Origin: Gammaproteobacteria bacterium
GTDB lineage: Bacteria; Pseudomonadota; Gammaproteobacteria; JAJFKG01
Assembly: GCA_965116795.1 (NCBI GenBank)
Contig: OZ220716.1
Location: 717,067-781,066 of the forward strand
Length of the DNA: 64,000 nucleotides
Direction: 5' to 3'
The position numbers and the translations under genes were made by a program. The stretch's first letter is position 1; every line of letters starts with the position of its first letter. Positions 1-64,000 of this stretch are shown here, one piece after another. The notes under the pieces are model-generated. The model had not been told where the DNA came from and made no database searches. It saw only the letters and a list, made by a program, of their open reading frames with translations.

Positions 1-2162
1 TCTGGGTGACAGTGAAACACTTCTGCAGCAGTGATCCGATGTATATCAGCATTGTTTGCAAAGGCTTCTAATAGCGTTTTATCTTGGGATAAATGTGCCA
101 TGATGCGTAATTCAATTTGTGAATAATCCGCAGCAACAAGTTGGTATCCATTTGGAGCAATGAATGCATGGCGAATACGTCGGCCTTCTTCAGTACGTGC
201 TGGGATATTCTGCAAATTAGGATCAGAGGATGACAAACGACCAGTTGCAGTCACCGCTTGGTGATAGGACGTGTGCACCCGTTTGGTTTTTTGGTTAATT
301 TGTTCTGGCAATTTATCAATATACGCCGAGAGTAATTTGGTTAAATGGCGGTGTTCTAAGATCAATTTTGGTAACGGGTAATCAAGCGCTAATTGTTGCA
401 ATACATCTTCGTTAGTGGATGGTTGTCCAGTTGGAGTTTTTTTCAGGATAGGCAATTGTAATTTGTCAAATAAAATATGTTGTAATTGTTTTGGAGAAGC
501 CAAATTAAATTCTTCGCCAGCTAATTCAATTATATTAGTGGTAACCGTTTGCAAACGTTGATTGAACCTTTGGCGTTGTTTAGCTAATTGTTCAGTGTCT
601 ATCAATACACCATGACATTCCATGCGTGATAACACGGGTATCAAGGGGATTTCGATGGCATTTAATACCTTGATTAGAGAAGGTGTTTGCTGTAATTGTT
701 CGGATAACAAGTAGTGTAGACGCAGTGTGATATCAGCATCTTCAGCCGCATAAGTTGCTGCCTTTTCAATAGTAACTTGATCAAAACACACTTGCTTTGC
801 CCCTTTACCAGCAACCTCTTCAAAATGAATAGTTTGTTCATTTAGATATACATTGGCTAGGGTATTTAAATCGTGGCGGTGGGCAGTGCTATTTAATATA
901 TATGATGCCAGCATCGTGTCATTAACAATGCCTTGCATGTGAATGCTGTAGTTAGCTAATACATTCATATCATATTTAATGTGTTGGCCGACTTTTTTAA
1001 TCGATGGATTTTCCAAGATCGGTTTCAATGCTGCTAATACATGATCACGATTACATTGTTGAGGTGCGTTTGCATACGTGTGAGCAACGGGTACATACAC
1101 TGCTTGGTGTGGGGTGATCGCAAATGATATACCGACAATCTCAGCTGAAGCATAATCCAGTGAAGTTGTTTCGGTATCAAATGCAATCACATCAGCATGG
1201 GTTAGTTTTGCTAACCAGTTAGCTAAATCAGCGTTTGTTAATACAGTATAATAATGTCTTTTTTGTATTTGTTTTGATGTGTTATCACCAGTTGCATGTT
1301 GATCCAATAATTCAGACAACCAGCGTTTGAATTCCAATTCACGAAACAGTGAAATTAATTGATCATGATCCGCTTTATTAATAGTTAGCTCAGTGATGCT
1401 AACTGGCAATTCAACATCGTACTTAATTGTAACCAGTTGTTTCGCCAGTGGTAGTTGATCAAGGTGTTGACGTAAGTTCTCTCCTACTTTGCCTTTAATG
1501 GCAGTTGCATTATCGATGATTGCCGCTAGATTGCCGTATGCATGTAACCACTTGGCAGCTGTTTTAGGACCGACATTGGGTATGCCAGGAATGTTATCGA
1601 TTTTATCACCCATTAACGCCAGGTAATCGATGATTTGATCAGGTGTCACACCAAATTTCTCAATAACTGCATCAGTATCCAGTGTTTTTTCACTCATGGT
1701 GTTGACTAATGTGATGTGCTCATTAACCAATTGCGCCATGTCTTTATCACCGGTTGAAATGACAACCGGCCAGTGATGTTGGCTAGCTTGTGTGGCCAAA
1801 GTACCAATCACATCGTCAGCTTCAACACCATCCACAGCAATTAATGGAAATCCCATGGCGCGCACAACGGCGTGTAGTGGTGTAATTTGTTCAGCTAATT
1901 CTTCTGGCATTGCTTCGCGATTTGCTTTGTAATCTGGGTATAAGTCGTCACGAAATGTTTTAGCTTTGGTATCAAAGATCACCGCCATGTGTGATGGTTG
2001 ATAATCGGTGCGTAGTTTGCGTAACATATTCACTACGCCGTAGATGGCACCGGTTGCTTGGCCTTGACGATTGGTTAATGGCGGTAATGCATGATACGCA
2101 CGAAATAAATAGGATGAGCCGTCAACGAGGATCAGTGGTTTGGTAGGTTTTGTTATTGACAT
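1..2162 (-). CDS. polA: DNA polymerase I, 5' part of the gene (N-terminal 5'-3' exonuclease and start of 3'-5' exo/polymerase region). Truncated by the window edge.
   Basis: Reverse-strand translation from the ATG at 2160-2162 gives MSITKPTKPLILVDGSSYLFRAYHALPPL..., the canonical Pol I N-terminus. The open frame runs to position 1. It is not in the ORF track because no stop lies in the window. Confidence 0.9.
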   Translation of the reverse strand, partial: MSITKPTKPLILVDGSSYLFRAYHALPPLTNRQGQATGAIYGVVNMLRKLRTDYQPSHMAVIFDTKAKTFRDDLYPDYKANREAMPEELAEQITPLHAVVRAMGFPLIAVDGVEADDVIGTLATQASQHHWPVVISTGDKDMAQLVNEHITLVNTMSEKTLDTDAVIEKFGVTPDQIIDYLALMGDKIDNIPGIPNVGPKTAAKWLHAYGNLAAIIDNATAIKGKVGENLRQHLDQLPLAKQLVTIKYDVELPVSITELTINKADHDQLISLFRELEFKRWLSELLDQHATGDNTSKQIQKRHYYTVLTNADLANWLAKLTHADVIAFDTETTSLDYASAEIVGISFAITPHQAVYVPVAHTYANAPQQCNRDHVLAALKPILENPSIKKVGQHIKYDMNVLANYSIHMQGIVNDTMLASYILNSTAHRHDLNTLANVYLNEQTIHFEEVAGKGAKQVCFDQVTIEKAATYAAEDADITLRLHYLLSEQLQQTPSLIKVLNAIEIPLIPVLSRMECHGVLIDTEQLAKQRQRFNQRLQTVTTNIIELAGEEFNLASPKQLQHILFDKLQLPILKKTPTGQPSTNEDVLQQLALDYPLPKLILEHRHLTKLLSAYIDKLPEQINQKTKRVHTSYHQAVTATGRLSSSDPNLQNIPARTEEGRRIRHAFIAPNGYQLVAADYSQIELRIMAHLSQDKTLLEAFANNADIHRITAAEVFHCHP

Positions 2163-2240
2163 ACTGTGAATCATCTTGCTGCATTTCTAAGTGCGGAGAG
2201 TATATACTAGATAAAACGATGGGTAAATTTAAGGAATTAC

Positions 2241-3200
2241 ATGGCAGTCTACACACCAGTAACACATGCTGATTGCAATACATTCTTACAACATTATACC
2301 TTAGGCGAGTTACGCGATTTGATTGGGATCAGCAGTGGGGTGACCAATACCAATTACTGTTTGCTGACCACGTCTGGTCAATATGTATTAACATTATTCG
2401 AGCACATTAATGCAGAACGGTTGCCATTTTATTTGGATTTAGTGACGCATTTGGCGAATGCTGGCCTACCCTGCGCACAACCGATTGCTGATAATAATCA
2501 CAATAGCGTACAAATGCTAAAGGGGAAACCAGCTGTTATTCAACGTTGGTTGCCGGGGAAAGCAGTGACAACGCCATCGATTGCACAATGCAGTGCAGTG
2601 GGTGATTTATTATGGCAATTGCATCATGCTGTTAATACATTTTCACAACAGCGTATTAACGTACGTGGACAAGCCTGGCGTGAAGAGATGTTATCTAAGT
2701 GTCGGCAGTATGTTGATGAAACAGCAGGCCAATACATGCAACGTGCTGTGACCATATGTGCGCAACTGCCATGGCAACAATTACCGCAAAGCATTATCCA
2801 TGCTGATTTATTTCCAGATAATGTATTATTCGATCATGATCACATCAGCGGTGTATTTGATTTTTATTATGCTTGTTACGATGCACGATTATTAGATGTT
2901 GCAATTACGGTGAATGCGTGGAGCATAGATGAAAACAGTGGCAAACTTGATCTAGATAAAGCACGTGCATTGTTATCACGTTATCAAGATAATTACCAAT
3001 TTGCTGCAATAGAAAAACAATATTGGCCACAGGCATTAGTTGCTGCTGCACTGCGCTTTTGGTTATCACGTGTCTATGACCAGCACGTTGCAAGTCCTGA
3101 TCCGACAGGGATCAATCAAGTAAAACCACCACAGCCTTATTATCAGTTATTGTTATTTTATCTTAATCAACCTAATACACTCGGTGCCCTTGAATTGTAG
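2241..3200 (+). CDS. thrB: homoserine kinase type II (Pseudomonas-type ThrB, aminoglycoside-phosphotransferase fold)
   Basis: 319-aa ORF with a ...HADLFPDNVLF...DFYYACYDARLLDVAITVNAW motif typical of APH-fold homoserine kinases. It lies divergent from polA, as in pseudomonads. Confidence 0.8.
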   Translation: MAVYTPVTHADCNTFLQHYTLGELRDLIGISSGVTNTNYCLLTTSGQYVLTLFEHINAERLPFYLDLVTHLANAGLPCAQPIADNNHNSVQMLKGKPAVIQRWLPGKAVTTPSIAQCSAVGDLLWQLHHAVNTFSQQRINVRGQAWREEMLSKCRQYVDETAGQYMQRAVTICAQLPWQQLPQSIIHADLFPDNVLFDHDHISGVFDFYYACYDARLLDVAITVNAWSIDENSGKLDLDKARALLSRYQDNYQFAAIEKQYWPQALVAAALRFWLSRVYDQHVASPDPTGINQVKPPQPYYQLLLFYLNQPNTLGALEL

Positions 3201-3376
3201 GCATTGTTGGCTGTGCGATATTGCCACAGTCATGTATGTCAATATACACTCCTATGTCAATATCGCTTGCCGCCTCGCCTACAATCCAATTGCTTGAGTC
3301 TATACGTCGTTCCAACTCAAATGAATCCGCATATCTTTTACTTGATAGGGTATATACCAATTAATTCATCATTTTT

Positions 3377-4210
3377 ATGTTAAAATCCAGCACATCGCAC
3401 AATAGGAGAATTTGCATGTTACGCTTACACACTGTTCCACAAACGGTGGCTGAGTTAATTAAATCAAGCTGTATTGCTTGGAAAAGCACATTTAAACATA
3501 TTCGTTATTTTATCGGACCACTGACGTTGGTCAAAACAATATATCCCCTATTGCTATTACAATTAACAGCAACAATGAATGCATCTGTTGAGCAGCATGG
3601 TTTAATGTTAGGGCTATTATTAATTACGTTGATAGCAACCATGATCATGGGTTGCTGCTTTTTTGCAGTGTTTAGTGCAACACAGAATAATTCACTGTCT
3701 GCAGGAGCAGTTGTGACGGCTGTTAGTCAACGTAGTCTAGTGTTTTTAAGTACATGGCTATTGTGCACTCTATTAACCATAGTCGGATCATTATGTTTTA
3801 TTGTGCCAGGTGTTTTATTCTATTTATACACTAAATATGCCAAATTAATTGCATTATTTGATAATGTAACCGTTACTCAAGCAGTGACTAGCAGTTTACG
3901 GTTAGTGTCAGGCAATTGGTGGCGGGTGTTAGCAGTAGAAGCATTTATCGTGCTCGTCAATGTTATTACATTTTTATTAGCAAAAGCGGTTATATCATTA
4001 TTGATGACACCAATTATGTTAACGATAACAGATGGCAGTATGCTACATCCAATGTTCGATGAAATAGTAACTTTTCTGATTATACTGTGCATGCATATTG
4101 TTGCTATACCATTGCTAGTTAATATTCAATTGTTACAGTTACACGATTTAAAATTACGTTACGGTGTACAGCAACGTGATGATCTTGAGCAAGACAGTGT
4201 TATTTGTTAG
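3377..4210 (+). CDS. hypothetical multi-pass membrane protein. The likely true start is ATG 3416 (MLRLHTV...).
   Basis: 277-aa ORF with several long hydrophobic segments. No recognisable catalytic motif. Confidence 0.5.
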   Translation: MLKSSTSHNRRICMLRLHTVPQTVAELIKSSCIAWKSTFKHIRYFIGPLTLVKTIYPLLLLQLTATMNASVEQHGLMLGLLLITLIATMIMGCCFFAVFSATQNNSLSAGAVVTAVSQRSLVFLSTWLLCTLLTIVGSLCFIVPGVLFYLYTKYAKLIALFDNVTVTQAVTSSLRLVSGNWWRVLAVEAFIVLVNVITFLLAKAVISLLMTPIMLTITDGSMLHPMFDEIVTFLIILCMHIVAIPLLVNIQLLQLHDLKLRYGVQQRDDLEQDSVIC

Positions 4211-4217
4211 TGACTGA

Positions 4218-4991
4218 TTGGAGATAGATAGCATGGAGTTTTTAGGGAAAAAAGTCATTGTTACGGGTGCGAATCGTAGTATGGGACAAGATGCAGCAAT
4301 TGCCTTTGCAAAACAAGGTGCTGATGTTGCCATTAGTTATCGTAGCGATAAAACCGGTGCTGAGAAAACAGTACACACTATCGAAGCATTAGGTCGTAAG
4401 GCGTGTGCGTTTTATGCAGACTTTTCTGAGATGAAAAATGTGGCAGCGTTTGCTGAGCAAGCAATTGCTTACTTAGGTGGTGTCGATGTGTTAGTCAATA
4501 ATGCGGGTATATTGTTACGTCAACCGCTATTGGAGTTGTCTGTTGAGCAAATGCAACGTGTCTTTCAAATCAATACGATTGCCCCACTATATTTAACCCA
4601 ACAATGTGCGGCTAATATGGTTAGTCATAATAGTAAAGGTTGTATTATTAATATTTCGTCGATTTCTGGGGAAGTCACGATGCCTAATCGCATTGGTTAT
4701 GCTGCATCTAAAGCAGCGATGAATAAGTGGACTAAGAATGCAGCGCTTGATTTAGCAGAACAGGGTATTCGAATTAATGCCATAGCACCCGGTGTGATTG
4801 AAGCCGGTATGAATGAAAATACTGTAAAAACCGATCCAGATCTATGGGCACAGCATCAACGTCGGATCCCATTAGGCCGTGCTGGGAAACCCGATGATAT
4901 TACCCAAATGATTTTGTTTCTCGCGTCTAATCAAAAAGCTAGTTGGATCACCGGCAAAGTATTTACTGTCGATGGTGGACAGGTGCTGTAA
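4218..4991 (+). CDS. short-chain dehydrogenase/reductase (SDR family oxidoreductase)
   Basis: The TGANRSMG glycine-rich NAD(P) motif, NNAG, and the S...YAASK catalytic triad spacing are classical SDR signatures. Confidence 0.85.
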   Translation: MEIDSMEFLGKKVIVTGANRSMGQDAAIAFAKQGADVAISYRSDKTGAEKTVHTIEALGRKACAFYADFSEMKNVAAFAEQAIAYLGGVDVLVNNAGILLRQPLLELSVEQMQRVFQINTIAPLYLTQQCAANMVSHNSKGCIINISSISGEVTMPNRIGYAASKAAMNKWTKNAALDLAEQGIRINAIAPGVIEAGMNENTVKTDPDLWAQHQRRIPLGRAGKPDDITQMILFLASNQKASWITGKVFTVDGGQVL

Positions 4992-5013
4992 CAGAACAAA
5001 TAAAACAGAGTAA

Positions 5014-5940
5014 TTAAACATACGTTAAATACTGACTAAACTCGGGCAGCTTACCGTGTACAGTGTCACTATACAATGACATGATCGTTGAAGTTAACTG
5101 GCCAGTTTCGCCATTGCTTATGGTGCGATCATCTAACCGATGAAACGGTGTTATTTCAGCAGCGGTACCACAGAAGAATGCTTCATCAGCATTATACATA
5201 TCATCTAAGGTTAATACGGTTTCTTTTGCAGTAATATTATATTGTTTAGCTAAATCAAATACGGTTTGCCGAGTCAATCCCGGTAAAATGGTTTCTGATG
5301 GTGGTGTCAATAACGCATTATCTTTTACAATAAAGACATTTGCACCTGATCCTTCTGCAACATTGCCATCGGCATCAAGTAATAATACATCACTATAATC
5401 GGTGTTAATAATTTCTTGTAGTGCTAAGATACTGTTAATATAGTGACCGCTAATTTTAGCATCCGTTACTGTGGAGCGTGGGTGAATGCGAATATAACGA
5501 CTGGTTTTAACGGCCAAGTTGTCAGCAGGTAAATATTTTCCCCAGGGAAATGCAGCAATTGCAACCTCAATGGGTACTGTTTTCGGATAGATCCCTAATT
5601 TGTCTGCACCATAAAATGCGATTGGACGAATATAACACGCATCTAATTTAATTTGGCGTACTAGTTCACACGTTGCATCAATTAATTGGGCTGCAGAATA
5701 CGGTAATGTCATCTTTAACACAGATGCTGAATATAAAAAGCGTTCGATATGATCGGTTAAGCGAAATATAGCCGTGCCTTTATCAGTTTGGTAAGCACGG
5801 ATCCCTTCAAATACACCACTACCATAATGCAATCCGTGAGTTAACACGTGTACAGTTGCTTGGTCCCACGGAACAAAGTGACCATTTTGCCAAATAGGGC
5901 TAGGTGTCTCCACGTATGCATTACTCCTGTGATTGTGCAA
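5014..5940 (-). CDS. ilvE: branched-chain-amino-acid aminotransferase
   Basis: 308-aa ORF with fold-type IV PLP aminotransferase motifs (..EGSGANVFIVKD.., ..GTAAEITP..) and IlvE size. Confidence 0.85.
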   Translation of the reverse strand: MHNHRSNAYVETPSPIWQNGHFVPWDQATVHVLTHGLHYGSGVFEGIRAYQTDKGTAIFRLTDHIERFLYSASVLKMTLPYSAAQLIDATCELVRQIKLDACYIRPIAFYGADKLGIYPKTVPIEVAIAAFPWGKYLPADNLAVKTSRYIRIHPRSTVTDAKISGHYINSILALQEIINTDYSDVLLLDADGNVAEGSGANVFIVKDNALLTPPSETILPGLTRQTVFDLAKQYNITAKETVLTLDDMYNADEAFFCGTAAEITPFHRLDDRTISNGETGQLTSTIMSLYSDTVHGKLPEFSQYLTYV

Positions 5941-6121
5941 TATTATTGAACATTATGGCCGCGTCATTATAGAGTGTGGTTGCGCAAAACCCAACTGGAT
6001 CGCAACGTGATTAACCGTTAATGCGCTGATATTGCCTAATTTTCTGCTTAAATTGACTAATTAACATCGCCTTGCTAGGATAATATTTCAGTTTTTACGG
6101 ATCCTAGAGCAATTAACTGCA

Positions 6122-6205
6122 ATGAAATTAGTAACACCGTTAATGATGATGTCGATGCCAAGCCTATGCACTGTGCGGCGGGTTGGGGCGATGAGTTTGA
6201 TGTAA
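6122..6205 (+). CDS. candidate 27-aa leader peptide MKLVTPLMMMSMPSLCTVRRVGAMSLM, rich in Met codons, upstream of metN
   Basis: Read directly: ATG at 6122, stop TAA at 6203-6205. The Met codons cluster (ATG ATG ATG TCG ATG at 6143-6157, plus ATG at 6191 and 6200). It lies 40 nt upstream of a terminator hairpin. Too short for the ORF track. Confidence 0.35.
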   Translation: MKLVTPLMMMSMPSLCTVRRVGAMSLM

Positions 6206-6244
6206 CAGTGTACTAACTTTTTCAACTCACGAACGCAACTTAAC

Positions 6245-6279
6245 GCCAGTGTTCACTTAGATGACACTGGCGTTTTTTT
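6245..6279 (+). terminator. intrinsic terminator-like hairpin (CGCCAGTGT...ACACTGGCG followed by TTTTTTT) directly preceding the metN start. Possible attenuator.
   Basis: Perfect 9-bp GC-containing stem followed by a 7-T run. It sits between the leader peptide and metN. Confidence 0.5.
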
Positions 6280-6290
6280 ATGACAAAACA

Positions 6291-7343
6291 ATGTTAAATG
6301 AGCAAGCTAAGATGTTGAAATTAACCCAAGTCAGTAAACAATATCATGTGCAGCAACAGACCGTCACAGCGCTACGCGATATTAACGTGTCGATTAAGCG
6401 TGGTGACATTGTTGGGATCATTGGTAAAAGTGGTGCTGGCAAGAGCACATTGATCCGTTGTATCAATTTGTTAGAACGTCCGAGTAGCGGTGATATCTTC
6501 ATTGACGATGTGAATTTGATGACATTATCGACAGCAGACTTACGTCAAGCACGACGTAAAATGAGCATGATTTTTCAGCATTTTAATTTATTAACATCGC
6601 GTAATGTTTTTGACAATGTTGCCTTGCCATTAGAATTGCAAGGCATGGATAAGCTAGCAATTGCCAATACTGTTGATCCATTACTCGAGTTAGTTGAATT
6701 AAGCGATAAACGTGAGCATTTTCCACATCAATTAAGTGGTGGGCAAAAACAGCGGGTAGCCATTGCGCGTGCGCTAGCTACTGAACCGCGTTTATTGTTA
6801 TGTGATGAAGCTACGTCTGCATTAGATCCAGAAACAACCCACACCATTTTGGCATTGTTAAAGCGGATCAACCAAGACATGGGACTCACGATTGTGTTAA
6901 TTACCCACTCGATGGATGTGATTAAACAGATTTGTGATCGGGTTGGGATCATCGACAATGGTAAGTTGGTTGAATACGGTGATGTGATTAATGTATTTGC
7001 TGAACCAACACACCCAGTGACTCAACGTTTAATTGGTCAAGCATTTCATTTGGAATTGCCAGAGAATTTACAACAACGTGTGGTGTTTGAACCCGCCGCT
7101 GGTTTGTATCCCCTGGCTCGCTTAACCTTTGTGAATAATTCAGCGAATACGCCATTGGTAACCGATATTCATCAACGTTTTGGCGTGGTGGTGAATATTC
7201 TACAAGCTGATCTGGAATACATTCATGGTAATAACATTGGTTTTATGCTGTGCCAATTGATTGGTGAGTCAGCTGCAATTGAACAGGTATTAACTTACTT
7301 AACCACTCAATCGGTGAAGTCAGAGGTGTTAGGTTATGTCTGA
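6291..7343 (+). CDS. metN: methionine ABC transporter ATP-binding protein. The track ORF begins at 6261 inside the terminator hairpin. ATG 6291 or 6312 is more plausible.
   Basis: Walker A GKSGAGKST, ABC signature LSGGQKQR, Walker B LLLCDEATSALD, and a C-terminal NIL/MetN-type regulatory domain. Confidence 0.85.
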   Translation: MLNEQAKMLKLTQVSKQYHVQQQTVTALRDINVSIKRGDIVGIIGKSGAGKSTLIRCINLLERPSSGDIFIDDVNLMTLSTADLRQARRKMSMIFQHFNLLTSRNVFDNVALPLELQGMDKLAIANTVDPLLELVELSDKREHFPHQLSGGQKQRVAIARALATEPRLLLCDEATSALDPETTHTILALLKRINQDMGLTIVLITHSMDVIKQICDRVGIIDNGKLVEYGDVINVFAEPTHPVTQRLIGQAFHLELPENLQQRVVFEPAAGLYPLARLTFVNNSANTPLVTDIHQRFGVVVNILQADLEYIHGNNIGFMLCQLIGESAAIEQVLTYLTTQSVKSEVLGYV

Positions 7344-8784
7344 GTTTGCAATTATTCCATTAATCAAAGCGATGTGGGAAACATGGTACATGGTATTTGT
7401 TGCCAGTGCAGTTGGTATCACTGTTGGATTAGTATTAGGTGTGATCTTGTTTTTTACTGAAAAAAGTCAAGGTAAGGGATTACGTTATCTGCATCAAGGA
7501 TTAGGGTTTATCATTAACGTCACTCGATCGGTACCATTTATTATTTTATTAATTGGCGTGATCCCATTAACCAGTTTGTTAGTCGGTACGTATATTGGTA
7601 CCACTGCTGCGATTGTGCCGCTAACCATTGCGGCTATCCCGTTTTATGCCAGAGTCAGTGAAGCTGCATTAGCAGAAGTACCGCACGGTTTGTTAGAAGC
7701 TGCATTTGCAATGGGCACTACACGTTGGCAATTAGTGCGTTATGTATTGTTACCAGAGGCATTGCCTAGTTTAGTCAAAGGGGCAACGTTAACCATCATC
7801 GGGTTAGTTGGTTATTCAGCAATGGCGGGTGCAGTTGGTGGCGGTGGCTTAGGTGAATTAGCGATTAATTATGGTTATCAGCGCTTTGATCCGATTGTCA
7901 TTGTAGAAACCGTGATTTTATTGGTTGTATTAGTACAAATACTACAAAGTGTTGGAGATGTGATTGCGAAAACACGACGCCTGTCAATTTTATATATTGC
8001 TGTTGGCGTTGCTGCTGGTTGTGCATTGTTACCCTTTGCTGTGGCAAAGTCCTTGGAAAAAACCGATGTGATCCGTGTTGGTATTATCGCTGGAGTACAA
8101 CAAGATATTATGCAAGTGGCGCAACACGTTGGGCGTGAACGTTACGGTGTGGAATTAGACATAGTCACCTTTGACGATTATGCACTGCCGAATATTACAT
8201 TGAATGATGGTAAAATCGATGCGAATATTTTCCAGCATGAGCCGTATTTGCAAGCGCAAGTACGTGATCACGGTTTGCAATTAGCGGTGATTGGCAAAAC
8301 ATTTGTGTATCCAATGGGGTTTTACTCGAAAAAAATAACGGATAGTTCACAATTGCCAGCAAAGGCATTGGTAGCGGTTGCTAATGATCCGAGTAACCAG
8401 GCACGTGCCTTATTAATCTTACAACATGCCGGGTTGATCCGCTTAACATCCGATGTATCGGTTAATACCAGTTTGCGAGATGTGATAAGCAACCCAAGGC
8501 AGTTACGCTTGGTGGCAATGGATGCGGCACAATTGGCACATGCATTGTCTAATGCCGATTTAGTGGCGATCAACAATGACTTTTTACCGATGACAGGGTT
8601 AACCCCACAAGATGCGGTGTTGCATGAAAGTAAGGAATCACCGTATGCCAATCTGATTGTGGTCAATCGTCGCGATCAACAAGCACCTTGGACTGACACC
8701 TTAGTTGCAATCATGCATTCGCCTGAAGTGGTTAATGCCACAATGGAGTTGTATCCACATGGTGGTGCAGTGAGTGCGTGGTAG
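7336..8784 (+). CDS. metIQ: fused methionine ABC permease (MetI-like, N-terminal ~220 aa) and NlpA/MetQ-family substrate-binding domain (C-terminal ~260 aa)
   Basis: The N-terminal half has the ABC TMD with the EAA-like loop (EAAFAMGTTRWQLVRYVLLPEALP). The C-terminal half matches the lipoprotein-28/MetQ fold. A residual lipobox-like LAAGC occurs at the junction. The ORF overlaps the metN stop (7336-7343). Confidence 0.75.
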   Translation: MSEFAIIPLIKAMWETWYMVFVASAVGITVGLVLGVILFFTEKSQGKGLRYLHQGLGFIINVTRSVPFIILLIGVIPLTSLLVGTYIGTTAAIVPLTIAAIPFYARVSEAALAEVPHGLLEAAFAMGTTRWQLVRYVLLPEALPSLVKGATLTIIGLVGYSAMAGAVGGGGLGELAINYGYQRFDPIVIVETVILLVVLVQILQSVGDVIAKTRRLSILYIAVGVAAGCALLPFAVAKSLEKTDVIRVGIIAGVQQDIMQVAQHVGRERYGVELDIVTFDDYALPNITLNDGKIDANIFQHEPYLQAQVRDHGLQLAVIGKTFVYPMGFYSKKITDSSQLPAKALVAVANDPSNQARALLILQHAGLIRLTSDVSVNTSLRDVISNPRQLRLVAMDAAQLAHALSNADLVAINNDFLPMTGLTPQDAVLHESKESPYANLIVVNRRDQQAPWTDTLVAIMHSPEVVNATMELYPHGGAVSAW

Positions 8785-8827
8785 GATCTAAATTAAGAAG
8801 TGTTTCTGTTAGCAATTAAAGTGGACA

Positions 8828-9262
8828 TTACCTTAAGAAGAAATCAGCACTAACGCCAAACATTTTTTTCAATCCGATTATTTGTGTTTTTGATAATTCT
8901 CGTTGGCCATTTAAAAATTTTGACACATTGGCTTGGCTACCAAATATTGATGCCAAATCTTTTTGGTATAGATTATTTATTTTCATTAGATATTTTACCA
9001 TTTCAATATCACTCACATCTTCACCAATAGCAGGATAATGTTCATTATCATACGCTTCTAAATTATCACCAATGATTTCCATCACAGTAGCCAGTGGATG
9101 GTTACCATTATCTTGGACTTGATCGATTAGGTTATCGAGTAAGCGTTGTAGTCGATGGTAGTCACTACCATTAGTTGGTTTTTTAAAAATGGTGACTGGT
9201 TGATGGAATACTTGCTTTGTTTTACCATCAACGTAATCAATCTTTAATCGTGCAGTTTTCAT
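8828..9262 (-). CDS. higA: HigA-family antitoxin (HTH-XRE)
   Basis: 144 aa with a C-terminal HTH. Overlaps the upstream toxin gene by 4 nt (toxin first, antitoxin second, the HigBA order). Confidence 0.7.
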   Translation of the reverse strand: MKTARLKIDYVDGKTKQVFHQPVTIFKKPTNGSDYHRLQRLLDNLIDQVQDNGNHPLATVMEIIGDNLEAYDNEHYPAIGEDVSDIEMVKYLMKINNLYQKDLASIFGSQANVSKFLNGQRELSKTQIIGLKKMFGVSADFFLR

Positions 9263-9567
9263 AATTCACCTGTTTTTAATTTCTGTTGGTTTATCCGTTT
9301 ACTATATTCAGCATGTGTCCAGATAGTTCGTATGTAGCAGCGTTGTCGGTTATAATGTATAGCTGTAATTAAACGGTAATGGTTGCCACCAATATCAAAA
9401 ATAGTATAGCCATGTGCTGGGTCAACACTGTTAAATATGTTTTTTAGTTCGCTAATATTACGAATATCTTGTGAGTATATTTTGTAATACCAATTGACTA
9501 ATGGCAGTTTTGCTTGCGGATTGTTTGTGTAATAGTCCCGCAATTTTTTCTTTAATATAACCCGCAT
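9259..9567 (-). CDS. higB: HigB-family mRNA interferase toxin (RelE/ParE superfamily)
   Basis: ...FDIGGNHYRLITAIHYNRQRCYIRTIWTHAEY closely parallels the E. coli HigB motif FNVGGNELRVVAMVFFESQKCYIREVMTHKEY. Confidence 0.75.
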   Translation of the reverse strand: MRVILKKKLRDYYTNNPQAKLPLVNWYYKIYSQDIRNISELKNIFNSVDPAHGYTIFDIGGNHYRLITAIHYNRQRCYIRTIWTHAEYSKRINQQKLKTGEL

Positions 9568-9877
9568 TTCATTTTTATACCTATATCAATGACTCCATAT
9601 TTAAGCAGTATAAGTCAGATTGACATATATATCAATCTGACTTATTTCGAAGCAACAAAACAGGATATACTGATTTCTATCATTTGAACGGCTGCGTGTA
9701 ACACAGTATCGGACATCAATTTTAACCAGTCTATTTACACTTAACACTTTGTTTTAACTGGTTTTATTAGCAAGATCATGGTGTTTTGCCAAATTGGCAC
9801 TCTCAGGCAAAGAGTGCTAAAATCGCCGGTAGATTAACTAATTATATGTACCTTACATCTTGCAAGAGGAGTTTATT

Positions 9878-10738
9878 GTGACTGGTGCACTGCAATCCAT
9901 TGATTTTAGCCTATCGGCAGGCAGTTTAGAGAGTTACATTCAACGTGTAAATCAAATGCCGATCCTCACTGCACAACAAGAACACGAGTTAGCAACTCGT
10001 TTGGTCGAAGACAATGACTTATCTGCAGCACGTCAATTAGTGTTAGCACATTTACGTTTTGTGGTGAAGGTTGCACGCGGTTATTCGGGCTATGGGTTAG
10101 CTCAAGCTGATTTAATTCAAGAAGGCAATGTTGGCTTGATGAAAGCGGTTAAACGTTTTGATCCAACAGTGGGAGTGCGTTTAGTGTCCTTTGCGGTGCA
10201 TTGGATCAAAGCAGAAATGCATGAATATATCTTGCGTAATTGGCGGATTGTGAAAGTCGCCACTACTAAAGCACAACGTAAGTTATTTTTTAATTTGCGC
10301 AGTGCGAAAAAACGGTTAGGCTGGGCATCGCAAGCTGAAGTCAACGAAGTTGCACAAACCTTAGGGGTAAAACCACAAGAAGTGATGTTGATGGAAGCAC
10401 GCTTAAATGCGCAAGATGTGGCTTATGATGGTGCTGATCATCAAGATGATAGCCAACACGTTGTTAGCTATGCGCCAAAATATTATTTAGAAGATAAACA
10501 AGCCGATCCGGCATTATTATTGGAAAATAGCAATAATGCCGCTGTTGGTACACAACGTTTACGCGATGCATTAGAAATACTTGATCCGCGTAGCCGTGCC
10601 ATCATCCAACGCCGTTGGTTAGTCGATAAAAAAGCAACACTACATCAATTGGCAGCTGAATATCAGATTTCTGCCGAACGTATCCGTCAGCTTGAAGCCA
10701 ATGCGATTAAGAAATTAAAAGCAAGTTTGTTAGATTAA
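9878..10738 (+). CDS. rpoH: RNA polymerase sigma-32 (heat-shock sigma factor)
   Basis: Contains the RpoH box QRKLFFNLR and conserved regions 2.x-4.x ([11 protein letters not shown]..., [16 protein letters not shown]). A perfect SD (AAGAGGAG) lies 6 nt before GTG 9878. The track ORF starts at an upstream TTG. Confidence 0.9.
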
Positions 10739-10865
10739 ATCTTTTCCTAGCCGTGGCGCAGCTGTAAGCGAAGACAGAGACCAGGATCCAGTCTCGTACA
10801 CTTGCACTCCCCTCTGAACCCGTTATTATATGCCGAATATTGTGCTAATGGTGCCATGAAGGGTT

Positions 10866-11918
10866 ATGCTAATTTATTTCACTTATCTATTAACATTTAT
10901 TGTGACGGTCATGTGTATTCACATGATTAAGCTAATCGCTGAGCGCATTTGTTTAGTCGATATACCCAATCCACGCAAACATCACCCAGAACCAGTGCCG
11001 TTAGTTGGTGGGATAGCCATTGTTTTTGGCATTGGTATTGGTTTATTAGTCCTAGATATATCGATTGCGCCATACCGTAGTTTTCTGGCCGGGATAATAC
11101 TGATGGGATTCGTTGGCTTACTCGATGATTTTCACGAATTAAAACCACACACACGACTATGGACACAAATTATTGTTGGTTTATTGATGACGATTTGGGG
11201 GGAGGTTTATCTACATACTTTCGGTAATATTTTATTTGTTGATCCGATTGTATTAGGTAATTGGGGGATCCCTATCACTATTTTTGCCTTAGTTTGCATT
11301 ATCAATGCGATCAATATGCTAGATGGTTTAGATGGCTTAGCAGGCGGTATCAGTTGGATACAGCTGACAATGTTATTTATCATTGCAGGTGTTGAAGGTC
11401 GTTTAATGGATATGCATATTTTAGCATTAATTGCAGCAGCCTTATTAGGGTTTCTTGTATTCAATTTCCCATTTAACCGTGCTCGTGTAGCCAGTGTGTT
11501 TATGGGAGATGCTGGCAGTATGGTATTGGGGTTTTGCTTAGTGTGGTTTACAGTGAGTTTGTCCCAAGGAGCACAAGCGATTGCGCCGGTTGTCATGTTA
11601 TGGGTGATGATTGTGCCGATTTTTGATTTTTGTGGTGTTGTCAGTTTACGCTTATTGCAACGTCAACCATTGCTAAAGCCTGATCGTCAACATATCCATC
11701 ATTGGTTACAACAGATGGGCTTACATCCACGCACAATTACCATGATTTTAAGTTTAGTGACGTTAATAACCAGTAGTTTAGCGTTTATTTTAAATAAAAT
11801 TGGTGTTGCTGATGGTTATTTATTTATAGGGTTTATGTTGTTATTTATTGGCTATTTGAGTGGTATAGTTTGGTTTTTAAGGCATGTTGATATACAGAAC
11901 TATCAAAAAAAGAAATAA
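10866..11918 (+). CDS. polyprenyl-phosphate N-acetylhexosamine-1-phosphate transferase (WecA/WbpL/MraY family, GT4 superfamily initiating transferase)
   Basis: 350-aa polytopic membrane protein with the NAINMLDGLDGLAGG motif diagnostic of the MraY/WecA family. Confidence 0.8.
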   Translation: MLIYFTYLLTFIVTVMCIHMIKLIAERICLVDIPNPRKHHPEPVPLVGGIAIVFGIGIGLLVLDISIAPYRSFLAGIILMGFVGLLDDFHELKPHTRLWTQIIVGLLMTIWGEVYLHTFGNILFVDPIVLGNWGIPITIFALVCIINAINMLDGLDGLAGGISWIQLTMLFIIAGVEGRLMDMHILALIAAALLGFLVFNFPFNRARVASVFMGDAGSMVLGFCLVWFTVSLSQGAQAIAPVVMLWVMIVPIFDFCGVVSLRLLQRQPLLKPDRQHIHHWLQQMGLHPRTITMILSLVTLITSSLAFILNKIGVADGYLFIGFMLLFIGYLSGIVWFLRHVDIQNYQKKK

Positions 11919-11978
11919 ATACTATTTTATATTGTCACTTCATGAAGATATAACAACAAGTTAATAGAGTATTAAATT

Positions 11979-12420
11979 CATGACAATCTATTGGTTACTT
12001 TTTTTATTTCCTGCATTGATGACACTATCACCTAATCTAGTTGATCAGCAGAAACAGAATTACTTACTATTGGTCTATGGCATCGCTGCCACACTGATTA
12101 TTGGATTGCGATATCAAGTGGGTAGGTAGTGATTGGGGTGCCTACCTTAATCACTATATAGATTATGCTAACTACGATAGCTTATTTAGTTTGATAAAAA
12201 ATAGTAGACACGAAATTGGCTAGTTGCACAGTTAGGTGGAGGTATTACCAGTGTTAATTTAGTCTGTAGTGCTTGTTTAATGAGTGGGTTAGTGCAGTTT
12301 TGCCGAAAACAACCTTTACCTTGGTTAGCACTTGCAGTAGCAGCGCCATTTATCATTATTGTAGTTGGTATGGGTTATACTCGTCAGTCAGTCGCATTAG
12401 GATTTATTTTATTATCAAGG
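11979..12420 (+). pseudogene. decayed EpsG/Wzy-type polysaccharide polymerase remnant. N-terminal third only, with at least two frameshifts or stops.
   Basis: Frames joined by eye read MTIYWLLFLFPALMTLSPNLVDQQKQNYLLLVYGIAATLIIGLRYQVGR* / DWGAYLNHYIDYANYDSLF... / ...LPWLALAVAAPFIIIVVGMGYTRQSVALGFILLS. This is the characteristic EpsG-family start (GxRYxVGxDWxxY ... RQxxAxxxLL). It is truncated where the convergent GT gene ends at 12415. Confidence 0.55.
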
Positions 12421-13542
12421 TTCAAGCTTTTGATAAATTATCAGGTGTTTGTTAATAACAGACTTAATATCGAATGTACGCTCTGCCAGTTGACGTCCAG
12501 CATTTCCCATTCGTTGACAACCAATAGGATCATCTAATAGTTGCTTAATTGCAGTGGCTAATGCTTGGGGATCACGTGCAGGTATTAATAGACCCGTTAC
12601 TCCAGGTTCTATCGCATCACGGCAGCCGGGTACATTTGTTGTGATGACCGCGCGTGCGCAAGCAGCAGCTTCAATTAACACTTTAGGTAAACCTTCGCCA
12701 TAATAAGATGGTAGTACCACTGCATATCCGCTAGATAACACATTGGGCATGTCTGTACGATATCCCCAATAGTGGATATAACCTTGTTTAACCCAATTCT
12801 CAATGTCAGTTAATTGTAGACTGGATGGGTTGCCTGGGTCGCATTTACCAACTAATACGAAATGAGCATCATATCCAGATTGACTAATGATTTGAGCTGC
12901 TTTAACGAATTCATGAATACCCTTTTCGGCAAGTAAACGTGCTGCCATGATGATAGTCGGTTTTTCTGTCGGTAACGGTTTTATTGAATAATCATTTAAG
13001 TTAACACCGGACCCTCGAATTAATGTGGTTTTTGCTATTGGTAATTGGGTAAGCTGTATTAATAGGCGACGATCATCTTCATTTTGAAAAATAACATGTA
13101 TGTTAGGATGAGCAAATACACGTTGATAAGCAATATTAATGAATTTGCGCAATATATTGGTTTTTATATTTTGATTAGTATACATAAAACCCAAACCAGG
13201 GACTGCAACTACCAGTGCAGGTGCTTTAGTGATACGGGCAGCAATCCCGCTCAATAAAACCGGTTTAATAGTAATAGCATGTACTAATGTAGGTTTTATT
13301 TTTTTTATGATGGTAACAAGATGCAATAATGTTAATAGATTAGATAAGGGATTTAAGCTTTTCCTATTAAGATGTAAAGAATGTACTATTAATCCATTTG
13401 TCCGTAATATATCTGCTTTATCAGTAAGTGGTGTTGCAATATGCACTTCATAGCCTTGCTCGATTGCAGCCAGTGCAATAGGCAAACGATGTGACAAGAA
13501 TGACCAATCGACATTTGTGATAAAAAGCAACTTGTTTTGCAC
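12415..13542 (-). CDS. glycosyltransferase, GT4 family (GT-B fold; WbuB-like)
   Basis: 375 aa with the C-terminal EX7E-type motif region (GEGLPKVLIEAAACARAVITTN). Confidence 0.8.
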   Translation of the reverse strand: MQNKLLFITNVDWSFLSHRLPIALAAIEQGYEVHIATPLTDKADILRTNGLIVHSLHLNRKSLNPLSNLLTLLHLVTIIKKIKPTLVHAITIKPVLLSGIAARITKAPALVVAVPGLGFMYTNQNIKTNILRKFINIAYQRVFAHPNIHVIFQNEDDRRLLIQLTQLPIAKTTLIRGSGVNLNDYSIKPLPTEKPTIIMAARLLAEKGIHEFVKAAQIISQSGYDAHFVLVGKCDPGNPSSLQLTDIENWVKQGYIHYWGYRTDMPNVLSSGYAVVLPSYYGEGLPKVLIEAAACARAVITTNVPGCRDAIEPGVTGLLIPARDPQALATAIKQLLDDPIGCQRMGNAGRQLAERTFDIKSVINKHLIIYQKLEP

Positions 13543-13581
13543 TGCATTTATCCTTGAAGAATGAAGTAATGTAAATACTGT

Positions 13582-14589
13582 TTATACATTAAAGTAGTCA
13601 CGATACCATGTAACAAAACGAGTGATACCTTCTTGTATGTTAGTAGTTGGTTTATAATGGAATTGTTTCACTAAATCATCTACATCAGCATAAGTATCTG
13701 GCACATCACCGGGCTGTAAAGGTAGTAATTCTTGTCTAGCTTTTTTTCCTAATGCTTTTTCTAAAGCAGTAATGTAATTTGATAATTCGATCGGTTGATT
13801 ATTCCCGATATTGTAAATGCGCCATGGTGCTTTGCTAGTACTGGGATCAGGATTGTTACTATTCCAATTTGGATTGCTTTGTGCTGGGTGGTCCAAAACG
13901 CGGATAATGCCCTCAACAATATCATCTACATAAGTAAAGTCACGACGGTGTTTGCCATAGTTAAAAACCTTAATTGGTTTTCCAGATAAAATGGCTTTAG
14001 TAAATGTAAACAATGCCATATCTGGGCGTCCCCAAGGTCCATAGACAGTAAAAAAGCGCAAGCCAGTGGTTGGTAAATCATAAAGGTGGCTATAAGTATG
14101 TGCCATTAGCTCATTGGATTTTTTGCTGGCAGCATAAAGACTAAGTGGGTGATCAACATTATGTTGCACTGAAAATGGCATCGTAGTATTAGCACCATAA
14201 ACACTTGAACTGCTGGCATAGACTAAATGTTCAATATTATTATGTCGGCAACCTTCTAAGATATGTGCGAAACCGACAATGTTGCTATTGATATAAGCAA
14301 GCGGATTTTCAATAGAGTAGCGTACACCTGCTTGTGCGGCTAAGTTAACAACTCGTTGTGGTTGGTATTGAGCAAAGCAATCATTTATAGCTTGTTGATC
14401 GGCAAGATCAATGCGTAGGTGTGTATATTGTGGATTATCAATGTGACGAGCAAGTCGTGCTTCTTTAATGGCAGGATCATAGTAGTCGTTATGGTTATCA
14501 ATACCAATGATGGTATCACCGCGTTCAAGTAAACGCAGTACTAATGCAGAACCAATAAATCCAGTAGATCCAGTGACTAATATATTCAT
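13582..14589 (-). CDS. NAD-dependent UDP-glucuronate 4-epimerase (UDP-GlcA to UDP-GalA), SDR-extended family
   Basis: N-terminal [28 protein letters not shown] and YxxxK (YAASKKSNE) motifs. Overall similarity to the Cap1J/LpsL-type epimerase family. Confidence 0.75.
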
Positions 14590-14744
14590 GTGAAATAGCG
14601 CTAATTAAGCATATTTATTTGACTGCTATAATAACTATTACATTATACTTTGCTAAAGTAACGTTATTTAATGATGAAATCTATTAAAACAATAACACAT
14701 TTTCTCAGAAAATAAAAAATATTATTAATTATAGAAAAATCTTG

Positions 14745-16514
14745 CTACTTTTGATTCTTTAAAGTTACTGTACCCTGACTAACTTCATATATTTTGTTAC
14801 AACCAACAATAGTTTCTGGTCTGTGAGATACAATAATTATGGTTTTTTGCTTAGCTATTTGATTTAATTCACTAATAATTTGTTTCTCAGTGGTTATATC
14901 TAACGATGAAGTCCCTTCATCCAGAATAATAATATCTGGGTCATTGTATAAAGCACGTGCAATGCATAATCGTTGTTTTTGTCCACCAGATAGTCTAATT
15001 CCATTTTCCCCCACGCTTGTTTCGAGCCCTTGTTCCAAGCTTTGAATAAAATCAGATAAGTTTACTAAAGATAATAATTTTTCTATTCTTTTTAAATCGA
15101 TTTCTTCATTATCTATGCCTAATGCAATGTTTGCTTTTATACTATCATCGACTAGATAATAGCTTTGAGGAACATAACCTATATTGGTCATCCAATTAAG
15201 GCTAAAATAGTCAAGAGGGTGACCATCTATTAAAATTTCACCCGAGCTAGGTTTCAAGAGACCTATTAGTAAGTCAACTAAAGTTGATTTTCCAGCACCT
15301 GAGCGACCAATAATTGCGATTGAATCACCTTTATTAATCTCAAAGTTAATATTACTGATAACATTATCTTTTGTTCTTGGATATTTAAAACTTACATTAT
15401 TAAATTTAATGTTTTGATTAAAATGCTTGGTTTTGTGCTGTTTTTCATATTTGGCATCATGTAGCATTGCTAGATTATCAGGTGTATTCATTTCTTTTGA
15501 GAGTAATTCTAAAGTAGGGATAGTGGATGTCATCATTGAAAGGCTAGTTACAACTTGATTAACTGATGGTAGGATTCTAAGTGCAGCAGCAGCAAAAACT
15601 GAAATCTTAATAACTATTGTTGTTGGATCTACTCCAAACCAAAACTCGGCTGCCATTAAACTTAATACAGCGCAAACAACAACAAACTCTAAGAAAAATC
15701 GTGCAGACGTAGTAATAACATTAATTACCACGTCTGACTTTGTAGAGATTTCCAATGATTTTTTTAGCTGTTCAATAAAGAAATTTCGTTTATTTAAGCA
15801 GATTATTTCTTTAATGTTACGTAAGCTTTCCATTGTAGTGGCAATAGTTCTACTTAATAACTTCTGAGAAGTCCTTGCATTTTGCATTAGCATTTTTTGA
15901 GTGATAGTGCCATAAAATAAAGCAGCAATAATTAAAATGCTTGCAAGAATCGTAGTTGCACGCCAATCATAGATCAGCAAGAAACTAAGGATAAAGATCG
16001 AAATAATTCCTTGCGTTAAAAAAGTGAGAAGCCCCATCATTAATTTTGATGCAAAAAGGGCAGTTTCTTGTTTAAGATTTTTAACAAGTTTTGCATGATT
16101 CTGCTGTATATGAAAATTATAATCTTCCCATAAATACTTTTTAAATAAACGCAATGTGATTCTTTTTTTATTGTTAAAAACGAATTGCATACGTTTTACT
16201 TGTAAATAGAATAACATGCTGTTTTTAATCGCGAATAAGAATACTAAAAAAATCGCGCCAAATAAAATGATTCCAACTTGTGTACTGTTTTCAAATAAAA
16301 GGTGTAATTTTTGAAACCAAGCATGTTGTTGAAATGATGTTGGTTGGAGTAACAATGTTATAAATGGGATCAACATCCCAATACTGACGGTTTCTAGAAG
16401 AGCACTGAAAATCATTAAATACAGTAACCAGGCAAACTTTTTCTTTTCTTGTTGTGTCAATAATGTTTTGATGGTGGTTAAATATTTATAGTTCTTTAAT
16501 GTATTTTTCATCAA
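14745..16514 (-). CDS. fused TMD-NBD ABC exporter (MsbA/PglK-like half-transporter)
   Basis: 589 aa: a six-TM N-terminal domain, then Walker A GRSGAGKST, signature LSGGQKQRLCIARAL and Walker B IIILDEGTSSLD. Very AT-rich. Confidence 0.85.
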   Translation of the reverse strand: MMKNTLKNYKYLTTIKTLLTQQEKKKFAWLLYLMIFSALLETVSIGMLIPFITLLLQPTSFQQHAWFQKLHLLFENSTQVGIILFGAIFLVFLFAIKNSMLFYLQVKRMQFVFNNKKRITLRLFKKYLWEDYNFHIQQNHAKLVKNLKQETALFASKLMMGLLTFLTQGIISIFILSFLLIYDWRATTILASILIIAALFYGTITQKMLMQNARTSQKLLSRTIATTMESLRNIKEIICLNKRNFFIEQLKKSLEISTKSDVVINVITTSARFFLEFVVVCAVLSLMAAEFWFGVDPTTIVIKISVFAAAALRILPSVNQVVTSLSMMTSTIPTLELLSKEMNTPDNLAMLHDAKYEKQHKTKHFNQNIKFNNVSFKYPRTKDNVISNINFEINKGDSIAIIGRSGAGKSTLVDLLIGLLKPSSGEILIDGHPLDYFSLNWMTNIGYVPQSYYLVDDSIKANIALGIDNEEIDLKRIEKLLSLVNLSDFIQSLEQGLETSVGENGIRLSGGQKQRLCIARALYNDPDIIILDEGTSSLDITTEKQIISELNQIAKQKTIIIVSHRPETIVGCNKIYEVSQGTVTLKNQK

Positions 16515-16732
16515 ATTTTAACTCCTGTTTTTGCTTCTTTCTAGCAACGTGTGTTTGATAGCAGATGTAGTGAGGTGTTTAAGGTTTACTATTTTGGAAG
16601 CTAATTGTGAACCAGTTAGAATCATCATGAGCTAAAGCTACAAGCACGCATTTTGGCATGTATATATATGTTCGTCAAAAGTGGCGTCCTCACATCTCTG
16701 GAATTTAAAAATAGCTCCTCAGAATGTGTATT

Positions 16733-17653
16733 TTATCTTATACGCTTTTCAATTTCGCTGACAAAAATTTTGAAAGGAGGTAGTAAGCAGGCTAATATTA
16801 AAAAAAAATGGCCTTTCCAAGATTTGTTTCTGAAATAGTAGAATTTTGCATAACTTTGTAAAATTGCGCCAAGATAGACTTTATGCTTTTGTAAATACTT
16901 TTTATGTTTTTTACGTAGCATTAATGCATATTGTAAAGGTTTTGTGCCAGATTTGTCTATAGTTTGGGTTTTATGTTGGATGACAAGAGGCTTATCGACA
17001 GATATGAAGTATCCACCCTTTAGGGCAACACGTATTGCTAAATCCCACTCAGCAGCACGTCTAAAGCTTGTATCAAATCCAAATTCTTCTAAAATTTTTT
17101 TAGAGGCCATCATAGTGCAGCTTCCAAATTGTCCCCATACATAATTTTTTACTTTTTTATGCCACAAAAGGAAATCAGCGACCATTGAGTCATGTGGTTC
17201 TGGTGTTTTATGTCCAATGGCTTTAACAAAGCCATCTGACTTTTCAATACCATTAATAAATACTCGTCTGTGTGAATAGCAAAGTACAGCACATCCTGGA
17301 TGCTGCGTTTGGAATTTTGTAAGTCGTTTATATTGCTTAGTTAAGCGGTCTGTACTGTGTTCATCATCATCATCAAAAAAAGCGATATATTCACCTTTGG
17401 CGTTTTTAATAATTGTATTAAGTGCAGCAGGATAACCTTGGTTTTCTTTATGACGAAACAAATTGATTTTTTCGTTATTTTCTTGAAATGTTTTAATTAT
17501 TTTAGCGGAGTTATCTTTTGAACCATCATCAACAATAATAATTTCAAAATTAAGCCAATCTTGTTTTTGAGCACTTTCTATGGCTCTTCTTATGGTTTCA
17601 GCAGCGTTAAAACATGTTATTCCAATTGTTATTAGAGGGATGGATTTTGTCAC
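16733..17653 (-). CDS. glycosyltransferase family 2 (GT-A fold)
   Basis: N-terminal PLITIGITCFN....IIIVDDGSKD and DDDDE motifs. Paralogous to 25519-26496 and 26496-27476. Confidence 0.85.
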   Translation of the reverse strand: MTKSIPLITIGITCFNAAETIRRAIESAQKQDWLNFEIIIVDDGSKDNSAKIIKTFQENNEKINLFRHKENQGYPAALNTIIKNAKGEYIAFFDDDDEHSTDRLTKQYKRLTKFQTQHPGCAVLCYSHRRVFINGIEKSDGFVKAIGHKTPEPHDSMVADFLLWHKKVKNYVWGQFGSCTMMASKKILEEFGFDTSFRRAAEWDLAIRVALKGGYFISVDKPLVIQHKTQTIDKSGTKPLQYALMLRKKHKKYLQKHKVYLGAILQSYAKFYYFRNKSWKGHFFLILACLLPPFKIFVSEIEKRIR

Positions 17654-17869
17654 AATTAAAAATCTCTATTGATTTATTAGCAGCTAATTTTGAAGAGGTC
17701 ACTTATGTGTGTTTCCAATTCTAATGTAACTTATACATGGGCATGGTCGAGCATAATCTTTGATTAGAAAGTTTTATTTGTCCTATTAGCTTACATTCAA
17801 GTCGCTTTATGTTTAAATATATTTTTCTTTTATAAGTCGTCTAAATATTTTGTTTATTAATTTCATGTG

Positions 17870-18592
17870 TTATTTTATCACAACAGCTTGTACATTTGAT
17901 GGCATCATTGAGTCAATCAGATCTTCTTCTTTTTTTTCGCCTGCTTTTCTATACTGAGCAGTGATACCTTTATCAAACAGCGGCATTATTAATAATAAAA
18001 TTTCGATAATTGGCCTAAAAGGGGGGGAAATTTCGCATTGTATCAAGGTGCGCTGCATTAATATGCTAATAGTTTCAAAAGGCTGGCTAGCACCACGTAG
18101 CATTTTAATGCTTGACCAAGCTTGAAAGAGAACTCGAAAACCGTAAGGAGTAAAATGAAAAAAGTTATCAGGCCCTTCATGAAAAGAAAATACTGCGCTA
18201 GCAGAGATAATTAATTTTCCACCGGGTTCTAAAATTCTATGGAATTCGTTAATTAGTCTTTGTGGATCAGGAATATGTTCTAATAATCCAGTACACAAAA
18301 TGATCTGAAAGCTTTCGCTATCAATCTTACTCACATCTTTGTAATACAAATCAACATGCATATCAGCAGGTTTGTCTTGCCTTTTTGTTACAGTAAATGC
18401 GTTAGAAAAGTATGGCTTATAATCCACATCCTCAGAGTGAACTACTAAGGTCCTTTGATTGCTAGCGTTTTCTGCACATAATCTATCAAGATTTTTGGTT
18501 GAGAGTTTCTTTTTTATAAAACGATAGCGAGATGCTTTTTGCCAAAAAGTTGGCTTAGAAGGCGCAGTCATTTTTTGAAATTTTCCTTGCAT
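17870..18592 (-). CDS. class I SAM-dependent methyltransferase
   Basis: ...QIILCTGLLEHIPDPQRLINEFHRILEPGGKLIISAS... is a methyltransferase type 11/12 motif II-III region. Confidence 0.7.
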   Translation of the reverse strand: MQGKFQKMTAPSKPTFWQKASRYRFIKKKLSTKNLDRLCAENASNQRTLVVHSEDVDYKPYFSNAFTVTKRQDKPADMHVDLYYKDVSKIDSESFQIILCTGLLEHIPDPQRLINEFHRILEPGGKLIISASAVFSFHEGPDNFFHFTPYGFRVLFQAWSSIKMLRGASQPFETISILMQRTLIQCEISPPFRPIIEILLLIMPLFDKGITAQYRKAGEKKEEDLIDSMMPSNVQAVVIK

Positions 18593-18616
18593 GTGTATTC
18601 AAGATTATATTTAACA

Positions 18617-20191
18617 TTATTTAATTTGTTTCAGCAAGTGATCTGCCAAACGTAGGGATAATGCAGTAATGGTTAAGAATGGGTTAGCAAAACCATAGGT
18701 TGGGAATAAGGAGGGACCGGCAATATAAAGATTGGAAGTTCCATGTACACGTCCGTCAGCGTTGGTAACAGATGTTTTAGTATCATCTCCCATGCGAGTT
18801 GTACCCATCAAATGAGAATGAACACCAATTAAAGGCCAGTCCTGTAAAGTTTCAAGCCCGGAATATTCAATCATGCCAATATTATGTTTTTGTAGTATTT
18901 TATTAAGATATGAAAAAAATGTTAAGACAGATTGTTTGTCTTTTTCAGAATAATGCCACTGAATGTCTACTTTATGTGTGCCATCTTTTTTGGTATCAGT
19001 TGATAATTTTATTCGATTTTCTTTATTTGGGAATTGGTCTAAAAACCCGCGCAAAATAAATTTACTAGTTCTTGGCTGTAATTTTACAATACGGCCAATT
19101 GCTGCATACGTTATTTTCCCTAAGCCAGGTAGAAAACCTTGAATTAATTTACTGTTATTTATTAAATTGTTTTCTAATACTTTTGTCTTTTTAATAGCTT
19201 CAAATGCTCTATTGGCTTGATATTCTAGTAAAGGTGAAAGCTGAACATAGTGATTTAGTAGGCTTAAATGTTTTTGTATATCTTGAGAAAAGCCAATGCC
19301 GTAACGAAAATTACCTGCGCCAAGTGGTTTATCCATAAACAGTGCATGTGATGTCGATATAGATTTTTTTAAAATAATTGCGGCTATATTTGCTTTAGGG
19401 TGTGTAGAGAAATAGCGTCCGACCACATCGTATTCGTTTCCAATGCCAGTAGATTTTGTTTGATTAGAATTAAGTAGGAGACGTGGTGTCTCAATTCCAC
19501 CTGCAGCTACTATGAATAGGCGAGCTTTTACTTTAACAATGTTAGTATCTTTCTTAGTAATCTGCGCATACATAACATGAGAGCCATCTATATTTTCTTG
19601 TAAACGACTCACAGGAGCATTTAGTAATATTTTTAAGGATGGATAGTGTTTTATTATTTTTTCTAAATAATTAGAAACGATAAAAGGCGTCTTTGACCAT
19701 TGAAAACATTTGGCTTCAAGGCCAGTTTCTCTACTTAAAAGAGATGTCAAGCTATTTTTTGTATTATCTAGTTTATCATCCTCAAAAAAGTAGTTAACTT
19801 TGGGGACTTGCAAAAGTTCTGTAGCTTTTTTGTAATATGGCATTAGAGTTGAAATTGCAAAAGGCCATCCACTATCTGGGATCCAAGAGCGTTTTACAAA
19901 ATCTATTTTCTCTAATGGAGATATACGCCCTGCCCAAAGGTTTGATGAACCACCGAATTGGTGAGACCAACCGAAACGCAGATCAGCTATATCCGAAGAA
20001 AGATTAAATGTGGAAATAGAATTACGATTATAATCTGGTAGTGTAGAACCAGCTTCTAATAGTAAGACATTAATATGTTTTTTAGCAAGTTCTGCTGCAA
20101 CTATTCCACCTGCTGGTCCGGAGCCGATAATACATACATCTGTTTGAATATCTTTTATGCTCGGCTCTTTTTCTATGTCTATAATATTCAT
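18617..20191 (-). CDS. GMC-family FAD-dependent oxidoreductase (choline dehydrogenase-like)
   Basis: N-terminal DVCIIGSGPAGGIVAAELAKK (GxGxxG FAD site). 524 aa, with the C-terminal GMC_oxred_C-like region (...HLMGTTRMG...). Confidence 0.75.
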   Translation of the reverse strand: MNIIDIEKEPSIKDIQTDVCIIGSGPAGGIVAAELAKKHINVLLLEAGSTLPDYNRNSISTFNLSSDIADLRFGWSHQFGGSSNLWAGRISPLEKIDFVKRSWIPDSGWPFAISTLMPYYKKATELLQVPKVNYFFEDDKLDNTKNSLTSLLSRETGLEAKCFQWSKTPFIVSNYLEKIIKHYPSLKILLNAPVSRLQENIDGSHVMYAQITKKDTNIVKVKARLFIVAAGGIETPRLLLNSNQTKSTGIGNEYDVVGRYFSTHPKANIAAIILKKSISTSHALFMDKPLGAGNFRYGIGFSQDIQKHLSLLNHYVQLSPLLEYQANRAFEAIKKTKVLENNLINNSKLIQGFLPGLGKITYAAIGRIVKLQPRTSKFILRGFLDQFPNKENRIKLSTDTKKDGTHKVDIQWHYSEKDKQSVLTFFSYLNKILQKHNIGMIEYSGLETLQDWPLIGVHSHLMGTTRMGDDTKTSVTNADGRVHGTSNLYIAGPSLFPTYGFANPFLTITALSLRLADHLLKQIK

Positions 20192-20408
20192 TAAAATCTA
20201 ATTTTTTAATTAATATTTAATTTTGATTAAATATGTTAGCTGGTGATAATTACTCAATTTTATCGATAAGGATTATATAATAGTACCCTAATTTACTCCT
20301 CAACATACTGCATATTACAGTGACTGTGATTGCTCCAAATCAGTGAGTTAAATTTTTTATATTTTTTATATCTATAATTTACTAAAAGACGAAGTATATA
20401 AAAATAGC

Positions 20409-21107
20409 TTACATTTTCTTTGCTACAAGTACATATCCAACGGCCCATTTTGATCTTAATTTTTCCGGAGATTTTTTGATTATCATTAGTATGAAACCTT
20501 CTATTAAGTGTGAAATGTAAAATAGCCATCGAATAAATTGTATTAGCATATGGATTATTTTTATTCTTTTTAAAAAACCTTTGTCGAATGTTTGTAAATA
20601 TATACCCAAGAATTGACCAGCCATGTACCAGAATCCACCAACCTTTTTCAATTCTAATATTTCAAATTTTTCTGCTTTTAGAAGTTTTTTAATGCTAAAT
20701 TCGGTAAATCTAATAAAATCATGTGGTTCAGCATGAAGAGGATACAGAAAAGGTATAGATAGAAAAAATAGTCCACCTTCTCTTAAAATTCTAGCGGTTT
20801 CTTTTATAGCACTTCCTGGTTTTTCTAAATGCTCTAATACCTGTGATGAGATAACAGCATCTGCTGAATTGGCTTTGATCGGTACGTTATATGCTGTGCC
20901 TAATAAGTCAATATGCCTAGTGTCATAAAATCCATCTTCTATGTCAACGCCAATGTAATTTTTAACCTTTCCCGTCAAAATATTTTGGAATGGCTTACTG
21001 CCGCAGCCAACGTCATAAACGTCCATGTTGTGTGTCAGGTATTGGTTAAAATATTCTTCTAGCAAAGAACGTATATCTTTTCGTAGATTAATAGTTCTAA
21101 ATAACAT
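20409..21107 (-). CDS. class I SAM-dependent methyltransferase
   Basis: DVGCGSKPF (motif I) and VISSQVLEHLEKPGSAIKETARILREGGLFFLS (motif II/III). Confidence 0.75.
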   Translation of the reverse strand: MLFRTINLRKDIRSLLEEYFNQYLTHNMDVYDVGCGSKPFQNILTGKVKNYIGVDIEDGFYDTRHIDLLGTAYNVPIKANSADAVISSQVLEHLEKPGSAIKETARILREGGLFFLSIPFLYPLHAEPHDFIRFTEFSIKKLLKAEKFEILELKKVGGFWYMAGQFLGIYLQTFDKGFLKRIKIIHMLIQFIRWLFYISHLIEGFILMIIKKSPEKLRSKWAVGYVLVAKKM

Positions 21108-21309
21108 GTATTTCCTTTTCTTTAGAACAATAAGCGTGTTTCTTTAGCTTGTCATTCTTTTTCAATAAGGTGGCCATTATATTATCGCTATATTAATACA
21201 TCAACTTTATCAAAATTTCTATACCTAATGCATTGCACTTCATATAACATAGCTTTAGCAATGATTTTGATAAAATTTAGGTTTTATGCCAAAGGTAAAA
21301 CGTGTTTTT

Positions 21310-21590
21310 AAGCATCTTAATGGATTTTTCTTGGTATGAAATGAAGTATTTAGCTAAACAGCTTAAAAGGCTTGTGCAATTTGAATCTCTATATACCGGG
21401 TGTCCTGTACTTTGTATTCACATCGACGAATTTTTGTAAACGATATTGAAAAGCCAGATGCTTTTGTGCAAGCAATAGGGTGTCGATCACCTGAACCACA
21501 TGGTCTTATAGTTGCTGATTTTCTGCTATGGCATAAAATAAATAAGGATTATACTTGGGGTGCCTTTGGAAGCTGTACTATAACGCGGGT
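21310..21590 (+). pseudogene. internal fragment of a GT2 glycosyltransferase paralogue (frameshifted and truncated)
   Basis: Two frames read ...AKQLKRLVQFESLYTGCPVLC / YSHRRIFVNDIEKPDAFVQAIGCRSPEPHGLIVADFLLWHKINKDYTWGAFGSCTI. These are colinear with residues around KRLTKFQTQHPGCAVLCYSHRRVFINGIEKSDGFVKAIGHKTPEPHDSMVADFLLWHKKVKNYVWGQFGSCTMM of the GT2 at 16733-17653. Homology stops abruptly at about 21586. Confidence 0.75.
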
Positions 21591-22020
21591 GTTGTTGATG
21601 GATATGGGCTTGGCGGGCGTTGTTTGCATTGCCATAAGGCAGCGCGCCTATTATCCACTGGCATAGCGTTTCTACTGACAATGTCAGTCCGTGAACTTCA
21701 GTCAATTTCTCATGAGCAAACGTTGGTCCGAAGTTAGAGTAATGGCTCTTTACCAGGGTCAGTGCTTGCTGTTTCAGTGTATCCGGAAAACGACGATTGC
21801 TTGGTTTGCCACAGTGTTTCGATTGCAAATCAGACGTGCCTTCTCGTTCGTAAGCACGGATTAATCGCCTTAATTGGCGAGTACTCAGACCCGATTACTC
21901 CGCTCCTGCAATCTGGCTCAGTTGCTTTGATTTTATCCGCTCTATCACCTGGGCTCGGCTTAGTTTCTGTTCGCTCATCGCATACCTCTGGTCTGTCATT
22001 TTTCTCTCCACTTCTAATAG
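21590..22020 (-). mobile_element. remnant of an insertion-sequence transposase gene (N-terminal HTH region only, frameshifted). Resembles ISNCY/IS1202-group transposase N-termini. No IRs or catalytic domain.
   Basis: The minus strand reads MSEQKLSRAQVIERIKSKQLSQIAGAE* then (-1) GLSTRQLRRLIRAYEREGTSDLQSKHCGKPSNRRFPDTLKQQALTLVKSHYSNFGPTFAHEKLTEVHGLTLSVETL... The local sequence is markedly more GC-rich than the flanking DNA. It abuts the GT2 fragment. Confidence 0.6.
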
Positions 22021-22166
22021 GTTAGTAATTACTAAAAGCGGGCATTTTAACTTGAGATAAACTGGACATTACTACTTCGGGCTAACACAGTAAAAATTAA
22101 GTTTACTGTGTGTTAACTATTGTTTACTATATTTATCGTGTTAGCTGATAGGAAATAAAATATATA

Positions 22167-23366
22167 ATGTTCATGATGGCTCGTTTAAAAGCAATAATTC
22201 AAGGAATTGTTCTTCGGTATTTAAAACCCTATTTTTCAGATTTATATCAGTATGATTCTAATGTAACTGTAGCAAAAGACGTTGAAGATTTTTTCAAAAC
22301 TTCTGATGGTCGTTCTATACTGGTTTCAAAACATCACAGATACAGCTTAAAACCAGCTTGGATGATGTTTGGTCCGATGAATGCTCTGAATGAACTGGAC
22401 AAGAAAGGTTTACTAAATGGAAATGACCGTCAATTTTTAGAAAATGTTAAAGGCTATAGAACAATTACATCATCTTTATCTGAAATAAGAAATGTATTAA
22501 AACCGTACCTCGAAAATTATGCCGATTTATTTTTAAATGCAAATATACCGAATCTTGGAATCCGTGTCTTAAAGCCAACAAAAGAAGAAGTAGAAGCGTG
22601 CATTGCCAAGAAAGTACAAATGCATAAAAAGCGTTTTGAAAAAATCAAGAAAATCGTTTCTTTTGTTAAACAGGAAAATATAAAAGTCCTTGAAGTTGGC
22701 TATACTTCAGGCGGGGAATCTATCATTGGTTTTGAACGTGTAGGTATGCAAGCTTATGGGTTAGACTATAGCTATAATAATGTGTTAGAAACGCATAATC
22801 GCCATGTTCAGGTTGCACGGCTTGCAAATTCAAAAGTGAAATTTTTAACTGGTGATATAACAAAAAAGACTTCAATAGAAGATAATTTTTTAGATTTTAT
22901 TTATACACAAAGTGTGTTAGAGCATATTCAAAATTTGCCGGATGCTTTTGCTGAAATGTATCGTATATTAAAGCCAGGTGGTGTAATGTACCATCGTTAT
23001 GATCCTTATTTTTATATTGGAGGAGGCCATCGCCCATGTACGCTTGATTCTCCTTGGGCACATATGCGCATGAACGATCAAGATATCGAAAAGTACATTT
23101 TGGAATTTCTGCCCAATGAAGCAGAAAGCACAATTCCATGGATCCGTAATGCATTAAATCGAAAACATACGCAAAGATTTGTTCAGAATTCTCTTATTCA
23201 ACAAGGTTTTCAGATTTGCTGGTGGCGGAGGCGTGAATTATCACAAAGATACAAAAAACTGCTCAGTCCCGAAATTATTTCAGATTGTTTAACAGTTAAT
23301 CCAGATGTATCGCTTATAGATCTGTTAAGTGACGAAGTTGCTTTTATCACTGTAAAACCACTCTAG
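22167..23366 (+). CDS. SAM-dependent methyltransferase-domain protein (399 aa, with N- and C-terminal extensions of unknown function)
   Basis: Central LEVGYTSGGESIIGFERVGMQAYGLDYS (motif I), ...ILKPGGVMY... (motif III). Confidence 0.65.
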   Translation: MFMMARLKAIIQGIVLRYLKPYFSDLYQYDSNVTVAKDVEDFFKTSDGRSILVSKHHRYSLKPAWMMFGPMNALNELDKKGLLNGNDRQFLENVKGYRTITSSLSEIRNVLKPYLENYADLFLNANIPNLGIRVLKPTKEEVEACIAKKVQMHKKRFEKIKKIVSFVKQENIKVLEVGYTSGGESIIGFERVGMQAYGLDYSYNNVLETHNRHVQVARLANSKVKFLTGDITKKTSIEDNFLDFIYTQSVLEHIQNLPDAFAEMYRILKPGGVMYHRYDPYFYIGGGHRPCTLDSPWAHMRMNDQDIEKYILEFLPNEAESTIPWIRNALNRKHTQRFVQNSLIQQGFQICWWRRRELSQRYKKLLSPEIISDCLTVNPDVSLIDLLSDEVAFITVKPL

Positions 23367-23436
23367 ATTTTTCTTCTGTAATGAAAAGTGTCTCGAGCAT
23401 TATTAAAAAATAACGTAACTACTCAGCTTCCGATTT

Positions 23437-24405
23437 TTGTTGTACCATAGTGTGGCAGGATATTGCACGATGACTTTACTAATCATTAATATGAGTTTTA
23501 TTACTGATTATTTTCAATGCAGCATATCAATTGTTAAGCAAAATATAGGATTCTACTCACAAACTATTCATTTGACTAAAAAAAATAAAGAATCTACAGA
23601 AATTTTTTTGGGAAAGATAATAATGGCTAGCCTATACGTTCATGGAAAGAGTTTTATTAATCGTCTTATATGGCTTAATTCTCTTATGAGGGGAATATTG
23701 CCTGCTGTGATATATCTTATCCAAGCACGTGGAAAACCAATGAAGATTGGCCATGCATTTTATAATAACGTAGAGTTAGAATTTCGTAATTGTGATTCCA
23801 CAGCTTTAAAAGAAGTTTTAGTTGATGCAGAATATAATTTTCTGAAAGAATTTTTGAAATCATCTCTGTCGCCTGTCATTGTAGATGTCGGCGCTCATAT
23901 AGGAACCTTTTCACTTTGGGTTTATTATCAGAACCCTAAAGTCAAAATGTTAATGGTAGAGGCTAATCCAACAAGTCATCAAATTCTCGTTCGCAATATT
24001 AGGAAAAACTTTTCTGCCAAACAGTACAAAATTCTCAACAAAGCTGCATGGAAGAATAATGACGTTTTAAAATTTTTTACAGCTGGTGACAGCATGGGGA
24101 ATAGAGTATCAGAAAAAGGAGATATTAAAGTTAGTGGTGTGACATTCGTTGAAATTGTTAATATGGTTATTGCAAATAATTCTTCAATTGACCTAATGAA
24201 AATTGATATTGAAGGAGCAGAAGAAGCTTTCTTTGAAACAGCAGATTTAGTATTAGATAAAGTAAGACGTCTTGTTATTGAATTACATCCTAAATATTGT
24301 AATACAGAATCTATTATACAAAAACTAGAGAGACGCTATAAACATATTAGAGAAATTTCTAGTCGTATAGATTCTAAGCCTCTTCTCTATTGCACAGATG
24401 AGTAA
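23437..24405 (+). CDS. FkbM-family methyltransferase. The probable true start is ATG 23623 (MASLYVHGK...).
   Basis: VIVDVGAHIGTFSLW and IDLMKIDIEGAEEAFF are the hallmark FkbM motifs. Confidence 0.75.
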   Translation: MLYHSVAGYCTMTLLIINMSFITDYFQCSISIVKQNIGFYSQTIHLTKKNKESTEIFLGKIIMASLYVHGKSFINRLIWLNSLMRGILPAVIYLIQARGKPMKIGHAFYNNVELEFRNCDSTALKEVLVDAEYNFLKEFLKSSLSPVIVDVGAHIGTFSLWVYYQNPKVKMLMVEANPTSHQILVRNIRKNFSAKQYKILNKAAWKNNDVLKFFTAGDSMGNRVSEKGDIKVSGVTFVEIVNMVIANNSSIDLMKIDIEGAEEAFFETADLVLDKVRRLVIELHPKYCNTESIIQKLERRYKHIREISSRIDSKPLLYCTDE

Positions 24406-24418
24406 AAATCATTTGTCT

Positions 24419-25522
24419 TTACATATACTCTTTTAATAAATTTTCCCACTTATCAAAGATTTTCTCAGGCTTATACTGCTTCATGGATTTAATAGCATTT
24501 ATACTAAACCGTTTTCTCTTTTCTGGTGAAAGCATCAATTCCTTTAAACAATAAGCTAGTGTCTCTGGGCTGCCATTCTGTTCTGCGAGTAAACCATTAT
24601 ATTCATGTTGTATTAATATATTCGTGCCATCGCAATCTTTATAACCAATGCAGGGTAACCCATGTGACATAGCTTCAGCAATAACATTTGGAAAACCTTC
24701 CCATTTTGATGGTAAAACAAATAAATGTGCTTGACAATAAAGCGAGCTAGTATTTTTTACGTTACCTTTAAATATTACTTGTTTAGTTAACTTTAATTTT
24801 TCAACTTCTGCTTCAAGCTGTATACGGTCTTCTCCATCACCTGCAAGCATTAATTGCCAATCAGGAAAGTCTTGATAAATTAAAGAAAATGCTTTTATTA
24901 AGGCATATTGATTTTTTTGGTATGCTAATCTACCAATGCAAAGTAATATTTTGTTTTTTGTATTTTCAGCTGGTTTTGCAAAATTAGTTGCAGGCAAGAC
25001 AGGATTTTCAATACAAATCATTTTATGGTGTAAAAATTTAGGGTAATCTTTTATATAGCTAGGAAGTTGGACAGTGATTTTATCTGCTAGTCTAAATGTT
25101 TGTAAGATAAAATTTCTTCTTGTACCAGATTTAGTATGATTTAAACGTGAAATGGCATTTCGTTCTGCTGCAATGATTGGGATCTTAAATCCAAATAAAA
25201 AGAACTTAAAACTAAGGAAGGCACCATGTTGAAATGCTAAGATAATGTCAGGTTTAATACGTTCCACAATTTTTCGCACTTTAAATGCTCTTTTAATACG
25301 TGTTAGCCAGTTTGCTTTTTTTAGATGGTTTTGTATATCCATTACATGCCAATCAATTTGATTATCTATTTTATAAAAAGCGTTTTTGGTATTCTCTTTA
25401 TCCCAGGTGAAAAGCGTTACATTATATTTCCGATTAACCATTTCATTCATGAGCATAATAGCCATGCGTTCAACACCACCAGCCATATTATTAAAAGAAC
25501 GACACACGAAAAGTATTTTCAT
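24419..25522 (-). CDS. glycosyltransferase, GT4 family (GT-B). Paralogous to 27486-28598.
   Basis: 367 aa. N-terminal MKILFVCRSFNNMAGGVERM. C-terminal PSKWEGFPNVIAEAMSHGLPCIG (E-X7-E region). Confidence 0.8.
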   Translation of the reverse strand: MKILFVCRSFNNMAGGVERMAIMLMNEMVNRKYNVTLFTWDKENTKNAFYKIDNQIDWHVMDIQNHLKKANWLTRIKRAFKVRKIVERIKPDIILAFQHGAFLSFKFFLFGFKIPIIAAERNAISRLNHTKSGTRRNFILQTFRLADKITVQLPSYIKDYPKFLHHKMICIENPVLPATNFAKPAENTKNKILLCIGRLAYQKNQYALIKAFSLIYQDFPDWQLMLAGDGEDRIQLEAEVEKLKLTKQVIFKGNVKNTSSLYCQAHLFVLPSKWEGFPNVIAEAMSHGLPCIGYKDCDGTNILIQHEYNGLLAEQNGSPETLAYCLKELMLSPEKRKRFSINAIKSMKQYKPEKIFDKWENLLKEYM

Positions 25523-26496
25523 CTTAATTTAACTTCTTTTCGCATATTTTTTTCATGAGACACTCGTTTTAAAATACTAGTTAGCATTCTGTTTGTAAGT
25601 AAAATAGGATGCAGTAACCATAAAATAATCATTAGTTTTACCATTTTAAAATGTTGGTTAGTAAAGTGGTAGAATCGAACTTTAGGCCATGTTTTTGCGT
25701 AAAAATATACTTTTTTTCTTTTTAAATACTTTTTATTTTTTTGTGCTAATAATGATTCTCCTTGTAGATTTTTCATTGGGGATTTATCTTGTGCATTTGT
25801 TGAATATTGTGTAAATAGATTCTCTTTACAACCAATGAAATATCCACCTTTAAATCCAAGCCGTATCGCAAAATCACAATCTTCTAATCTGCGTAGATTG
25901 GTATCAAATTTTCCAACAATATTGAAAGTTGTTTTCCTTGCCATTAAACAACATGTTGGTGTTCCTCTGCCATAAAATACCCCTTTTTCTTGCTTATAGT
26001 ACAGCAAATAGTCGACAATTTGTGTGCCTTGTGGTGGTAGAAGTTCTGATCCTATTGCAGTTAATTTTAAAGTATATCCATTTGAGTATAATCGATAACC
26101 CGAAGCGTAACATGCAATTAAATGTGTATTAAGTGATTTTTCATATGCAATAATATTATGATATTGTTTCGTTAGTCGATTTGGCATGCTCTCATCATCA
26201 TCGTCAAAAAATGCAATAAAATCGCCTTTAGCATTATTTATAATTGTATTCCTAGTGCTTCCTACGCCCATATTTTTTTTATGCATGATCAATGTAATTG
26301 GAATATGGTCATATTGCACCATAATAGAGTTAACAATGTTAACTGACTGGTCTGTTGAGCAATCATCCACAAGCACTATTTCAAAATTAGGCCAGTCTTG
26401 TTGTAGTGCACTTTTTACAGCTTTTGCAATAGTATCTTGTGCATTGTAACAAGTAATGCCGATAGTAATTAAAGAAGTGTAGTTGGCTTTTGGCAT
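25519..26496 (-). CDS. glycosyltransferase family 2
   Basis: SLITIGITCYNAQDTIAKAVKSALQQDWPNFEIVLVDDCSTD, DDDDE. Confidence 0.85.
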   Translation of the reverse strand: MPKANYTSLITIGITCYNAQDTIAKAVKSALQQDWPNFEIVLVDDCSTDQSVNIVNSIMVQYDHIPITLIMHKKNMGVGSTRNTIINNAKGDFIAFFDDDDESMPNRLTKQYHNIIAYEKSLNTHLIACYASGYRLYSNGYTLKLTAIGSELLPPQGTQIVDYLLYYKQEKGVFYGRGTPTCCLMARKTTFNIVGKFDTNLRRLEDCDFAIRLGFKGGYFIGCKENLFTQYSTNAQDKSPMKNLQGESLLAQKNKKYLKRKKVYFYAKTWPKVRFYHFTNQHFKMVKLMIILWLLHPILLTNRMLTSILKRVSHEKNMRKEVKLR

Positions 26497-27476
26497 TATT
26501 TCGCTATTCTCTTATAGAAAATGATTGAATGTAGATTTGTTTTTAGATTAGGTAATGCCCAACTAATTTTTCTAAGGGTTTTTATTGGGTATTGTAAAAA
26601 TAATATTAATATTTTAAGAAAAGGTATGAGTTTTTTACCTGCTAAAAACCTACACTTTATATCTTGCCATTTCTTACAAAACAGGTAAGAAAAGTATTTG
26701 TCTATAAATTCTTCATATTCATCTAGTAATTTTTGCCTGTAGAAAAATGTCTTTTCCAAATTCTTATCATTTGTATATGTCATTTTCTGAATAACTAATG
26801 CGTCTTTAATACCAATAACTTGGCCATTTGATAATCCGAGTCTAACGTTTAATTCAGTATCTTCTGATAATCTAAATGTTTCATCAAATAAACCTAATTT
26901 TTCATAAGTTATTTTCCTTCCCATCTGTGAGCAAGTTGCGCAGGCTCCATTTCCTGCTTTAGGGTATCCAAATAGAATTTTTCTTGCTATATCAAGCCCC
27001 GTTGGTGCTGGGAGTTTTTCGTTCGTTGCCATGGTTTGCACATATTGAAACTGTCTATCACAATATATTTGCTTTCTTGCTGTATGGCACAACAAATTCT
27101 TTTTATTATACTTTTTTTCATATTCAATTATTCTATAATATTGTCTTGTTAGCCTATTTGATAGACTTTGATCATCATCATCAAAGAAAGCAATAAAACT
27201 ACCCGATGCATTTTTTATAATTGTATTTCTAGCACCAGCGACGCCGGTGTTTTTTTTATGTATTATTAATTTAAAAGATATATTTTGATGTTGGGCTAAT
27301 ATATTATTGATATTTTTAACAGAATTGTCAGTAGAACAATCATCGACGATAACAATTTCAATGTTAGTCCAGGCTTGTTGTAAAGCACTTTTAATTGCAT
27401 CTTCTATAGTATCTTGTGCGTTGTAACAAGTGATGCCTACTGTAATTAATGGCATGGACTTCTGCTTGGTATTCAT
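26496..27476 (-). CDS. glycosyltransferase family 2
   Basis: PLITVGITCYNAQDTIEDAIKSALQQAWTNIEIVIVDDCSTD, DDDDQ. Near-identical N-terminal region to the adjacent GT2. Confidence 0.85.
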   Translation of the reverse strand: MNTKQKSMPLITVGITCYNAQDTIEDAIKSALQQAWTNIEIVIVDDCSTDNSVKNINNILAQHQNISFKLIIHKKNTGVAGARNTIIKNASGSFIAFFDDDDQSLSNRLTRQYYRIIEYEKKYNKKNLLCHTARKQIYCDRQFQYVQTMATNEKLPAPTGLDIARKILFGYPKAGNGACATCSQMGRKITYEKLGLFDETFRLSEDTELNVRLGLSNGQVIGIKDALVIQKMTYTNDKNLEKTFFYRQKLLDEYEEFIDKYFSYLFCKKWQDIKCRFLAGKKLIPFLKILILFLQYPIKTLRKISWALPNLKTNLHSIIFYKRIAK

Positions 27477-27485
27477 ATTAATTGC

Positions 27486-28598
27486 TTAATGAGAATGTAA
27501 ACATGGGTATGCTACTTTTTTAATTAACTTTTCCCACTGATCCACCACATTTTTTATACTATATTTCCCTAGCTCTTTTTTGGCTTGTTGGCCTAATCTT
27601 TCCCGTAATTGTTGTGAACATATCAATTGTTCAAGTCCTTGTGCAAAGGCATGCGCTTTATTTTGCCCACTAACTAAAATACCATTTTGATTGTTGGTAA
27701 TCAATTCATTGGTACCTGGACAATCTGCAAAACCAACAACAGGTAACCCATATAACATTGCTTCTGCAGTTACAAGTCCAACACTCTCATAAAGAGAAGG
27801 CATAGCAAATATAGTTGCTTTTGCATATTCTCTTTCTATATGTTGCGTACTTCCAGGTAAATGCACTCTATCTTGTAAATTATAATTTGTTATTAATTTT
27901 TCTAATGCTGGGCGCAGCTTACCTTCACCTATAATATGAACGTTCCAATCGGGGTATTTTTTCGCAAGTGAAGCGAAAGCATGAATCAGATCGGCGTGAT
28001 TTTTTTGGTTGTCTAAACTCCCAATACTTAAAATAATATTTCTATTATATTCTTTTTTGATTCCTTCAAAATTTTGTACTGGATTAGGAATGGATTGCAT
28101 TTTTCTTTTTATAAGCCAAGGATAACCACCCTTATTTTTTTTGGAAACAGCGGCAATAGTAATTTTTCTAAATTTTAGTTGTAATAATAAAAATAATAGT
28201 AGTACAAGCTTTCTATTTTTGTAATTTTGAAAAACATTATGTTCACTTGCAATTATTGGTGTTTTATCACCTAACATAGCCATACCCGTCGGTATAAACG
28301 TACTACACATAAACGGTATAATAACATCGGGTACTATTTCTTTGATAATTTTTCTCAGTCGATTTATTCGTTTGAATAAATCGATAAAGTTTGTTTGAAC
28401 TTGACTATTTCCTATATCAAGGAATAACAATTTTATTCTAGGATCAAAAGAGTAGAATGATTTGACTTCTTCTTTGTCAAATGTCAATAGATAAATTTGG
28501 TACCCTCTATTGACTAGTTCTTCACTAATATTTGCCAAGACTCTTTCTGCTCCACCGCCTTTGACTGCAATGGATTTAATCGTAAATAATAATTTCAT
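27486..28598 (-). CDS. glycosyltransferase, GT4 family (GT-B)
   Basis: 370 aa. MKLLFTIKSIAVKGGGAERV...; PSLYESVGLVTAEAMLYGLPVVG. Confidence 0.8.
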   Translation of the reverse strand: MKLLFTIKSIAVKGGGAERVLANISEELVNRGYQIYLLTFDKEEVKSFYSFDPRIKLLFLDIGNSQVQTNFIDLFKRINRLRKIIKEIVPDVIIPFMCSTFIPTGMAMLGDKTPIIASEHNVFQNYKNRKLVLLLFLLLQLKFRKITIAAVSKKNKGGYPWLIKRKMQSIPNPVQNFEGIKKEYNRNIILSIGSLDNQKNHADLIHAFASLAKKYPDWNVHIIGEGKLRPALEKLITNYNLQDRVHLPGSTQHIEREYAKATIFAMPSLYESVGLVTAEAMLYGLPVVGFADCPGTNELITNNQNGILVSGQNKAHAFAQGLEQLICSQQLRERLGQQAKKELGKYSIKNVVDQWEKLIKKVAYPCLHSH

Positions 28599-28790
28599 TT
28601 TACGCTACTTTTGCATAATGTTGCGTAATCATACACTGCCTATCGCTATACAGGAAATATCAGGAAGCACTTTGTTATGTTCTTCGAAAATAAATTTATC
28701 GTCCAAAATCCTTCCAAAATCCCTTGCCCTCCTGCCCTATTTCTGCTCTAATGCCTGCCTATTTTTCACCGCTTTGAAGGCAATTCATCA

Positions 28791-30164
28791 ATGAACGTTA
28801 CGGTTTATGGTGCAGGTTACGTGGGTTTGGTCACAGGTACATGTCTAGCCGATGTCGGCAATGATGTACTCATTGTTGATATCGATAAAGATAAAATAGA
28901 TCAGCTAAATCAAGGTGATGTACCCATCTATGAGCCTGGCTTACAAGAATTGCTCGTCAAAAATACTGCCACTGGACGTCTGCGTTTTACCACCGACCCC
29001 AAGCAAGGTGTTGCTCACGGTTTGTTTCAGTTCATTGCTGTTGGGACGCCACCTGATGCCAATGGCGCGGCTGATCTGCGTTATGTATTCGATGTGGCGG
29101 ATAAGATAGGTCAATATATGACCGAATATCGGATTATCGTCGATAAGTCGACAGTACCAGTTGGCACCGGTCAGCGGGTTATCGATACCATCCATAAAGC
29201 CCTTCACCAACGCCAACTCAACATACCCTTCGCTGTAGTCTCCAATCCTGAGTTTTTAAAAGAAGGGGCAGCATTAGCAGATTTCATGAAACCTGATCGG
29301 ATTATTGTGGGTACCGATTGCACGAAAGCAACTGAATTAATGCAAGCCTTATATGCACCGTTTAACCGCAATCATGATCGCTTTATGACAATGGATCGTG
29401 CGTCAGCTGAATTAACTAAATATGCCGCTAATGCATTACTGGCAACCAAAATCAGTTTCATGAATGAACTAAGTCACGTTGCTGAGCTCGTTGGTGCTGA
29501 CATTGAACATGTTCGTCGTGGTATTGGTTCGGATCCACGTATTGGTTATCATTTTATTTATCCAGGCTGTGGTTACGGTGGTTCATGTTTTCCAAAAGAC
29601 ATTAGTGCATTACGTACTACTGCTAATCAACATAGTTACAACCCTAGGTTGCTTAGCGCCGTTGAACAAGTCAATGATCAGCAAAAACAAGTCTTATTTA
29701 ACAAGATTACGCAGTACTATCAACATAAATTAGCGGGAAAAACATTTGCATTATGGGGATTAGCGTTTAAACCAAATACTGATGATATGCGTGATGCACC
29801 AAGTCGAGTGTTGCTCGAAGCGCTATGGCAAGCTGGTGCAGTGGTACAAGCGTATGATCCAGTTGCGATGGCAGAAGTGAAACGTATCTACGATGATCGC
29901 GATGATTTAGTTTTATGTGACACTGCACAAGCAGCGTTAACTAATGCAGATGCATTGATCATCGTTACCGAGTGGCGTGAGTTTTATACGCCGACATTTG
30001 CTTGGTTTACCCAGGAATTGCGTGAACCAGTTATTTTTGACGGACGTAATGTGTATGACCCGAGTTTTATGGCATCACAAGGTATACAGTATTTTGCAAT
30101 TGGCCGCGGTCAATCGATACAAACTAGTCAACACATTAAGCAGCCTGATCCAGATCTCGTGTAA
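28791..30164 (+). CDS. ugd: UDP-glucose 6-dehydrogenase
   Basis: [14 protein letters not shown] (NAD site), catalytic GGSCFPKD, 457 aa. Confidence 0.9.
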
Positions 30165-30205
30165 TCACATCTAATAACTAATTTTAATAACAGAGGTATT
30201 ATTAA

Positions 30206-31156
30206 ATGAAGAAAATCGGTATTCGTAAGGCAGTTTTCCCAGTTGCCGGTGTTGGTACACGTTTTTTGCCAGCAACCAAAGCAACGCCCAAAGAAATGTT
30301 GCCGATTGTAGATAAGCCCCTTATTCAATATGCAGTTGAAGAAGCCGTTGCTGCTGGTGTTACCGAGTTAATTTTTGTGACTAACAGCGGTAAACGTGCG
30401 ATTGAAGATCATTTCGATAGCGATCCTACCTTAGAAAAATATTTACACAACGCTGGCAAAGACGATTTGTTAGCTATTGTTAACGATATTCTACCTAGTG
30501 GGATTAACTGTGTTTATATCCGTCAGTCGCAGCCATTAGGGCTAGGCCATGCAATTTTGTGCGCGAAAAATGTTATTGGTAAAGAGCCATTTGCTGTGTT
30601 GTTGGCTGATGATCTAATCGACGGTGGCGAACGTTATTGTTTACAAAAGATGTTAGATATTCACAAAGCAACGGGCAGTGGTGTGATTGCCACTGAACAC
30701 GTTGCCAAACAACACGTTGATCAATACGGTATTATTGAATTAGATGAAGAAGAAGGCGGTTGTGCGCAAGTCAAACGCATTATTGAAAAACCTTCCCCAG
30801 ATAAAACAGAATCGACATTGGCTGCAATAGGCCGTTATATTTTAATGCCAAGCATCTTTAAGCACTTAGACAATACGGCACCGGGTGCTGGTGGTGAAAT
30901 TCAATTAACTGATGCGATTGCAACGCAACTAAATGAAGATCCAATGTATGTGCATCAAATTCAAGGTGTACGTTATGATTGTGGTAGTAAATTAGGTTAC
31001 TTAAAAGCAACAATCCAGTATGGTTTAAAACATCCAATGTTAGGCAATGATTTATTACATTATTTGCAAGATATTATTAATGCTGAATCACAGCAAGATG
31101 TTTCTTCATTAATTGATGCCGTTAAACAAATACCAGAGCCAGAAGAGTTAGTTTAA
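30206..31156 (+). CDS. galU: UTP--glucose-1-phosphate uridylyltransferase
   Basis: KAVFPVAGVGTRFLPATKATPKEMLPIVDKPLIQY is the canonical GalU N-terminus. Confidence 0.9.
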   Translation: MKKIGIRKAVFPVAGVGTRFLPATKATPKEMLPIVDKPLIQYAVEEAVAAGVTELIFVTNSGKRAIEDHFDSDPTLEKYLHNAGKDDLLAIVNDILPSGINCVYIRQSQPLGLGHAILCAKNVIGKEPFAVLLADDLIDGGERYCLQKMLDIHKATGSGVIATEHVAKQHVDQYGIIELDEEEGGCAQVKRIIEKPSPDKTESTLAAIGRYILMPSIFKHLDNTAPGAGGEIQLTDAIATQLNEDPMYVHQIQGVRYDCGSKLGYLKATIQYGLKHPMLGNDLLHYLQDIINAESQQDVSSLIDAVKQIPEPEELV

Positions 31157-31357
31157 ATAGGCTTTGTTTGTATTGTATGAAGTAATGTCCCGACTTTACT
31201 TATAGCTATACCAGATTACAGCTGCGCCAAAGCTGATATGACACAAGCTCCTGTAACACAATATTTTTTTCCAACGTTGCATTACTGATAACCCTGCATT
31301 ACAATTTACTCAATGCATTGAGTAAAAATACGAAACATATTGAGTAATTTGTAAAAT

Positions 31358-32554
31358 ATGGTAAAACGTCAATTATATCAATTAGTTACGAAGAGACTGC
31401 AACAGAAGCGCCAGTTTATCCAAGTGTTGCTTGGGCCGCGTCAGGTAGGAAAAACTACGTTGAGCCAACAGGTGATGCGGCAATTCGCTGGTCCAACCCA
31501 CTATGCCAGTGCCGATGCAGCTACTCTGCAATCATCTGCCTGGTTAGAGCAACAGTGGCTGCTTGCACGGCGCATGCAACAACAAGCATCTCATGCACAA
31601 GGCATTCTATTGATCCTTGATGAAATTCAAAAAATCACGCAATGGTCGGAGTTAGTTAAATTTTATTGGGATGAAGATACGTTAACCAATACCAACATTA
31701 AAGTCTTATTGTTAGGTTCAACACCACTGTTATTACAATGTGGTCTTAGTGAAAGTTTAGCAGGTCGCTTTGAAGTATTACCCATTATGCATTGGACGTT
31801 CCCGGAAATGGTACGTGCTTTTGGATACACACTTGATGAATATATTTATTATGGTGGTTACCCAGGCGCTGCACCGTTGGTCAAAGAGCCTGAACGTTGG
31901 CAACAATACATTACTAATTCTTTGATTGAAACAACTTTGTCTCGTGATGTATTACTGATGAACCCCATTCAAAAACCGGCATTGCTAAGAAGATTGTTTC
32001 ATTTAGGGTGCCATTATTCGGGACAAATCCTATCATACCAAAAGATGTTAGGTGAATTACATGATGCAGGCAACACTACAACATTAGCACATTATTTAAA
32101 GTTACTTACCGGATCGGGTTTGCTCGCTGGGCTAGGCAAGTTTACCGGTAAACGCGTATTAAAGCGAGCTAGTATACCTAAGCTACAAGTCATGAATACA
32201 GCACTTATGTCAGCTTTAGGAGATTACTCATTCGCACAAGCAAAGGCAGATAATACTTATTGGGGACGTTTAGTAGAATCTTGTATTGGTGCTTATCTGA
32301 TTAATGGATCGTATCAATACCATTATCAAGTTTACTATTGGCGTGAACGTAATCATGAAGTTGATTTTGTTGTGCAGTATAAGAAGCAATGTTTAGCAAT
32401 AGAAGTGAAAAGTGGGCAACAGCGAATTGCAAGTCATGGTATGACGCAATTTGCTAAACAATATCCCGAAGCAAATTTGTTACAAGTCGGTGGTTATGAT
32501 GGGATCTCAGTTGATGAGTTTCTAAATACGCCAGTGATTGATTGGTTCAAATAG
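31358..32554 (+). CDS. AAA-family ATPase with C-terminal DUF4143-like domain
   Basis: Walker A GPRQVGKTT, Walker B LILDEIQ. The architecture is typical of the widespread ATPase/DUF4143 proteins. Confidence 0.7.
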   Translation: MVKRQLYQLVTKRLQQKRQFIQVLLGPRQVGKTTLSQQVMRQFAGPTHYASADAATLQSSAWLEQQWLLARRMQQQASHAQGILLILDEIQKITQWSELVKFYWDEDTLTNTNIKVLLLGSTPLLLQCGLSESLAGRFEVLPIMHWTFPEMVRAFGYTLDEYIYYGGYPGAAPLVKEPERWQQYITNSLIETTLSRDVLLMNPIQKPALLRRLFHLGCHYSGQILSYQKMLGELHDAGNTTTLAHYLKLLTGSGLLAGLGKFTGKRVLKRASIPKLQVMNTALMSALGDYSFAQAKADNTYWGRLVESCIGAYLINGSYQYHYQVYYWRERNHEVDFVVQYKKQCLAIEVKSGQQRIASHGMTQFAKQYPEANLLQVGGYDGISVDEFLNTPVIDWFK

Positions 32555-32631
32555 CCGTAATTTTTTAATTAACCACTTGCATTTCTAAATAAAACTGATT
32601 AAGGTCAGTCTTTATAGAAAGGAGGCGTGCC

Positions 32632-32883
32632 ATGATTGATTCCAGCGTATTTGATGATTTAGCGCGTAAGTTAAGTGACTGCGTACCTGAATCGTTAACA
32701 ACATTGCGCAGCGATTTACAAAAAAATTTCCGCAGTGTATTGGAAAGTGGTTTTGCCAAATTAGATTTAGTGACTCGCCAAGAATTTGATGCACAAGTTG
32801 GTGTGTTGCAACGTACCCGTGCGCAACTTGATGCATTAGCAGCACGTGTTGATGCACTAGAAAAACGTATCAAACAATCCTAA
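32632..32883 (+). CDS. ubiK: ubiquinone biosynthesis accessory factor UbiK (YqiC/BMFP family)
   Basis: 83-aa coiled-coil protein. ...LVTRQEFDAQVGVLQRTRAQLDALAARVDALEKR... matches the UbiK consensus. Confidence 0.8.
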   Translation: MIDSSVFDDLARKLSDCVPESLTTLRSDLQKNFRSVLESGFAKLDLVTRQEFDAQVGVLQRTRAQLDALAARVDALEKRIKQS

Positions 32884-32946
32884 TCCGTCATTTTTCCAGG
32901 CCATAACAGCAACGTAGTTTGATTTAATATAATCAAGGTGGTTATT

Positions 32947-34455
32947 GTGGCACTTGCCGTTTTATACAGTCGCAGCAGCAGTGGCGTGAATGCACCGAGT
33001 GTGAGTGTTGAAGTGCATATTGGTGCTGGGTTACCGAAATTTTCCATTGTTGGTTTGCCGGATACCGAAGTTAAAGAAAGTCGTGACAGGGTGCGCAGTG
33101 CATTGTTAACGATGGGATTTGATTTTCCCTATCGACGGATCACGGTTAATCTAGCGCCCGCTGATTTACCCAAAGAAGGTGGACGGTTTGATTTACCAAT
33201 TGCATTGGGGATCTTAGCCGCGAGTCGGCAATTATCAACAAAGACCTTAACTGACTACGAATTTGCAGGCGAATTGGCATTAACCGGTGAATTGCGTCCA
33301 TTTCGTGGTGCATTAACCTTTGCTTTAAGTGCACGCGAACAGCAACGGTGTTTAATTTTTCCTGAACAAAATGCAAAGGAAGCTGCATTAGTCAGTGATG
33401 TTACCATTTATGCTGCCAAACACTTTACTGATGTATGTCAACACTTGACTCAACAAACTTCGTTGCCAGTGCAACACCCACAACCAGTAACGTCACAAGT
33501 AACAAACATGTCGGATCTCAGTGATGTGCAAGGTCAATTGCAAGCGCGTCGCGCTTTAGAAATTGCAGCAGCCGGTGGTCATAGTATATTGTTTGTTGGT
33601 CCACCGGGTACCGGCAAAACCATGTTAGCCAGCCGTTTACCAAGCATTTTGCCGACTATGTCGACGGATGAAGCCTTAGAAACTGCAGCTGTATTATCAA
33701 TTAGCCAATGTGACGTTAATCCAACGCGATTTTACCAACGTCCATTTCGCGCACCGCATCATACAACGTCAAGTGCTGCGTTGGTGGGTGGTAGCAGTCC
33801 ACCGAAGCCAGGTGAAATTTCATTGGCACACAATGGTGTATTGTTTTTAGATGAATTACCAGAATATCCACGCCGTGTGTTGGATACATTGCGTGAACCG
33901 TTAGAATCTGGTCACATCACCATTTCGCGCGCTGCAAAGCAAGCACAATTTCCCGCACGTTTTCAATTGGTTTGTGCAATGAATCCGTGTCCATGTGGTT
34001 ATCATGGTGATCCGCATCGTGAATGTCGTTGTACACGTGATCAAGTCCAGCGTTATCAATCGCGTATTTCAGGCCCCTTATTGGATCGCATCGATTTACA
34101 TGTCCAGGTGCCTGCCTTACCACACAGTGCACTGTTATTTACATCAACTGTTGCTGAGTCCAGTGAGAGTGTACGGCAACGGGTGACGCAAGCACGCGAT
34201 CGTCAACAGCAACGCCAACAGCAAATTAATGCCTTGTTAGCTAGTCGACAGATTCAGCAACATTGTCAATTAACGCAAGCCGATCAAACGTTGCTAACAG
34301 ATGCGATGACAACATTGCATTTATCAGCACGTGCGTATCATCACATCTTGCGAGTAAGCCGCACCATTGCCGATTTAGCCAAGTCAGATCACATTACCCG
34401 CAAACATTTGCTCGAAGCGTTGAATTATCGTCCGCATTTGCATGTGGAGCTGTAA
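32947..34455 (+). CDS. yifB: YifB/ComM-family Mg-chelatase-like AAA+ ATPase
   Basis: VEVHIGAGLPKFSIVGLPD (N-terminal Lon-like domain), Walker A GPPGTGKT. The C-terminal Zn-motif region (CPCGYHGDPHRECRC) is diagnostic. SD AAGGTGG lies before GTG 32947. Confidence 0.85.
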   Translation: MALAVLYSRSSSGVNAPSVSVEVHIGAGLPKFSIVGLPDTEVKESRDRVRSALLTMGFDFPYRRITVNLAPADLPKEGGRFDLPIALGILAASRQLSTKTLTDYEFAGELALTGELRPFRGALTFALSAREQQRCLIFPEQNAKEAALVSDVTIYAAKHFTDVCQHLTQQTSLPVQHPQPVTSQVTNMSDLSDVQGQLQARRALEIAAAGGHSILFVGPPGTGKTMLASRLPSILPTMSTDEALETAAVLSISQCDVNPTRFYQRPFRAPHHTTSSAALVGGSSPPKPGEISLAHNGVLFLDELPEYPRRVLDTLREPLESGHITISRAAKQAQFPARFQLVCAMNPCPCGYHGDPHRECRCTRDQVQRYQSRISGPLLDRIDLHVQVPALPHSALLFTSTVAESSESVRQRVTQARDRQQQRQQQINALLASRQIQQHCQLTQADQTLLTDAMTTLHLSARAYHHILRVSRTIADLAKSDHITRKHLLEALNYRPHLHVEL

Positions 34456-34469
34456 ACATACACGCGAAA

Positions 34470-34610
34470 TACGAAGCGTATAGACTCAAGCAGTTGGATT
34501 ATAGGCGAGGCGGCAAGCGATTTTGCCACGGGAGTGTATAGTGGCATACATGACTGTGGCAAAATCGTATAGCCAACAATGCCTACGATTCAAGTGCGCT
34601 GAGTATATCT
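34470..34610. repeat. diverged family-1-like repeat (copy D) between yifB and fba
   Basis: Shares ATAGGCGAGGCGGCAAGCG…GGAGTGTATAGTGGCATACATGACTGTGGC…AGCCAACAATGCC with the family-1 core. Confidence 0.5.
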
Positions 34611-34674
34611 TGCGATTTGTCGCTAATCTCGCCATACTACGCCCATTTTTACCGCACAATAGGAGATATTACTG

Positions 34675-35699
34675 TGAATAGATCTAGCATCGCTACATTA
34701 GCCGATACTATTAATATTCTTGCTGCTCCAGGTCGAGGCATTTTGGCAGCCGATGAGAGTGTAGCAACAGCAACCAAACGATTAAACAGTGTGAATGTTG
34801 AATCAACCGAAGAAAATCGACGCCGTTATCGCGAACTATTATTTACTGCACCTGGATTAGGTGAATATATTAACGGAGTGATTTTATTTGACGAAACACT
34901 ACGCCAACAGGATACCAATGGCAAAGCATTTGCTGATGTGTTAATTCAACAACAAATCATCCCGGGGATCAAAGTGGATAAAGGGCTGATTGGATTAGAT
35001 AACGCAGACGATGAAAAGGTAACTCAAGGATTAGATGGGTTAAGTGAACGTTTGCAAGAGTATGCATCATTAGGCGCACGTTTTGCAAAATGGCGTAACG
35101 TTTATCGTATTTCTGCACATACACCTTCACGGTTAGCCATTCAAATTAATGCAGATAACTTGGCACGCTATGCTGCTATTTGTCAGAGCAATGGTGTTGT
35201 GCCGATTGTTGAGCCAGAAGTATTAATCGATGGTGATCACAGTATTGAAATGTGTGATGAAAAAACGTCAATGGTACTGAATGCTGTGTTTAATGCATTA
35301 AAGTTACATCGAGTGAGTTTGGAACATATGGTGTTAAAACCAAGCATGATTATTTCCGGTAAAACAGCAACAGGACGTGCTGATATTGATACCGTGGCAA
35401 CACAAACAGTAGCTGTGCTAAAACGTGCTGTCCCTGCAGCAGTACCAACTATTAATTTCTTATCCGGTGGTCAAACACCAGAAGAAGCAACGGCGCACTT
35501 AAATCGTATGTATCAATTAACACAAGGTACATTACCGTGGAATTTAAGTTTCTCTTATGGGCGTGCATTGCAGGAGCCTGCATTAACAGCATGGGCAGGT
35601 AATGAGGCCAATGTAACAACAGCACAACAGGCTTTATTGAAACGTGCTAAATTAAATGCAGCGGCAAGTACCGGTAATTACAGTGAGAGTATGGAATAG
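34675..35699 (+). CDS. fba: fructose-bisphosphate aldolase, class I
   Basis: GRGILAADES, the class I aldolase active-site region. SD AGGAG lies before GTG 34675. The track ORF starts earlier, at 34617. Confidence 0.8.
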
Positions 35700-35734
35700 C
35701 TCTGTTAAGTTACTAATACTATGTTTGCTTGACA

Positions 35735-35770
35735 ACAAAAAGGCGAACATAATAGTCCGCCTTTTTTAAG
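35735..35770. terminator. bidirectional intrinsic terminator between fba (+) and a small convergent gene (-)
   Basis: AAAAAGGCG-(12 nt)-CGCCTTTTTT hairpin, flanked by an A-run and a T-run. Confidence 0.45.
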
Positions 35771-35775
35771 TAATG

Positions 35776-35964
35776 CTATTTACAACAATCATTTAATAAA
35801 TACTTGATTGCTGCACCAGCAACGAGTGCTAGTGTAAATACTTCAAGGAATGTGATTAGCAGTACGATATCTGGATGCATCATTGGTGGCAATACCAATG
35901 CTAGAATCCCTAAGATTAATGCTGCGATTAACGTTGCGATCCCGATAATTTTTCCCATTACCAT
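35776..35964 (-). CDS. small hydrophobic membrane protein (62 aa), hypothetical
   Basis: Strong SD (AAGGAG 8 nt before ATG). Two predicted TM helices. C-terminal CC dipeptide. Confidence 0.5.
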   Translation of the reverse strand: MVMGKIIGIATLIAALILGILALVLPPMMHPDIVLLITFLEVFTLALVAGAAIKYLLNDCCK

Positions 35965-36116
35965 TGACAGTCTCCTTACTTTAACAGTTAGTTACTTAAC
36001 GAATTGTGCCATAAATATTAACATAACTTAAGGCTGTTCTTTTTTTATTCTCTATAATCTTGTTTGTTATTGGTATCCTAGACGTTCTCAGGTAGCCACA
36101 GTATGATTAGCCGCGC

Positions 36117-36193
36117 GCGCCCGTAGCTCAGTTGGATAGAGTGTTGGCCTCCGAAGCCAAAGGTCAGAGGTTCAAATCCTCTCGGGCGCACCA
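36117..36193 (+). tRNA. tRNA-Arg (anticodon CCG)
   Basis: Cloverleaf read by eye. Acceptor GCGCCCG/CGGGCGC, anticodon stem TTGGC/GCCAA, loop CTCCGAA, T-arm GGTTCAAATCC, 3' ACCA encoded. Confidence 0.9.
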
Positions 36194-36248
36194 ACCTACG
36201 CTCTTCTGGAGAAGAGCCATGAATACCAAGTTCAGTTAAGTAGGATCA

Positions 36249-37172
36249 ATGAAACAAGAATGTTTACGTATTGCCAGTCGTCGTAGTCGTCTCGCCCTGT
36301 GGCAGGCTAATGAAGTCAAACGCCAGTTGCAGCAGCATATTGATGTCCCTATTGAAATTATCACCTTTGTTACTCAAGGCGATACGTTGTTGGATCAGCC
36401 ATTGAATAAAATTGGTGGCAAAGGGTTATTTGTAAAAGAGTTAGAACAGGCACTATTAGATCATCGTGCAGATATAGCAGTGCATTCCAGTAAGGATTTA
36501 CCAGCTGATTTTCCTGATGGGTTGTGTTTAGCAGCAGTGTGTCAACGCGATGATCCACGCGATGCCTTTATTAGTAATCAGTTTGCTCATATTAGTAAGT
36601 TGGATCACACTGGAGTAATCGGTACATCTAGTTTGCGTCGCCAATCCCAATTAGCTAATCAGTATCCTCAGCTAACATTTTGTAATGTGCGTGGTAATGT
36701 GGAAACGCGTTTGAAAAAATTAGATGATGGTGATGTATCTGCTTTAGTACTAGCGGCTGCAGGATTACGCCGTTTAAGTTTAACAAAACGTATTACCCAT
36801 TATTTTGAACCGGATGAGTGTTTACCAGCAGTCGGACAAGGTACATTAGCCATTGAATGTTGCAGCGATGACATTACTGTTTTAAATTGGGTAAAACTAT
36901 TGAATGATTATCCATCACAATTATGTCTTAATGCTGAACGTGCGTTTAATCATCATTTAGGTGGCAATTGTTATGTGCCTGTTGCTGGTTATGCAACGTT
37001 AACCGATAACAATACCATGCTACATATTGAAGGTTGTGTTGGTAAACCTAATGGAGATTTGGTATTGCGTCAAACAGTGAGTGGTGATGCAAAAGCTGCG
37101 GTTGAATTAGGTGTGGTGTTAGCTGAGAAATTATTACAACAAGGGGCGCAAGCCATCATTGATGCATGTTAA
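36249..37172 (+). CDS. hemC: porphobilinogen deaminase (hydroxymethylbilane synthase)
   Basis: RIASRRSRLALWQA... is the canonical HemC N-terminus. 307 aa. Confidence 0.9.
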   Translation: MKQECLRIASRRSRLALWQANEVKRQLQQHIDVPIEIITFVTQGDTLLDQPLNKIGGKGLFVKELEQALLDHRADIAVHSSKDLPADFPDGLCLAAVCQRDDPRDAFISNQFAHISKLDHTGVIGTSSLRRQSQLANQYPQLTFCNVRGNVETRLKKLDDGDVSALVLAAAGLRRLSLTKRITHYFEPDECLPAVGQGTLAIECCSDDITVLNWVKLLNDYPSQLCLNAERAFNHHLGGNCYVPVAGYATLTDNNTMLHIEGCVGKPNGDLVLRQTVSGDAKAAVELGVVLAEKLLQQGAQAIIDAC

Positions 37173-37942
37173 CAATTGATCTGCAATCATTACGCGTGTT
37201 AATAGCACGCCCTATTCGGCAAGCACAGACATTGGCGTCAATGTTGTCTGCGTGTAATGCGAAATCGTTTGTTTATCCAGTATTATGTATTGAACAGATT
37301 GCATTTAATCAAACGGAATTTAATCATGCTGTTGCTAATAGTGACGTCATTATTTTTACTAGTTGTAATGCTGTTTGGCAAACAGCAGTAAAGTTATTGT
37401 ATTATCAACGACAACAATCCTTGCCACAACTAATTGCCATTGGCCCAGCAACAGCCGATGCGATTGCCGAAGAGGGATTACCATTAGCTAACAAACCCAC
37501 CTCTGAATTTTCTAGCGAGGGGTTGTTGGATATTCCCTTGTTACACTCTTGTTATGGCAAACGCATATTGATACTCAGTGGTGTTGGTGGTCGTACAGTA
37601 TTAATAGATGAATTAACTGCACGCGGTGCGGTGGTAGAAAAGCTTGCCGTGTATCGACGTTGTCATGGTATAAAACCGAGCAAAGAAATGCTTGCAACTT
37701 GGCAACAACCCGGTATTGATGTTGTAATAAGCACGAGTGGTGAAGGACTGTCACAATTAGTGAAACAGATAAGTGCTGTTGGCAAGTCATACCATGACTG
37801 GTTGCTGACGCAACAATTATTAGTGATGAGCCAACGTTTAGTACCATTAGTACAACAATACGGTTTTACCTGTCAGCCATTAGTAGCAACGCAAGCAAGT
37901 GATGTCGGCTTGATTACGGCATTAGCTAATTTTTTAACCTAA
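37166..37942 (+). CDS. hemD: uroporphyrinogen-III synthase
   Basis: 258 aa. Position and overlap with hemC. HemD-like fold motifs. Confidence 0.75.
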   Translation: MLTIDLQSLRVLIARPIRQAQTLASMLSACNAKSFVYPVLCIEQIAFNQTEFNHAVANSDVIIFTSCNAVWQTAVKLLYYQRQQSLPQLIAIGPATADAIAEEGLPLANKPTSEFSSEGLLDIPLLHSCYGKRILILSGVGGRTVLIDELTARGAVVEKLAVYRRCHGIKPSKEMLATWQQPGIDVVISTSGEGLSQLVKQISAVGKSYHDWLLTQQLLVMSQRLVPLVQQYGFTCQPLVATQASDVGLITALANFLT

Positions 37943-37951
37943 ATTCAGCAG

Positions 37952-39157
37952 TTGGATTGGACTGTTGAATTTAGGTTTACAACAGAGGAAGGATACATAG
38001 CGATGTCAGATGATAAAACGGATTTAACAACACCAGTTAATAATCAAAAAACATCAACTAAGAAAAATCAACCGTCACGTTTTGTTAATACATTGAGTTT
38101 ATTTGTTGTCATTGCTATCGGCGCATCGGTTTTTTTATGGCATCAAAGCATGACCCAGTATCGTAAGCTGTTATCACAACAAAAAGTGTTACAAACTACG
38201 TTGAGCAGCGCCACCAATACTATCGATAAATTACAAACGGAGTATAACAGTACGCAAACGCAACAGCATACACAAATCAAACAGTCTGACAAGCAACAAC
38301 AACAAATAAATCATTTGCGTGTGATGTTAACTCAAGGTGAACCGGTGTGGTATTTATTGCGTATTGATCATTTGATTCGCCTAGCTAATTACCAAGCATT
38401 GTTTCTGCATGATACACCTGGAACAATTGCTTTATTAAAAGCAGCAACGCAAGAATTAAAACAAGCCAATAAGCCACAATGGTTGCCATTATCAACTGCA
38501 TTGCATCAAGATATTGAGGCACTGCAAGTTGCTGCTGCTGTCAATGTCAATGATGTATTAAGCCAACTAAATGCATTGGACAGTCAGTTAAGCCAATTAC
38601 CACTAACAGTTGCACAATTCGGTCAAGCTAATATGAAGAAAGCACAAGCTATTGTCGTGCCAGAAACTAACACAAAAGATAGTTTATCATGGTGGAAAGA
38701 AAAATCATCCGCACTGTGGCAACAATTACGTGGGATTTTAGTGATTCGTCACGATGATAAAGCCATTATTCCGATTATTGATGCACAGCAACAAGCTTAT
38801 TTACGCCAGAACTTACACTTAATTATGTTTCAAGCAAAATGGGCAGTGATCAATCACGATAATGCACTATATCATAGCAGTCTAGATCAGTTTATTCAGT
38901 GGATTAATGACTATTTTAATACGCAAAGTGCTGTTACTAAAATGGTATTAGTTAATATTGCTGCGCTGCAAAAAGTGACATTAACAGAAAAACTACCTGC
39001 ATTAACAGCAAGTTTAGCCCAAGTGCAACGTTTATTAACAACTGTTTCTTCTGCCCCTGTTGCGAATACACCACCGGTGACAGCACCTACTAATCGGCAG
39101 CCAAAAAAGACTAAGGAATCAGCATCAATACCACAGCCTGAGGTGATTGACTCATGA
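37952..39157 (+). CDS. hemX: HemX-family membrane protein (uroporphyrinogen-III C-methyltransferase-like annotation; true function uncertain)
   Basis: N-terminal TM, Gln-rich coiled-coil, conserved hemCDXY context. Confidence 0.7.
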   Translation: MDWTVEFRFTTEEGYIAMSDDKTDLTTPVNNQKTSTKKNQPSRFVNTLSLFVVIAIGASVFLWHQSMTQYRKLLSQQKVLQTTLSSATNTIDKLQTEYNSTQTQQHTQIKQSDKQQQQINHLRVMLTQGEPVWYLLRIDHLIRLANYQALFLHDTPGTIALLKAATQELKQANKPQWLPLSTALHQDIEALQVAAAVNVNDVLSQLNALDSQLSQLPLTVAQFGQANMKKAQAIVVPETNTKDSLSWWKEKSSALWQQLRGILVIRHDDKAIIPIIDAQQQAYLRQNLHLIMFQAKWAVINHDNALYHSSLDQFIQWINDYFNTQSAVTKMVLVNIAALQKVTLTEKLPALTASLAQVQRLLTTVSSAPVANTPPVTAPTNRQPKKTKESASIPQPEVIDS

Positions 39158-40392
39158 TACGTTTATTTTTATTTCTGATTTTATTAGTTGGATCAGTATG
39201 GTTGGGTTTACAGATTTACGCTGATCCAGGCTATGCTCTGTTTACTTATCGTGGCTGGTCAGTAGAAATGCCACTATGGTTTGCATTATTTTTATTATTG
39301 ATTGTGTTCATAGTGACATATAGTAGTATTCGATTAGTTATACGTACTAGTCGCTTATCTAAACGTTTACATGCAAAGAAACGTACTCGTCGTCTATTAC
39401 GTGCACGTAAACAAACAAATCTAGGGTTAATTCAGTTACTAGAAGGTAATTGGCGTACTGCAGAAGCACATTTAATTCGTGCTGCTAAGGTTAATGATAC
39501 ACCACTGATTAACTATCTTGCTGCAGCACGTGCTGCGCAAGAACAAGGTGAACACGATAGGCGGGATGATTATTTGCGCCTAGCACATCAAGCAACACCA
39601 GAGGCAAAGATTGCAATTGGTCTTACTCAAGCTGAATTGCAATTACATCATCAACAATTAGAACAAGCATTAGCAACCTTGCGTCACTTACAGACAATTG
39701 CACCGCATCATGGCTATATTTTAAAACTGTTAAAAAATGTATATTGTCAATTAGGTGAGTGGCAGAATTTACGTACACTATTGCCAGAATTACATAAATA
39801 TAAAATCTATCAAAAAGAAGAATTCCAACAATTGGAAAAATTAACATTTCAAGAATTATTAAAGCAATATATTACAACTCAGTCAGAAGAAAAGATACGT
39901 TATTTATGGGATGAAATGTCACGGGTGCTGCAGCGTGACCCGTATACATTAACTGTGTATTGTCAATACTTATTATGTCATGACTATGCTGATGAAGTTG
40001 AAATTTTGATACGTGAACAATTAAAACGAGACTGGGATAATGAGTTAGTTAAATTATATGGTCAAATTAGTAGTACTCATTCTGAATCACAGTTGCTTGT
40101 TGCTGAAACATGGCTAAAAGGCAGAGAACGTAATCCAGAGTTGTTACTCTGCTTGGGTCGTATTTGTCGACGTGCCGAGTTGTGGAAGAAAGCCTGCGAT
40201 TATTTAACAGTTTCTATTAACATCAAACCTAGTACAGATAATCACGGTGAATTAGCGCAATTGCTACTAGAAATGGGCGACGTTCAACAAGCATTAGAGC
40301 ATTATCGACAAGGATTGCAATATCAGCAAGAAGCTGTTATGCCAGCTATATCTAAGCAAATTCATTGTGAAAGTGGATTAGCGCTACTTTAA
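39154..40392 (+). CDS. hemY: HemY-family TPR membrane protein
   Basis: Two N-terminal TM helices, then TPR-like repeats. Follows hemX with a 4-nt overlap. Confidence 0.75.
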   Translation: MIRLFLFLILLVGSVWLGLQIYADPGYALFTYRGWSVEMPLWFALFLLLIVFIVTYSSIRLVIRTSRLSKRLHAKKRTRRLLRARKQTNLGLIQLLEGNWRTAEAHLIRAAKVNDTPLINYLAAARAAQEQGEHDRRDDYLRLAHQATPEAKIAIGLTQAELQLHHQQLEQALATLRHLQTIAPHHGYILKLLKNVYCQLGEWQNLRTLLPELHKYKIYQKEEFQQLEKLTFQELLKQYITTQSEEKIRYLWDEMSRVLQRDPYTLTVYCQYLLCHDYADEVEILIREQLKRDWDNELVKLYGQISSTHSESQLLVAETWLKGRERNPELLLCLGRICRRAELWKKACDYLTVSINIKPSTDNHGELAQLLLEMGDVQQALEHYRQGLQYQQEAVMPAISKQIHCESGLALL

Positions 40393-40429
40393 AAGTGCTG
40401 AAGTAATTCAATCAATCTTTATTTTCTGT

Positions 40430-41074
40430 TTAATGCTCATTATATACTAACCGAATAGTAAAGCTCATCGGTTGTTGTACTTGATTAGGTGATAATGTCA
40501 TTGGTGATGCAGCTGTTAGCGTGTGTTGTGCTGCTTGATCAAGCAAGCTATTACCACTCGATTGTACGATATTAATGTCTTGGATCTTTCCAGTTGGTAA
40601 TAATTGAAATTGCAACCATACCGTGCCAGTTTGTTTACGTGCGGCTGCTAATGGTGGATAAAAATGATATTGTTGAATGTGGTTATGAATTAAAGTAAGC
40701 AATTCTGAATTACCTTGTTCAGTTAACTGACCACTGCCTGCAGTTGTATTGGTTGTCGCATTAGTAGTTTGCTTGTTTTTGTAATTGGTAGTGGCTGTTG
40801 TTTTAATTGATATTGATGATGGTGTGATTTTTGGTGTATGTGTTGGATTTAATTTGTGAAGTGTATGTGTGGTGCGTGTATTACTGCCTTTTACATGACG
40901 ATGTAATGCTGTCCATGGAAATAAATAAGAATGAATAAGATGTACATGAGGTGTTCCAGCACGCTGACTATTTTGATGTATAAAATTTAAAAATGTTAAG
41001 AATAGTATCCAATGCAATGCGATTGCGAGCAATAAACAAATAGCCAAACCTTTTTTTTGTTGCCAGTGTATCAT
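40430..41074 (-). CDS. tonB: TonB-family energy transducer. The probable start is the internal ATG 41072-41074 (protein MIHWQQKKG...), overlapping the upstream stop codon.
   Basis: N-terminal TM anchor, low-complexity spacer, C-terminal TonB domain (...GTVWLQFQLLPTGKIQDINIVQSSGNSLLDQAA...). Confidence 0.7.
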   Translation of the reverse strand: MIHWQQKKGLAICLLLAIALHWILFLTFLNFIHQNSQRAGTPHVHLIHSYLFPWTALHRHVKGSNTRTTHTLHKLNPTHTPKITPSSISIKTTATTNYKNKQTTNATTNTTAGSGQLTEQGNSELLTLIHNHIQQYHFYPPLAAARKQTGTVWLQFQLLPTGKIQDINIVQSSGNSLLDQAAQHTLTAASPMTLSPNQVQQPMSFTIRLVYNEH

Positions 41075-43020
41075 AGGAATCGATAATGTATAGTTAATAA
41101 AAAATTTCGTCTTGGCGCTGGGTAATAACCCAGTGATGATGCCCAAGGTTGAAATACGACATAATTGTAATATTTCTTATTAGTAATGTTATTAATACGG
41201 CTTGTTACTCCAAATCCTTTGTATTGATAATGGATTGCTGCATTATATATAGTATAGCCGCCGATTAGATGTTTATTCTCATCATCGCCCGCTGCAAACA
41301 TTTTTCCAGTAAAAATAGTTTCTGCTAATAATTGCCAATGAGTAAATAAATGATAATTGGCTGATATACGTGCCATATTTTTGGCAACGAATGGGATCTG
41401 CTTGCCTGAAAAAGGGCCACTGGAATAGTGACCATCGGTATACGTATAATTACCGTTTAGTGTTAATCGTGGGATCACATTTAATCTACTATCCAATAAC
41501 AATCCACGACGACGAGTTGGGTCGAGATTACGGTTTGTTGCTATTCCATGACGATTATGATCTGGTGGCATATATGCAATTTCGTTACGCAAATTAAGTT
41601 GATAAACTGCAGCACTGAGTTGATATTGTGTCGATTGCCAACGAACCCCAATTTCATAGGAAACGCCAGTTTGTGTTTTCAGGGCGTTAATCTGATTAGG
41701 ATGTATATTGTTTTGTTCATCTACTTTTGGAAAGCGATAATTACCACTGCGACGAACATAACCAGTTAATTGTGGAATAAATTGATACTGTAAGCCTAAC
41801 TCAGATACCCATGCGTTGTTATCAAATTGTTTCCCATTAAGTTTTCCTTGTAGCCATGCACCACGTGTACCAATGATTGTCTGCAAATGTTGCCCAATCG
41901 GTAATTGTAATTGGGTATAAACTGATTGCTTAGCTTGTTTATCATTGATGTTATATTGGTTATGTGGGGTTGTGTTGAGTGAATAACAATCATGTTCGAA
42001 ATTGGCACCAAATCGCCAAGTCAGCGGCCGTTTAAATAACCGATAATGCGCAATTAACAATGGATTTATTTGCATACTATTACGCGATTGAGTTAATTCA
42101 AATGTGGTATATGTGCTGTCTCCATGCGTCCACCATTGCGATAAATCGGTTTGTAGTGACCAGTGTGGGGTTAGCCAATGTTCAAATCCACCGGTTAAGA
42201 TAGTGCTAGTATCGTCTGCAAAATCATGTTTTCTATCAGGATCAACACCGCGACGATCAGTATTGAGTTGTTTTTTGGTTACACTCCCTGGCAAATTAAC
42301 ATCATGTTGACGATATTGCCCTTGAATAAATGCAGAGCCACGATCGTAACGATAACCAAGCCGTAACGAACTACCACCAGTATCTAATTGATTATGTTTG
42401 CGATAGTTATTACTAACATGCTTGTCACTGTCGACTTGTATGTTTATACCATTGCTAAACATATTTGCTGCACTTGCATATGCATCAATTGTTTGATAGC
42501 TACCATATTGTAATGACGTTTTGCCAGCTAATTTGTCTGCTTGTTGAGTAATAATGTTAATAACACCGCCAACGGCTTGATCACCATATAATACGCCAGC
42601 ACTGGCTGGGAAAATTTCAATACGTTGTATACTAGCTAATGGAATCGTACTTAAGTCAGCTCCTGCCATATCTGGGTTAGTTAAACGTCTGCCGTCGACT
42701 AGGATTAACGTATTTTGTGTAGCATTACTGCCAAAACCACGCATACTAATGGTTGCTCGTTGCAGGTCATTACTGCTCGTATAAACGCGTAAGCCAGGTT
42801 GGCCATTAAGTAATTGTACTAAGCTGCTAGCACCGCTGTTATTAATTTGAGTTCTATTAATGATGGTTGTATTTGCTAATTCAGTTAGTACTGTTGTTGA
42901 TTGTTGTGGTGCAGTAACGATTACATCAGGTACAGGTATCGGTGTTGCTGTTGCAGCAAACGTTGCATGAACTGATAATAATAAAATAAAAGTAATAACG
43001 TAATAGTACTTACTATGCAC
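41071..43020 (-). CDS. btuB: TonB-dependent outer-membrane receptor, BtuB-like (vitamin B12 / corrinoid transporter)
   Basis: Signal peptide; TonB box PDVIVTA (compare BtuB DTLVVTA); C-terminal ...HYRFL beta-barrel terminus. A cobalamin riboswitch lies in the 5' leader. Confidence 0.8.
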   Translation of the reverse strand: MHSKYYYVITFILLLSVHATFAATATPIPVPDVIVTAPQQSTTVLTELANTTIINRTQINNSGASSLVQLLNGQPGLRVYTSSNDLQRATISMRGFGSNATQNTLILVDGRRLTNPDMAGADLSTIPLASIQRIEIFPASAGVLYGDQAVGGVINIITQQADKLAGKTSLQYGSYQTIDAYASAANMFSNGINIQVDSDKHVSNNYRKHNQLDTGGSSLRLGYRYDRGSAFIQGQYRQHDVNLPGSVTKKQLNTDRRGVDPDRKHDFADDTSTILTGGFEHWLTPHWSLQTDLSQWWTHGDSTYTTFELTQSRNSMQINPLLIAHYRLFKRPLTWRFGANFEHDCYSLNTTPHNQYNINDKQAKQSVYTQLQLPIGQHLQTIIGTRGAWLQGKLNGKQFDNNAWVSELGLQYQFIPQLTGYVRRSGNYRFPKVDEQNNIHPNQINALKTQTGVSYEIGVRWQSTQYQLSAAVYQLNLRNEIAYMPPDHNRHGIATNRNLDPTRRRGLLLDSRLNVIPRLTLNGNYTYTDGHYSSGPFSGKQIPFVAKNMARISANYHLFTHWQLLAETIFTGKMFAAGDDENKHLIGGYTIYNAAIHYQYKGFGVTSRINNITNKKYYNYVVFQPWASSLGYYPAPRRNFLLTIHYRFL

Positions 43021-43204
43021 TAGCTAAGCCCTCCGCAAAGCGTTTATGAAACATAACAGTCTGCTACTGTATGTTGAGTTAGTCTTTAAAATTCAACATT
43101 CATTGCAGATGTGAGACTATGCGGATAGGTCTCCGGGCTTATAAGTAGCACTATACTTTTTAAGTATTCATCAAATTGCACATTAACCAATTCCTTCCCA
43201 TACA

Positions 43205-43348
43205 ATAAAACACAGTGGCTAATTTGGCTAATGCTGTATTAAACAATAATACAGATCCTTATTTACCGTTGCGGGGGCAGCGTTGGCTTTATAGGCTTTG
43301 GGTTAATACGCAAAGCCACCAACTTCCCTACATCATCAAATTACTATT
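43205..43348 (-). ncRNA. cobalamin (AdoCbl) riboswitch in the btuB leader
   Basis: The minus strand reads ...GGGAAGTTGGTGGCTTTGCG...CCAACGCTGCCCCCGCAACGGTAAAT...(48 nt)...GCCACTG. The conserved GGGAA/GGTG core, the GCCCCCGCAACGGTAA element and the B12 box GCCACTG are present in the expected order. Confidence 0.8.
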
Positions 43349-43509
43349 ATCGATAATGTGCTAGTTCAATAGCATCCGACGGCAGGCACTCTAGATCAGA
43401 GTCTAATGACTGTCAAATTGGTAATGTAATGATTGGCTGAATAGTTACAATTTGAGTAGCTATTCAGTCGATCTTTACGTTACCAAAAAACGTCAGCTTT
43501 GAGTGGAGG

Positions 43510-43584
43510 TTGTCAGAAAATGTAAATAAAAAAGCGCAGTGTATTAGGCATACATGAGCACTTTTTATTTACATTTTCTGACAA
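43510..43584. repeat. long near-perfect palindrome (about 24-bp arms: TTGTCAGAAAATGTAAATAAAAAAG … CTTTTTATTTACATTTTCTGACAA, 26-nt loop)
   Basis: Read directly. Located between the divergent btuB leader and the cNMP-binding gene. Confidence 0.6.
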
Positions 43585-43747
43585 GATCCGCCAAAGATGG
43601 CGTTTTCCTTAGTAGTGCCTAAGTAGTTACCTCAAATTGACTATATTGATATACCTATAAGTGGAATGAGAATTGCATATTGCTCCGGACTCAAATAATA
43701 CCCAACTGCATGGATCTGAATTAATTAACTGTAAGGCAAGTAAGCTG

Positions 43748-44176
43748 ATGATTACCCTAGAAAAAATTTTAATTCTCAAAAGTGTTGATCTGTTTAAAGA
43801 AACACCTGACGAATTATTGACAGATATTGCTAATGTGCTGCATATGCGTACAGCTAGTCGTGATGAAACAATTATCCATGCTGATGAACCAGGTAACTCA
43901 ATGTTTATTATTGTTGAAGGTAAAGTACGTGTACATCGAGGTAAGCAAACGTTAGCAACATTAGGTGTACACGATGTATTTGGTGAATTATCTGCACTCG
44001 ATCCTGAACCACGTGTTGCTTCTGTATCTGCGTTGGAAGATGTATTGTTATTTGTGATTAGACGTGAAGAATTGTATGAAATCATGAGTCTTAATGTTGG
44101 CATTACACGTGGGATCATCAAAGTATTATGTAATCGTATTCGTTCAATTTCCAAGCAATTAATGGTCATGAAGTAA
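43748..44176 (+). CDS. cyclic-nucleotide-binding domain protein (single CAP-family effector domain). The track ORF extends upstream to 43673.
   Basis: ...FGELSALDPEPRVASVSALEDVLLFVIRREELYEIM... is a cNMP-binding beta-roll with the phosphate-binding cassette (FGELSAL...RVASVSA). Confidence 0.75.
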   Translation: MITLEKILILKSVDLFKETPDELLTDIANVLHMRTASRDETIIHADEPGNSMFIIVEGKVRVHRGKQTLATLGVHDVFGELSALDPEPRVASVSALEDVLLFVIRREELYEIMSLNVGITRGIIKVLCNRIRSISKQLMVMK

Positions 44177-44177
44177 G

Positions 44178-47003
44178 ATGCAATTAGAAGATCCTGACTT
44201 ATCATCTCATATATCACATCAGCAGCATAAATCGATTGCGCACAGTAAGAGAATTGCAGTCTGTATTGCTAATGGAACATTGTCTGGTTTTAATCAGACA
44301 TTATTGCTCATTTTACCTATTGCTATCTTCTTGCCAATATTTAGCATTAATACGTTGCCATTTGTTTATGTAAGCATAATACTCATTAATTTCATTTTAC
44401 ATAAAGCACATGGAAAATTTAGCAAACATATTAGTTCAGCAAAGCCAACATTTTTCTACAGTATTTTAAGTGCTTTGCTTATTTTGGCACTGTGGTGGGA
44501 TTTAGTTTATTACACTCATTTGTGGGCGAGTTTTGCGTTGTTAATTGTATCAATCCCATTGATTAGCCTTAGTAACTTACAATTAAATGAATTAAATCGT
44601 TCATTATTACTGAATAACATGTATAGCATCCATCGTGCTGTCAATATTTGTCAGCTGGCAGCTATTGGGGTAGGTGGACTTATAGTTCCATTATTAGTGC
44701 TAACTTTTGGGGTGATTAACAGTTTATTAGTATTGTGCGTTAGCTTGTTGGCTCATAGTTTCTTTGTTTGCTTCTCACCAAAAATTTCTTTTAAAGCAGA
44801 TGAAGATATCGTTAAAAGCCATTTTGATCACCATGGGTCGCGTGCACTTACCATTTATATCATGAAGCTCATTGCTTATTCTGGAATGGGTGTATTTTGT
44901 TTTTACTTTATTAATATATTGTTTAATTCTATTGTGAAAGCAGAATTTATTTATCCAGATAATATCGCTATATTCTTGGGAGGATTTTTTTCTTTAATTG
45001 GCTTTGCATCATTGGCATTACACGTTTTTATCAATAAGTATTTAGTCAATCGTTTAGGGATCGCTATTTTATTAAATTTATGGCCTATTTTAATTATTGC
45101 TTGCAGTGCGATAATTATTGTGTTTATGCCTACTGCTTATATTATCGTTCCAGCAATTATCAGTTTGCAATTCATTGATGAAATGTTAAGAAGAGGTACA
45201 CTAAGCGAGATCCAAAGCTTGATTTACCAACCACTCTCTCCAGATGATCGAAGTTGGCTTGAAAATGACGTTAGGCCTGTTGTACGACTTATCGTAGGAT
45301 TTATCGCTAGTATGTTGATTCTTGTCTTAGACGCTAATTATGGAATGAATATTACCATGCTTATTACTGGTGTAATTATTGTTTCTGCCGCAATGTTATA
45401 TTTAATTCCAAGCATTAAAAAATTATATACCCTAAATTTAGTAAAGGCGCTGGGCAAACATCATTTAATTTCTCCTGATTTTACTATTCTTGATAAAACT
45501 AGTCTTAATATATTGAAGTCAGGACTTAAAAGTACACACACTGAGGTAGCCTTGTATAGTTTAGATGTGCTTGAAAAAACTAATGCACGGTTTTTACCGG
45601 AAGCAATTGAATACTGTTTACATCATGACAGAAGTGTTATACGAAAACGTGCACTTAATAAAGTGCGAAAACATAATTTTTTTCATTTGCGTAATGATGT
45701 GATTCGTTGTGCTCAAGATGATATTAGCGCAGATGTTCGGGGAGAAGCATTAATTACGTTAGGTACAATCGTTGGTGCAGGTGCAATTCCAATGATAAAA
45801 CGCTATACAGATAGTGATGAACCTGCTATACGTTCGAGTGCGATTATTAGTCTATTACAATCTTGTGGAACAGATGGTGCGTTGCTGGCTTCAGATAAAT
45901 TACATGCAATGGTTGAATATCCACTGCCAAGCGAACGTATATTGGCTGCTAAAATATTATTAGCTATTGATATTCGTGAATTTCATAATGCACTTAAAAA
46001 ATTGCTACATGACGATAATAATGAAGTGCGTAAGGCTGCATTAGAAGTGGCAAGTAAAGTCCCAGATCCAGAAATTATTAATACATTAATTGATTGTCTT
46101 AATTATCCACAATTGCGAGTGACAGCAATACGAACACTTAGCAAATTTAATAAGTTAGTTATTCCTAAATTAGCTGTTGCATTGGAAGAAAGTGAAAGTG
46201 TTCCAGATGTATTTAGAAGTATTACTATTGTGTTAAGTCAAATTGATTCGCCGATGTCTCGTGATCTCCTGTACCACTATATCGATAATTCCAATGCAAA
46301 ATTACGACATAGCTGTTTGGCAGCGCTACATCAGTATCATTTTAAAGCAACTAGTGATGCAGTTAATACAAAAATAAATAGTCTATTGAAAATGGAGGCA
46401 TCAATTTGTATTGAAATATTAGAAACACTGGCTGATATTGAAAAGTCTAATGCAACATTTTTATTAATTAACTTATTAGAATCACAGTTTAAGCAGCAGC
46501 AAGAAAATATAATCTATTTGTTATCATTCCATTATCCGGAAAAAGGTATTATGCGTGCATGGGATAATTTGCAGTCTAGTGATAAAAAGACTTCTGAATA
46601 TGGTATTGAATTGTTGGAGGGTTTGTTAACAGTTTCACATAAAATGTTGTTGATTCCGTTGCTTGAAAATAAGACGGTCTCTGAGAGAATTCAACGATTG
46701 CCACAATCACAAATGCATCAACAACAAGGTATGCCTAGTAGATTGCGTTATATTCTGCAAAGGAATACATATTTTAATCCATTAATTCAAGCCAGTGCAT
46801 TGTATGCGGCGACCTACATGAAGTTGAATGATATAGTGAGAATTGCTGAAGAAAAAATACAGAATCCAAATCCAATTATTCGTGAAACGGCATTATGGAC
46901 GTTATGGTTTTGTCGTCATATTAACTTTGCACAGCATGCAAAACGTTTATTAACCGACCCACATCCTACTGTAGCTAATGTAGCCAAAATACTTATGCGT
47001 TAG
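44178..47003 (+). CDS. 941-aa fusion of an N-terminal multi-pass transporter-like membrane domain with C-terminal HEAT/PBS-lyase-type repeats. Whether the membrane domain is NTT/TLC-like (ATP:ADP antiporter / MFS-like fold) is undetermined.
   Basis: About 430 aa with roughly 11-12 hydrophobic helices, then repeated about 30-aa units (…RSVIRKRALNKVRK…, …ADVRGEALITLGTIVGAGAIP…, …EPAIRSSAIISLLQ…, …NEVRKAALEVASKV…). The ATG is 2 nt after the cNMP gene stop. Confidence 0.6.
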   Translation: MQLEDPDLSSHISHQQHKSIAHSKRIAVCIANGTLSGFNQTLLLILPIAIFLPIFSINTLPFVYVSIILINFILHKAHGKFSKHISSAKPTFFYSILSALLILALWWDLVYYTHLWASFALLIVSIPLISLSNLQLNELNRSLLLNNMYSIHRAVNICQLAAIGVGGLIVPLLVLTFGVINSLLVLCVSLLAHSFFVCFSPKISFKADEDIVKSHFDHHGSRALTIYIMKLIAYSGMGVFCFYFINILFNSIVKAEFIYPDNIAIFLGGFFSLIGFASLALHVFINKYLVNRLGIAILLNLWPILIIACSAIIIVFMPTAYIIVPAIISLQFIDEMLRRGTLSEIQSLIYQPLSPDDRSWLENDVRPVVRLIVGFIASMLILVLDANYGMNITMLITGVIIVSAAMLYLIPSIKKLYTLNLVKALGKHHLISPDFTILDKTSLNILKSGLKSTHTEVALYSLDVLEKTNARFLPEAIEYCLHHDRSVIRKRALNKVRKHNFFHLRNDVIRCAQDDISADVRGEALITLGTIVGAGAIPMIKRYTDSDEPAIRSSAIISLLQSCGTDGALLASDKLHAMVEYPLPSERILAAKILLAIDIREFHNALKKLLHDDNNEVRKAALEVASKVPDPEIINTLIDCLNYPQLRVTAIRTLSKFNKLVIPKLAVALEESESVPDVFRSITIVLSQIDSPMSRDLLYHYIDNSNAKLRHSCLAALHQYHFKATSDAVNTKINSLLKMEASICIEILETLADIEKSNATFLLINLLESQFKQQQENIIYLLSFHYPEKGIMRAWDNLQSSDKKTSEYGIELLEGLLTVSHKMLLIPLLENKTVSERIQRLPQSQMHQQQGMPSRLRYILQRNTYFNPLIQASALYAATYMKLNDIVRIAEEKIQNPNPIIRETALWTLWFCRHINFAQHAKRLLTDPHPTVANVAKILMR

Positions 47004-47247
47004 TATTCTTTTTACTGTTAATTCAAGCGTTAAATTTAGTTTTAAGTAATAAGCTTAAATAGTTAAATGTTAGTTTACTCATAGCCAAATTCATAATATA
47101 TATTTCTATTGCGGAATCCAACTAAGCCAGGTAGGGTATATACTTCGTTGCAGCTCAAATAGTTCGTCGCTTCTATTTGTGACATTTTTAAATGCAATCA
47201 GTATAATGCTATTATCAATGCAAGTGCTTAGGGGGTTTGACAAAATA

Positions 47248-47880
47248 ATGAGAATAACAAATAGATTTTGGGTGATTAAGTTAAGTTGCATATTCATCTT
47301 TTTTGTAATCCACTTAACAAGTTGTAGTACACCACCAAAGCCAACCAATGTTGATAATATATGCGCTATTTTTTCTCAATATCCAGATTGGTATTGGGCA
47401 GCGCTTAAGTCTGAACGACGTTGGGGTGTGCCTATTGCTGTACAAATGTCGATTATGCGACAAGAGTCTTCTTTTAATGGGAAAGCAAAACCGTCGCGCA
47501 CTAAATTATTTGGTGTGGTTCCGTGGTTTCGCAAGTCAGATGCGTATGGCTATGCACAAGTAAAAGATGCCACATGGGCAGAATATAAAGAAAGTGCTGG
47601 CGGAATATTTTCATCGCGTTCAACATTTAAAGATGCCATCGATTTTATTGGTTGGTATGCTAACAATGCAAATCGCCGCGCGGGTATTTCTAAGTCAGAT
47701 GCATATCGTCTATACCTGGCTTATCATGAAGGTATTGGTGGTTATCAACGTGGGACTTACCGAGGTAAGCAATGGTTAATTCGAGTATCTAAACATGTTG
47801 CTGTACGTGCTGCTATATGGCGTCGCCAGTTACAAGGTTGCCAGAACAACATTCATAAATCTTGGTACGATTTCTTTTAA
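47248..47880 (+). CDS. lytic transglycosylase (SLT-domain) lipoprotein. The track ORF begins at 47179.
   Basis: Lipoprotein signal (…FFVIHLTSCS). SLT catalytic region QMSIMRQESSFNGKA…AYGYAQVKDATW (ES...GLMQ-type motif). Confidence 0.7.
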   Translation: MRITNRFWVIKLSCIFIFFVIHLTSCSTPPKPTNVDNICAIFSQYPDWYWAALKSERRWGVPIAVQMSIMRQESSFNGKAKPSRTKLFGVVPWFRKSDAYGYAQVKDATWAEYKESAGGIFSSRSTFKDAIDFIGWYANNANRRAGISKSDAYRLYLAYHEGIGGYQRGTYRGKQWLIRVSKHVAVRAAIWRRQLQGCQNNIHKSWYDFF

Positions 47881-48085
47881 CGGCTCAGTTACTATTAAGG
47901 GAAAGGCCATCTTTGGCAGATCTTGCCAGAAAATATCAGCAAAAAGCTTGTCCCAGGCTTGAACTGGGATGCTTTGCAGACCAATTCAACTGCTGAATCT
48001 AGGTTGAATGTTCAATGTTACATTATTATAAAAATACCGCTATGCTTAATCTTATTAACTGTTTCTCATTTGGGAGTGTCTTTGA

Positions 48086-49729
48086 ATGAAAGCATCTGAT
48101 CAGTTTATAAAAGCATTAGAAAATGAAGATGTTGAGTATATTTTTGGGATCCCAGGTGAAGAAAATTTAGATTTATTAGAATCAATCCGCAATTCTCAGA
48201 TTAAATTGATTATTACTCGTCATGAACAAGCTGCTGGTTTTATGGCAGCAACTTATGGGCGATTGACAGGTAAAACAGGTGTGTGTTTGTCGACACTTGG
48301 CCCTGGTGCGACTAACTTTGTGACTGCAGCAGCATATGCCAATTTAGGTGGTATGCCAATGTTAATGATCACTGGGCAGAAACCAATTTTAAAAAGTAAG
48401 CAGGGACAATTTCAAATTGTTAATATTGTTGAAATGATGCGCCCATTAACTAAGTTTACTCGGCAGATTGTCAATGGTAATCACATTCCCTCATTAATTC
48501 GAGAAGCATTTCGTATTAGTCAAGCCGAACGTCCAGGTGCTGTACACTTAGAATTACCCGAAGATATTGCCCAAGAAGATTGTGATGCTTCGTTATATAC
48601 AGTTACCAAACTGACATTACCTCATCCAGATGCAGCCAGTATTAATGCTGCAGTTGAATTAATTCAAGCAGCAAAACGCCCATTAGTATTGATCGGTGCT
48701 GGTGGTAATCGCAAAGCAATTTCTGCTGCATTGCGTCAATTTATTGATAAAACAGATATGTATTTTTTCAATACGCAAATGGGAAAAGGTGTACTAGATG
48801 AGCATGATCAACGTTTCTTGGGGACAGCGGCCTTATCTAATAATGATTATGTACATTGTGCAATTAGCCGTGCTGATTTAATCATTAATGTGGGTCATGA
48901 TGTGATTGAGAAACCGCCTTTCTTCATGCAGCTTGGCGAAAAACGTAAGGTTATTCATCTTAATTTTTTTCCAGCAAATATTGATGAAGTATATTTCCCA
49001 ACACTAGAAGTGATTGGCGATATTAGCTGTGCATTGCAACAGATAACAGACTTAATTAAAAAACAATCACATTGGGATTTTGCTTATTTTGCTACGATCA
49101 AACAAGAAGTTGATCAACATATCAGTCAACACAATGACGACCCACGTTTCCCAATCATGCCACAACGGTTAGTTCATGATGTACGTCGTGTATTACCCAA
49201 AGATGGTATTGCTGCGTTAGATAATGGCATGTATAAGATCTGGTTTGCACGTAATTTTAGTGCCTTTAATGCAAAAACATTACTATTAGATAATGCATTA
49301 GCTAGCATGGGTGCTGGGTTGCCTTCAGCAATTGCTGCTAAGATTGTCCATCCTAAGCGTAACGTGATAGCCATTTGTGGTGATGGTGGTTTCATGATGA
49401 ATTCGCAAGAATTAGAAACTGCAGTGACACTTGGGCTTGATTTAGTGGTTATTATTATTTGTGACAAAGCATACGGTATGATCAAATGGAAACAACAAGC
49501 AATGGGTTTGCATGATTTTGGTTTAGATTACAATAATCCTGACTTTGTGACATACGCCAAAGCTTATGGCGCAACAGGTCACCGTATTACACAAACCGAT
49601 CAATTTGCACAGACATTAACAACATGCTTACAACAAAAAGGTGTACATATTATTGAAGTGCCTGTAGATTATTCAGAAAATATACGCGTGTTAACAGATG
49701 AGTTGTTAGCGAAAACGTGTACCTTATAA
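48086..49729 (+). CDS. thiamine-diphosphate-dependent enzyme of the acetolactate-synthase / 2-oxo-acid decarboxylase family
   Basis: 547 aa. N-terminal Pyr domain (GIPGEENLDLLESI…), ThDP-binding motif ICGDGGFMMNSQELETAV…, no regulatory subunit nearby. Confidence 0.75.
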   Translation: MKASDQFIKALENEDVEYIFGIPGEENLDLLESIRNSQIKLIITRHEQAAGFMAATYGRLTGKTGVCLSTLGPGATNFVTAAAYANLGGMPMLMITGQKPILKSKQGQFQIVNIVEMMRPLTKFTRQIVNGNHIPSLIREAFRISQAERPGAVHLELPEDIAQEDCDASLYTVTKLTLPHPDAASINAAVELIQAAKRPLVLIGAGGNRKAISAALRQFIDKTDMYFFNTQMGKGVLDEHDQRFLGTAALSNNDYVHCAISRADLIINVGHDVIEKPPFFMQLGEKRKVIHLNFFPANIDEVYFPTLEVIGDISCALQQITDLIKKQSHWDFAYFATIKQEVDQHISQHNDDPRFPIMPQRLVHDVRRVLPKDGIAALDNGMYKIWFARNFSAFNAKTLLLDNALASMGAGLPSAIAAKIVHPKRNVIAICGDGGFMMNSQELETAVTLGLDLVVIIICDKAYGMIKWKQQAMGLHDFGLDYNNPDFVTYAKAYGATGHRITQTDQFAQTLTTCLQQKGVHIIEVPVDYSENIRVLTDELLAKTCTL

Positions 49730-49739
49730 GGATAAATAG

Positions 49740-51131
49740 ATGACGAATTTAAATGTTTTTTCTCCGTACGATGGTCATTTAATTAAAGGTATTGAATTAT
49801 TAACTGAATCACAAGTTGAGTCTGCATTAGCTACAGCGTATGCCACATTTACTGATCGTAGTCAGTGGTTATCTATCCCCGAGCGCATTGCTATTTTAGA
49901 ACGGATGTATGTGTTGTTTACTGAACAGCAAAAAGCATTAGCCAAACAATCTGCGGAAGAAGGTGGCAAGCCGTTAGTCGATTCGTTGATTGAAGCCGAA
50001 CGTGCAGCACAAGGTATTAAAGTCGCGATTGAACATATTAGCCAAATGACGGGTCGGGAAATTCCAATGGGATTAACCAAGGCCAGTGAACAACGCATTG
50101 CATATACCTTGCGTGAACCAGTCGGTGTAGTATTGGCAATCAGCGCATTTAACCACCCGATGAATTTAGTGATTCACCAAGTGATCCCAGCCATCGCTGT
50201 GGGTTGTCCTGTGTTAATTAAACCGGCGAGCACAACACCTTTATCATGTTTTGCTCTTGTTGAATTATTACATGAGGCAGGGTTACCGAAAGCTTGGGCA
50301 CAAGTGATCATGTGTGACAGTAAGGTAGCAGAAAAGTTTGTATCTGATCCGCGCATTAGTTTTTTATCGTTTATTGGCTCTGGTCGTGTTGGTTGGCATT
50401 TGCGATCATTATTACCACCAGGTGTGGGCTGTACATTAGAACACGGTGGTGCTGCCCCAGTCATTGTTACTCAAGATGCAGATATCGATGCAGCGGTGCC
50501 ATTGTTAACAAAAGGTGGTTTTTATCATGCAGGACAAGTGTGTATTTCAGTACAACGTGTTTTTGCACATCAAGATGTCGCAAAACGCTTAGCAAAAGGG
50601 ATGACAAAATTGGCTGAACAGTTAATTGTTGGTGATCCAGTTGATCCAAAAACGGAAGTAGGCCCATTAATTAGTGAGACTGAAGTGGATCGGGTTGCTG
50701 AGTGGGTAGATGAAGCAGTAAATGCTGGTGCAAAGGTATTATGCGGTGGTAAACGGTTATCAAAAACGTGTTATGCGCCGACAATTTTATTGAATCCACC
50801 ATTGGATGCTCGCGTGTGTCGCGAAGAAATTTTTGGGCCGGTTGTGTGTATTAATACCTATCAAGAGTTAGATGATGCAGTGAATGCGGCTAATGTGTTG
50901 CCATTTTCATTTCAATCAGCAGTATTTACCAAGAACATTGATACGGCATTCGATCTAATTAAACGTTTACAAGCTAAAACGGTGTTAATCAATGATCATA
51001 CCGCGTTTCGTGCCGATTGGATGCCATTTGCTGGACGTAAACAATCTGGCTTTAATACCGGTGGCATTCCCTATTCAATGCATGACATGACCCATGAAAA
51101 GATGCTGATCATTAAATCGGATGTGTTGTAG
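49740..51131 (+). CDS. NAD(P)-dependent aldehyde dehydrogenase
   Basis: Catalytic Cys (GQVCIS) and Glu (LEHGGAAP) motifs. 463 aa. 10 nt downstream of the ThDP enzyme, probably an operon. Confidence 0.8.
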   Translation: MTNLNVFSPYDGHLIKGIELLTESQVESALATAYATFTDRSQWLSIPERIAILERMYVLFTEQQKALAKQSAEEGGKPLVDSLIEAERAAQGIKVAIEHISQMTGREIPMGLTKASEQRIAYTLREPVGVVLAISAFNHPMNLVIHQVIPAIAVGCPVLIKPASTTPLSCFALVELLHEAGLPKAWAQVIMCDSKVAEKFVSDPRISFLSFIGSGRVGWHLRSLLPPGVGCTLEHGGAAPVIVTQDADIDAAVPLLTKGGFYHAGQVCISVQRVFAHQDVAKRLAKGMTKLAEQLIVGDPVDPKTEVGPLISETEVDRVAEWVDEAVNAGAKVLCGGKRLSKTCYAPTILLNPPLDARVCREEIFGPVVCINTYQELDDAVNAANVLPFSFQSAVFTKNIDTAFDLIKRLQAKTVLINDHTAFRADWMPFAGRKQSGFNTGGIPYSMHDMTHEKMLIIKSDVL

Positions 51132-51145
51132 CATATTCACGATTT

Positions 51146-51274
51146 TATACTCAAAGCGTTTTAAATTTAGGCGAGGCGGCAAGCTGTCGAACAAAAGGAG
51201 TGTATTGAAATACATGACTTTTGTGAGATCAGCGCAGCCAACAAAGTCCTAAATTTAAAACGCTTTGAGTATAG
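51146..51274. repeat. family-1 intergenic repeat (copy A). Termini TATACTCAAAGCGTTTTAAATTT … AAATTTAAAACGCTTTGAGTATA form a near-perfect 23-bp inverted repeat.
   Basis: Direct comparison with copies B, C and D. Lies between the aldehyde dehydrogenase gene and gap. Confidence 0.7.
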
Positions 51275-51280
51275 ACAGAT

Positions 51281-52303
51281 TCAACTTGCCTGCATTAATG
51301 CCATTGTGGTATCTAACATCCGATTAGAAAACCCCCATTCATTGTCATACCAAGCCAGTACTTTGACAGTGTTGCCAATAACTTTAGTTTGTGTGGCATC
51401 GAATGTAGATGAATTAGGATTATGATTAAAGTCAATCGAGACTAATGGTAATTCGTTATAACCTAGCACAGCGTTTAAATCAGTTTCTGCAGCCTGTTTA
51501 ATCACTTGGTTTACTTCATCAACACTGGTATTGCGCGCAGCGACAAATGTTAAATCAACAACCGAGACATTGATTGTTGGTACTCGAATAGCAAAGCCAT
51601 CTAGTTTGCCAGCTAATTCCGGAATAACCAAGCCAACGGCTTTGGCCGCTCCGGTTGATGTTGGGATTAATGATTGAGTCGCCGAACGTGCACGACGCAA
51701 ATCTTTATGGTGTACATCTGTTAACACTTGATCGTTAGTGTAAGCATGAATTGTATTCATTAATCCAGATACAATGCCGATTTTTTCATGCAATGGTTTG
51801 ACGATTGGTGCTAAACAATTTGTAGTGCACGATGCATTGGAAATGATAGTATCACTACTTTTTAATACCCGATGGTTAACACCATATACAATCGTTGCAT
51901 CAACATCAGTGCCAGCTGGTGCAGAGATAATCACTTTTTTAGCCCCAGCATTGATATGGGCTTGCGATTTATCGCGGCTTGCAAAATGCCCCGTGCATTC
52001 ATATACAACGTCAACATTCATACTACCCCAAGGGATGTCACTTGGATTGCGTTGCGAAAATACACGAATTTTATCGCCATTTATCACTAAATTATCACCA
52101 TCAACACCGACTTCTGCATTAAAGTGTCCGTGTACGGAATCATAACGAGTTAAATGAGCATTAATGTTAATGTCACCTAAATCGTTGATAGCGACAATGT
52201 TAATATCGTTGCGACGTTTATTCTCATACAGTGCGCGTAATATATTACGTCCGATGCGCCCATAACCGTTGATAGCGACGTTGATGGCCATAGTTTCCCT
52301 CAT
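51281..52303 (-). CDS. gap: glyceraldehyde-3-phosphate dehydrogenase (type I; Epd-like alternative not excluded). The likely start is ATG 52291 ([15 protein letters not shown]).
   Basis: [11 protein letters not shown] motif, catalytic [10 protein letters not shown]. Confidence 0.85.
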
Positions 52304-52429
52304 GTTTTGTTGATGAATTTACGATGTTAATTTAGTGTGTGAATTGTAAAACAATTAATACGATTTTTCTATATCAGCGATGGGTAACATTAGTGTATTA
52401 TTATTTAATTGTGTGCACAAAAGCTAATT

Positions 52430-54427
52430 TTACTGCAAACATGCCTCAATAACCGCATCTGTGGTGAGCCCAAGATATTCGAATACTTGCGCTGCAGGTG
52501 CTGATTCACCAAAACGGTTAATGCCAATGATAGTGCCTTGATCACCTACCCAACGGTACCATGATTCTGGACTACCGGCTTCAACGGCAACACGTTTATT
52601 AATAGTGCTAGGTAATACGGTTTCTTGATAATCTTTAGATTGCTGGCTAAATACATCGAGACAAGGCATAGATACCACGCGCACGTTTATATTATGCTGT
52701 TGTTGCAAGCGTGTTTGTGCAGTACATGCTAATGATACTTCTGAACCGGTTGCGATGATGATTGCATCAATGGGTTTGGTTGGCTCACTGTCACGTAACA
52801 CATAACCACCACGACTGATCTGTTTAACTGCATCGTCATCGCGTGCCAGTGTTGGCAAGTTTTGTCGTGATAGTAATAAACAGCTTGGGCCGGTGCGATG
52901 TTCAATACTGTGTTGCCAAGCAACAGCTGTTTCAACACTGTCTGCTGGACGCCAAACATTTACATTTGGGATCAAGCGTAAACTGGCTGTGTGTTCAATT
53001 GGTTGATGTGTTGGTCCATCTTCACCTAATCCAATTGAATCATGTGAATACACTAAAATAGTTTGTATTTGCATTAATGCTGCTAAACGTACAGCATTAC
53101 GTGCGTAGTCGCTAAATACTAAAAATGTCCCAGTATACGGAATGATACTGCCATGCAAACGCAAGCCATTGGCAATTGCTGTCATCGCAAATTCACGCAC
53201 ACCATAGTGAATGTAATTACCACTGTAATCAGTTGCAGTTAATGTACGACATGCCTGCCAATTCGTGCAATTTGATCCGGTTAAGTCAGCTGAACCACCG
53301 ACTAATTCAGGTAAGATCGGTGCAATCGAATTTAAACAATGTTGTGATGCTTTGCGAGTAGCAACCGTTTGTTGCTGTTGTTGTAACTCTGTAACTAATG
53401 TTGTTATTGTTTGTGACCAGGTTTCTGGTAATTCATTGTTAAGTCGCCTGTTTAATTCAGTAGCCAATTTAGGGTGTGTTTGTTGATATGCTGTCAATTG
53501 TTGTTGCCATTGACTAACGTGTTGCTCGCCTTGTTTACGTGCATCCCACGTTTGATAGATATCATCTGGGATCACAAACGGTGGGTGTGGCCAGTTAAGT
53601 TTTTCACGGGTATTTGCAATTTCAGCATCGCCTAATGGCGCACCATGGCTTTTTGCAGTACCAGCAACTGCTGGTGAACCAAATCCGATCACTGTTTTAC
53701 AGCAGATTAAACTGGGTTTATCGCTAACTGCTTTTGCAGCAGTGATCGCTGCGTCAATTGCCTGTGGATCATGACCATCAACATTATCGATAACATGCCA
53801 ATGATACGCTGCAAAACGTTGTGCGGTGTCGTCAGTAAACCAACCGCTGACATCACCATCGATCGAAATACCATTGTCATCCCAAAATACAATTAATTTA
53901 CCTAAACCCAGTGTGCCTGCTAATGAACAGGCTTCGTGAGAGATCCCTTCCATTAAACAACCATCACCTAAAAATGCATACGTGTAATGATCGATAATCT
54001 GAAAATTAGGTTGGTTAAATTGGCTAGCCAAGTGGCGTTCAGCGATTGCCATGCCAACCACGTTGGCGATGCCTTGTCCAAGTGGACCGGTTGTAGTTTC
54101 AACACCGGGGGTGATCCCAAATTCAGGATGGCCAGGTGTTTTAGCGTGCAATTGTCGGAATTGTTTTAAGTCATCAATACTAAGGGGGTAACCCGTTAAA
54201 TGCAGTAATGCGTATTGCAGCATTGAACCGTGACCATTAGATAACACAAACCGATCGCGATTAAACCACTGTGGGTTGTTAGGAGCATGACGTAAATGTT
54301 GATGCCATAATACGGTAGCAATGTCAGCCATACCCAATGGCATGCCTGGATGACCTGAATTGGCTTGTTGTACCGCATCCATACTGAGTGCGCGGATGGC
54401 ATTAGCGAGATCATGGTGATTAGGCAT
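52430..54427 (-). CDS. tkt: transketolase
   Basis: 665 aa. ThDP motif …[13 protein letters not shown]…. The N-terminus [28 protein letters not shown] is the canonical Tkt start. Confidence 0.9.
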
Positions 54428-54439
54428 GTGATTTCCTGT

Positions 54440-54615
54440 AGCTTTTCAGAAAAATAAATTGGATTTTATCATGTCATCTTGAGCTCATCTAGGCGGGTTG
54501 CTCATTCAAAAAATACTCAAAATAGCCCAACTATTCTTCCGCTTTTTTTCAATCGCAACCCGACTACCTAAACCCAATCTGAACGCTAAAATCCAATTTA
54601 TTTTTCTGAAAAGCT
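54440..54615. repeat. MITE-like element with 28-29-bp near-perfect terminal inverted repeats (AGCTTTTCAGAAAAATAAATTGGATTTTA … TAAAATCCAATTTATTTTTCTGAAAAGCT)
   Basis: TIRs read directly at 54440-54468 and 54587-54615. About 118-bp non-coding core. It sits between the divergent tkt and xthA genes. Confidence 0.6.
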
Positions 54616-54742
54616 ATTTTGTTAATAAAAATGACTTGGACTATGGCTCAAAGCGGGCGCTATTTTGGCGTACAATATCCTATAACGCAAATCCTAAATG
54701 ATCCTGATACACTGTATGCTTAGCCACAAGGAGAGTTAATCC

Positions 54743-55522
54743 GTGATTAAACTGGCCACTTGGAACGTCAATTCATTGCGAGTGCGTTTACAACATGTCT
54801 TAGATTGGTTATCAACACATCAACCTGATTGCTTAGTACTGCAAGAAACTAAAACCATTGATGCTGATTTTCCAGCTGCAGCCTTACAAGATGCAGGCTA
54901 CCATGTCACCTATACTGGACAAAAAACGTATAATGGAGTTGCTATTTTAAGCAAACAAATGCCAAGTGATATTGTAATAGACTTACCTGATGTTGAGCCT
55001 AGCCAACGGCGTTTTATCGCCGCTAGCATCGGCACATTGCGCATCATCAATGTGTATGTACCCAATGGTGCAAGTCTTGATTCACCAAAATTTCCATATA
55101 AATTAGATTGGCTGGCTAAATTGGCTGCATATTTACAGCAACAGACCCAACAATACACACACGTTGCTGTCATGGGCGATTTTAATATTGCACCAAGTGA
55201 TACAGATGTCGCACAACCGGAGCGTTGGCAAGGTAGCGTATTAGTCAGTGAACCTGAACGCGATGTGTTTAATGCATTATTAACGGTTGGATTTGCTGAT
55301 CTGTTACAGCAACAAGGTAATGCAACCGGTACCTATAGTTGGTGGGATTACCGTGCTGGGGCATTTCATAAAAATTTAGGATTGCGTATTGACCACATTT
55401 TGGTAACTCCAGCGTTGGCTACCTGTGCCAAGCAATGTGGGGTTGATAAACACCCGCGTACCCTAAAACGCCCTTCGGATCATGCGCCAGTGTGGGCAGA
55501 TTTTGCATTGGATCTGAATTGA
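54743..55522 (+). CDS. xthA: exodeoxyribonuclease III
   Basis: MIKLATWNVNSLRVR… and C-terminal …SDHAPVWADF are hallmark ExoIII/EEP motifs. Confidence 0.9.
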   Translation: MIKLATWNVNSLRVRLQHVLDWLSTHQPDCLVLQETKTIDADFPAAALQDAGYHVTYTGQKTYNGVAILSKQMPSDIVIDLPDVEPSQRRFIAASIGTLRIINVYVPNGASLDSPKFPYKLDWLAKLAAYLQQQTQQYTHVAVMGDFNIAPSDTDVAQPERWQGSVLVSEPERDVFNALLTVGFADLLQQQGNATGTYSWWDYRAGAFHKNLGLRIDHILVTPALATCAKQCGVDKHPRTLKRPSDHAPVWADFALDLN

Positions 55523-55695
55523 ATTATTACCAATATAATCAACAAGTTAATGGTATTATTTTTTTGTTTTCATCATCTTGCGTGCTGTGTAGGTAACCGT
55601 AAGACTGTTATGGTTGCGATGATGGGTAATTTTGGTTACTATCCGCTTCCGTTATTTAGTTACATATTTTGCTCAATGTAGAGGTTTTAGAGATA

Positions 55696-55947
55696 ATGCA
55701 AGCGGACATCCATCCAAATTATGGCGACATCAAGGCGACATGCAGTTGTGGTAACAGCTTTACCACCAGTTCAACGTTGGGCAAAGATTTGCATTTAGAA
55801 GTGTGTTACAAGTGCCATCCATTTTACACTGGTAAGCAGCGTATTGTTGATACTGGTGGTCGAGTTGAATCATTTGCTAAACGTTATGGCCATTTGAAAC
55901 CGAAAAAATCACGTGATGAGTCATCATCAGATGACAGCAATAAATAA
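55696..55947 (+). CDS. rpmE: 50S ribosomal protein L31 (Zn-ribbon type)
   Basis: [20 protein letters not shown]…[13 protein letters not shown] matches the L31 consensus. The track ORF starts at 55669. Confidence 0.85.
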
Positions 55948-55953
55948 TATTTA

Positions 55954-56520
55954 GTGTATTGTTGGCAACCTATTCACACTGAGCTGCAGTATCCATCTCA
56001 TTTACATACCTGTTTTGCTAATAGAGGTTCGATGACAACCTATCTTAAGCAATTAGGACAAGCATTGCAGGTATCGTTACTGTATCAAGGAGTAGCGCAT
56101 ACCGTACCTGATTCACATCGTTATATGGGTGTTTCACCAATTGTTCCCATGTTTGTACGTCACGTTATTTTATTGAGTGATGCACAGCCTGTGTTATTTG
56201 CGCAATGTGTGATGTTAGAAGCCATGTCTCAACAACATGATAGTTGGTTACAACAGTTAGGTGAATACTCAATTGGTGAACAATTATTTCAACGCCCTCA
56301 GTTACAGCGTAGTAACATTGAAGTGGCGCAATTACCGGTGGATTCAAATTATCATCGTATCATGCCAGCTGAGTTGGCAATTAATCATTTGCCGCTTTGG
56401 GCCAGACGCTCACAGTTATATGATGATACAATTCGTGTTGGTGTGATCGAAGTGTGTTTGCCCACGTTGTTAAACCTAAAATCCGCAGTTGGATTGACGA
56501 CGAGAAGGCTTAGTGTGTAG
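55954..56520 (+). CDS. ubiC: chorismate pyruvate-lyase
   Basis: Size (188 aa), an …GSMTTYLKQLG… region colinear with E. coli UbiC …DSMTKRFEQQG…, and position immediately upstream of ubiA. Confidence 0.6.
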   Translation: MYCWQPIHTELQYPSHLHTCFANRGSMTTYLKQLGQALQVSLLYQGVAHTVPDSHRYMGVSPIVPMFVRHVILLSDAQPVLFAQCVMLEAMSQQHDSWLQQLGEYSIGEQLFQRPQLQRSNIEVAQLPVDSNYHRIMPAELAINHLPLWARRSQLYDDTIRVGVIEVCLPTLLNLKSAVGLTTRRLSV

Positions 56521-56660
56521 AAAAATTGATTTTTAAGATTTTTGGCGCAATCGTACTGCCCCCGTACGGTGAGTACAAAAATCTTAAAAATCGGCTTGAG
56601 ATTCTAGGCAATAAGCCTTCGCAGACCGATTCAACTGCGGATTTTAGGTTAAAACGACTG
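56521..56660. repeat. intergenic repeat element (family 2) with an internal palindrome AAGATTTTTG…CAAAAATCTT and the shared motif GCAGACCGATTCAACTGCGGATTTTAGGTT
   Basis: The motif recurs at 47970-48005 (GCAGACCAATTCAACTGCTGAATCTAGGTT) and inverted at 61840-61866. Confidence 0.5.
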
Positions 56661-56677
56661 CAAGTGGATTAATTTTA

Positions 56678-57550
56678 ATGTCATCTTCATTAGTATTATC
56701 ACAGCGTTTATTACGCTATGCGGTATTAGCAAGACTAAATAAACCCATCGGGATTTTGTTATTATTATGGCCAACGTTGTGGGCATTGTGGCTGGCGCAA
56801 CAAGGTATGCCATCTTGGCATTTACTATGGATTTTTTGTTGTGGTGTTGTGGTAATGCGTTCTGCAGGCTGTGTGATCAATGATGTGATTGATCGTAAGC
56901 TTGATCCACACGTGATGCGTACTCAACAACGTCCACTAGCATGTCATGTTGTGCAAGTACGTGAAGCAGTGTGGTTATTCATAGGGTTGTCGTTGTTGGG
57001 CTTGATTCTATTACTACAACTCAATGAGTTAGCAATACGTTGTGGGACTATAGCGCTTGGTTTAATTGTATTGTATCCATTTGCGAAACGTTATACGCAT
57101 TTCCCTCAGGTTATCTTAGGATTGACTTTCTATACTGGGATACCCATTGCATTTGCTGCAACCCTCGGCCATTTTACCCTAATAACGTGGTGGTTATATA
57201 TTATTGCTGGATTATGGGCGTTGATCTACGATACATTTTACGCGATGGTGGATCGAGAAGATGATATAAACGTCGGGATTAAATCAACAGCGGTGTTGTT
57301 TGGCAAATATGACAGATTTACTTTGGGGATATTGCAATTATTGTTGATTGTATTGCTATACCAACTTGGCCAGATTGCACAGTTACATTGGTCGTATAAT
57401 GCTGCTGTAGCAGTGACTGGATTGGTATGTTGTTACCATCAATATTTGATTCGTCAACGGCAACCAGCAGCGTGTTTTCGTGCGTTTTTACATAGCAATT
57501 GGATAGGATTTGTTGTATTAATTGGTATTATCTTTGGATTGTTTCGTTAA
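56678..57550 (+). CDS. ubiA: 4-hydroxybenzoate polyprenyltransferase
   Basis: UbiA prenyltransferase motif NDVIDRKLD and a second Asp-rich motif YDTFYAMVDREDD. 290 aa, polytopic. Confidence 0.9.
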   Translation: MSSSLVLSQRLLRYAVLARLNKPIGILLLLWPTLWALWLAQQGMPSWHLLWIFCCGVVVMRSAGCVINDVIDRKLDPHVMRTQQRPLACHVVQVREAVWLFIGLSLLGLILLLQLNELAIRCGTIALGLIVLYPFAKRYTHFPQVILGLTFYTGIPIAFAATLGHFTLITWWLYIIAGLWALIYDTFYAMVDREDDINVGIKSTAVLFGKYDRFTLGILQLLLIVLLYQLGQIAQLHWSYNAAVAVTGLVCCYHQYLIRQRQPAACFRAFLHSNWIGFVVLIGIIFGLFR

Positions 57551-57560
57551 GAAATGACGA

Positions 57561-57690
57561 TGTATATTCAAAGCGTTTTGAATTTAGGCGAGGCGGTAAG
57601 CCTTCGAATCAACAGGAGTGTATTCAAATACATGACTGTTGTGAGGAAGCGCAGCCAACAAAGCATAAATTTAAAACGCGAAGAGTATAT
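57561..57690. repeat. family-1 intergenic repeat (copy B), about 130 bp, imperfect terminal inverted repeats
   Basis: Shares TCAAAGCGTTTTGAATTTAGGCGAGGCGG…GGAGTGTATT(C/G)AAATACATGAC…AGCGCAGCCAACAAAG…AAATTTAAAACG with copies at 51146-51274, 62127-62288 and, more diverged, 34470-34610. Confidence 0.7.
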
Positions 57691-57773
57691 ATTTGCATTT
57701 GCAAAGAAACTTGATTAAGCTTAGCCGCACTGATTTTCCTGCTTATTCTATTTGATTTTAAAGAGAGGACAAT

Positions 57774-58424
57774 ATGGCAATACGTTTGCAGCAACATGCT
57801 TATCCAGTTATTGACATCATAATTAAAGAAGCAGCTGATGATGTACAAGCCGATGGTGATACGATTAGTTGTCATAAAGGTTGTGATCATTGTTGTCACT
57901 TATTAGTAGAAGTATCGACTGCCGAAGCTAAAGAAATGGCATATTGGTTGTTACAACAACCTGAAGATGCTCGTGCTATGTTTTTGCAACGGATCCAACA
58001 CAATGCTGCTGAGGCAAAAGAATTATTTTTGCAATCTCGTCGTGATAAGCAATATGTTGGACGTGTCTTTGATGATGAAGCAGAAATTTCCGAAGCTACT
58101 CATGATGCTTATTTTTACGATAAAAAACGGCCGTGCCCATTTTTGGCACCAGAAGGACATTGTCTTGCTTATGAAGTACGTCCTAGTGCATGCCGAATGC
58201 ATTTAGTTACTTCACCTGCTGAATTATGTTCAGTTGAAGCTGGTGAAACAGATGATTATGAAATTCCTGATCGTATTGAAGACATGCGTGATGAAATTGC
58301 GCCCATTAACAGTGCTGTTAACGTCGAGCAAGGTTGGGGACAAATGTCGATCATGGTAGAGTTGGCGTTGGCTGATATTGCCCAAGAACAAGCAACCGGT
58401 GTTCCAGAGACTGCAGAAAATTAA
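57774..58424 (+). CDS. YkgJ-family (CxxCxxCC, UPF0153) zinc/iron-chelating domain protein
   Basis: CHKGCDHCCHLL and later CPFL…GHCLAYEVRPSACR cysteine clusters. Confidence 0.65.
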   Translation: MAIRLQQHAYPVIDIIIKEAADDVQADGDTISCHKGCDHCCHLLVEVSTAEAKEMAYWLLQQPEDARAMFLQRIQHNAAEAKELFLQSRRDKQYVGRVFDDEAEISEATHDAYFYDKKRPCPFLAPEGHCLAYEVRPSACRMHLVTSPAELCSVEAGETDDYEIPDRIEDMRDEIAPINSAVNVEQGWGQMSIMVELALADIAQEQATGVPETAEN

Positions 58425-59311
58425 GCGCTAGTTATTTTTTCCACTAAATCTGCAACGCAATAACCTACGTTAGCTTTTTTCGCACGATACATCGCTAAGT
58501 CAGCTTGATGTAGTAACAATTCAGCATTATTACCATCCTTTGGATAGACAGCAATCCCAACGCTAACATTAATTAAAATATCATCACTGCCCAATTGAAA
58601 TGGTGTTGCTAAGGCTACTAATAAACGTTCAGCGACAATGGTTGCTGAATTTACATCAGCAATGTGTGTTAATAGTACGACAAATTCATCACCACCTAAG
58701 CGAGCAACCGTGTCAACATTACGTATACACGTTTGTAACCTTGTTGCTATTGTTTTTAATAACGTATCACCATATTGATGGCCATATTTATCATTAATCA
58801 ATTTAAAGTTGTTGATATCTAACATCAGTAACGCAAATTGTTGTTGATAACGCTGACAGTAAGCAAGTGTTTGTTGTAATCTGTCTTGTAATAACTGACG
58901 ATTTGGTAAACCGGTTAATACATCATGGTTGGCCAATTTAACTAATTTCATTCTAATCTGATGCCGTAAAATAGCACAATCAATGGCATGCATTAGTGTA
59001 TGTGGATTAATATTTTTTTTGATTAAATGATCTTGCGCACCCATTTTTATCATTGATGATACACATGATTCATCATCCTTATCGTTGATAATGATAAGTG
59101 GCATTTCTGGATAATACGTTTGCATATAATGCAGTATTGTTTTATCTGGCTCAATTAACATAGCGTCAGATGACTGTATAGTAACTGTTGTTAATTCAGA
59201 TAGTTTTGTAATGTGAATTAATTTAAAAGTATTACCAGTATTTAGAAAAGTGCTAACTTCTCCAAAATTTTCTGGGTTGTTTGTTATATATAAAATAGTT
59301 TGCATAGACAT
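58421..59311 (-). CDS. diguanylate cyclase: degenerate receiver-like N-terminal domain plus GGDEF domain
   Basis: The GGDEF motif (RLGGDEFVVLL) is intact. The N-terminal about 120 aa has a CheY-like pattern, but the acidic pocket (DD) is replaced (…YITNNPEN…). Confidence 0.8.
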   Translation of the reverse strand: MSMQTILYITNNPENFGEVSTFLNTGNTFKLIHITKLSELTTVTIQSSDAMLIEPDKTILHYMQTYYPEMPLIIINDKDDESCVSSMIKMGAQDHLIKKNINPHTLMHAIDCAILRHQIRMKLVKLANHDVLTGLPNRQLLQDRLQQTLAYCQRYQQQFALLMLDINNFKLINDKYGHQYGDTLLKTIATRLQTCIRNVDTVARLGGDEFVVLLTHIADVNSATIVAERLLVALATPFQLGSDDILINVSVGIAVYPKDGNNAELLLHQADLAMYRAKKANVGYCVADLVEKITSA

Positions 59312-59331
59312 ACCGTTTTTTAGAAGAGGGT

Positions 59332-61749
59332 TTAAAACAGTTCTTCCGGCATTAACTCATCAACTGTTGATATGGGTGTTGTTGGTGTGTTGGTATTGTT
59401 GGCTATTGGTTTAGTATTTTTTGGAGCATATTCTTTACGAAATAGTTCAAATTTCGTGTCTTGTTGTTCTGTTGATGCAGGTAAACCGGTTTTTCTATCA
59501 ATACGTACTGTCACAATGCCAGGCGGTTGCGATAAACTGTGCTCTGGGCGATTCGCTAGTGCATATTTCATGAAATCGATCCAAATTGGTAACGCTAATT
59601 GTTGCCCATATTCATGTACACCACGTGGTGCATCAAAACCAGTCCACACAGTTAGTACAATATCACCATTAAAACCAGAGAACCATGCGTCGACTTGTTT
59701 ATTTGTCGTGCCTGTTTTACCTGCTAAGTCTTGACGGTGTAATGTGCGTGCGCGTCGTCCAGTCCCATACTTAATCACATCTTGTAATGCTGATGTAATT
59801 AGGTAGGCATTGCGTGGTGAAATAATACGAGGCGCTAATGGTTGATCAACATCACCGCGCATTGATATATCCGATGTATAACACGTTGCACAGGCAATGT
59901 TTGGTATTGCTTGATATAATACATCATTGTCATCGTCAGTAATGCGTTGAATGAAGTGTGGTGTGATTTTGTAACCACCATTAGCAAAACTGGCGTAACC
60001 TTGAGCTAATTCTAATGGAGTAACTGTCCCACTACCCAGTGCTAGCGACAGTGTGTTTGGTAATTGTGTTTCTACAAAGCCAAATCGTTGTAAATACTGG
60101 CGAGCAAATGGAATGCCAATGGTTTGCAGTAGACGGACAGTAACTAAATTTGTTGAGTGGATAATACCATAACGTAATCGTGTCGGTCCGTGAAAACGGT
60201 GATTATCATTGTTAGGGCGCCATGCATCTTCTGCCGATGCATCCTCGATAACAATGGGTGCATCGTTAATAATACTGGCTAGAGTCAATCCTTTTTCTAG
60301 TGCAGCTGAATAGATAAATGGTTTAAATGCAGAGCCAGGTTGCCTTTGTGCTTGAATAGCTCGATTAAATTTACTTTGATTAAAATTAAAACCACCGACT
60401 AATGCCAGTAGTGCACCGTTACTTGGATTAAGGGCAACCAACGCACCTTGTATAATAGGTAATTGTGTTAAGCGCCATTGGTTACCTATTTGACGAACTC
60501 GGATGACATCACCTGGTTTAAGAATATCACTTGCTTGGGTTGGTGTACGCCCTAGTATATTACGTTTGGCATTGATCACTGGACGTGCCCATTTCAATCC
60601 AGACCATGGTAATGTGATTTGCTGACCATCGGCTAATAATGCTGTTGCTGATTGTGTTTGCGTTGCAAGTACGATTGCTGGCAGAATATCTGCAATGGTG
60701 GGTGTGTTACTCAAGATCTGCTGTGCATCTCCCAGAGTTGTTACAGGTGGGTGATGTTGTTCAATACCACGATAACCATGACGTTTACTATAGGCCAATA
60801 GTCCATTGCGCACATTGCGGGTTGCTTGTTTTTGTAATTGACTATCAATAGTAGTGTAGATCTTTAAGCCCATGGTATAAGCAGCATCACCATATTCAGC
60901 AAGTAATGTTGTGCGTGCCATTTCTGCAATATAGGGTGCATTAACTTCGGGTGATGAGCCGTGATAACTCGCTGTGATAGGGACATTGGTAGCAGTTTGG
61001 TAAACGGTTTCATCAATATAATGTTCTTCTAACATACGGCTTAATACATGGTTACGTCGCTTTAGTGCTGCCTCAGGATTTGCAATTGGGTTTATTGCTG
61101 ATGGCGCTTTGGGTAACCCGGCAATCATCGCAAATTGTACCAAGGTTAATTCATTTAATGGTTTTCCATAGTACACAGTTGCAGCTGCGCCAACACCATA
61201 GGCGCGATTACCTAAATAAATTTTATTAAGGTATAACTCAAGAATTTTACGTTTGCTTAATTCTTTATCAATTTTGATTGCCAGTAAGATTTCTCTTAAT
61301 TTGCGTGTATACGTTTTCTTGCGTGATAGAAAAAAGTTGCGTGCTACTTGCATGGTGATCGTGCTACCACCTTGATCTTTTTCACCAGTTAATACCAACT
61401 GCCAGGCAGCACGTAATAAACCCACTGGATCAATACCAGGGTGTTGGTAAAAACGTTGGTCTTCTGTCGCTAGGATCGCATCAATTAGTGGTTTTGGAAT
61501 GGCATCGATTGGTATTGGAATGCGGCGTTTATCACCATATTCTGCAATCAATTTTTCATCTGCAGTAAATACGCGTAGCGGTACTTGGAAACGCACATCT
61601 TTTAATACATTAACGTTTGGTAATTGTTGTTCAAAATAAATATAGGTAGCTGCTAAGCCTACCAAGCTAAGTGCTGTTAATGTGATTAATCCTTTACCTA
61701 TGGTTGCCCAAACGGATCGAGGGTTACGCTTGTTTGTTTGCTTAGCCAT
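59332..61749 (-). CDS. mrcA: penicillin-binding protein 1A (bifunctional transglycosylase/transpeptidase)
   Basis: GT51 motifs (EDQRFYQHPGIDP…GGSTITMQ), transpeptidase SxxK (…QPGSAFKPF), KTGT. 805 aa. Followed by pilMN, as for ponA in pseudomonads. Confidence 0.9.
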   Translation of the reverse strand: MAKQTNKRNPRSVWATIGKGLITLTALSLVGLAATYIYFEQQLPNVNVLKDVRFQVPLRVFTADEKLIAEYGDKRRIPIPIDAIPKPLIDAILATEDQRFYQHPGIDPVGLLRAAWQLVLTGEKDQGGSTITMQVARNFFLSRKKTYTRKLREILLAIKIDKELSKRKILELYLNKIYLGNRAYGVGAAATVYYGKPLNELTLVQFAMIAGLPKAPSAINPIANPEAALKRRNHVLSRMLEEHYIDETVYQTATNVPITASYHGSSPEVNAPYIAEMARTTLLAEYGDAAYTMGLKIYTTIDSQLQKQATRNVRNGLLAYSKRHGYRGIEQHHPPVTTLGDAQQILSNTPTIADILPAIVLATQTQSATALLADGQQITLPWSGLKWARPVINAKRNILGRTPTQASDILKPGDVIRVRQIGNQWRLTQLPIIQGALVALNPSNGALLALVGGFNFNQSKFNRAIQAQRQPGSAFKPFIYSAALEKGLTLASIINDAPIVIEDASAEDAWRPNNDNHRFHGPTRLRYGIIHSTNLVTVRLLQTIGIPFARQYLQRFGFVETQLPNTLSLALGSGTVTPLELAQGYASFANGGYKITPHFIQRITDDDNDVLYQAIPNIACATCYTSDISMRGDVDQPLAPRIISPRNAYLITSALQDVIKYGTGRRARTLHRQDLAGKTGTTNKQVDAWFSGFNGDIVLTVWTGFDAPRGVHEYGQQLALPIWIDFMKYALANRPEHSLSQPPGIVTVRIDRKTGLPASTEQQDTKFELFRKEYAPKNTKPIANNTNTPTTPISTVDELMPEELF

Positions 61750-62126
61750 AGTGAGAGAATAGTACTCTGTTTCTGTTTATCTCGCTAGACTCGGTGTTCT
61801 TGAATTGTAGACGTTATTGCCATAATCCTGTCTGTCATCCTAAAATCCAACTGCGGATTTTCGGATCATATATATTGCTTGTGCTTGGATTAGTCACGAC
61901 ATTACGTTAATCACCATTAATTGTCACAATCTGAAACCTTGACAGCATGACAAGCAGTTGCGTAATATCATGACACTGCTAACTAATCTTATGAATTCCT
62001 AAGAAAATGACCATTGTTGGTGCTCTTTTTTATTCCAGCCATTGTGTGTGACGTGTTATTGATAACCTAAATAGCTATTTGCACATTCTCAGAGTCTGAG
62101 TCGTTATTTGACATGTTTGTTTCAAC

Positions 62127-62288
62127 CTATACTCAAAGCGTTTTGAATGTAGGCGAGGCGGCAACCCTGGATAATCTCCGATTTCCAGGGCGAGGCTCCT
62201 CTTCGAATCAAAAGGAGTGTATTGAAATACATGACTTTTGTGAGAAAGCGCAGCCAACAAAGCCTAAATTTAAAACGAGAAGAGTATT
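62127..62288. repeat. family-1 intergenic repeat (copy C) carrying an extra about 38-bp internal insert (ACCCTGGATAATCTCCGATTTCCAGGGCGAGGCTCCT, itself a hairpin)
   Basis: Aligned by eye to copies A and B. Located upstream of pilM. Confidence 0.7.
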
Positions 62289-62367
62289 ATCAATGCACGG
62301 TTGTCATTGAATTGATTGGTATAGATATTGCACCTACTCCGCGCTGGAATACAAAAGGACAAAAAAC

Positions 62368-63444
62368 GTGTTTAAATTGTTCAAAAAGCAAAAAAGTGGG
62401 CTGTTAGGGATTGATATCAGCTCTAGTGCCGTCAAAATTTTGGAATTAGGTTTTGCTGGCAAGCAGTACTCTGTTGAGTATTTTGCTACGTCACAGTTTC
62501 GTAGTTCTGCCGTGATTGAAAAAGATATCCGCGATATTGACGCCGTTGCCCAAGCTATTAAAGATGCTTATCTCAATTCTCAGTCACAGACCCGTGCGGC
62601 GGCAGTTGCTGTTGCAGGGTCATCGGTAATCACAAAAATTATTCAAATGGATGCTGGATTACTTGATCACGAAATTGAAGCACAAATCTACGGTGAAGCT
62701 GATCGTTATATTTCTTATCCTATTGAAGAAATGAATGTTGATTTTGAAGTACTTGGCGTCAATGAATCCGATCCAAATTTAGTGGATATCTTAATTGCTG
62801 CTGCACGTACCGAAAATGTTGATGCTCATATTGAAACATTACATCAAGCTGGCCTACAACCGCAAGTAGTTGGTGTTGAAATTTATGCAGTTGAGCGTGC
62901 GTACCAATTAATTGCAAAACGATTACCTAATCAGGGTCAGGATCTAACTGCAGCTATTGTTGATATTGGTGATGAACTATCAACTATCAGCGTATTATGT
63001 TCAGGCAAGACGATCTATATGCGTGATGAATTATTTGGTGGACAACAACTCACTAATATGATCATGCAACACTACAATTTAACTAAGCACGAAGCAGAAA
63101 AAATGAAATTGTCTGCTGATCTGCCTGACGATTACCAACAAAAAGTATTAGAACCATTTCAGCAAGAATTATTGCAACAGGTTAATCGTGGATTACAGTT
63201 TTTTAATACATCCGAACAACATCGTGCTATTGACATTATTTTATTAGCAGGTTGGTGTTCTGGGATCCCTGGTTTAATGCAACATATTGCTGAAGCAACT
63301 AATACAAACACAATAATAGCCAATCCGTTAGAAGGATTAAAAATTAATAGTCGCATCAATAGAGATGAATTATTAAAAAAAGGTCCGCAATTATTAATTG
63401 CTTGTGGCCTAGCAATGAGGGCTTTTACCGATGCCACATATTAA
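62368..63444 (+). CDS. pilM: type IV pilus assembly protein PilM (actin-like ATPase fold)
   Basis: 358 aa. GIDISSSAVKILEL… N-terminus and conserved PilM architecture. Upstream of pilN. Confidence 0.85.
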   Translation: MFKLFKKQKSGLLGIDISSSAVKILELGFAGKQYSVEYFATSQFRSSAVIEKDIRDIDAVAQAIKDAYLNSQSQTRAAAVAVAGSSVITKIIQMDAGLLDHEIEAQIYGEADRYISYPIEEMNVDFEVLGVNESDPNLVDILIAAARTENVDAHIETLHQAGLQPQVVGVEIYAVERAYQLIAKRLPNQGQDLTAAIVDIGDELSTISVLCSGKTIYMRDELFGGQQLTNMIMQHYNLTKHEAEKMKLSADLPDDYQQKVLEPFQQELLQQVNRGLQFFNTSEQHRAIDIILLAGWCSGIPGLMQHIAEATNTNTIIANPLEGLKINSRINRDELLKKGPQLLIACGLAMRAFTDATY

Positions 63445-64000
63445 CTTATTGCCATGGCGCGAAGAGCGTCGTGATACTTCAAAAAAAGAATTCCTGACAG
63501 TACTGGGGGGTATTGCCATTATTGCTGTTTTGCTAATTGGTTTAATGCATTTATTTATTATGCGAAATATCAGCACTCAAAATAGTGTTAATAATTACCT
63601 AAATAAGCAAATGGCGACTATTAAAGCAGAGGTTGACCAAGGTAAACAACTAGAGGAAAAGAAACAAACGTTACTTAGTTATGTCAATGAGTTGCATGAT
63701 ATTAACAAAGAACGTATTGAAACAGTTTTGCTATTTAATCAGTTAATTGTTTCTGTTCCAGATGGTGTATATCTAACTCATTTTGAGCGTGATGGTGAAA
63801 CCGTTGAAATCAACGGGATAGCTGAATCAAACACAAGCGTATCACAGTTAATGCGTAACATAGAGCGATCTGAGACTGTGCGTGAATCAATATTGTCGCG
63901 TATTGAAAATACTGACAAGTCAGGGCAAGGCATTAACGTTTTCACCGTTAAACTTGTATTAAATACAATACAAACTGGTCAGCAGAAAACATCAAAAAAA
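63431..64000 (+). CDS. pilN: type IV pilus assembly protein PilN (5' part; runs off the window)
   Basis: MPHINLLPWREERRD… is the canonical PilN start, followed by a single TM and a coiled-coil. Overlaps the pilM stop. Confidence 0.8.
   Translation, partial: MPHINLLPWREERRDTSKKEFLTVLGGIAIIAVLLIGLMHLFIMRNISTQNSVNNYLNKQMATIKAEVDQGKQLEEKKQTLLSYVNELHDINKERIETVLLFNQLIVSVPDGVYLTHFERDGETVEINGIAESNTSVSQLMRNIERSETVRESILSRIENTDKSGQGINVFTVKLVLNTIQTGQQKTSKK

Follow-up and report, generated by a model that had tools for sequence, protein, structure and literature searches.

Described Systems Closest to the Locus

The O antigen of Helicobacter pylori is made by the Wzk pathway, which comprises WecA, Wzk and WaaL and operates without Wzx, Wzy and Wzz (Hug et al. 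2010, PMC2841628). The glycan locus described here resembles this pathway in combining a WecA-type initiator with a single fused, PglK-homologous ABC protein and in having no Wzx, intact Wzy or Wzz; the glycan would likewise be finished on undecaprenyl diphosphate (Und-PP) in the cytoplasm and then flipped. An earlier note on this DNA had called the layout unlike any textbook one, which on the export side was overstated, since WecA plus a PglK homologue without Wzx, Wzy and Wzz is the Wzk arrangement (PMC2841628); the export logic is rare, yet precedented. Differences from H. pylori are that the genes are clustered here and scattered there, that the host is a gammaproteobacterium, that WaaL was not among the ORFs scanned in the window (the whole 64-kb stretch of DNA analysed), and that three methyltransferases, a flavoenzyme-containing module (GMC-MT1) and a Wzy pseudogene are present.

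In the Wzm/Wzt O-polysaccharide pathway of Escherichia coli O8/O9a, WecA-initiated cytoplasmic assembly is followed by ABC export, with terminal methylation involving WbdD. The present locus would share with it WecA-type initiation, assembly in the cytoplasm and export by an ABC protein, and it likewise contains methyltransferases, whereas its transporter belongs to the type IV fused half-transporters and is not an ABC-2 permease with a separate nucleotide-binding domain (NBD), and neither a WbdD-like kinase nor a coiled-coil terminator was found.

Gene Content and Composition

Pfam, NCBIfam and PDB searches reproduced all gene calls of the glycan locus, and each gene listed in the earlier note was found in its place (Table 1); this holds for the three GT4 and three GT2 transferases, the UDP-GlcA 4-epimerase, ugd and galU, the GMC flavoprotein oxidoreductase and the single ABC exporter with fused transmembrane domain (TMD) and NBD. 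Besides three decayed elements (a Wzy stub, an IS stub and a GT2 fragment), the locus holds 16 full-length ORFs with intact catalytic motifs. Its sequence was recovered in two further datasets with 99.99-100% identity.

Table 1. Features of the glycan locus, with positions in the 64-kb window.
Feature	Coordinates	Strand	Evidence
WecA/WbpL-family polyprenyl-phosphate N-acetylhexosamine-1-phosphate transferase (initiating enzyme)	10866..11918	+	PF00953 127 bits
EpsG/Wzy-type polymerase pseudogene	11980..12455	+	N-terminal ~40% left; at least 2 frame breaks
GT4a glycosyltransferase (GT4)	12415..13542	-	PF00534 113 bits, PF13477 75 bits
UDP-glucuronate 4-epimerase-like SDR	13582..14589	-	PF01370 200 bits; PDB 5u4q 466 bits
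ABC, PglK/Wzk-like fused TMD-NBD half-transporter	14745..16514	-	NCBIfam PglK 336 bits, MsbA 263, HepA 253
GT2a glycosyltransferase (GT2)	16733..17653	-	PF00535 127 bits
MT1, class I methyltransferase-fold protein, 240 aa	17870..18592	-	Methyltransf_11; motif I replaced
GMC-family FAD oxidoreductase, sugar-oxidising branch	18617..20191	-	GMC_oxred_C 80 bits
MT2, canonical class I SAM methyltransferase	20409..21107	-	PF08241 57 bits from profile position 2; motif VYDVGCGS
Fragment of a second GT2a-type gene	21400..21666	+	68% identical to GT2a residues 126-181
Transposase N-terminal HTH remnant, in-frame stop	21526..21999	-	HTH_28, HTH_32, HTH_Tnp_1 matches
MT3, class I SAM methyltransferase, 399 aa	22167..23366	+	PF08241 58 bits, PF13489 51 bits
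FkbM-family methyltransferase	23437..24405	+	PF05050 50 bits; TIGR01444 75 bits, above 37.7 cutoff
GT4b glycosyltransferase (GT4), PglH-like full length	24419..25522	-	PF00534 136 bits
GT2b glycosyltransferase (GT2)	25519..26496	-	PF00535 106 bits
GT2c glycosyltransferase (GT2)	26496..27476	-	PF00535 101 bits
GT4c glycosyltransferase (GT4), PglH/PglJ-like	27486..28598	-	PF00534 135 bits
ugd, UDP-glucose 6-dehydrogenase	28791..30164	+	three UDPG_MGDP_dh domains; TIGR03026 447 bits
galU, UTP-glucose-1-phosphate uridylyltransferase	30206..31156	+	TIGR01099 350 bits, above 326.8 cutoff

The initiating enzyme, a multi-pass membrane protein with many hydrophobic segments, scored 245 bits against TIGR02380 (ECA_wecA), below the cutoff of 326. 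In the PDB search, the epimerase-like SDR matched the Bacillus cereus epimerase 6zl6/6zla with 148 bits. GT2a carries a single C-terminal hydrophobic segment (residues 281-302). GT4c, GT2c, GT2b and GT4b lie 9 bp apart or overlap by 1-4 bp, indicative of an operon structure, and GMC and MT1 are separated by 24 bp.

The scan covered every locus ORF of 80 aa or more and, in the rest of the window, most of those of 150 aa or more; it yielded neither Polysacc_synt (Wzx) nor Wzz nor Wzm/Wzt, and likewise no WaaL, PglB or PglL. The absence of Wzx, Wzz and an intact Wzy stated in the earlier note was borne out, with Wzy present only as a frameshifted EpsG/Wzy stub.

The genes from ABC to GT4c have a GC content of 0.30-0.35 (GC3 0.21-0.28), compared with 0.39-0.46 (GC3 0.26-0.38) for the flanking genes, and the GC content between 13.0 and 28.7 kb is 0.330 versus 0.394 in the remainder of the window. 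These values support a compositionally distinct glycan cluster. The low-GC block claimed earlier is real, but the AT-rich extent had been drawn too wide: the island starts only at ~14.7 kb, with wecA, GT4a and the epimerase gene intermediate at 0.38, and ugd (GC 0.434) and galU are native in composition. A second low-GC patch is found at 44-47 kb in a HEAT-repeat gene, so that the dip is not unique within the window.

Proposed Pathway

We favour, with somewhat more confidence than doubt, the reading that this is a mosaic locus for glycan assembly, acquired horizontally and encoding the following pathway. The WecA-type transferase would start an Und-PP-linked glycan, which the six glycosyltransferases would extend on the cytoplasmic face, with UDP-GlcA and/or UDP-GalA, as predicted from galU, ugd and the 4-epimerase, among the donors. 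The three canonical SAM methyltransferases MT2, MT3 and FkbM would decorate the glycan, which would also be modified by a two-protein module of a cytoplasmic, sugar-oxidising GMC enzyme and MT1, a protein whose SAM loop is lost. Finally, the PglK/Wzk-type half-transporter would flip the finished lipid-linked glycan, presumably whole, in place of a Wzx/Wzy route. The glycan may finally be transferred to lipid A-core, by WaaL, or to a protein.

The GMC Flavoenzyme and Its Partner MT1

GMC has the N-terminal GSGPAG, an invariant FAD motif and invariant H460 and N503; neither a signal peptide nor a hydrophobic or transmembrane segment was detected in its sequence. PDB sequence matches were FAD-glucose dehydrogenase, fructose dehydrogenase and pyranose oxidase, and the same enzymes, together with C-glycoside oxidases, were the top Foldseek matches of the AF2 model (pLDDT 84), so that all close neighbours by sequence and structure are carbohydrate oxidoreductases. 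With Burkholderia FAD-glucose dehydrogenase alpha/gamma (6a2u), Gluconobacter fructose dehydrogenase (7w2j/8jej), bacterial pyranose oxidases and C-glycoside 3-oxidases (9fl2, 7qfd, 8qve, 7dve), GMC has in common the fold (E 1e-30 to 1e-22 and TM 0.55-0.66 in Foldseek), the FAD motif and the His/Asn catalytic pair, and the two closest of these enzymes likewise work with a small partner subunit. In contrast to them, GMC is only 15-22% identical, is predicted to be cytoplasmic, without Tat signal or cytochrome subunit, lies in a glycan biosynthesis locus instead of a catabolic or respiratory one, and has a methyltransferase-fold protein as partner. We infer that GMC oxidises a hydroxyl to a keto or aldehyde group on one particular residue, which is probably contributed by GT2a, the transferase that travels with the pair; alternatively, a nucleotide sugar or some non-sugar substituent may serve as its substrate.

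MT1 matches Pfam Methyltransf_11 with 40 bits, above the gathering cutoff, but the match skips profile positions 1-23. In place of motif I, the GxGxG loop that binds SAM, MT1 has an invariant HSEDVDY, and alignment with distant relatives revealed D to V, G to H and G to V changes at three key positions. The AF2 model, of moderate confidence (pLDDT 77.5), is without a helix between strands 1 and 2. Judged from sequence and model, MT1 appears to have lost SAM binding and would be a partner that does not methylate but helps to recognise the substrate or to target the membrane. In P0400, a degenerate MT1-like domain forms a fusion with a B12/radical-SAM enzyme, which agrees with targeting without catalysis.

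MT2, MT3 and FkbM are canonical methyltransferases. MT2, which is 30% identical to MT1 over the core and has the same C-terminal layout, is its distant paralogue, with homologues in 6 cassette loci; MT3, whose N-terminal ~150 aa are without an assigned domain, has homologues in L010, L028, L033 and L056. The earlier count of four methyltransferases, three of them class I SAM enzymes, is therefore to be revised: MT2, MT3 and FkbM stand, whereas MT1 has the class I fold without the SAM-binding glycine loop.

There are methyltransferases that function with an odd motif I, and MT1 might be an active enzyme with an unusual cofactor site, the oxidation by the pair being coupled to methylation; C6 could be taken to the carboxylate and then methyl-esterified, or C-methylation could occur beside the new ketone. 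The Pfam score, the strong conservation and conserved acidic and histidine residues that could form a catalytic site are in favour of this, but the three motif I substitutions, the skipped profile start, the missing helix and the three canonical methyltransferases already in the locus make it possible rather than probable.

For the GMC-MT1 pair, analogies may be drawn with two other systems. METTL14 (with METTL3) and Trm6 (with Trm61) are dead methyltransferase-fold partners of an active methyltransferase that act on RNA; MT1 would resemble them in its class I fold, its degenerate SAM site and its retention, under strong constraint, as an obligate partner, but it would pair with a flavoenzyme whose target is a glycan. 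In mycobacteria, decaprenyl-phosphoryl-ribose is epimerised by DprE1, of the VAO family, and DprE2, an NADH-dependent SDR reductase. GMC-MT1 might similarly pair a flavoenzyme oxidising a lipid-linked sugar hydroxyl with an obligate, neighbour-encoded protein, but GMC is not a VAO enzyme, MT1 is without a nucleotide-binding glycine loop, and no conserved reductase accompanies the pair.

The ABC Transporter and Export Route

The ABC gene probably starts at the ATG at 16511; the protein has ~6 hydrophobic segments and intact Walker A, signature, Walker B and H-loop motifs. As to whether it belongs to the Wzk/PglK or the MsbA clade, PglK was the best NCBIfam model, although its score is far short of the equivalog cutoff of 1000. 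Against the PDB, full-length PglK was the best half-transporter with 274 bits (MsbA, 180 bits). With the TMD alone, PglK was the sole half-transporter match (55 bits, E 7e-14), aligned over residues 17-325 with small gaps only and including the external-helix region, and MsbA was absent from the matches at E ≤ 0.001. R86, R260, R302 and R309 are what we take to be the four functionally important arginines of PglK; R260 and R302 are kept, whereas R309 is Q and R86 falls in an insertion relative to ABC, with only a Lys two positions downstream in ABC. Taken together, the profile and structure-database matches support ABC as a candidate PglK-type flippase for a lipid-linked glycan rather than an MsbA, and of the PglK/MsbA-like route suggested before, only the PglK-like half is retained.

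This likeness also fits general protein glycosylation of the Campylobacter Pgl type, in which the flippase would deliver a ~seven-sugar oligosaccharide to an oligosaccharyltransferase encoded elsewhere, and LPS would not be the destination. As in C. jejuni, one initiator and six transferases without polymerase or chain-length regulator suit a defined oligosaccharide, and both GT4b (NF050056 PglH 134 bits, residues 1-365 to profile 1-352 of 354) and GT4c (PglH 160 bits, PglJ 100 bits) align with PglH over the full length; GT4a matches PglJ weakly, and GT2a PglI. Every Pgl match is, however, far below its equivalog cutoff, the initiator is a WecA-like PNPT instead of PglC, bacillosamine genes are missing while uronic-acid supply genes are present, neither PglB nor PglL was found among the ORFs scanned in the window, and in H. 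pylori a PglK homologue serves LPS (PMC2841628). We consider this destination unlikely.

The decayed elements described in the earlier note were recognised again. A peptide stitched from three frames of the EpsG/Wzy remnant matched PF14897 (EpsG) with 63 bits over profile positions 2-128 of 326, and the GT2 fragment and IS remnant were supported by the identity to GT2a and by the HTH matches with the in-frame stop, respectively. The GT2a-type fragment occurs in L001, too. The Wzy pseudogene suggests a recent switch away from the Wzy route, and given the three decayed elements the locus could be partly inactive. Carried further, the locus would be the remnant of a decaying Wzy-dependent O-antigen cluster that no longer makes a complete product, which agrees with the missing Wzx and a small genome (source contig 2.45 Mb); but the 16 intact genes, the near-identical sequence in two other datasets and the intact alternative flippase in the operon render such decay quite improbable.

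There is less still to be said for ABC as an unrelated exporter of a drug, a peptide or lipid A that lies in the locus by chance, with the glycan flippase elsewhere. Its NBD drives high scores to many ABC families, it is only 26-29% identical to the ABCs of other GMC-MT1 loci, and many related cassettes use Wzx. Yet the TMD-only similarity to PglK, the position of the gene between the transferase/tailoring genes and the epimerase/GT4a genes, on the same strand and with equally low GC, and the missing Wzx make a chance neighbour very unlikely.

Recurrence of the GMC-MT1 Pair and Cassette

For the PglK-type locus as a single pathway, support came from other genomes. In 27 of the 31 informative genome loci (GMC homologue at least 34% identical), an MT1 homologue of 57-80% identity lies only a few kb away from the GMC homologue; none is present in any of the ~20 loci whose GMC is at most 31% identical. 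Across loci, MT1 is the more conserved protein (57-85% identity; GMC, 34-70%). The two genes are adjacent and co-directional in ~19 loci, where they either lie 3-150 bp apart or have overlapping ORFs, while in seven rhizobial or Rhodobacterales loci they are convergent or divergent, ~1 kb apart, which precludes co-translation there. GT2a is the commonest glycosyltransferase companion of the pair, with homologues of 38-63% identity in ~15 GMC-MT1 loci; apart from generic GT2/GT4, no further gene family is common to more than seven loci.

The cassette GT2c-GT2b-GT4b-GT4c-GMC-MT1-GT2a recurs, largely syntenic and at 37-53% identity, in L004-L008, L024, L028 and L033, covering three phyla; carriers are Micavibrio, Pseudobdellovibrionaceae, Krumholzibacteriia and unclassified MAGs, sometimes with MT2/MT3. 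The joint recurrence of nine locus genes in other phyla, together with the conserved GMC-MT1 pair, supports a single pathway. That GMC and the methyltransferases are mere passengers with no part in the glycan, as the earlier note had allowed and as only the mosaic look of the locus would suggest, is hardly credible, since GMC and MT1 lie inside glycan loci with the same GT2/GT4 genes, in synteny, in 27 genomes of several phyla. No paper on the GMC-MT1 pair was found in the literature; the pair is rare and unstudied, and occurs repeatedly in glycan loci from several bacterial phyla. The export partner beside the cassette or pair is Wzx in L033, L056 and L017, and a fused ABC in L003/L057, L009, L010/L058 and L020.

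Gene content of the glycan locus

ORF listing combined with profile searches reproduced the gene inventory of the earlier note at the same positions, and the three decayed elements described there (a Wzy stub, a GT2 fragment and a transposase remnant) proved to be real.

Genes and decayed elements of the glycan locus, including the preceding rpoH (GT, intact glycosyltransferases; MT, Methyltransf_11 proteins).
Feature	Position	Strand	Evidence
rpoH	9860-10738	+	ORF listing, profile searches
WecA/WbpL-family initiator	10866-11918	+	PF00953 127 bits; TIGR02380 245 bits
EpsG/Wzy N-terminal stub, three frames	~11980-12455		EpsG matched at profile positions 2-128 of 326 only
GT4a	12415-13542	-	ORF listing, profile searches
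SDR, nearest to UDP-glucuronate 4-epimerases	13582-14589	-	database comparison
Fused TMD-NBD ABC exporter	14745-16514	-	PF00664 and PF00005
GT2a	16733-17653	-	ORF listing, profile searches
MT1, Methyltransf_11-like	17870-18592	-	partial Pfam match
GMC oxidoreductase	18617-20191	-	GMC_oxred_C 80 bits
MT2	20409-21107	-	Pfam match, motif I VYDVGCGS
Fragment of second GT2a-type gene	21400-21666		68% identical to GT2a
Transposase N-terminus, in-frame stop	21526-21999		translation and domain search
MT3	22167-23366	+	Pfam match, motif I VLEVGYTSGG
FkbM methyltransferase	23437-24405	+	TIGR01444 75 bits
Operon GT4c-GT2c-GT2b-GT4b	24419-28598	-	9-bp gaps or 1-4 bp overlaps
ugd	28791-30164	+	ORF listing, profile searches
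galU	30206-31156	+	ORF listing, profile searches

Because its TIGR02380 score was below the cutoff of 326 bits, the initiating enzyme was assigned as a WecA/WbpL-family protein. Neither Wzx, Wzz, Wzm/Wzt, WaaL nor PglB was found in the locus or among the other window ORFs scanned, and no Wzy_C/WaaL match was obtained among the scanned ORFs of the 64-kb window. The RfaH ops element GGCGGTAG was not present anywhere in the window, and an Rfam scan of the window returned only one tRNA and a cobalamin riboswitch, both beyond the locus. The riboswitch (43107-43369(-); RF00174, 58 bits) immediately precedes a gene for a TonB-dependent receptor with BtuB-like matches (41071-43020(-)).

At the upstream edge of the locus, a HigB-type toxin gene (9259-9567; PF09907, 85 bits) and, downstream of it, an HTH antitoxin-like gene (8828-9262) occupy 8828-9567(-), between methionine ABC transporter genes and rpoH, just upstream of the latter and ~1.3 kb before the glycan locus begins. 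The methionine permease and an NlpA/MetQ-type lipoprotein are encoded there by a single ORF of 482 aa at 7336-8784(+) (BPD_transp_1 and Lipoprotein_9). At the downstream edge, a DUF4143/AAA_14 ATPase gene (31358-32554(+)) is located between galU and comM.

Composition, host and copies of the locus

The genes from the ABC exporter to GT4c had a GC content of 0.30-0.35 and a GC3 of 0.21-0.28, compared with a GC content of 0.39-0.46 in the flanking housekeeping genes. The AT-rich character attributed to the whole locus was present as a compositional dip; since wecA, GT4a and the epimerase gene were of intermediate composition and ugd and galU were native-looking, the island was delimited to ~14.7-28.6 kb, which is narrower than the span originally proposed. 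The dip is moderate, and another one was found at 44-47 kb of the window. This second low-GC patch (0.33-0.345) contains a gene for a 941-aa HEAT-repeat protein without NCBIfam match (44178-47003(+)), which may be another acquired gene.

The transketolase matched no database protein at more than 72% identity, and the next matches, at ~66%, were to various Gammaproteobacteria, among them a Legionellales MAG. Exact look-ups with the ABC, RpoH and Ugd proteins gave no match. The organism is an uncultured gammaproteobacterium that branches deeply. The locus of the same strain was recovered from two other datasets, as L001 (99.988% over 17.1 kb) and L002, and the whole-locus comparison covers this strain only. 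In L001, from a metagenome of 2.46x coverage, the ABC gene (9223-10990) and MT3 (2369-3567) are each in two pieces. Only two single-base gaps distinguish L001 from the window over the 17.1 kb, and the split genes are most likely assembly errors and not true pseudogenes.

The ABC exporter

The exporter is one polypeptide with an N-terminal six-helix TMD (~6 hydrophobic segments) and a C-terminal NBD with fully preserved ATPase motifs (Walker A GRSGAGKST, signature LSGGQKQR, Walker B IIILDEGTS, H-loop SHR). It had been described as MsbA-like. Comparison with NCBIfam gave PglK as the best model at 336 bits, followed by MsbA (263 bits) and HepA (253 bits), all under their own cutoffs, that of the PglK equivalog being 1000 bits. 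Against half-transporters of solved structure in the PDB, the full-length protein scored 274 bits with PglK and about 180 bits with MsbA; with the TMD alone, PglK was the only half-transporter matched (55 bits, E 7e-14) and MsbA was not matched at E <= 0.001. The protein is, thus, closer to PglK, TMD included, and on the TMD evidence an identity as MsbA was rejected. The alignment of the TMD with PglK spans residues 17-325 with small gaps only and is gap-free in the external-helix region. Of the PglK cavity arginines, R86, R260, R302 and R309, reported as functionally important in the PglK structure paper, R260 and R302 are kept and R309 is replaced by Q, while R86 falls within a PglK insertion, with a Lys of the query two positions downstream.

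Judged by sequence, the exporter is PglK-like and not a PglK orthologue. Its architecture and best match place the export logic with the Wzk/PglK kind, at a score short of the orthologue cutoff, and make the ABC protein a candidate flippase of Und-PP-glycans. A Wzx/Wzy-dependent pathway does not describe the locus, where no Polysacc_synt (Wzx) protein is encoded and Wzy occurs only as the frameshifted stub with its broken, partial EpsG match. Likewise, Wzm/Wzt-type ABC-2 exporters have the permease and the NBD as separate proteins and, in many cases, a carbohydrate-binding domain, whereas the locus encodes a single ABC protein, which is of the fused ABC_membrane type. Full-length alignment with PglH was obtained for GT4b (134 bits) and GT4c (160 bits), which may lend the locus a Pgl-like flavour, short of established orthology.

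The O antigen of Helicobacter pylori is produced with a WecA-type initiator and a PglK homologue, without Wzx, Wzy or Wzz (PMC2841628). The window likewise has a WecA-type initiator and a PglK homologue and no functional Wzx, Wzy or Wzz in the locus, so that the arrangement, which the earlier note did not regard as a textbook layout, has a precedent on its export side. The locus would be a clustered example of a PglK/Wzk-type route outside the Epsilonproteobacteria.

The GMC enzyme

The GMC protein contains the FAD motif GSGPAG at residues 23-28 and matched GMC_oxred_C well above the cutoff of 24.6 bits, while GMC_oxred_N, at 21.4 bits, was slightly below its cutoff of 23. H460 and N503, which align with the motifs of 6a2u, are invariant in 33 homologues, and the FAD motif and the histidine of STHPKA are invariant among the homologues as well. 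Among proteins of solved structure, the nearest by sequence were the catalytic subunits of two enzymes, the FAD-glucose dehydrogenase of Burkholderia and the fructose dehydrogenase of Gluconobacter; bacterial pyranose oxidases came next. Foldseek analysis of the AF2 model (pLDDT 84) returned the same neighbours and, in addition, C-glycoside 3-oxidases, with E-values of 1e-30 to 1e-22 (best, 1.5e-30) and TM values of 0.55-0.66. Neither a signal peptide nor a hydrophobic segment was found in the protein. It is a member of the GMC oxidoreductase family, and the substrates of its neighbours (glucose, fructose, pyranoses and C-glycosides) point to a sugar substrate; we infer a cytoplasmic enzyme oxidising a sugar hydroxyl. 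Oxidised sugars are usually made as nucleotide sugars ahead of assembly. With a conserved cytoplasmic GMC flavoenzyme encoded in glycan loci, the glycan itself would also be oxidised, and unusual residues would be expected in these glycans.

One homologous GMC enzyme, P0066, has a C-terminal extension of ~300 aa beginning VCGSGWRVKRFILPAL, which gave no Pfam match and is suggestive of a nucleotide-binding Rossmann fold.

Pairing of the GMC enzyme with MT1

The GMC family is large, with full-length homologues being 43-70% identical. A survey with one genome per species yielded 53 loci, each of which was searched with all window proteins. MT1 was present in 27 of the 31 informative loci where the GMC protein was >= 34% identical and absent from all ~20 loci with a GMC identity <= 31%. 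It is the better conserved protein, at 57-80% in genome loci (up to 85% in metagenomes) versus 34-70% for GMC. In ~19 loci, the genes for the two proteins lie side by side in the same orientation, with gaps of 3-150 bp or overlapping ORFs. Because all-against-all clustering revealed no other family in more than seven loci except generic GT2 and GT4, MT1 is the only specific partner of the GMC enzyme; beyond MT1, GT2 and GT4, no conserved reductase, aminotransferase or other partner was found across 34 loci.

Among the carriers are Micavibrio, Parvibaculaceae, Sphingomonas canadensis, several Mesorhizobium, Ensifer adhaerens, Rhizobium sp. Leaf453, Devosia, Rhodobacterales, a deltaproteobacterium, Pseudobdellovibrionaceae, Krumholzibacteriia and a gammaproteobacterial MAG. 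Literature searches returned no paper on this pair, nor on a GMC enzyme encoded among O-antigen, capsule or EPS genes. The pair is a rare, cross-phylum module of a GMC enzyme and a degenerate methyltransferase and the noteworthy element of the locus.

The nearest relative of the module (GMC 70%, MT1 85% identical) is found at 1-11718 of locus L056 in the order GMC-MT1-FkbM-MT3-GT2a-Wzx-FkbM, with genes for phage tail proteins (Collar, GpJ FNIII) a few kb away, and may be a prophage-borne, glycan-modifying cassette. This phage-tail neighbourhood is a single case; tblastn of MT1 against phage and plasmid collections gave no match, and no specific PHROG family was found.

The larger cassette and its export partners

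Beyond the pair, a cassette GT2c-GT2b-GT4b-GT4c-GMC-MT1-GT2a was detected in the loci L004-L008, L024, L028 and L033, at 37-53% identity and in largely syntenic arrangement, frequently accompanied by MT2 and/or MT3. According to this synteny, nine genes of the window locus co-travel across at least three phyla, which is good evidence for one product, and there is good support for a single, coherent pathway of glycan synthesis that uses a PglK-type exporter. The chemistry of the glycan proposed in the earlier note (O-methylation, an oxidised uronic acid) and the acceptor are matters of inference.

Wzx occurs with the cassette or the pair in L033, L056 and the Mesorhizobium locus L017, the last also having a WbaP-type initiator, and a fused ABC protein of the HepA/PglK/MsbA type occurs in L003/L057, L009, L010/L058 and L020. 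The window locus resembles a combination of this cassette with wecA, GT4a, the epimerase gene and the PglK-like flippase, with the dead wzy and the IS scar apparently marking the joins. The dead wzy beside the cassette hints that export routes are swappable under the same cassette.

In Micavibrio (L057, 12411-15390) and Sphingomonas canadensis (L058, 13834-18300), the pair adjoins genes for a CMP-activated acidic sugar, comprising an HMGL-like aldolase or NeuB, a CTP_transf_3 cytidylyltransferase and an HAD or inositol-phosphatase-like gene, together with the fused ABC exporter; none of these acidic-sugar genes was found within the window. A role of the pair in making riburonic acid, as in Mesorhizobium EPS, was dropped, nothing tying that EPS to these genes.

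MT1 and the possible role of the pair

Four methyltransferases had been assigned to the locus. Three of them, MT2, MT3 and the FkbM protein (VDVGAHIGT; TIGR01444 cutoff, 37.7 bits), keep motif I, with the Pfam matches of MT2 and MT3 beginning at profile positions 2 and 1, respectively. MT1, of 240 aa, does not: its Pfam match covers profile positions 24-95 only, skipping 1-23, and motif I, (D/E)xGxGxG, the SAM-binding loop that follows strand 1, is absent, the site reading TLVVHSEDVDY, with HSEDVDY taking the place of the loop across the family. H52, S53, E54 and D55 at this site show no variation among 33 MT1 homologues or among the 27 locus copies. When 1.84 billion representatives were searched with a profile, more distant relatives sharing this architecture emerged in which LDVG(S/G)xxG is retained; the GMC-linked MT1 clade has accordingly undergone three substitutions, D to V, G to H and G to V. 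The contigs of two distant MT1 relatives, P0391 and P0421, are too short for informative neighbourhoods. Among further homologous proteins, P0400 combines B12-binding, radical SAM and degenerate MT1-like domains in one fused protein, and P0410 is a GT4 fused to an MT1-like domain that keeps an LDVGA-type loop.

MT1 has a Rossmann-like seven-strand fold of the class I methyltransferase type, but it lacks the defining cofactor motif and was not filed as a methyltransferase. The substrate-side motif HE.P..FF.FT is kept in MT1 and is common to the canonical MT2 of the window locus. Our preferred reading, tentative and short of even chances, is that MT1 no longer methylates and would act as a substrate-recognition or targeting partner of the flavoenzyme. 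The main rival explanation holds that MT1 still methylates, using an atypical cofactor site. MT1 is conserved above its enzyme partner yet without the cofactor loop, and a pseudo-enzyme adaptor of this kind would be unusual for glycan biosynthesis.

A fuller proposal, likewise short of even chances, is that the pair may be an undescribed two-component glycan-tailoring system, in which a SAM-less subunit of methyltransferase fold would recognise the substrate and target the membrane, bringing the sugar-oxidising flavoenzyme, itself cytoplasmic, to a single residue of a glycan still linked to its lipid. This residue would thereby become a keto, aldehyde or post-assembly uronic sugar of a kind that nucleotide-sugar pathways do not supply, in a system portable across phyla with Wzx or ABC export. 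Sensitivity to phages, recognition by the immune system and interaction with hosts depend on surface glycans. The pair was found in cultured strains of Sphingomonas, Mesorhizobium, Ensifer and Rhizobium and, owing to this presence in cultured rhizobia and Sphingomonas, is experimentally testable.

Follow-up and report, generated by a model that had tools for sequence, protein, structure and literature searches.

The closest described relatives of the locus considered here are the NTT-HEAT proteins, for which comparative genomics (Major, Embley & Williams 2017, Genome Biol Evol 9:480, PMC5381601) has reported three arrangements, namely NTT-HEAT alone, NTT-HEAT with an adjacent gene for a cNMP-binding domain (cNBD) and a triple fusion, the separate cNBD gene being described downstream of NTT-HEAT and only a few nucleotides away from it. 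The same study (PMC5381601) records the family in Chlamydia trachomatis, cyanobacteria and oomycetes and as widespread in free-living bacteria, places the NTT-HEAT clade apart from the canonical NTTs and already puts forward the hypothesis of its regulation by cNMP. No member of the family characterised for transport or for cNMP binding emerged from our literature search, and the family probably exemplifies second-messenger control exerted on a membrane protein of the nucleotide-carrier type.

The gene pair analysed here lies in a stretch of 64,000 nucleotides (hereafter “the window”) and was regarded in a first-pass annotation, made from the letters of the sequence, as a plausible undescribed system; this claim of novelty does not stand, because NTT-HEAT with an adjacent or fused cNBD was reported in 2017 (PMC5381601). 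The window copy is a divergent, indeed unusually divergent, member of a known and experimentally uncharacterised family, and the locus adds little beyond the earlier comparative genomics of that family.

Layout of the two-gene operon and its surroundings

The pair forms an operon on the + strand in which the gene of a cNMP-binding protein is followed by the NTT-HEAT gene, the two open reading frames occupying the positions that the first-pass annotation had assigned to them. The features of the locus are the following.

43107-43369, - strand: cobalamin riboswitch, adjoining the operon on its divergent side
43646..43673, + strand: candidate sigma-70-type promoter of the operon, TTGATA-16-GAGAAT (weak consensus match only)
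43748..44176, + strand: gene of the cNBD subunit, 142 aa (open reading frame; Pfam PF00027)
43979..44026, + strand: phosphate-binding cassette of the cNBD, aa 78-93, FGELSALDPEPRVASV (invariant alignment columns)
44174..44180, + strand: gene junction TAA-G-ATG (direct reading of the sequence)
44178..47003, + strand: gene of the NTT-HEAT protein, 941 aa (open reading frame; full-length collinearity with family members)
44178..45455, + strand: NTT/TLC-like membrane domain, aa 1-426, 12 TM helices (hydropathy, AF2 helices, profile, Foldseek)
44574..44681, + strand: degenerate TLC signature region, aa 133-168, ...LQLNELNRSLLLNNMYSIHRAVNICQLAAIGVGG (family and NTT alignments)
45480..47003, + strand: predicted cytoplasmic HEAT-repeat solenoid, aa 435-941, ~14 helical hairpins (Pfam, Foldseek, AF2)
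47166..47183, + strand: terminator-like hairpin 3′ of the 941-aa gene (sequence prediction)

The stop codon of the cNBD gene (TAA, 44174-44176) is separated by a single G from the ATG of the NTT-HEAT gene at 44178; this spacer of 1 nt, initially given as 2 nt, is consistent with translational coupling of the two genes. A TTG at 43673, upstream of the ATG at 43748, represents a possible alternative start of the cNBD gene, the ATG being favoured because it is there that the similarity to the relatives begins. The promoter of the operon is put forward as a candidate only, since promoter-like sites in the region are no more numerous than in shuffled sequences. At the other end, the terminator-like hairpin precedes a strong promoter-like site (47179-47207) that would serve the following gene, which encodes an unrelated SLT_4 transglycosylase, and hairpin and promoter-like site together likely mark the 3′ limit of the operon. 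The codon composition of the operon is host-like.

As noticed from the outset, the pair adjoins a B12-riboswitch btuB-tonB unit: next to the riboswitch are genes for a TonB-dependent receptor and for TonB, transcribed divergently from the operon, and no evidence was found for a functional tie of the pair to this unit. The palindrome at 43510-43584 is real, its perfect 23-nt arms (43510-43532 and 43562-43584) forming a predicted hairpin of -49 kcal/mol (z = -9.7), but it does not bracket the pair as had been supposed, being a single element on the upstream side only. The window further encodes transketolase, GAPDH, aldolase, the synthesis of haem and ubiquinone and type IV pili; no cyclase gene is found within its 64,000 nt, and no third partner conserved across phyla (cyclase, phosphodiesterase etc.) is found around 80 loci of the family, whose synteny is lineage-specific only.

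The two proteins and their linkage

The identification of the first gene product as a stand-alone CAP-family cNMP-binding protein is borne out by the match of its 142 aa to Pfam cNMP_binding (PF00027; E 6e-21, 74.7 bits against a cut-off of 27.5). The protein aligns end to end with the fused C-terminal cNBDs of the relatives P0001 and P0002, with 42% identity, and its identity to other cNBDs of the family reaches 50-52%; to judge by this similarity, the free cNBD is an orthologue of the cNBDs that are fused in relatives. The NCBIfam models CRP, FixK and FtrB align to it only over ~8-141 of their 214-236 positions, the matched part of the CRP and FixK models being the N-terminal cNMP half. Since it possesses no helix-turn-helix and terminates after the C-helix, with neither a DNA-binding nor any other output domain, the 142-aa protein cannot be a DNA-binding regulator. 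Residues G79, E80, R89 and A91 of its phosphate-binding cassette, corresponding to invariant columns of the family cNBD alignment, are intact, and the cassette aligns to those of the CNB domains of PKG and PKA-R; the cassette Arg is followed by Val, as opposed to Ser in most of the family. Overall, 12 of the 14 positions conserved at ≥90% in the family are retained, and MlotiK1 cNBD structures are found among the PDB sequence matches of the protein.

The 941-aa product of the second gene consists, as described in the first-pass annotation, of a multi-pass membrane part, with 12 TM helices, and of ~500 aa of C-terminal HEAT repeats. In the latter region Pfam finds HEAT_2 (PF13646; E 3e-21) in three stretches, HEAT (PF02985; 1e-7) and Cnd1, and between aa 435 and 940 the AF2 model has ~28 helices, with a pLDDT mostly of 85-93. 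The PDB sequence matches of the HEAT region are alphaRep proteins, and the Foldseek matches are the PP2A A subunit, karyopherins and, again, alphaRep; 10 of the 11 family positions conserved here at ≥90% are retained.

The correspondence to NTT-HEAT proteins, at first conjectured, extends over the full length of the protein. A blastp search with the 941-aa sequence yielded 157 matches, among them P0064 with 25.6% identity over 926 columns (E 5e-84), so that by alignment the protein belongs to the family and is collinear with it over the full length, the 941-aa body being only 21-26% identical to its relatives and no more than 26% identical to any of them. A word-indexed protein search had given just 6 and then 12 relatives, and it was the exhaustive HMMER search that showed the family, which is large: the best 150 representatives at 50% identity all have E < 1e-210 and nearly all of them span the three domains. 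No close relative of the window was found in a metagenome scan.

The co-conservation of the two genes, another expectation of the first-pass annotation, is evident from the loci of the relatives. In P0001, P0002 and P0006 the cNBD is fused after the HEAT repeats, which constitutes a Rosetta-stone link, and among 80 loci retrieved through the cNBD this domain is fused in 26, encoded directly downstream in 42 and upstream in 1, the other 11 being cut by contig ends; a scan of species-representative genomes with the cNBD alignment gave 289 confirmed loci of the family. The genomic linkage between cNBD and NTT-HEAT is near-obligate. The cNBD gene lies downstream in 42 of the 43 split loci examined and upstream in the window pair, and this cNBD-first order is rare and arose independently of the sole other case, locus L057; a shared origin of the two was considered and rejected, L057 ranking 177th of 235.

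The membrane domain and its signature motif

Hydropathy and the AF2 model place twelve hydrophobic helices between aa ~30 and 414, six on either side of a central loop, and a positive-inside count of the loops gives 16 K+R inside vs 1 outside. Both termini of the membrane domain are thus predicted to be cytoplasmic, and the HEAT domain, whose location the first-pass annotation had asked about, would lie on the cytoplasmic side like the soluble cNBD.

The early description of the fold of this domain as undetermined was fair as far as the single sequence is concerned. With the 941-aa protein alone Pfam finds the HEAT_2 repeats and, for the membrane domain, no family at E ≤ 1, TLC and MFS_1 included; NCBIfam leaves the domain unassigned and a PDB search yields a marginal NTT match only (E 0.97). 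Family profiles, on the other hand, match solved NTTs over the whole membrane domain (9j3n, 3e-21; 9j3j, 1.4e-18), and a profile made from the membrane part of the family finds in the PDB two ATP/ADP translocases only (9j3n, E 3e-22; 9j3j, 7e-19), without matching any non-NTT MFS structure in the whole of this database at E ≤ 10. Among the top 50 Foldseek matches of the AF2 model, which has a mean pLDDT of 79 and a confidently predicted 12-TM fold, the sole membrane protein is AtNTT1 (9j3l_A), superposed over 472 columns with an E of 1.6e-5, a target-normalised TM-score of 0.67 and an rmsd of 5.1. By profile and by fold the membrane domain is therefore NTT/TLC-like, with an MFS-type fold, as had been inferred from the start, and the profile matches point to the NTTs and not to an unrelated, well-characterised family.

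The relationship is less apparent in the signature motif. The canonical NTT signature reads FWGFAN..EAK[RK]FY.LFG.G and the consensus in the NTT-HEAT family W.L.GR.F.[VI]RQGKRLFGLIG.GE, the motif RQGKRLFG of the TM4-TM5 loop having been derived in this analysis and not being a published criterion of the family. The window protein does not conform to FWxFAN...EAK[RK]FY..FG.G, the region reading LQLNELNRSLLLNNMYSIHRAV, and the K and R of the signature, whose conservation across 155 family members is 99% and which both solved NTTs possess as well, are both substituted. A frameshift artefact as the source of this loss was considered and rejected, the remaining two frames containing no hidden motif. 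Across the degenerate stretch the pLDDT of the model falls to 58-65, and the membrane domain as a whole retains 9 of the 14 positions conserved at ≥90%, a fraction smaller than the minimum within the family (0.79). In its C-terminal half the carrier retains the invariant family positions F266, G268, F270, R292, G294, P303, Y350, P352 and R358, together with a second motif, IYQPL...R, the canonical NTT counterpart of which is YIPL.

Because the K-R pair is lost and the retention of membrane positions is low, nucleotide transport may be altered or abolished in the window protein, and the loss of the pair means that the membrane domain may have another substrate or serve mainly as sensor or anchor. 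A simple reading of the protein as a “nucleotide transporter” is weakened by this loss.

Proposed mode of action, alternatives and comparison with known systems

On balance, the locus probably represents a split NTT-HEAT-cNBD module in which the cNBD subunit regulates the carrier/HEAT assembly, a mechanism suggested by the logic of the domains. The 142-aa protein is the detached equivalent of the cNBD that is fused at the HEAT end in many relatives, and its gene is presumably co-transcribed and translationally coupled with that of the NTT-HEAT protein. The 941-aa protein is predicted to reside in the inner membrane, its ~500-aa HEAT solenoid projecting into the cytoplasm, where it would offer a platform onto which the cNBD subunit could dock; binding of a ligand, presumably cAMP or cGMP, to the intact phosphate-binding cassette would then change the conformation of HEAT and carrier, and this change would determine how active the membrane domain is, or would act on some other output recruited by the HEAT scaffold. 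The window protein is thus most likely a cNMP-regulated carrier or membrane sensor. The split pair, having sensor and carrier-scaffold as separate proteins, lends itself to experiments on binding and reconstitution, and a natural variant devoid of the K-R pair could help to separate transport from signalling in the family.

The alternative that survives best, albeit as an unlikely one, is that the membrane domain no longer transports and acts as an anchor or receptor (a “transceptor”), the real output arising when the HEAT scaffold recruits partners in a cNMP-dependent manner. The loss of a K-R pair common to the family and to both solved NTTs, the substandard retention of membrane positions and the low pLDDT near the lost motif speak for it, as does the fact that the HEAT repeats and the cNBD, with its ligand site, are kept; against it stand the invariant positions and the IYQPL...R motif of the C-terminal half of the carrier and the confident prediction of the 12-TM fold, and, furthermore, the role ascribed to the K-R pair is an assumption and no close relatives were found with which selection could be measured. 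A related and likewise doubtful possibility is that in this deep-branching gammaproteobacterium, where the NTT domain lacks a basic K-R pair otherwise kept from the plastid and chlamydial ATP/ADP translocases to the entire NTT-HEAT clade and where sensor and HEAT scaffold are still constrained, the carrier has become a membrane receptor or has taken on a new substrate, possibly a cyclic nucleotide. Were this the case, the protein would represent a natural “transceptor” intermediate and the primary output of the module would pass through HEAT and cNBD rather than consist in nucleotide import.

The membrane domain could also be a generic MFS carrier of a non-nucleotide substrate, its likeness to NTTs reflecting the MFS fold only. 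Pfam does give MFS_1, and not TLC, for the relatives P0001, with a score equal to the cut-off, and P0006, with one that falls short of it, the TLC and MFS_1 families are related to each other and the clade has no assigned substrate, but the relative P0002 passes the TLC threshold (30 bits against a gathering score of 21), the motifs of the family align to the TLC-specific AK[RK]FY and YIPL, and both the membrane-only profile, which finds NTTs and no other MFS transporter of the PDB, and Foldseek, which puts AtNTT1 over all other membrane proteins, render this improbable. Hardly better placed is a classical ATP/ADP antiporter serving the energy parasitism of an intracellular bacterium, like the Npt/Tlc proteins of Chlamydia and Rickettsia, an idea to which the ATP/ADP translocases as closest solved structures, the small, low-GC host genome (2.45 Mb contig) and one transketolase match (66% identity) from a Legionellales MAG lend some colour. 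The protein has, however, no Pfam TLC match and a degenerate TLC signature, the window encodes an ordinary autonomous metabolism, and the blastp matches already indicate a placement inside the NTT-HEAT clade, away from Npt1/Tlc1, this clade, itself distinct from the canonical NTTs, being frequent among free-living bacteria (PMC5381601; taxa of the loci). A decaying gene pair that is losing its function, as the extreme divergence (≤26% identity to anything) and the missing near-invariant motif might suggest, is scarcely credible in view of the intact 941-codon frame, the stop-rich other frames, hence no compensated frameshift, the HEAT and cNBD conservation within the range of the family, the preserved tight coupling junction and the confidently predicted fold.

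Compared with known systems, the regulated module favoured here resembles first of all the NTT-HEAT-cNBD family (PMC5381601), with which it shares, in full-length collinearity, the NTT-like 12-TM domain, the HEAT solenoid and the PF00027 cNBD, and from which it differs by the upstream position of the cNBD gene, an identity of ≤26% and the missing K-R motif. With the canonical NTT/TLC carriers (TC 2.A.12; PF03219; AtNTT1 and the bacterial ADP,ATP carrier protein 1; 9j3j/9j3l/9j3n) the window protein has in common the 12-TM fold, a sequence homology detected via the family profile and the second motif (YIPL.. vs YQPL..), but the canonical NTTs possess neither a HEAT domain nor a cNBD partner, and the window protein has no Pfam TLC match and a degenerate signature. 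The 142-aa protein has the homologous cNMP-binding beta-barrel of CRP/FNR, with a conserved phosphate-binding cassette, and unlike these regulators has no helix-turn-helix.

An attached cNBD regulates membrane transport in MlotiK1, in the CNG/HCN channels and in the sperm Na+/H+ exchanger SLC9C1, and by analogy with these proteins a cytoplasmic CAP-type cNBD would, in the mechanism proposed here, couple the level of cAMP or cGMP to a transport domain. Their membrane domains are unrelated, being channels or a CPA exchanger as opposed to the NTT/MFS carrier of the window, and whereas in those proteins a C-linker joins the cNBD, a 500-aa HEAT solenoid is found here and the cNBD is a separate polypeptide.

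Structure of the gene pair and its surroundings

The pair is flanked by a divergently transcribed unit, the features concerned being the following:

40430-41146 (-): TonB-like gene following the receptor gene; the listed ORF overlaps the receptor 3' end by 76 nt
41071-43020 (-): TonB-dependent receptor gene, with the riboswitch upstream
43107-43369 (-): cobalamin riboswitch (58 bits), upstream of the receptor
43418-43486: inverted repeat 2, 31-nt arms of 84% complementarity
43510-43584 (43505-43589 with outer arms): palindrome 1, 23-nt perfect arms (28 nt at 93%), 29-nt loop
43748-44176 (+): ORF for the cNMP-binding protein, 142 aa counted from ATG
44178-47003 (+): ORF for the NTT-HEAT protein, 941 aa

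Both ORFs lie where the first-pass annotation had placed them, but the gap of 2 nt between them must be corrected to 1 nt, since only one base, a G, stands between the stop codon TAA (44174-44176) and the ATG, an arrangement typical of translational coupling. The 941-aa gene is followed by a terminator-like hairpin and a new predicted promoter, and the operon, as read from its sequence, is compact. The codon composition of the pair agrees with that of the adjoining genes; the pair is therefore native to the host genome. An antisense ORF of 196 aa overlapping the first gene (43627-44217, -) has a low-complexity translation, nothing was found in its favor, and it is most likely spurious. The host (low GC, contig of 2.45 Mb) represents a deep-branching, poorly sampled gammaproteobacterial lineage; its transketolase displays at most 72% identity to any other sequence and is ~66% identical to Legionellales, Xanthomonadaceae and Nitrococcus entries.

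The neighboring riboswitch, receptor and TonB genes, correctly recognized at the outset as a B12-riboswitch btuB-tonB unit, look like an ordinary B12-uptake unit; a functional link to the pair was considered, and nothing was found joining the two units. Palindrome 1 is real and strong (-49 kcal/mol, z = -9.7) but, contrary to the earlier description, does not bracket the pair, being a single element which, like inverted repeat 2, lies in the intergenic DNA that separates the cNBD gene from the divergent B12 riboswitch/btuB leader. No second copy of either inverted-repeat arm occurs within the window, and the two repeats could be an operator, a REP/MITE-like element or a transcription barrier.

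Elsewhere in the window, a stretch of low GC (~12400-28600; 0.31-0.35 vs about 0.40) resembles a surface-polysaccharide/LPS cluster and may have been gained by horizontal transfer; it contains ORFs annotated as glycosyltransferases, an NAD-dependent epimerase and a PglK/MsbA-like ABC exporter (12415-16514), as well as a GMC-family oxidoreductase-like ORF (18617-20191), with UDP-glucose 6-dehydrogenase (28791-30164) just downstream. An ORF of 482 aa (7336-8784, +) combining a BPD_transp_1 ABC permease with an NlpA/MetQ-type substrate-binding lipoprotein domain adjoins a MetN-like ATPase with NIL domain (6261-7343) and is an apparent permease/binding-protein fusion of a methionine-type importer. 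The sole nucleotide-second-messenger enzyme that the window's annotated ORFs include is a GGDEF diguanylate cyclase (58421-59311, -); its gene is some 11 kb away from the operon, and nothing suggests a connection between the two.

Nature of the membrane domain

The 142-aa protein matches Pfam cNMP_binding (E 6e-21) and the C-terminal half of the 941-aa protein matches HEAT_2, HEAT and Cnd1; residues 1-430 are without any Pfam match even at E <= 1. Hydropathy and the AlphaFold model (mean pLDDT 79) indicate twelve TM helices, arranged 6+6 about a central loop (aa 201-223), followed at aa 435-940 by about 28 helices forming ~14 HEAT-like hairpins, in keeping with the multi-pass membrane domain and HEAT C-terminus initially described. 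The loops predicted to face the cytoplasm carry 16 Lys+Arg vs 1 on the opposite side, which places both termini, and with them the HEAT solenoid, in the cytoplasm.

Since the single-sequence search left the relationship to NTT/TLC unsettled, family profiles and the structural model were used. From end to end the 941-aa protein aligns collinearly with a family whose members have 1,000-1,300 aa (at best 25.6% identity, 926 columns, E 5e-84), and across all of the membrane domain the family profile matches the solved ATP/ADP translocases. A profile of the membrane domain only, run against the whole PDB, finds two structures, both NTT (9j3n, 3e-22; 9j3j, 7e-19), and no other MFS transporter at E <= 10, so that a generic MFS carrier is disfavored. 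Foldseek comparison of the model with the PDB yields AtNTT1 with bound ATP (9j3l_A; target-normalised TM-score 0.67 over 472 columns) as the sole membrane protein among the top 50 matches, the remainder being HEAT scaffolds such as the PP2A A subunit, karyopherins and alphaRep. By homology and modeled fold the membrane domain is thus of the NTT type, as had been surmised, and the two proteins almost certainly belong to the NTT-HEAT/cNBD family.

Association of cNBD and NTT-HEAT across genomes

The cNBD is fused behind the HEAT repeats in three of the first six relatives found, and in an exhaustive search the best 150 representatives at 50% identity were all at E < 1e-210, nearly all spanning the three domains and some containing a second cNBD. 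Aligned along its whole length with the fused cNBDs of two of these relatives (P0001, P0002), the free 142-aa protein shows 42% identity, and its identity to other family cNBDs reaches 50-52%; its conservation is ~2x that of the carrier-HEAT body. At the level of sequence, free and fused cNBDs are therefore orthologous, the typical Rosetta-stone situation.

A scan for the cNBD motif, in which each species was represented by one genome, yielded 289 confirmed loci in many phyla. Among the best 80 of these, for which gene arrangement was scored, the cNBD is fused in 26, encoded by a separate ORF directly downstream of NTT-HEAT in 42 and, as in the window, directly upstream in one (L057, Chloroflexia), the other 11 being unclear or cut by contig ends. 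The suspected linkage to a cNMP-binding gene is, on this genomic evidence, near-obligate; no third neighbor is kept across phyla around these 80 loci, so that the two genes by themselves make up the functional unit. Since the L057 protein is no close relative of ours (rank 177 of 235 matches), the cNBD-first order arose independently in the two lineages.

Several loci depart from the common layout. In a long class, mostly Desulfobacterales (L003, L008, L012-L015, L024, L025, L030, L037, L039, L041, and likewise L042, L050, L056, L059, L060), NTT-HEAT reaches 1,200-1,330 aa through tandem duplication of a ~275-aa HEAT segment (profile positions 665-939) and a separate cNBD gene comes next. In Acidobacteriota/Vicinamibacteria a second NTT-HEAT (L002, 8290-10410; L020, 8278-10410; L045, 9600-10394) lies ~3 kb downstream of the fused gene, indicating tandem paralogues. 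Finally, L004 (4204-5411) has tandem cNBD ORFs of 237 and 149 aa, preceded by 4 kb in which no NTT-HEAT ORF was detected, and may represent free-standing use of this cNBD subtype.

Possible function and relation to the known family

One feature that sets the window protein apart is its TM4-TM5 cytoplasmic motif. In the family this reads W.L.GR.F.[VI]RQGKRLFGLIG.GE and corresponds in the alignment to FWGFAN..EAK[RK]FY.LFG.G, the canonical TLC signature; here it is degenerate (...LQLNELNRSLLLNNMYSIHRAV...), lacking the K and the R that are each 99% conserved in 155 members. A sequencing artefact does not account for the loss, because the alternative reading frames over this region are full of stop codons. 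Of the positions conserved at >=90%, 9/14 are kept in the membrane domain (family mean 0.96, minimum 0.79), 10/11 in the HEAT domain and 12/14 in the cNBD, including the ligand-contact residues G79, E80, R89 and A91; the ligand site is thus intact. Also kept are the carrier's second motif (IYQPL...R vs canonical YIPLD...K) and its C-terminal half. In the cNBD cassette the Arg is followed by Val, where most family members have Ser.

A two-subunit NTT-HEAT-cNBD module has the best support, and a regulated-carrier mechanism is proposed for it tentatively, at slightly less than even likelihood: an NTT-type carrier would sit in the inner membrane, its cytoplasmic HEAT solenoid would serve as docking and transmission element, and the soluble cNMP sensor would bind the solenoid and modulate the assembly. 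The analysis shows the domain identities, the topology, the cNBD orthology, the genomic linkage, the ligand site and the compact operon; from these we infer the contact between cNBD and HEAT repeats, the ligand (cAMP or cGMP, indistinguishable here), the direction of regulation and the substrate. The profile and fold matches, cNBD orthology, linkage and predicted ligand site are consistent with the cNMP control originally suggested. With the K-R pair lost, this copy might instead act as a sensor or anchor or have a different substrate, a serious if rather improbable alternative. A classical energy-parasite ATP/ADP antiporter is disfavored by the missing TLC match and degenerate signature, by the occurrence of the clade in free-living bacteria and by the autonomous central metabolism encoded in the window; a decaying pseudogene is disfavored by the intact frame and the conserved HEAT and cNBD.

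The system is not, as first thought, undescribed: it is a known genomic entity, not new in kind, the same arrangements having been published by Major, Embley & Williams in 2017 (PMC5381601), who found the NTT-HEAT clade monophyletic, with cNBD genes following NTT-HEAT within a few nucleotides in some cases, NTT-HEAT-cNBD fusions and repeated fusion/fission at the C-terminal end, and stressed that none of these proteins is characterised. No later functional work on the family was found in the literature. Among 5.8 billion indexed clusters, the best 150 of 1.84 billion representatives and the JGI metagenomes, no relative of the window copy exceeds ~26% identity. Experiments on this large family would be worthwhile. 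The window copy, which is divergent, split and motif-deficient, gives them a naturally occurring two-protein form and motif-loss variant; by itself it opens no new question. Whereas in the published family the cNBD gene lies behind NTT-HEAT, here it lies ahead.
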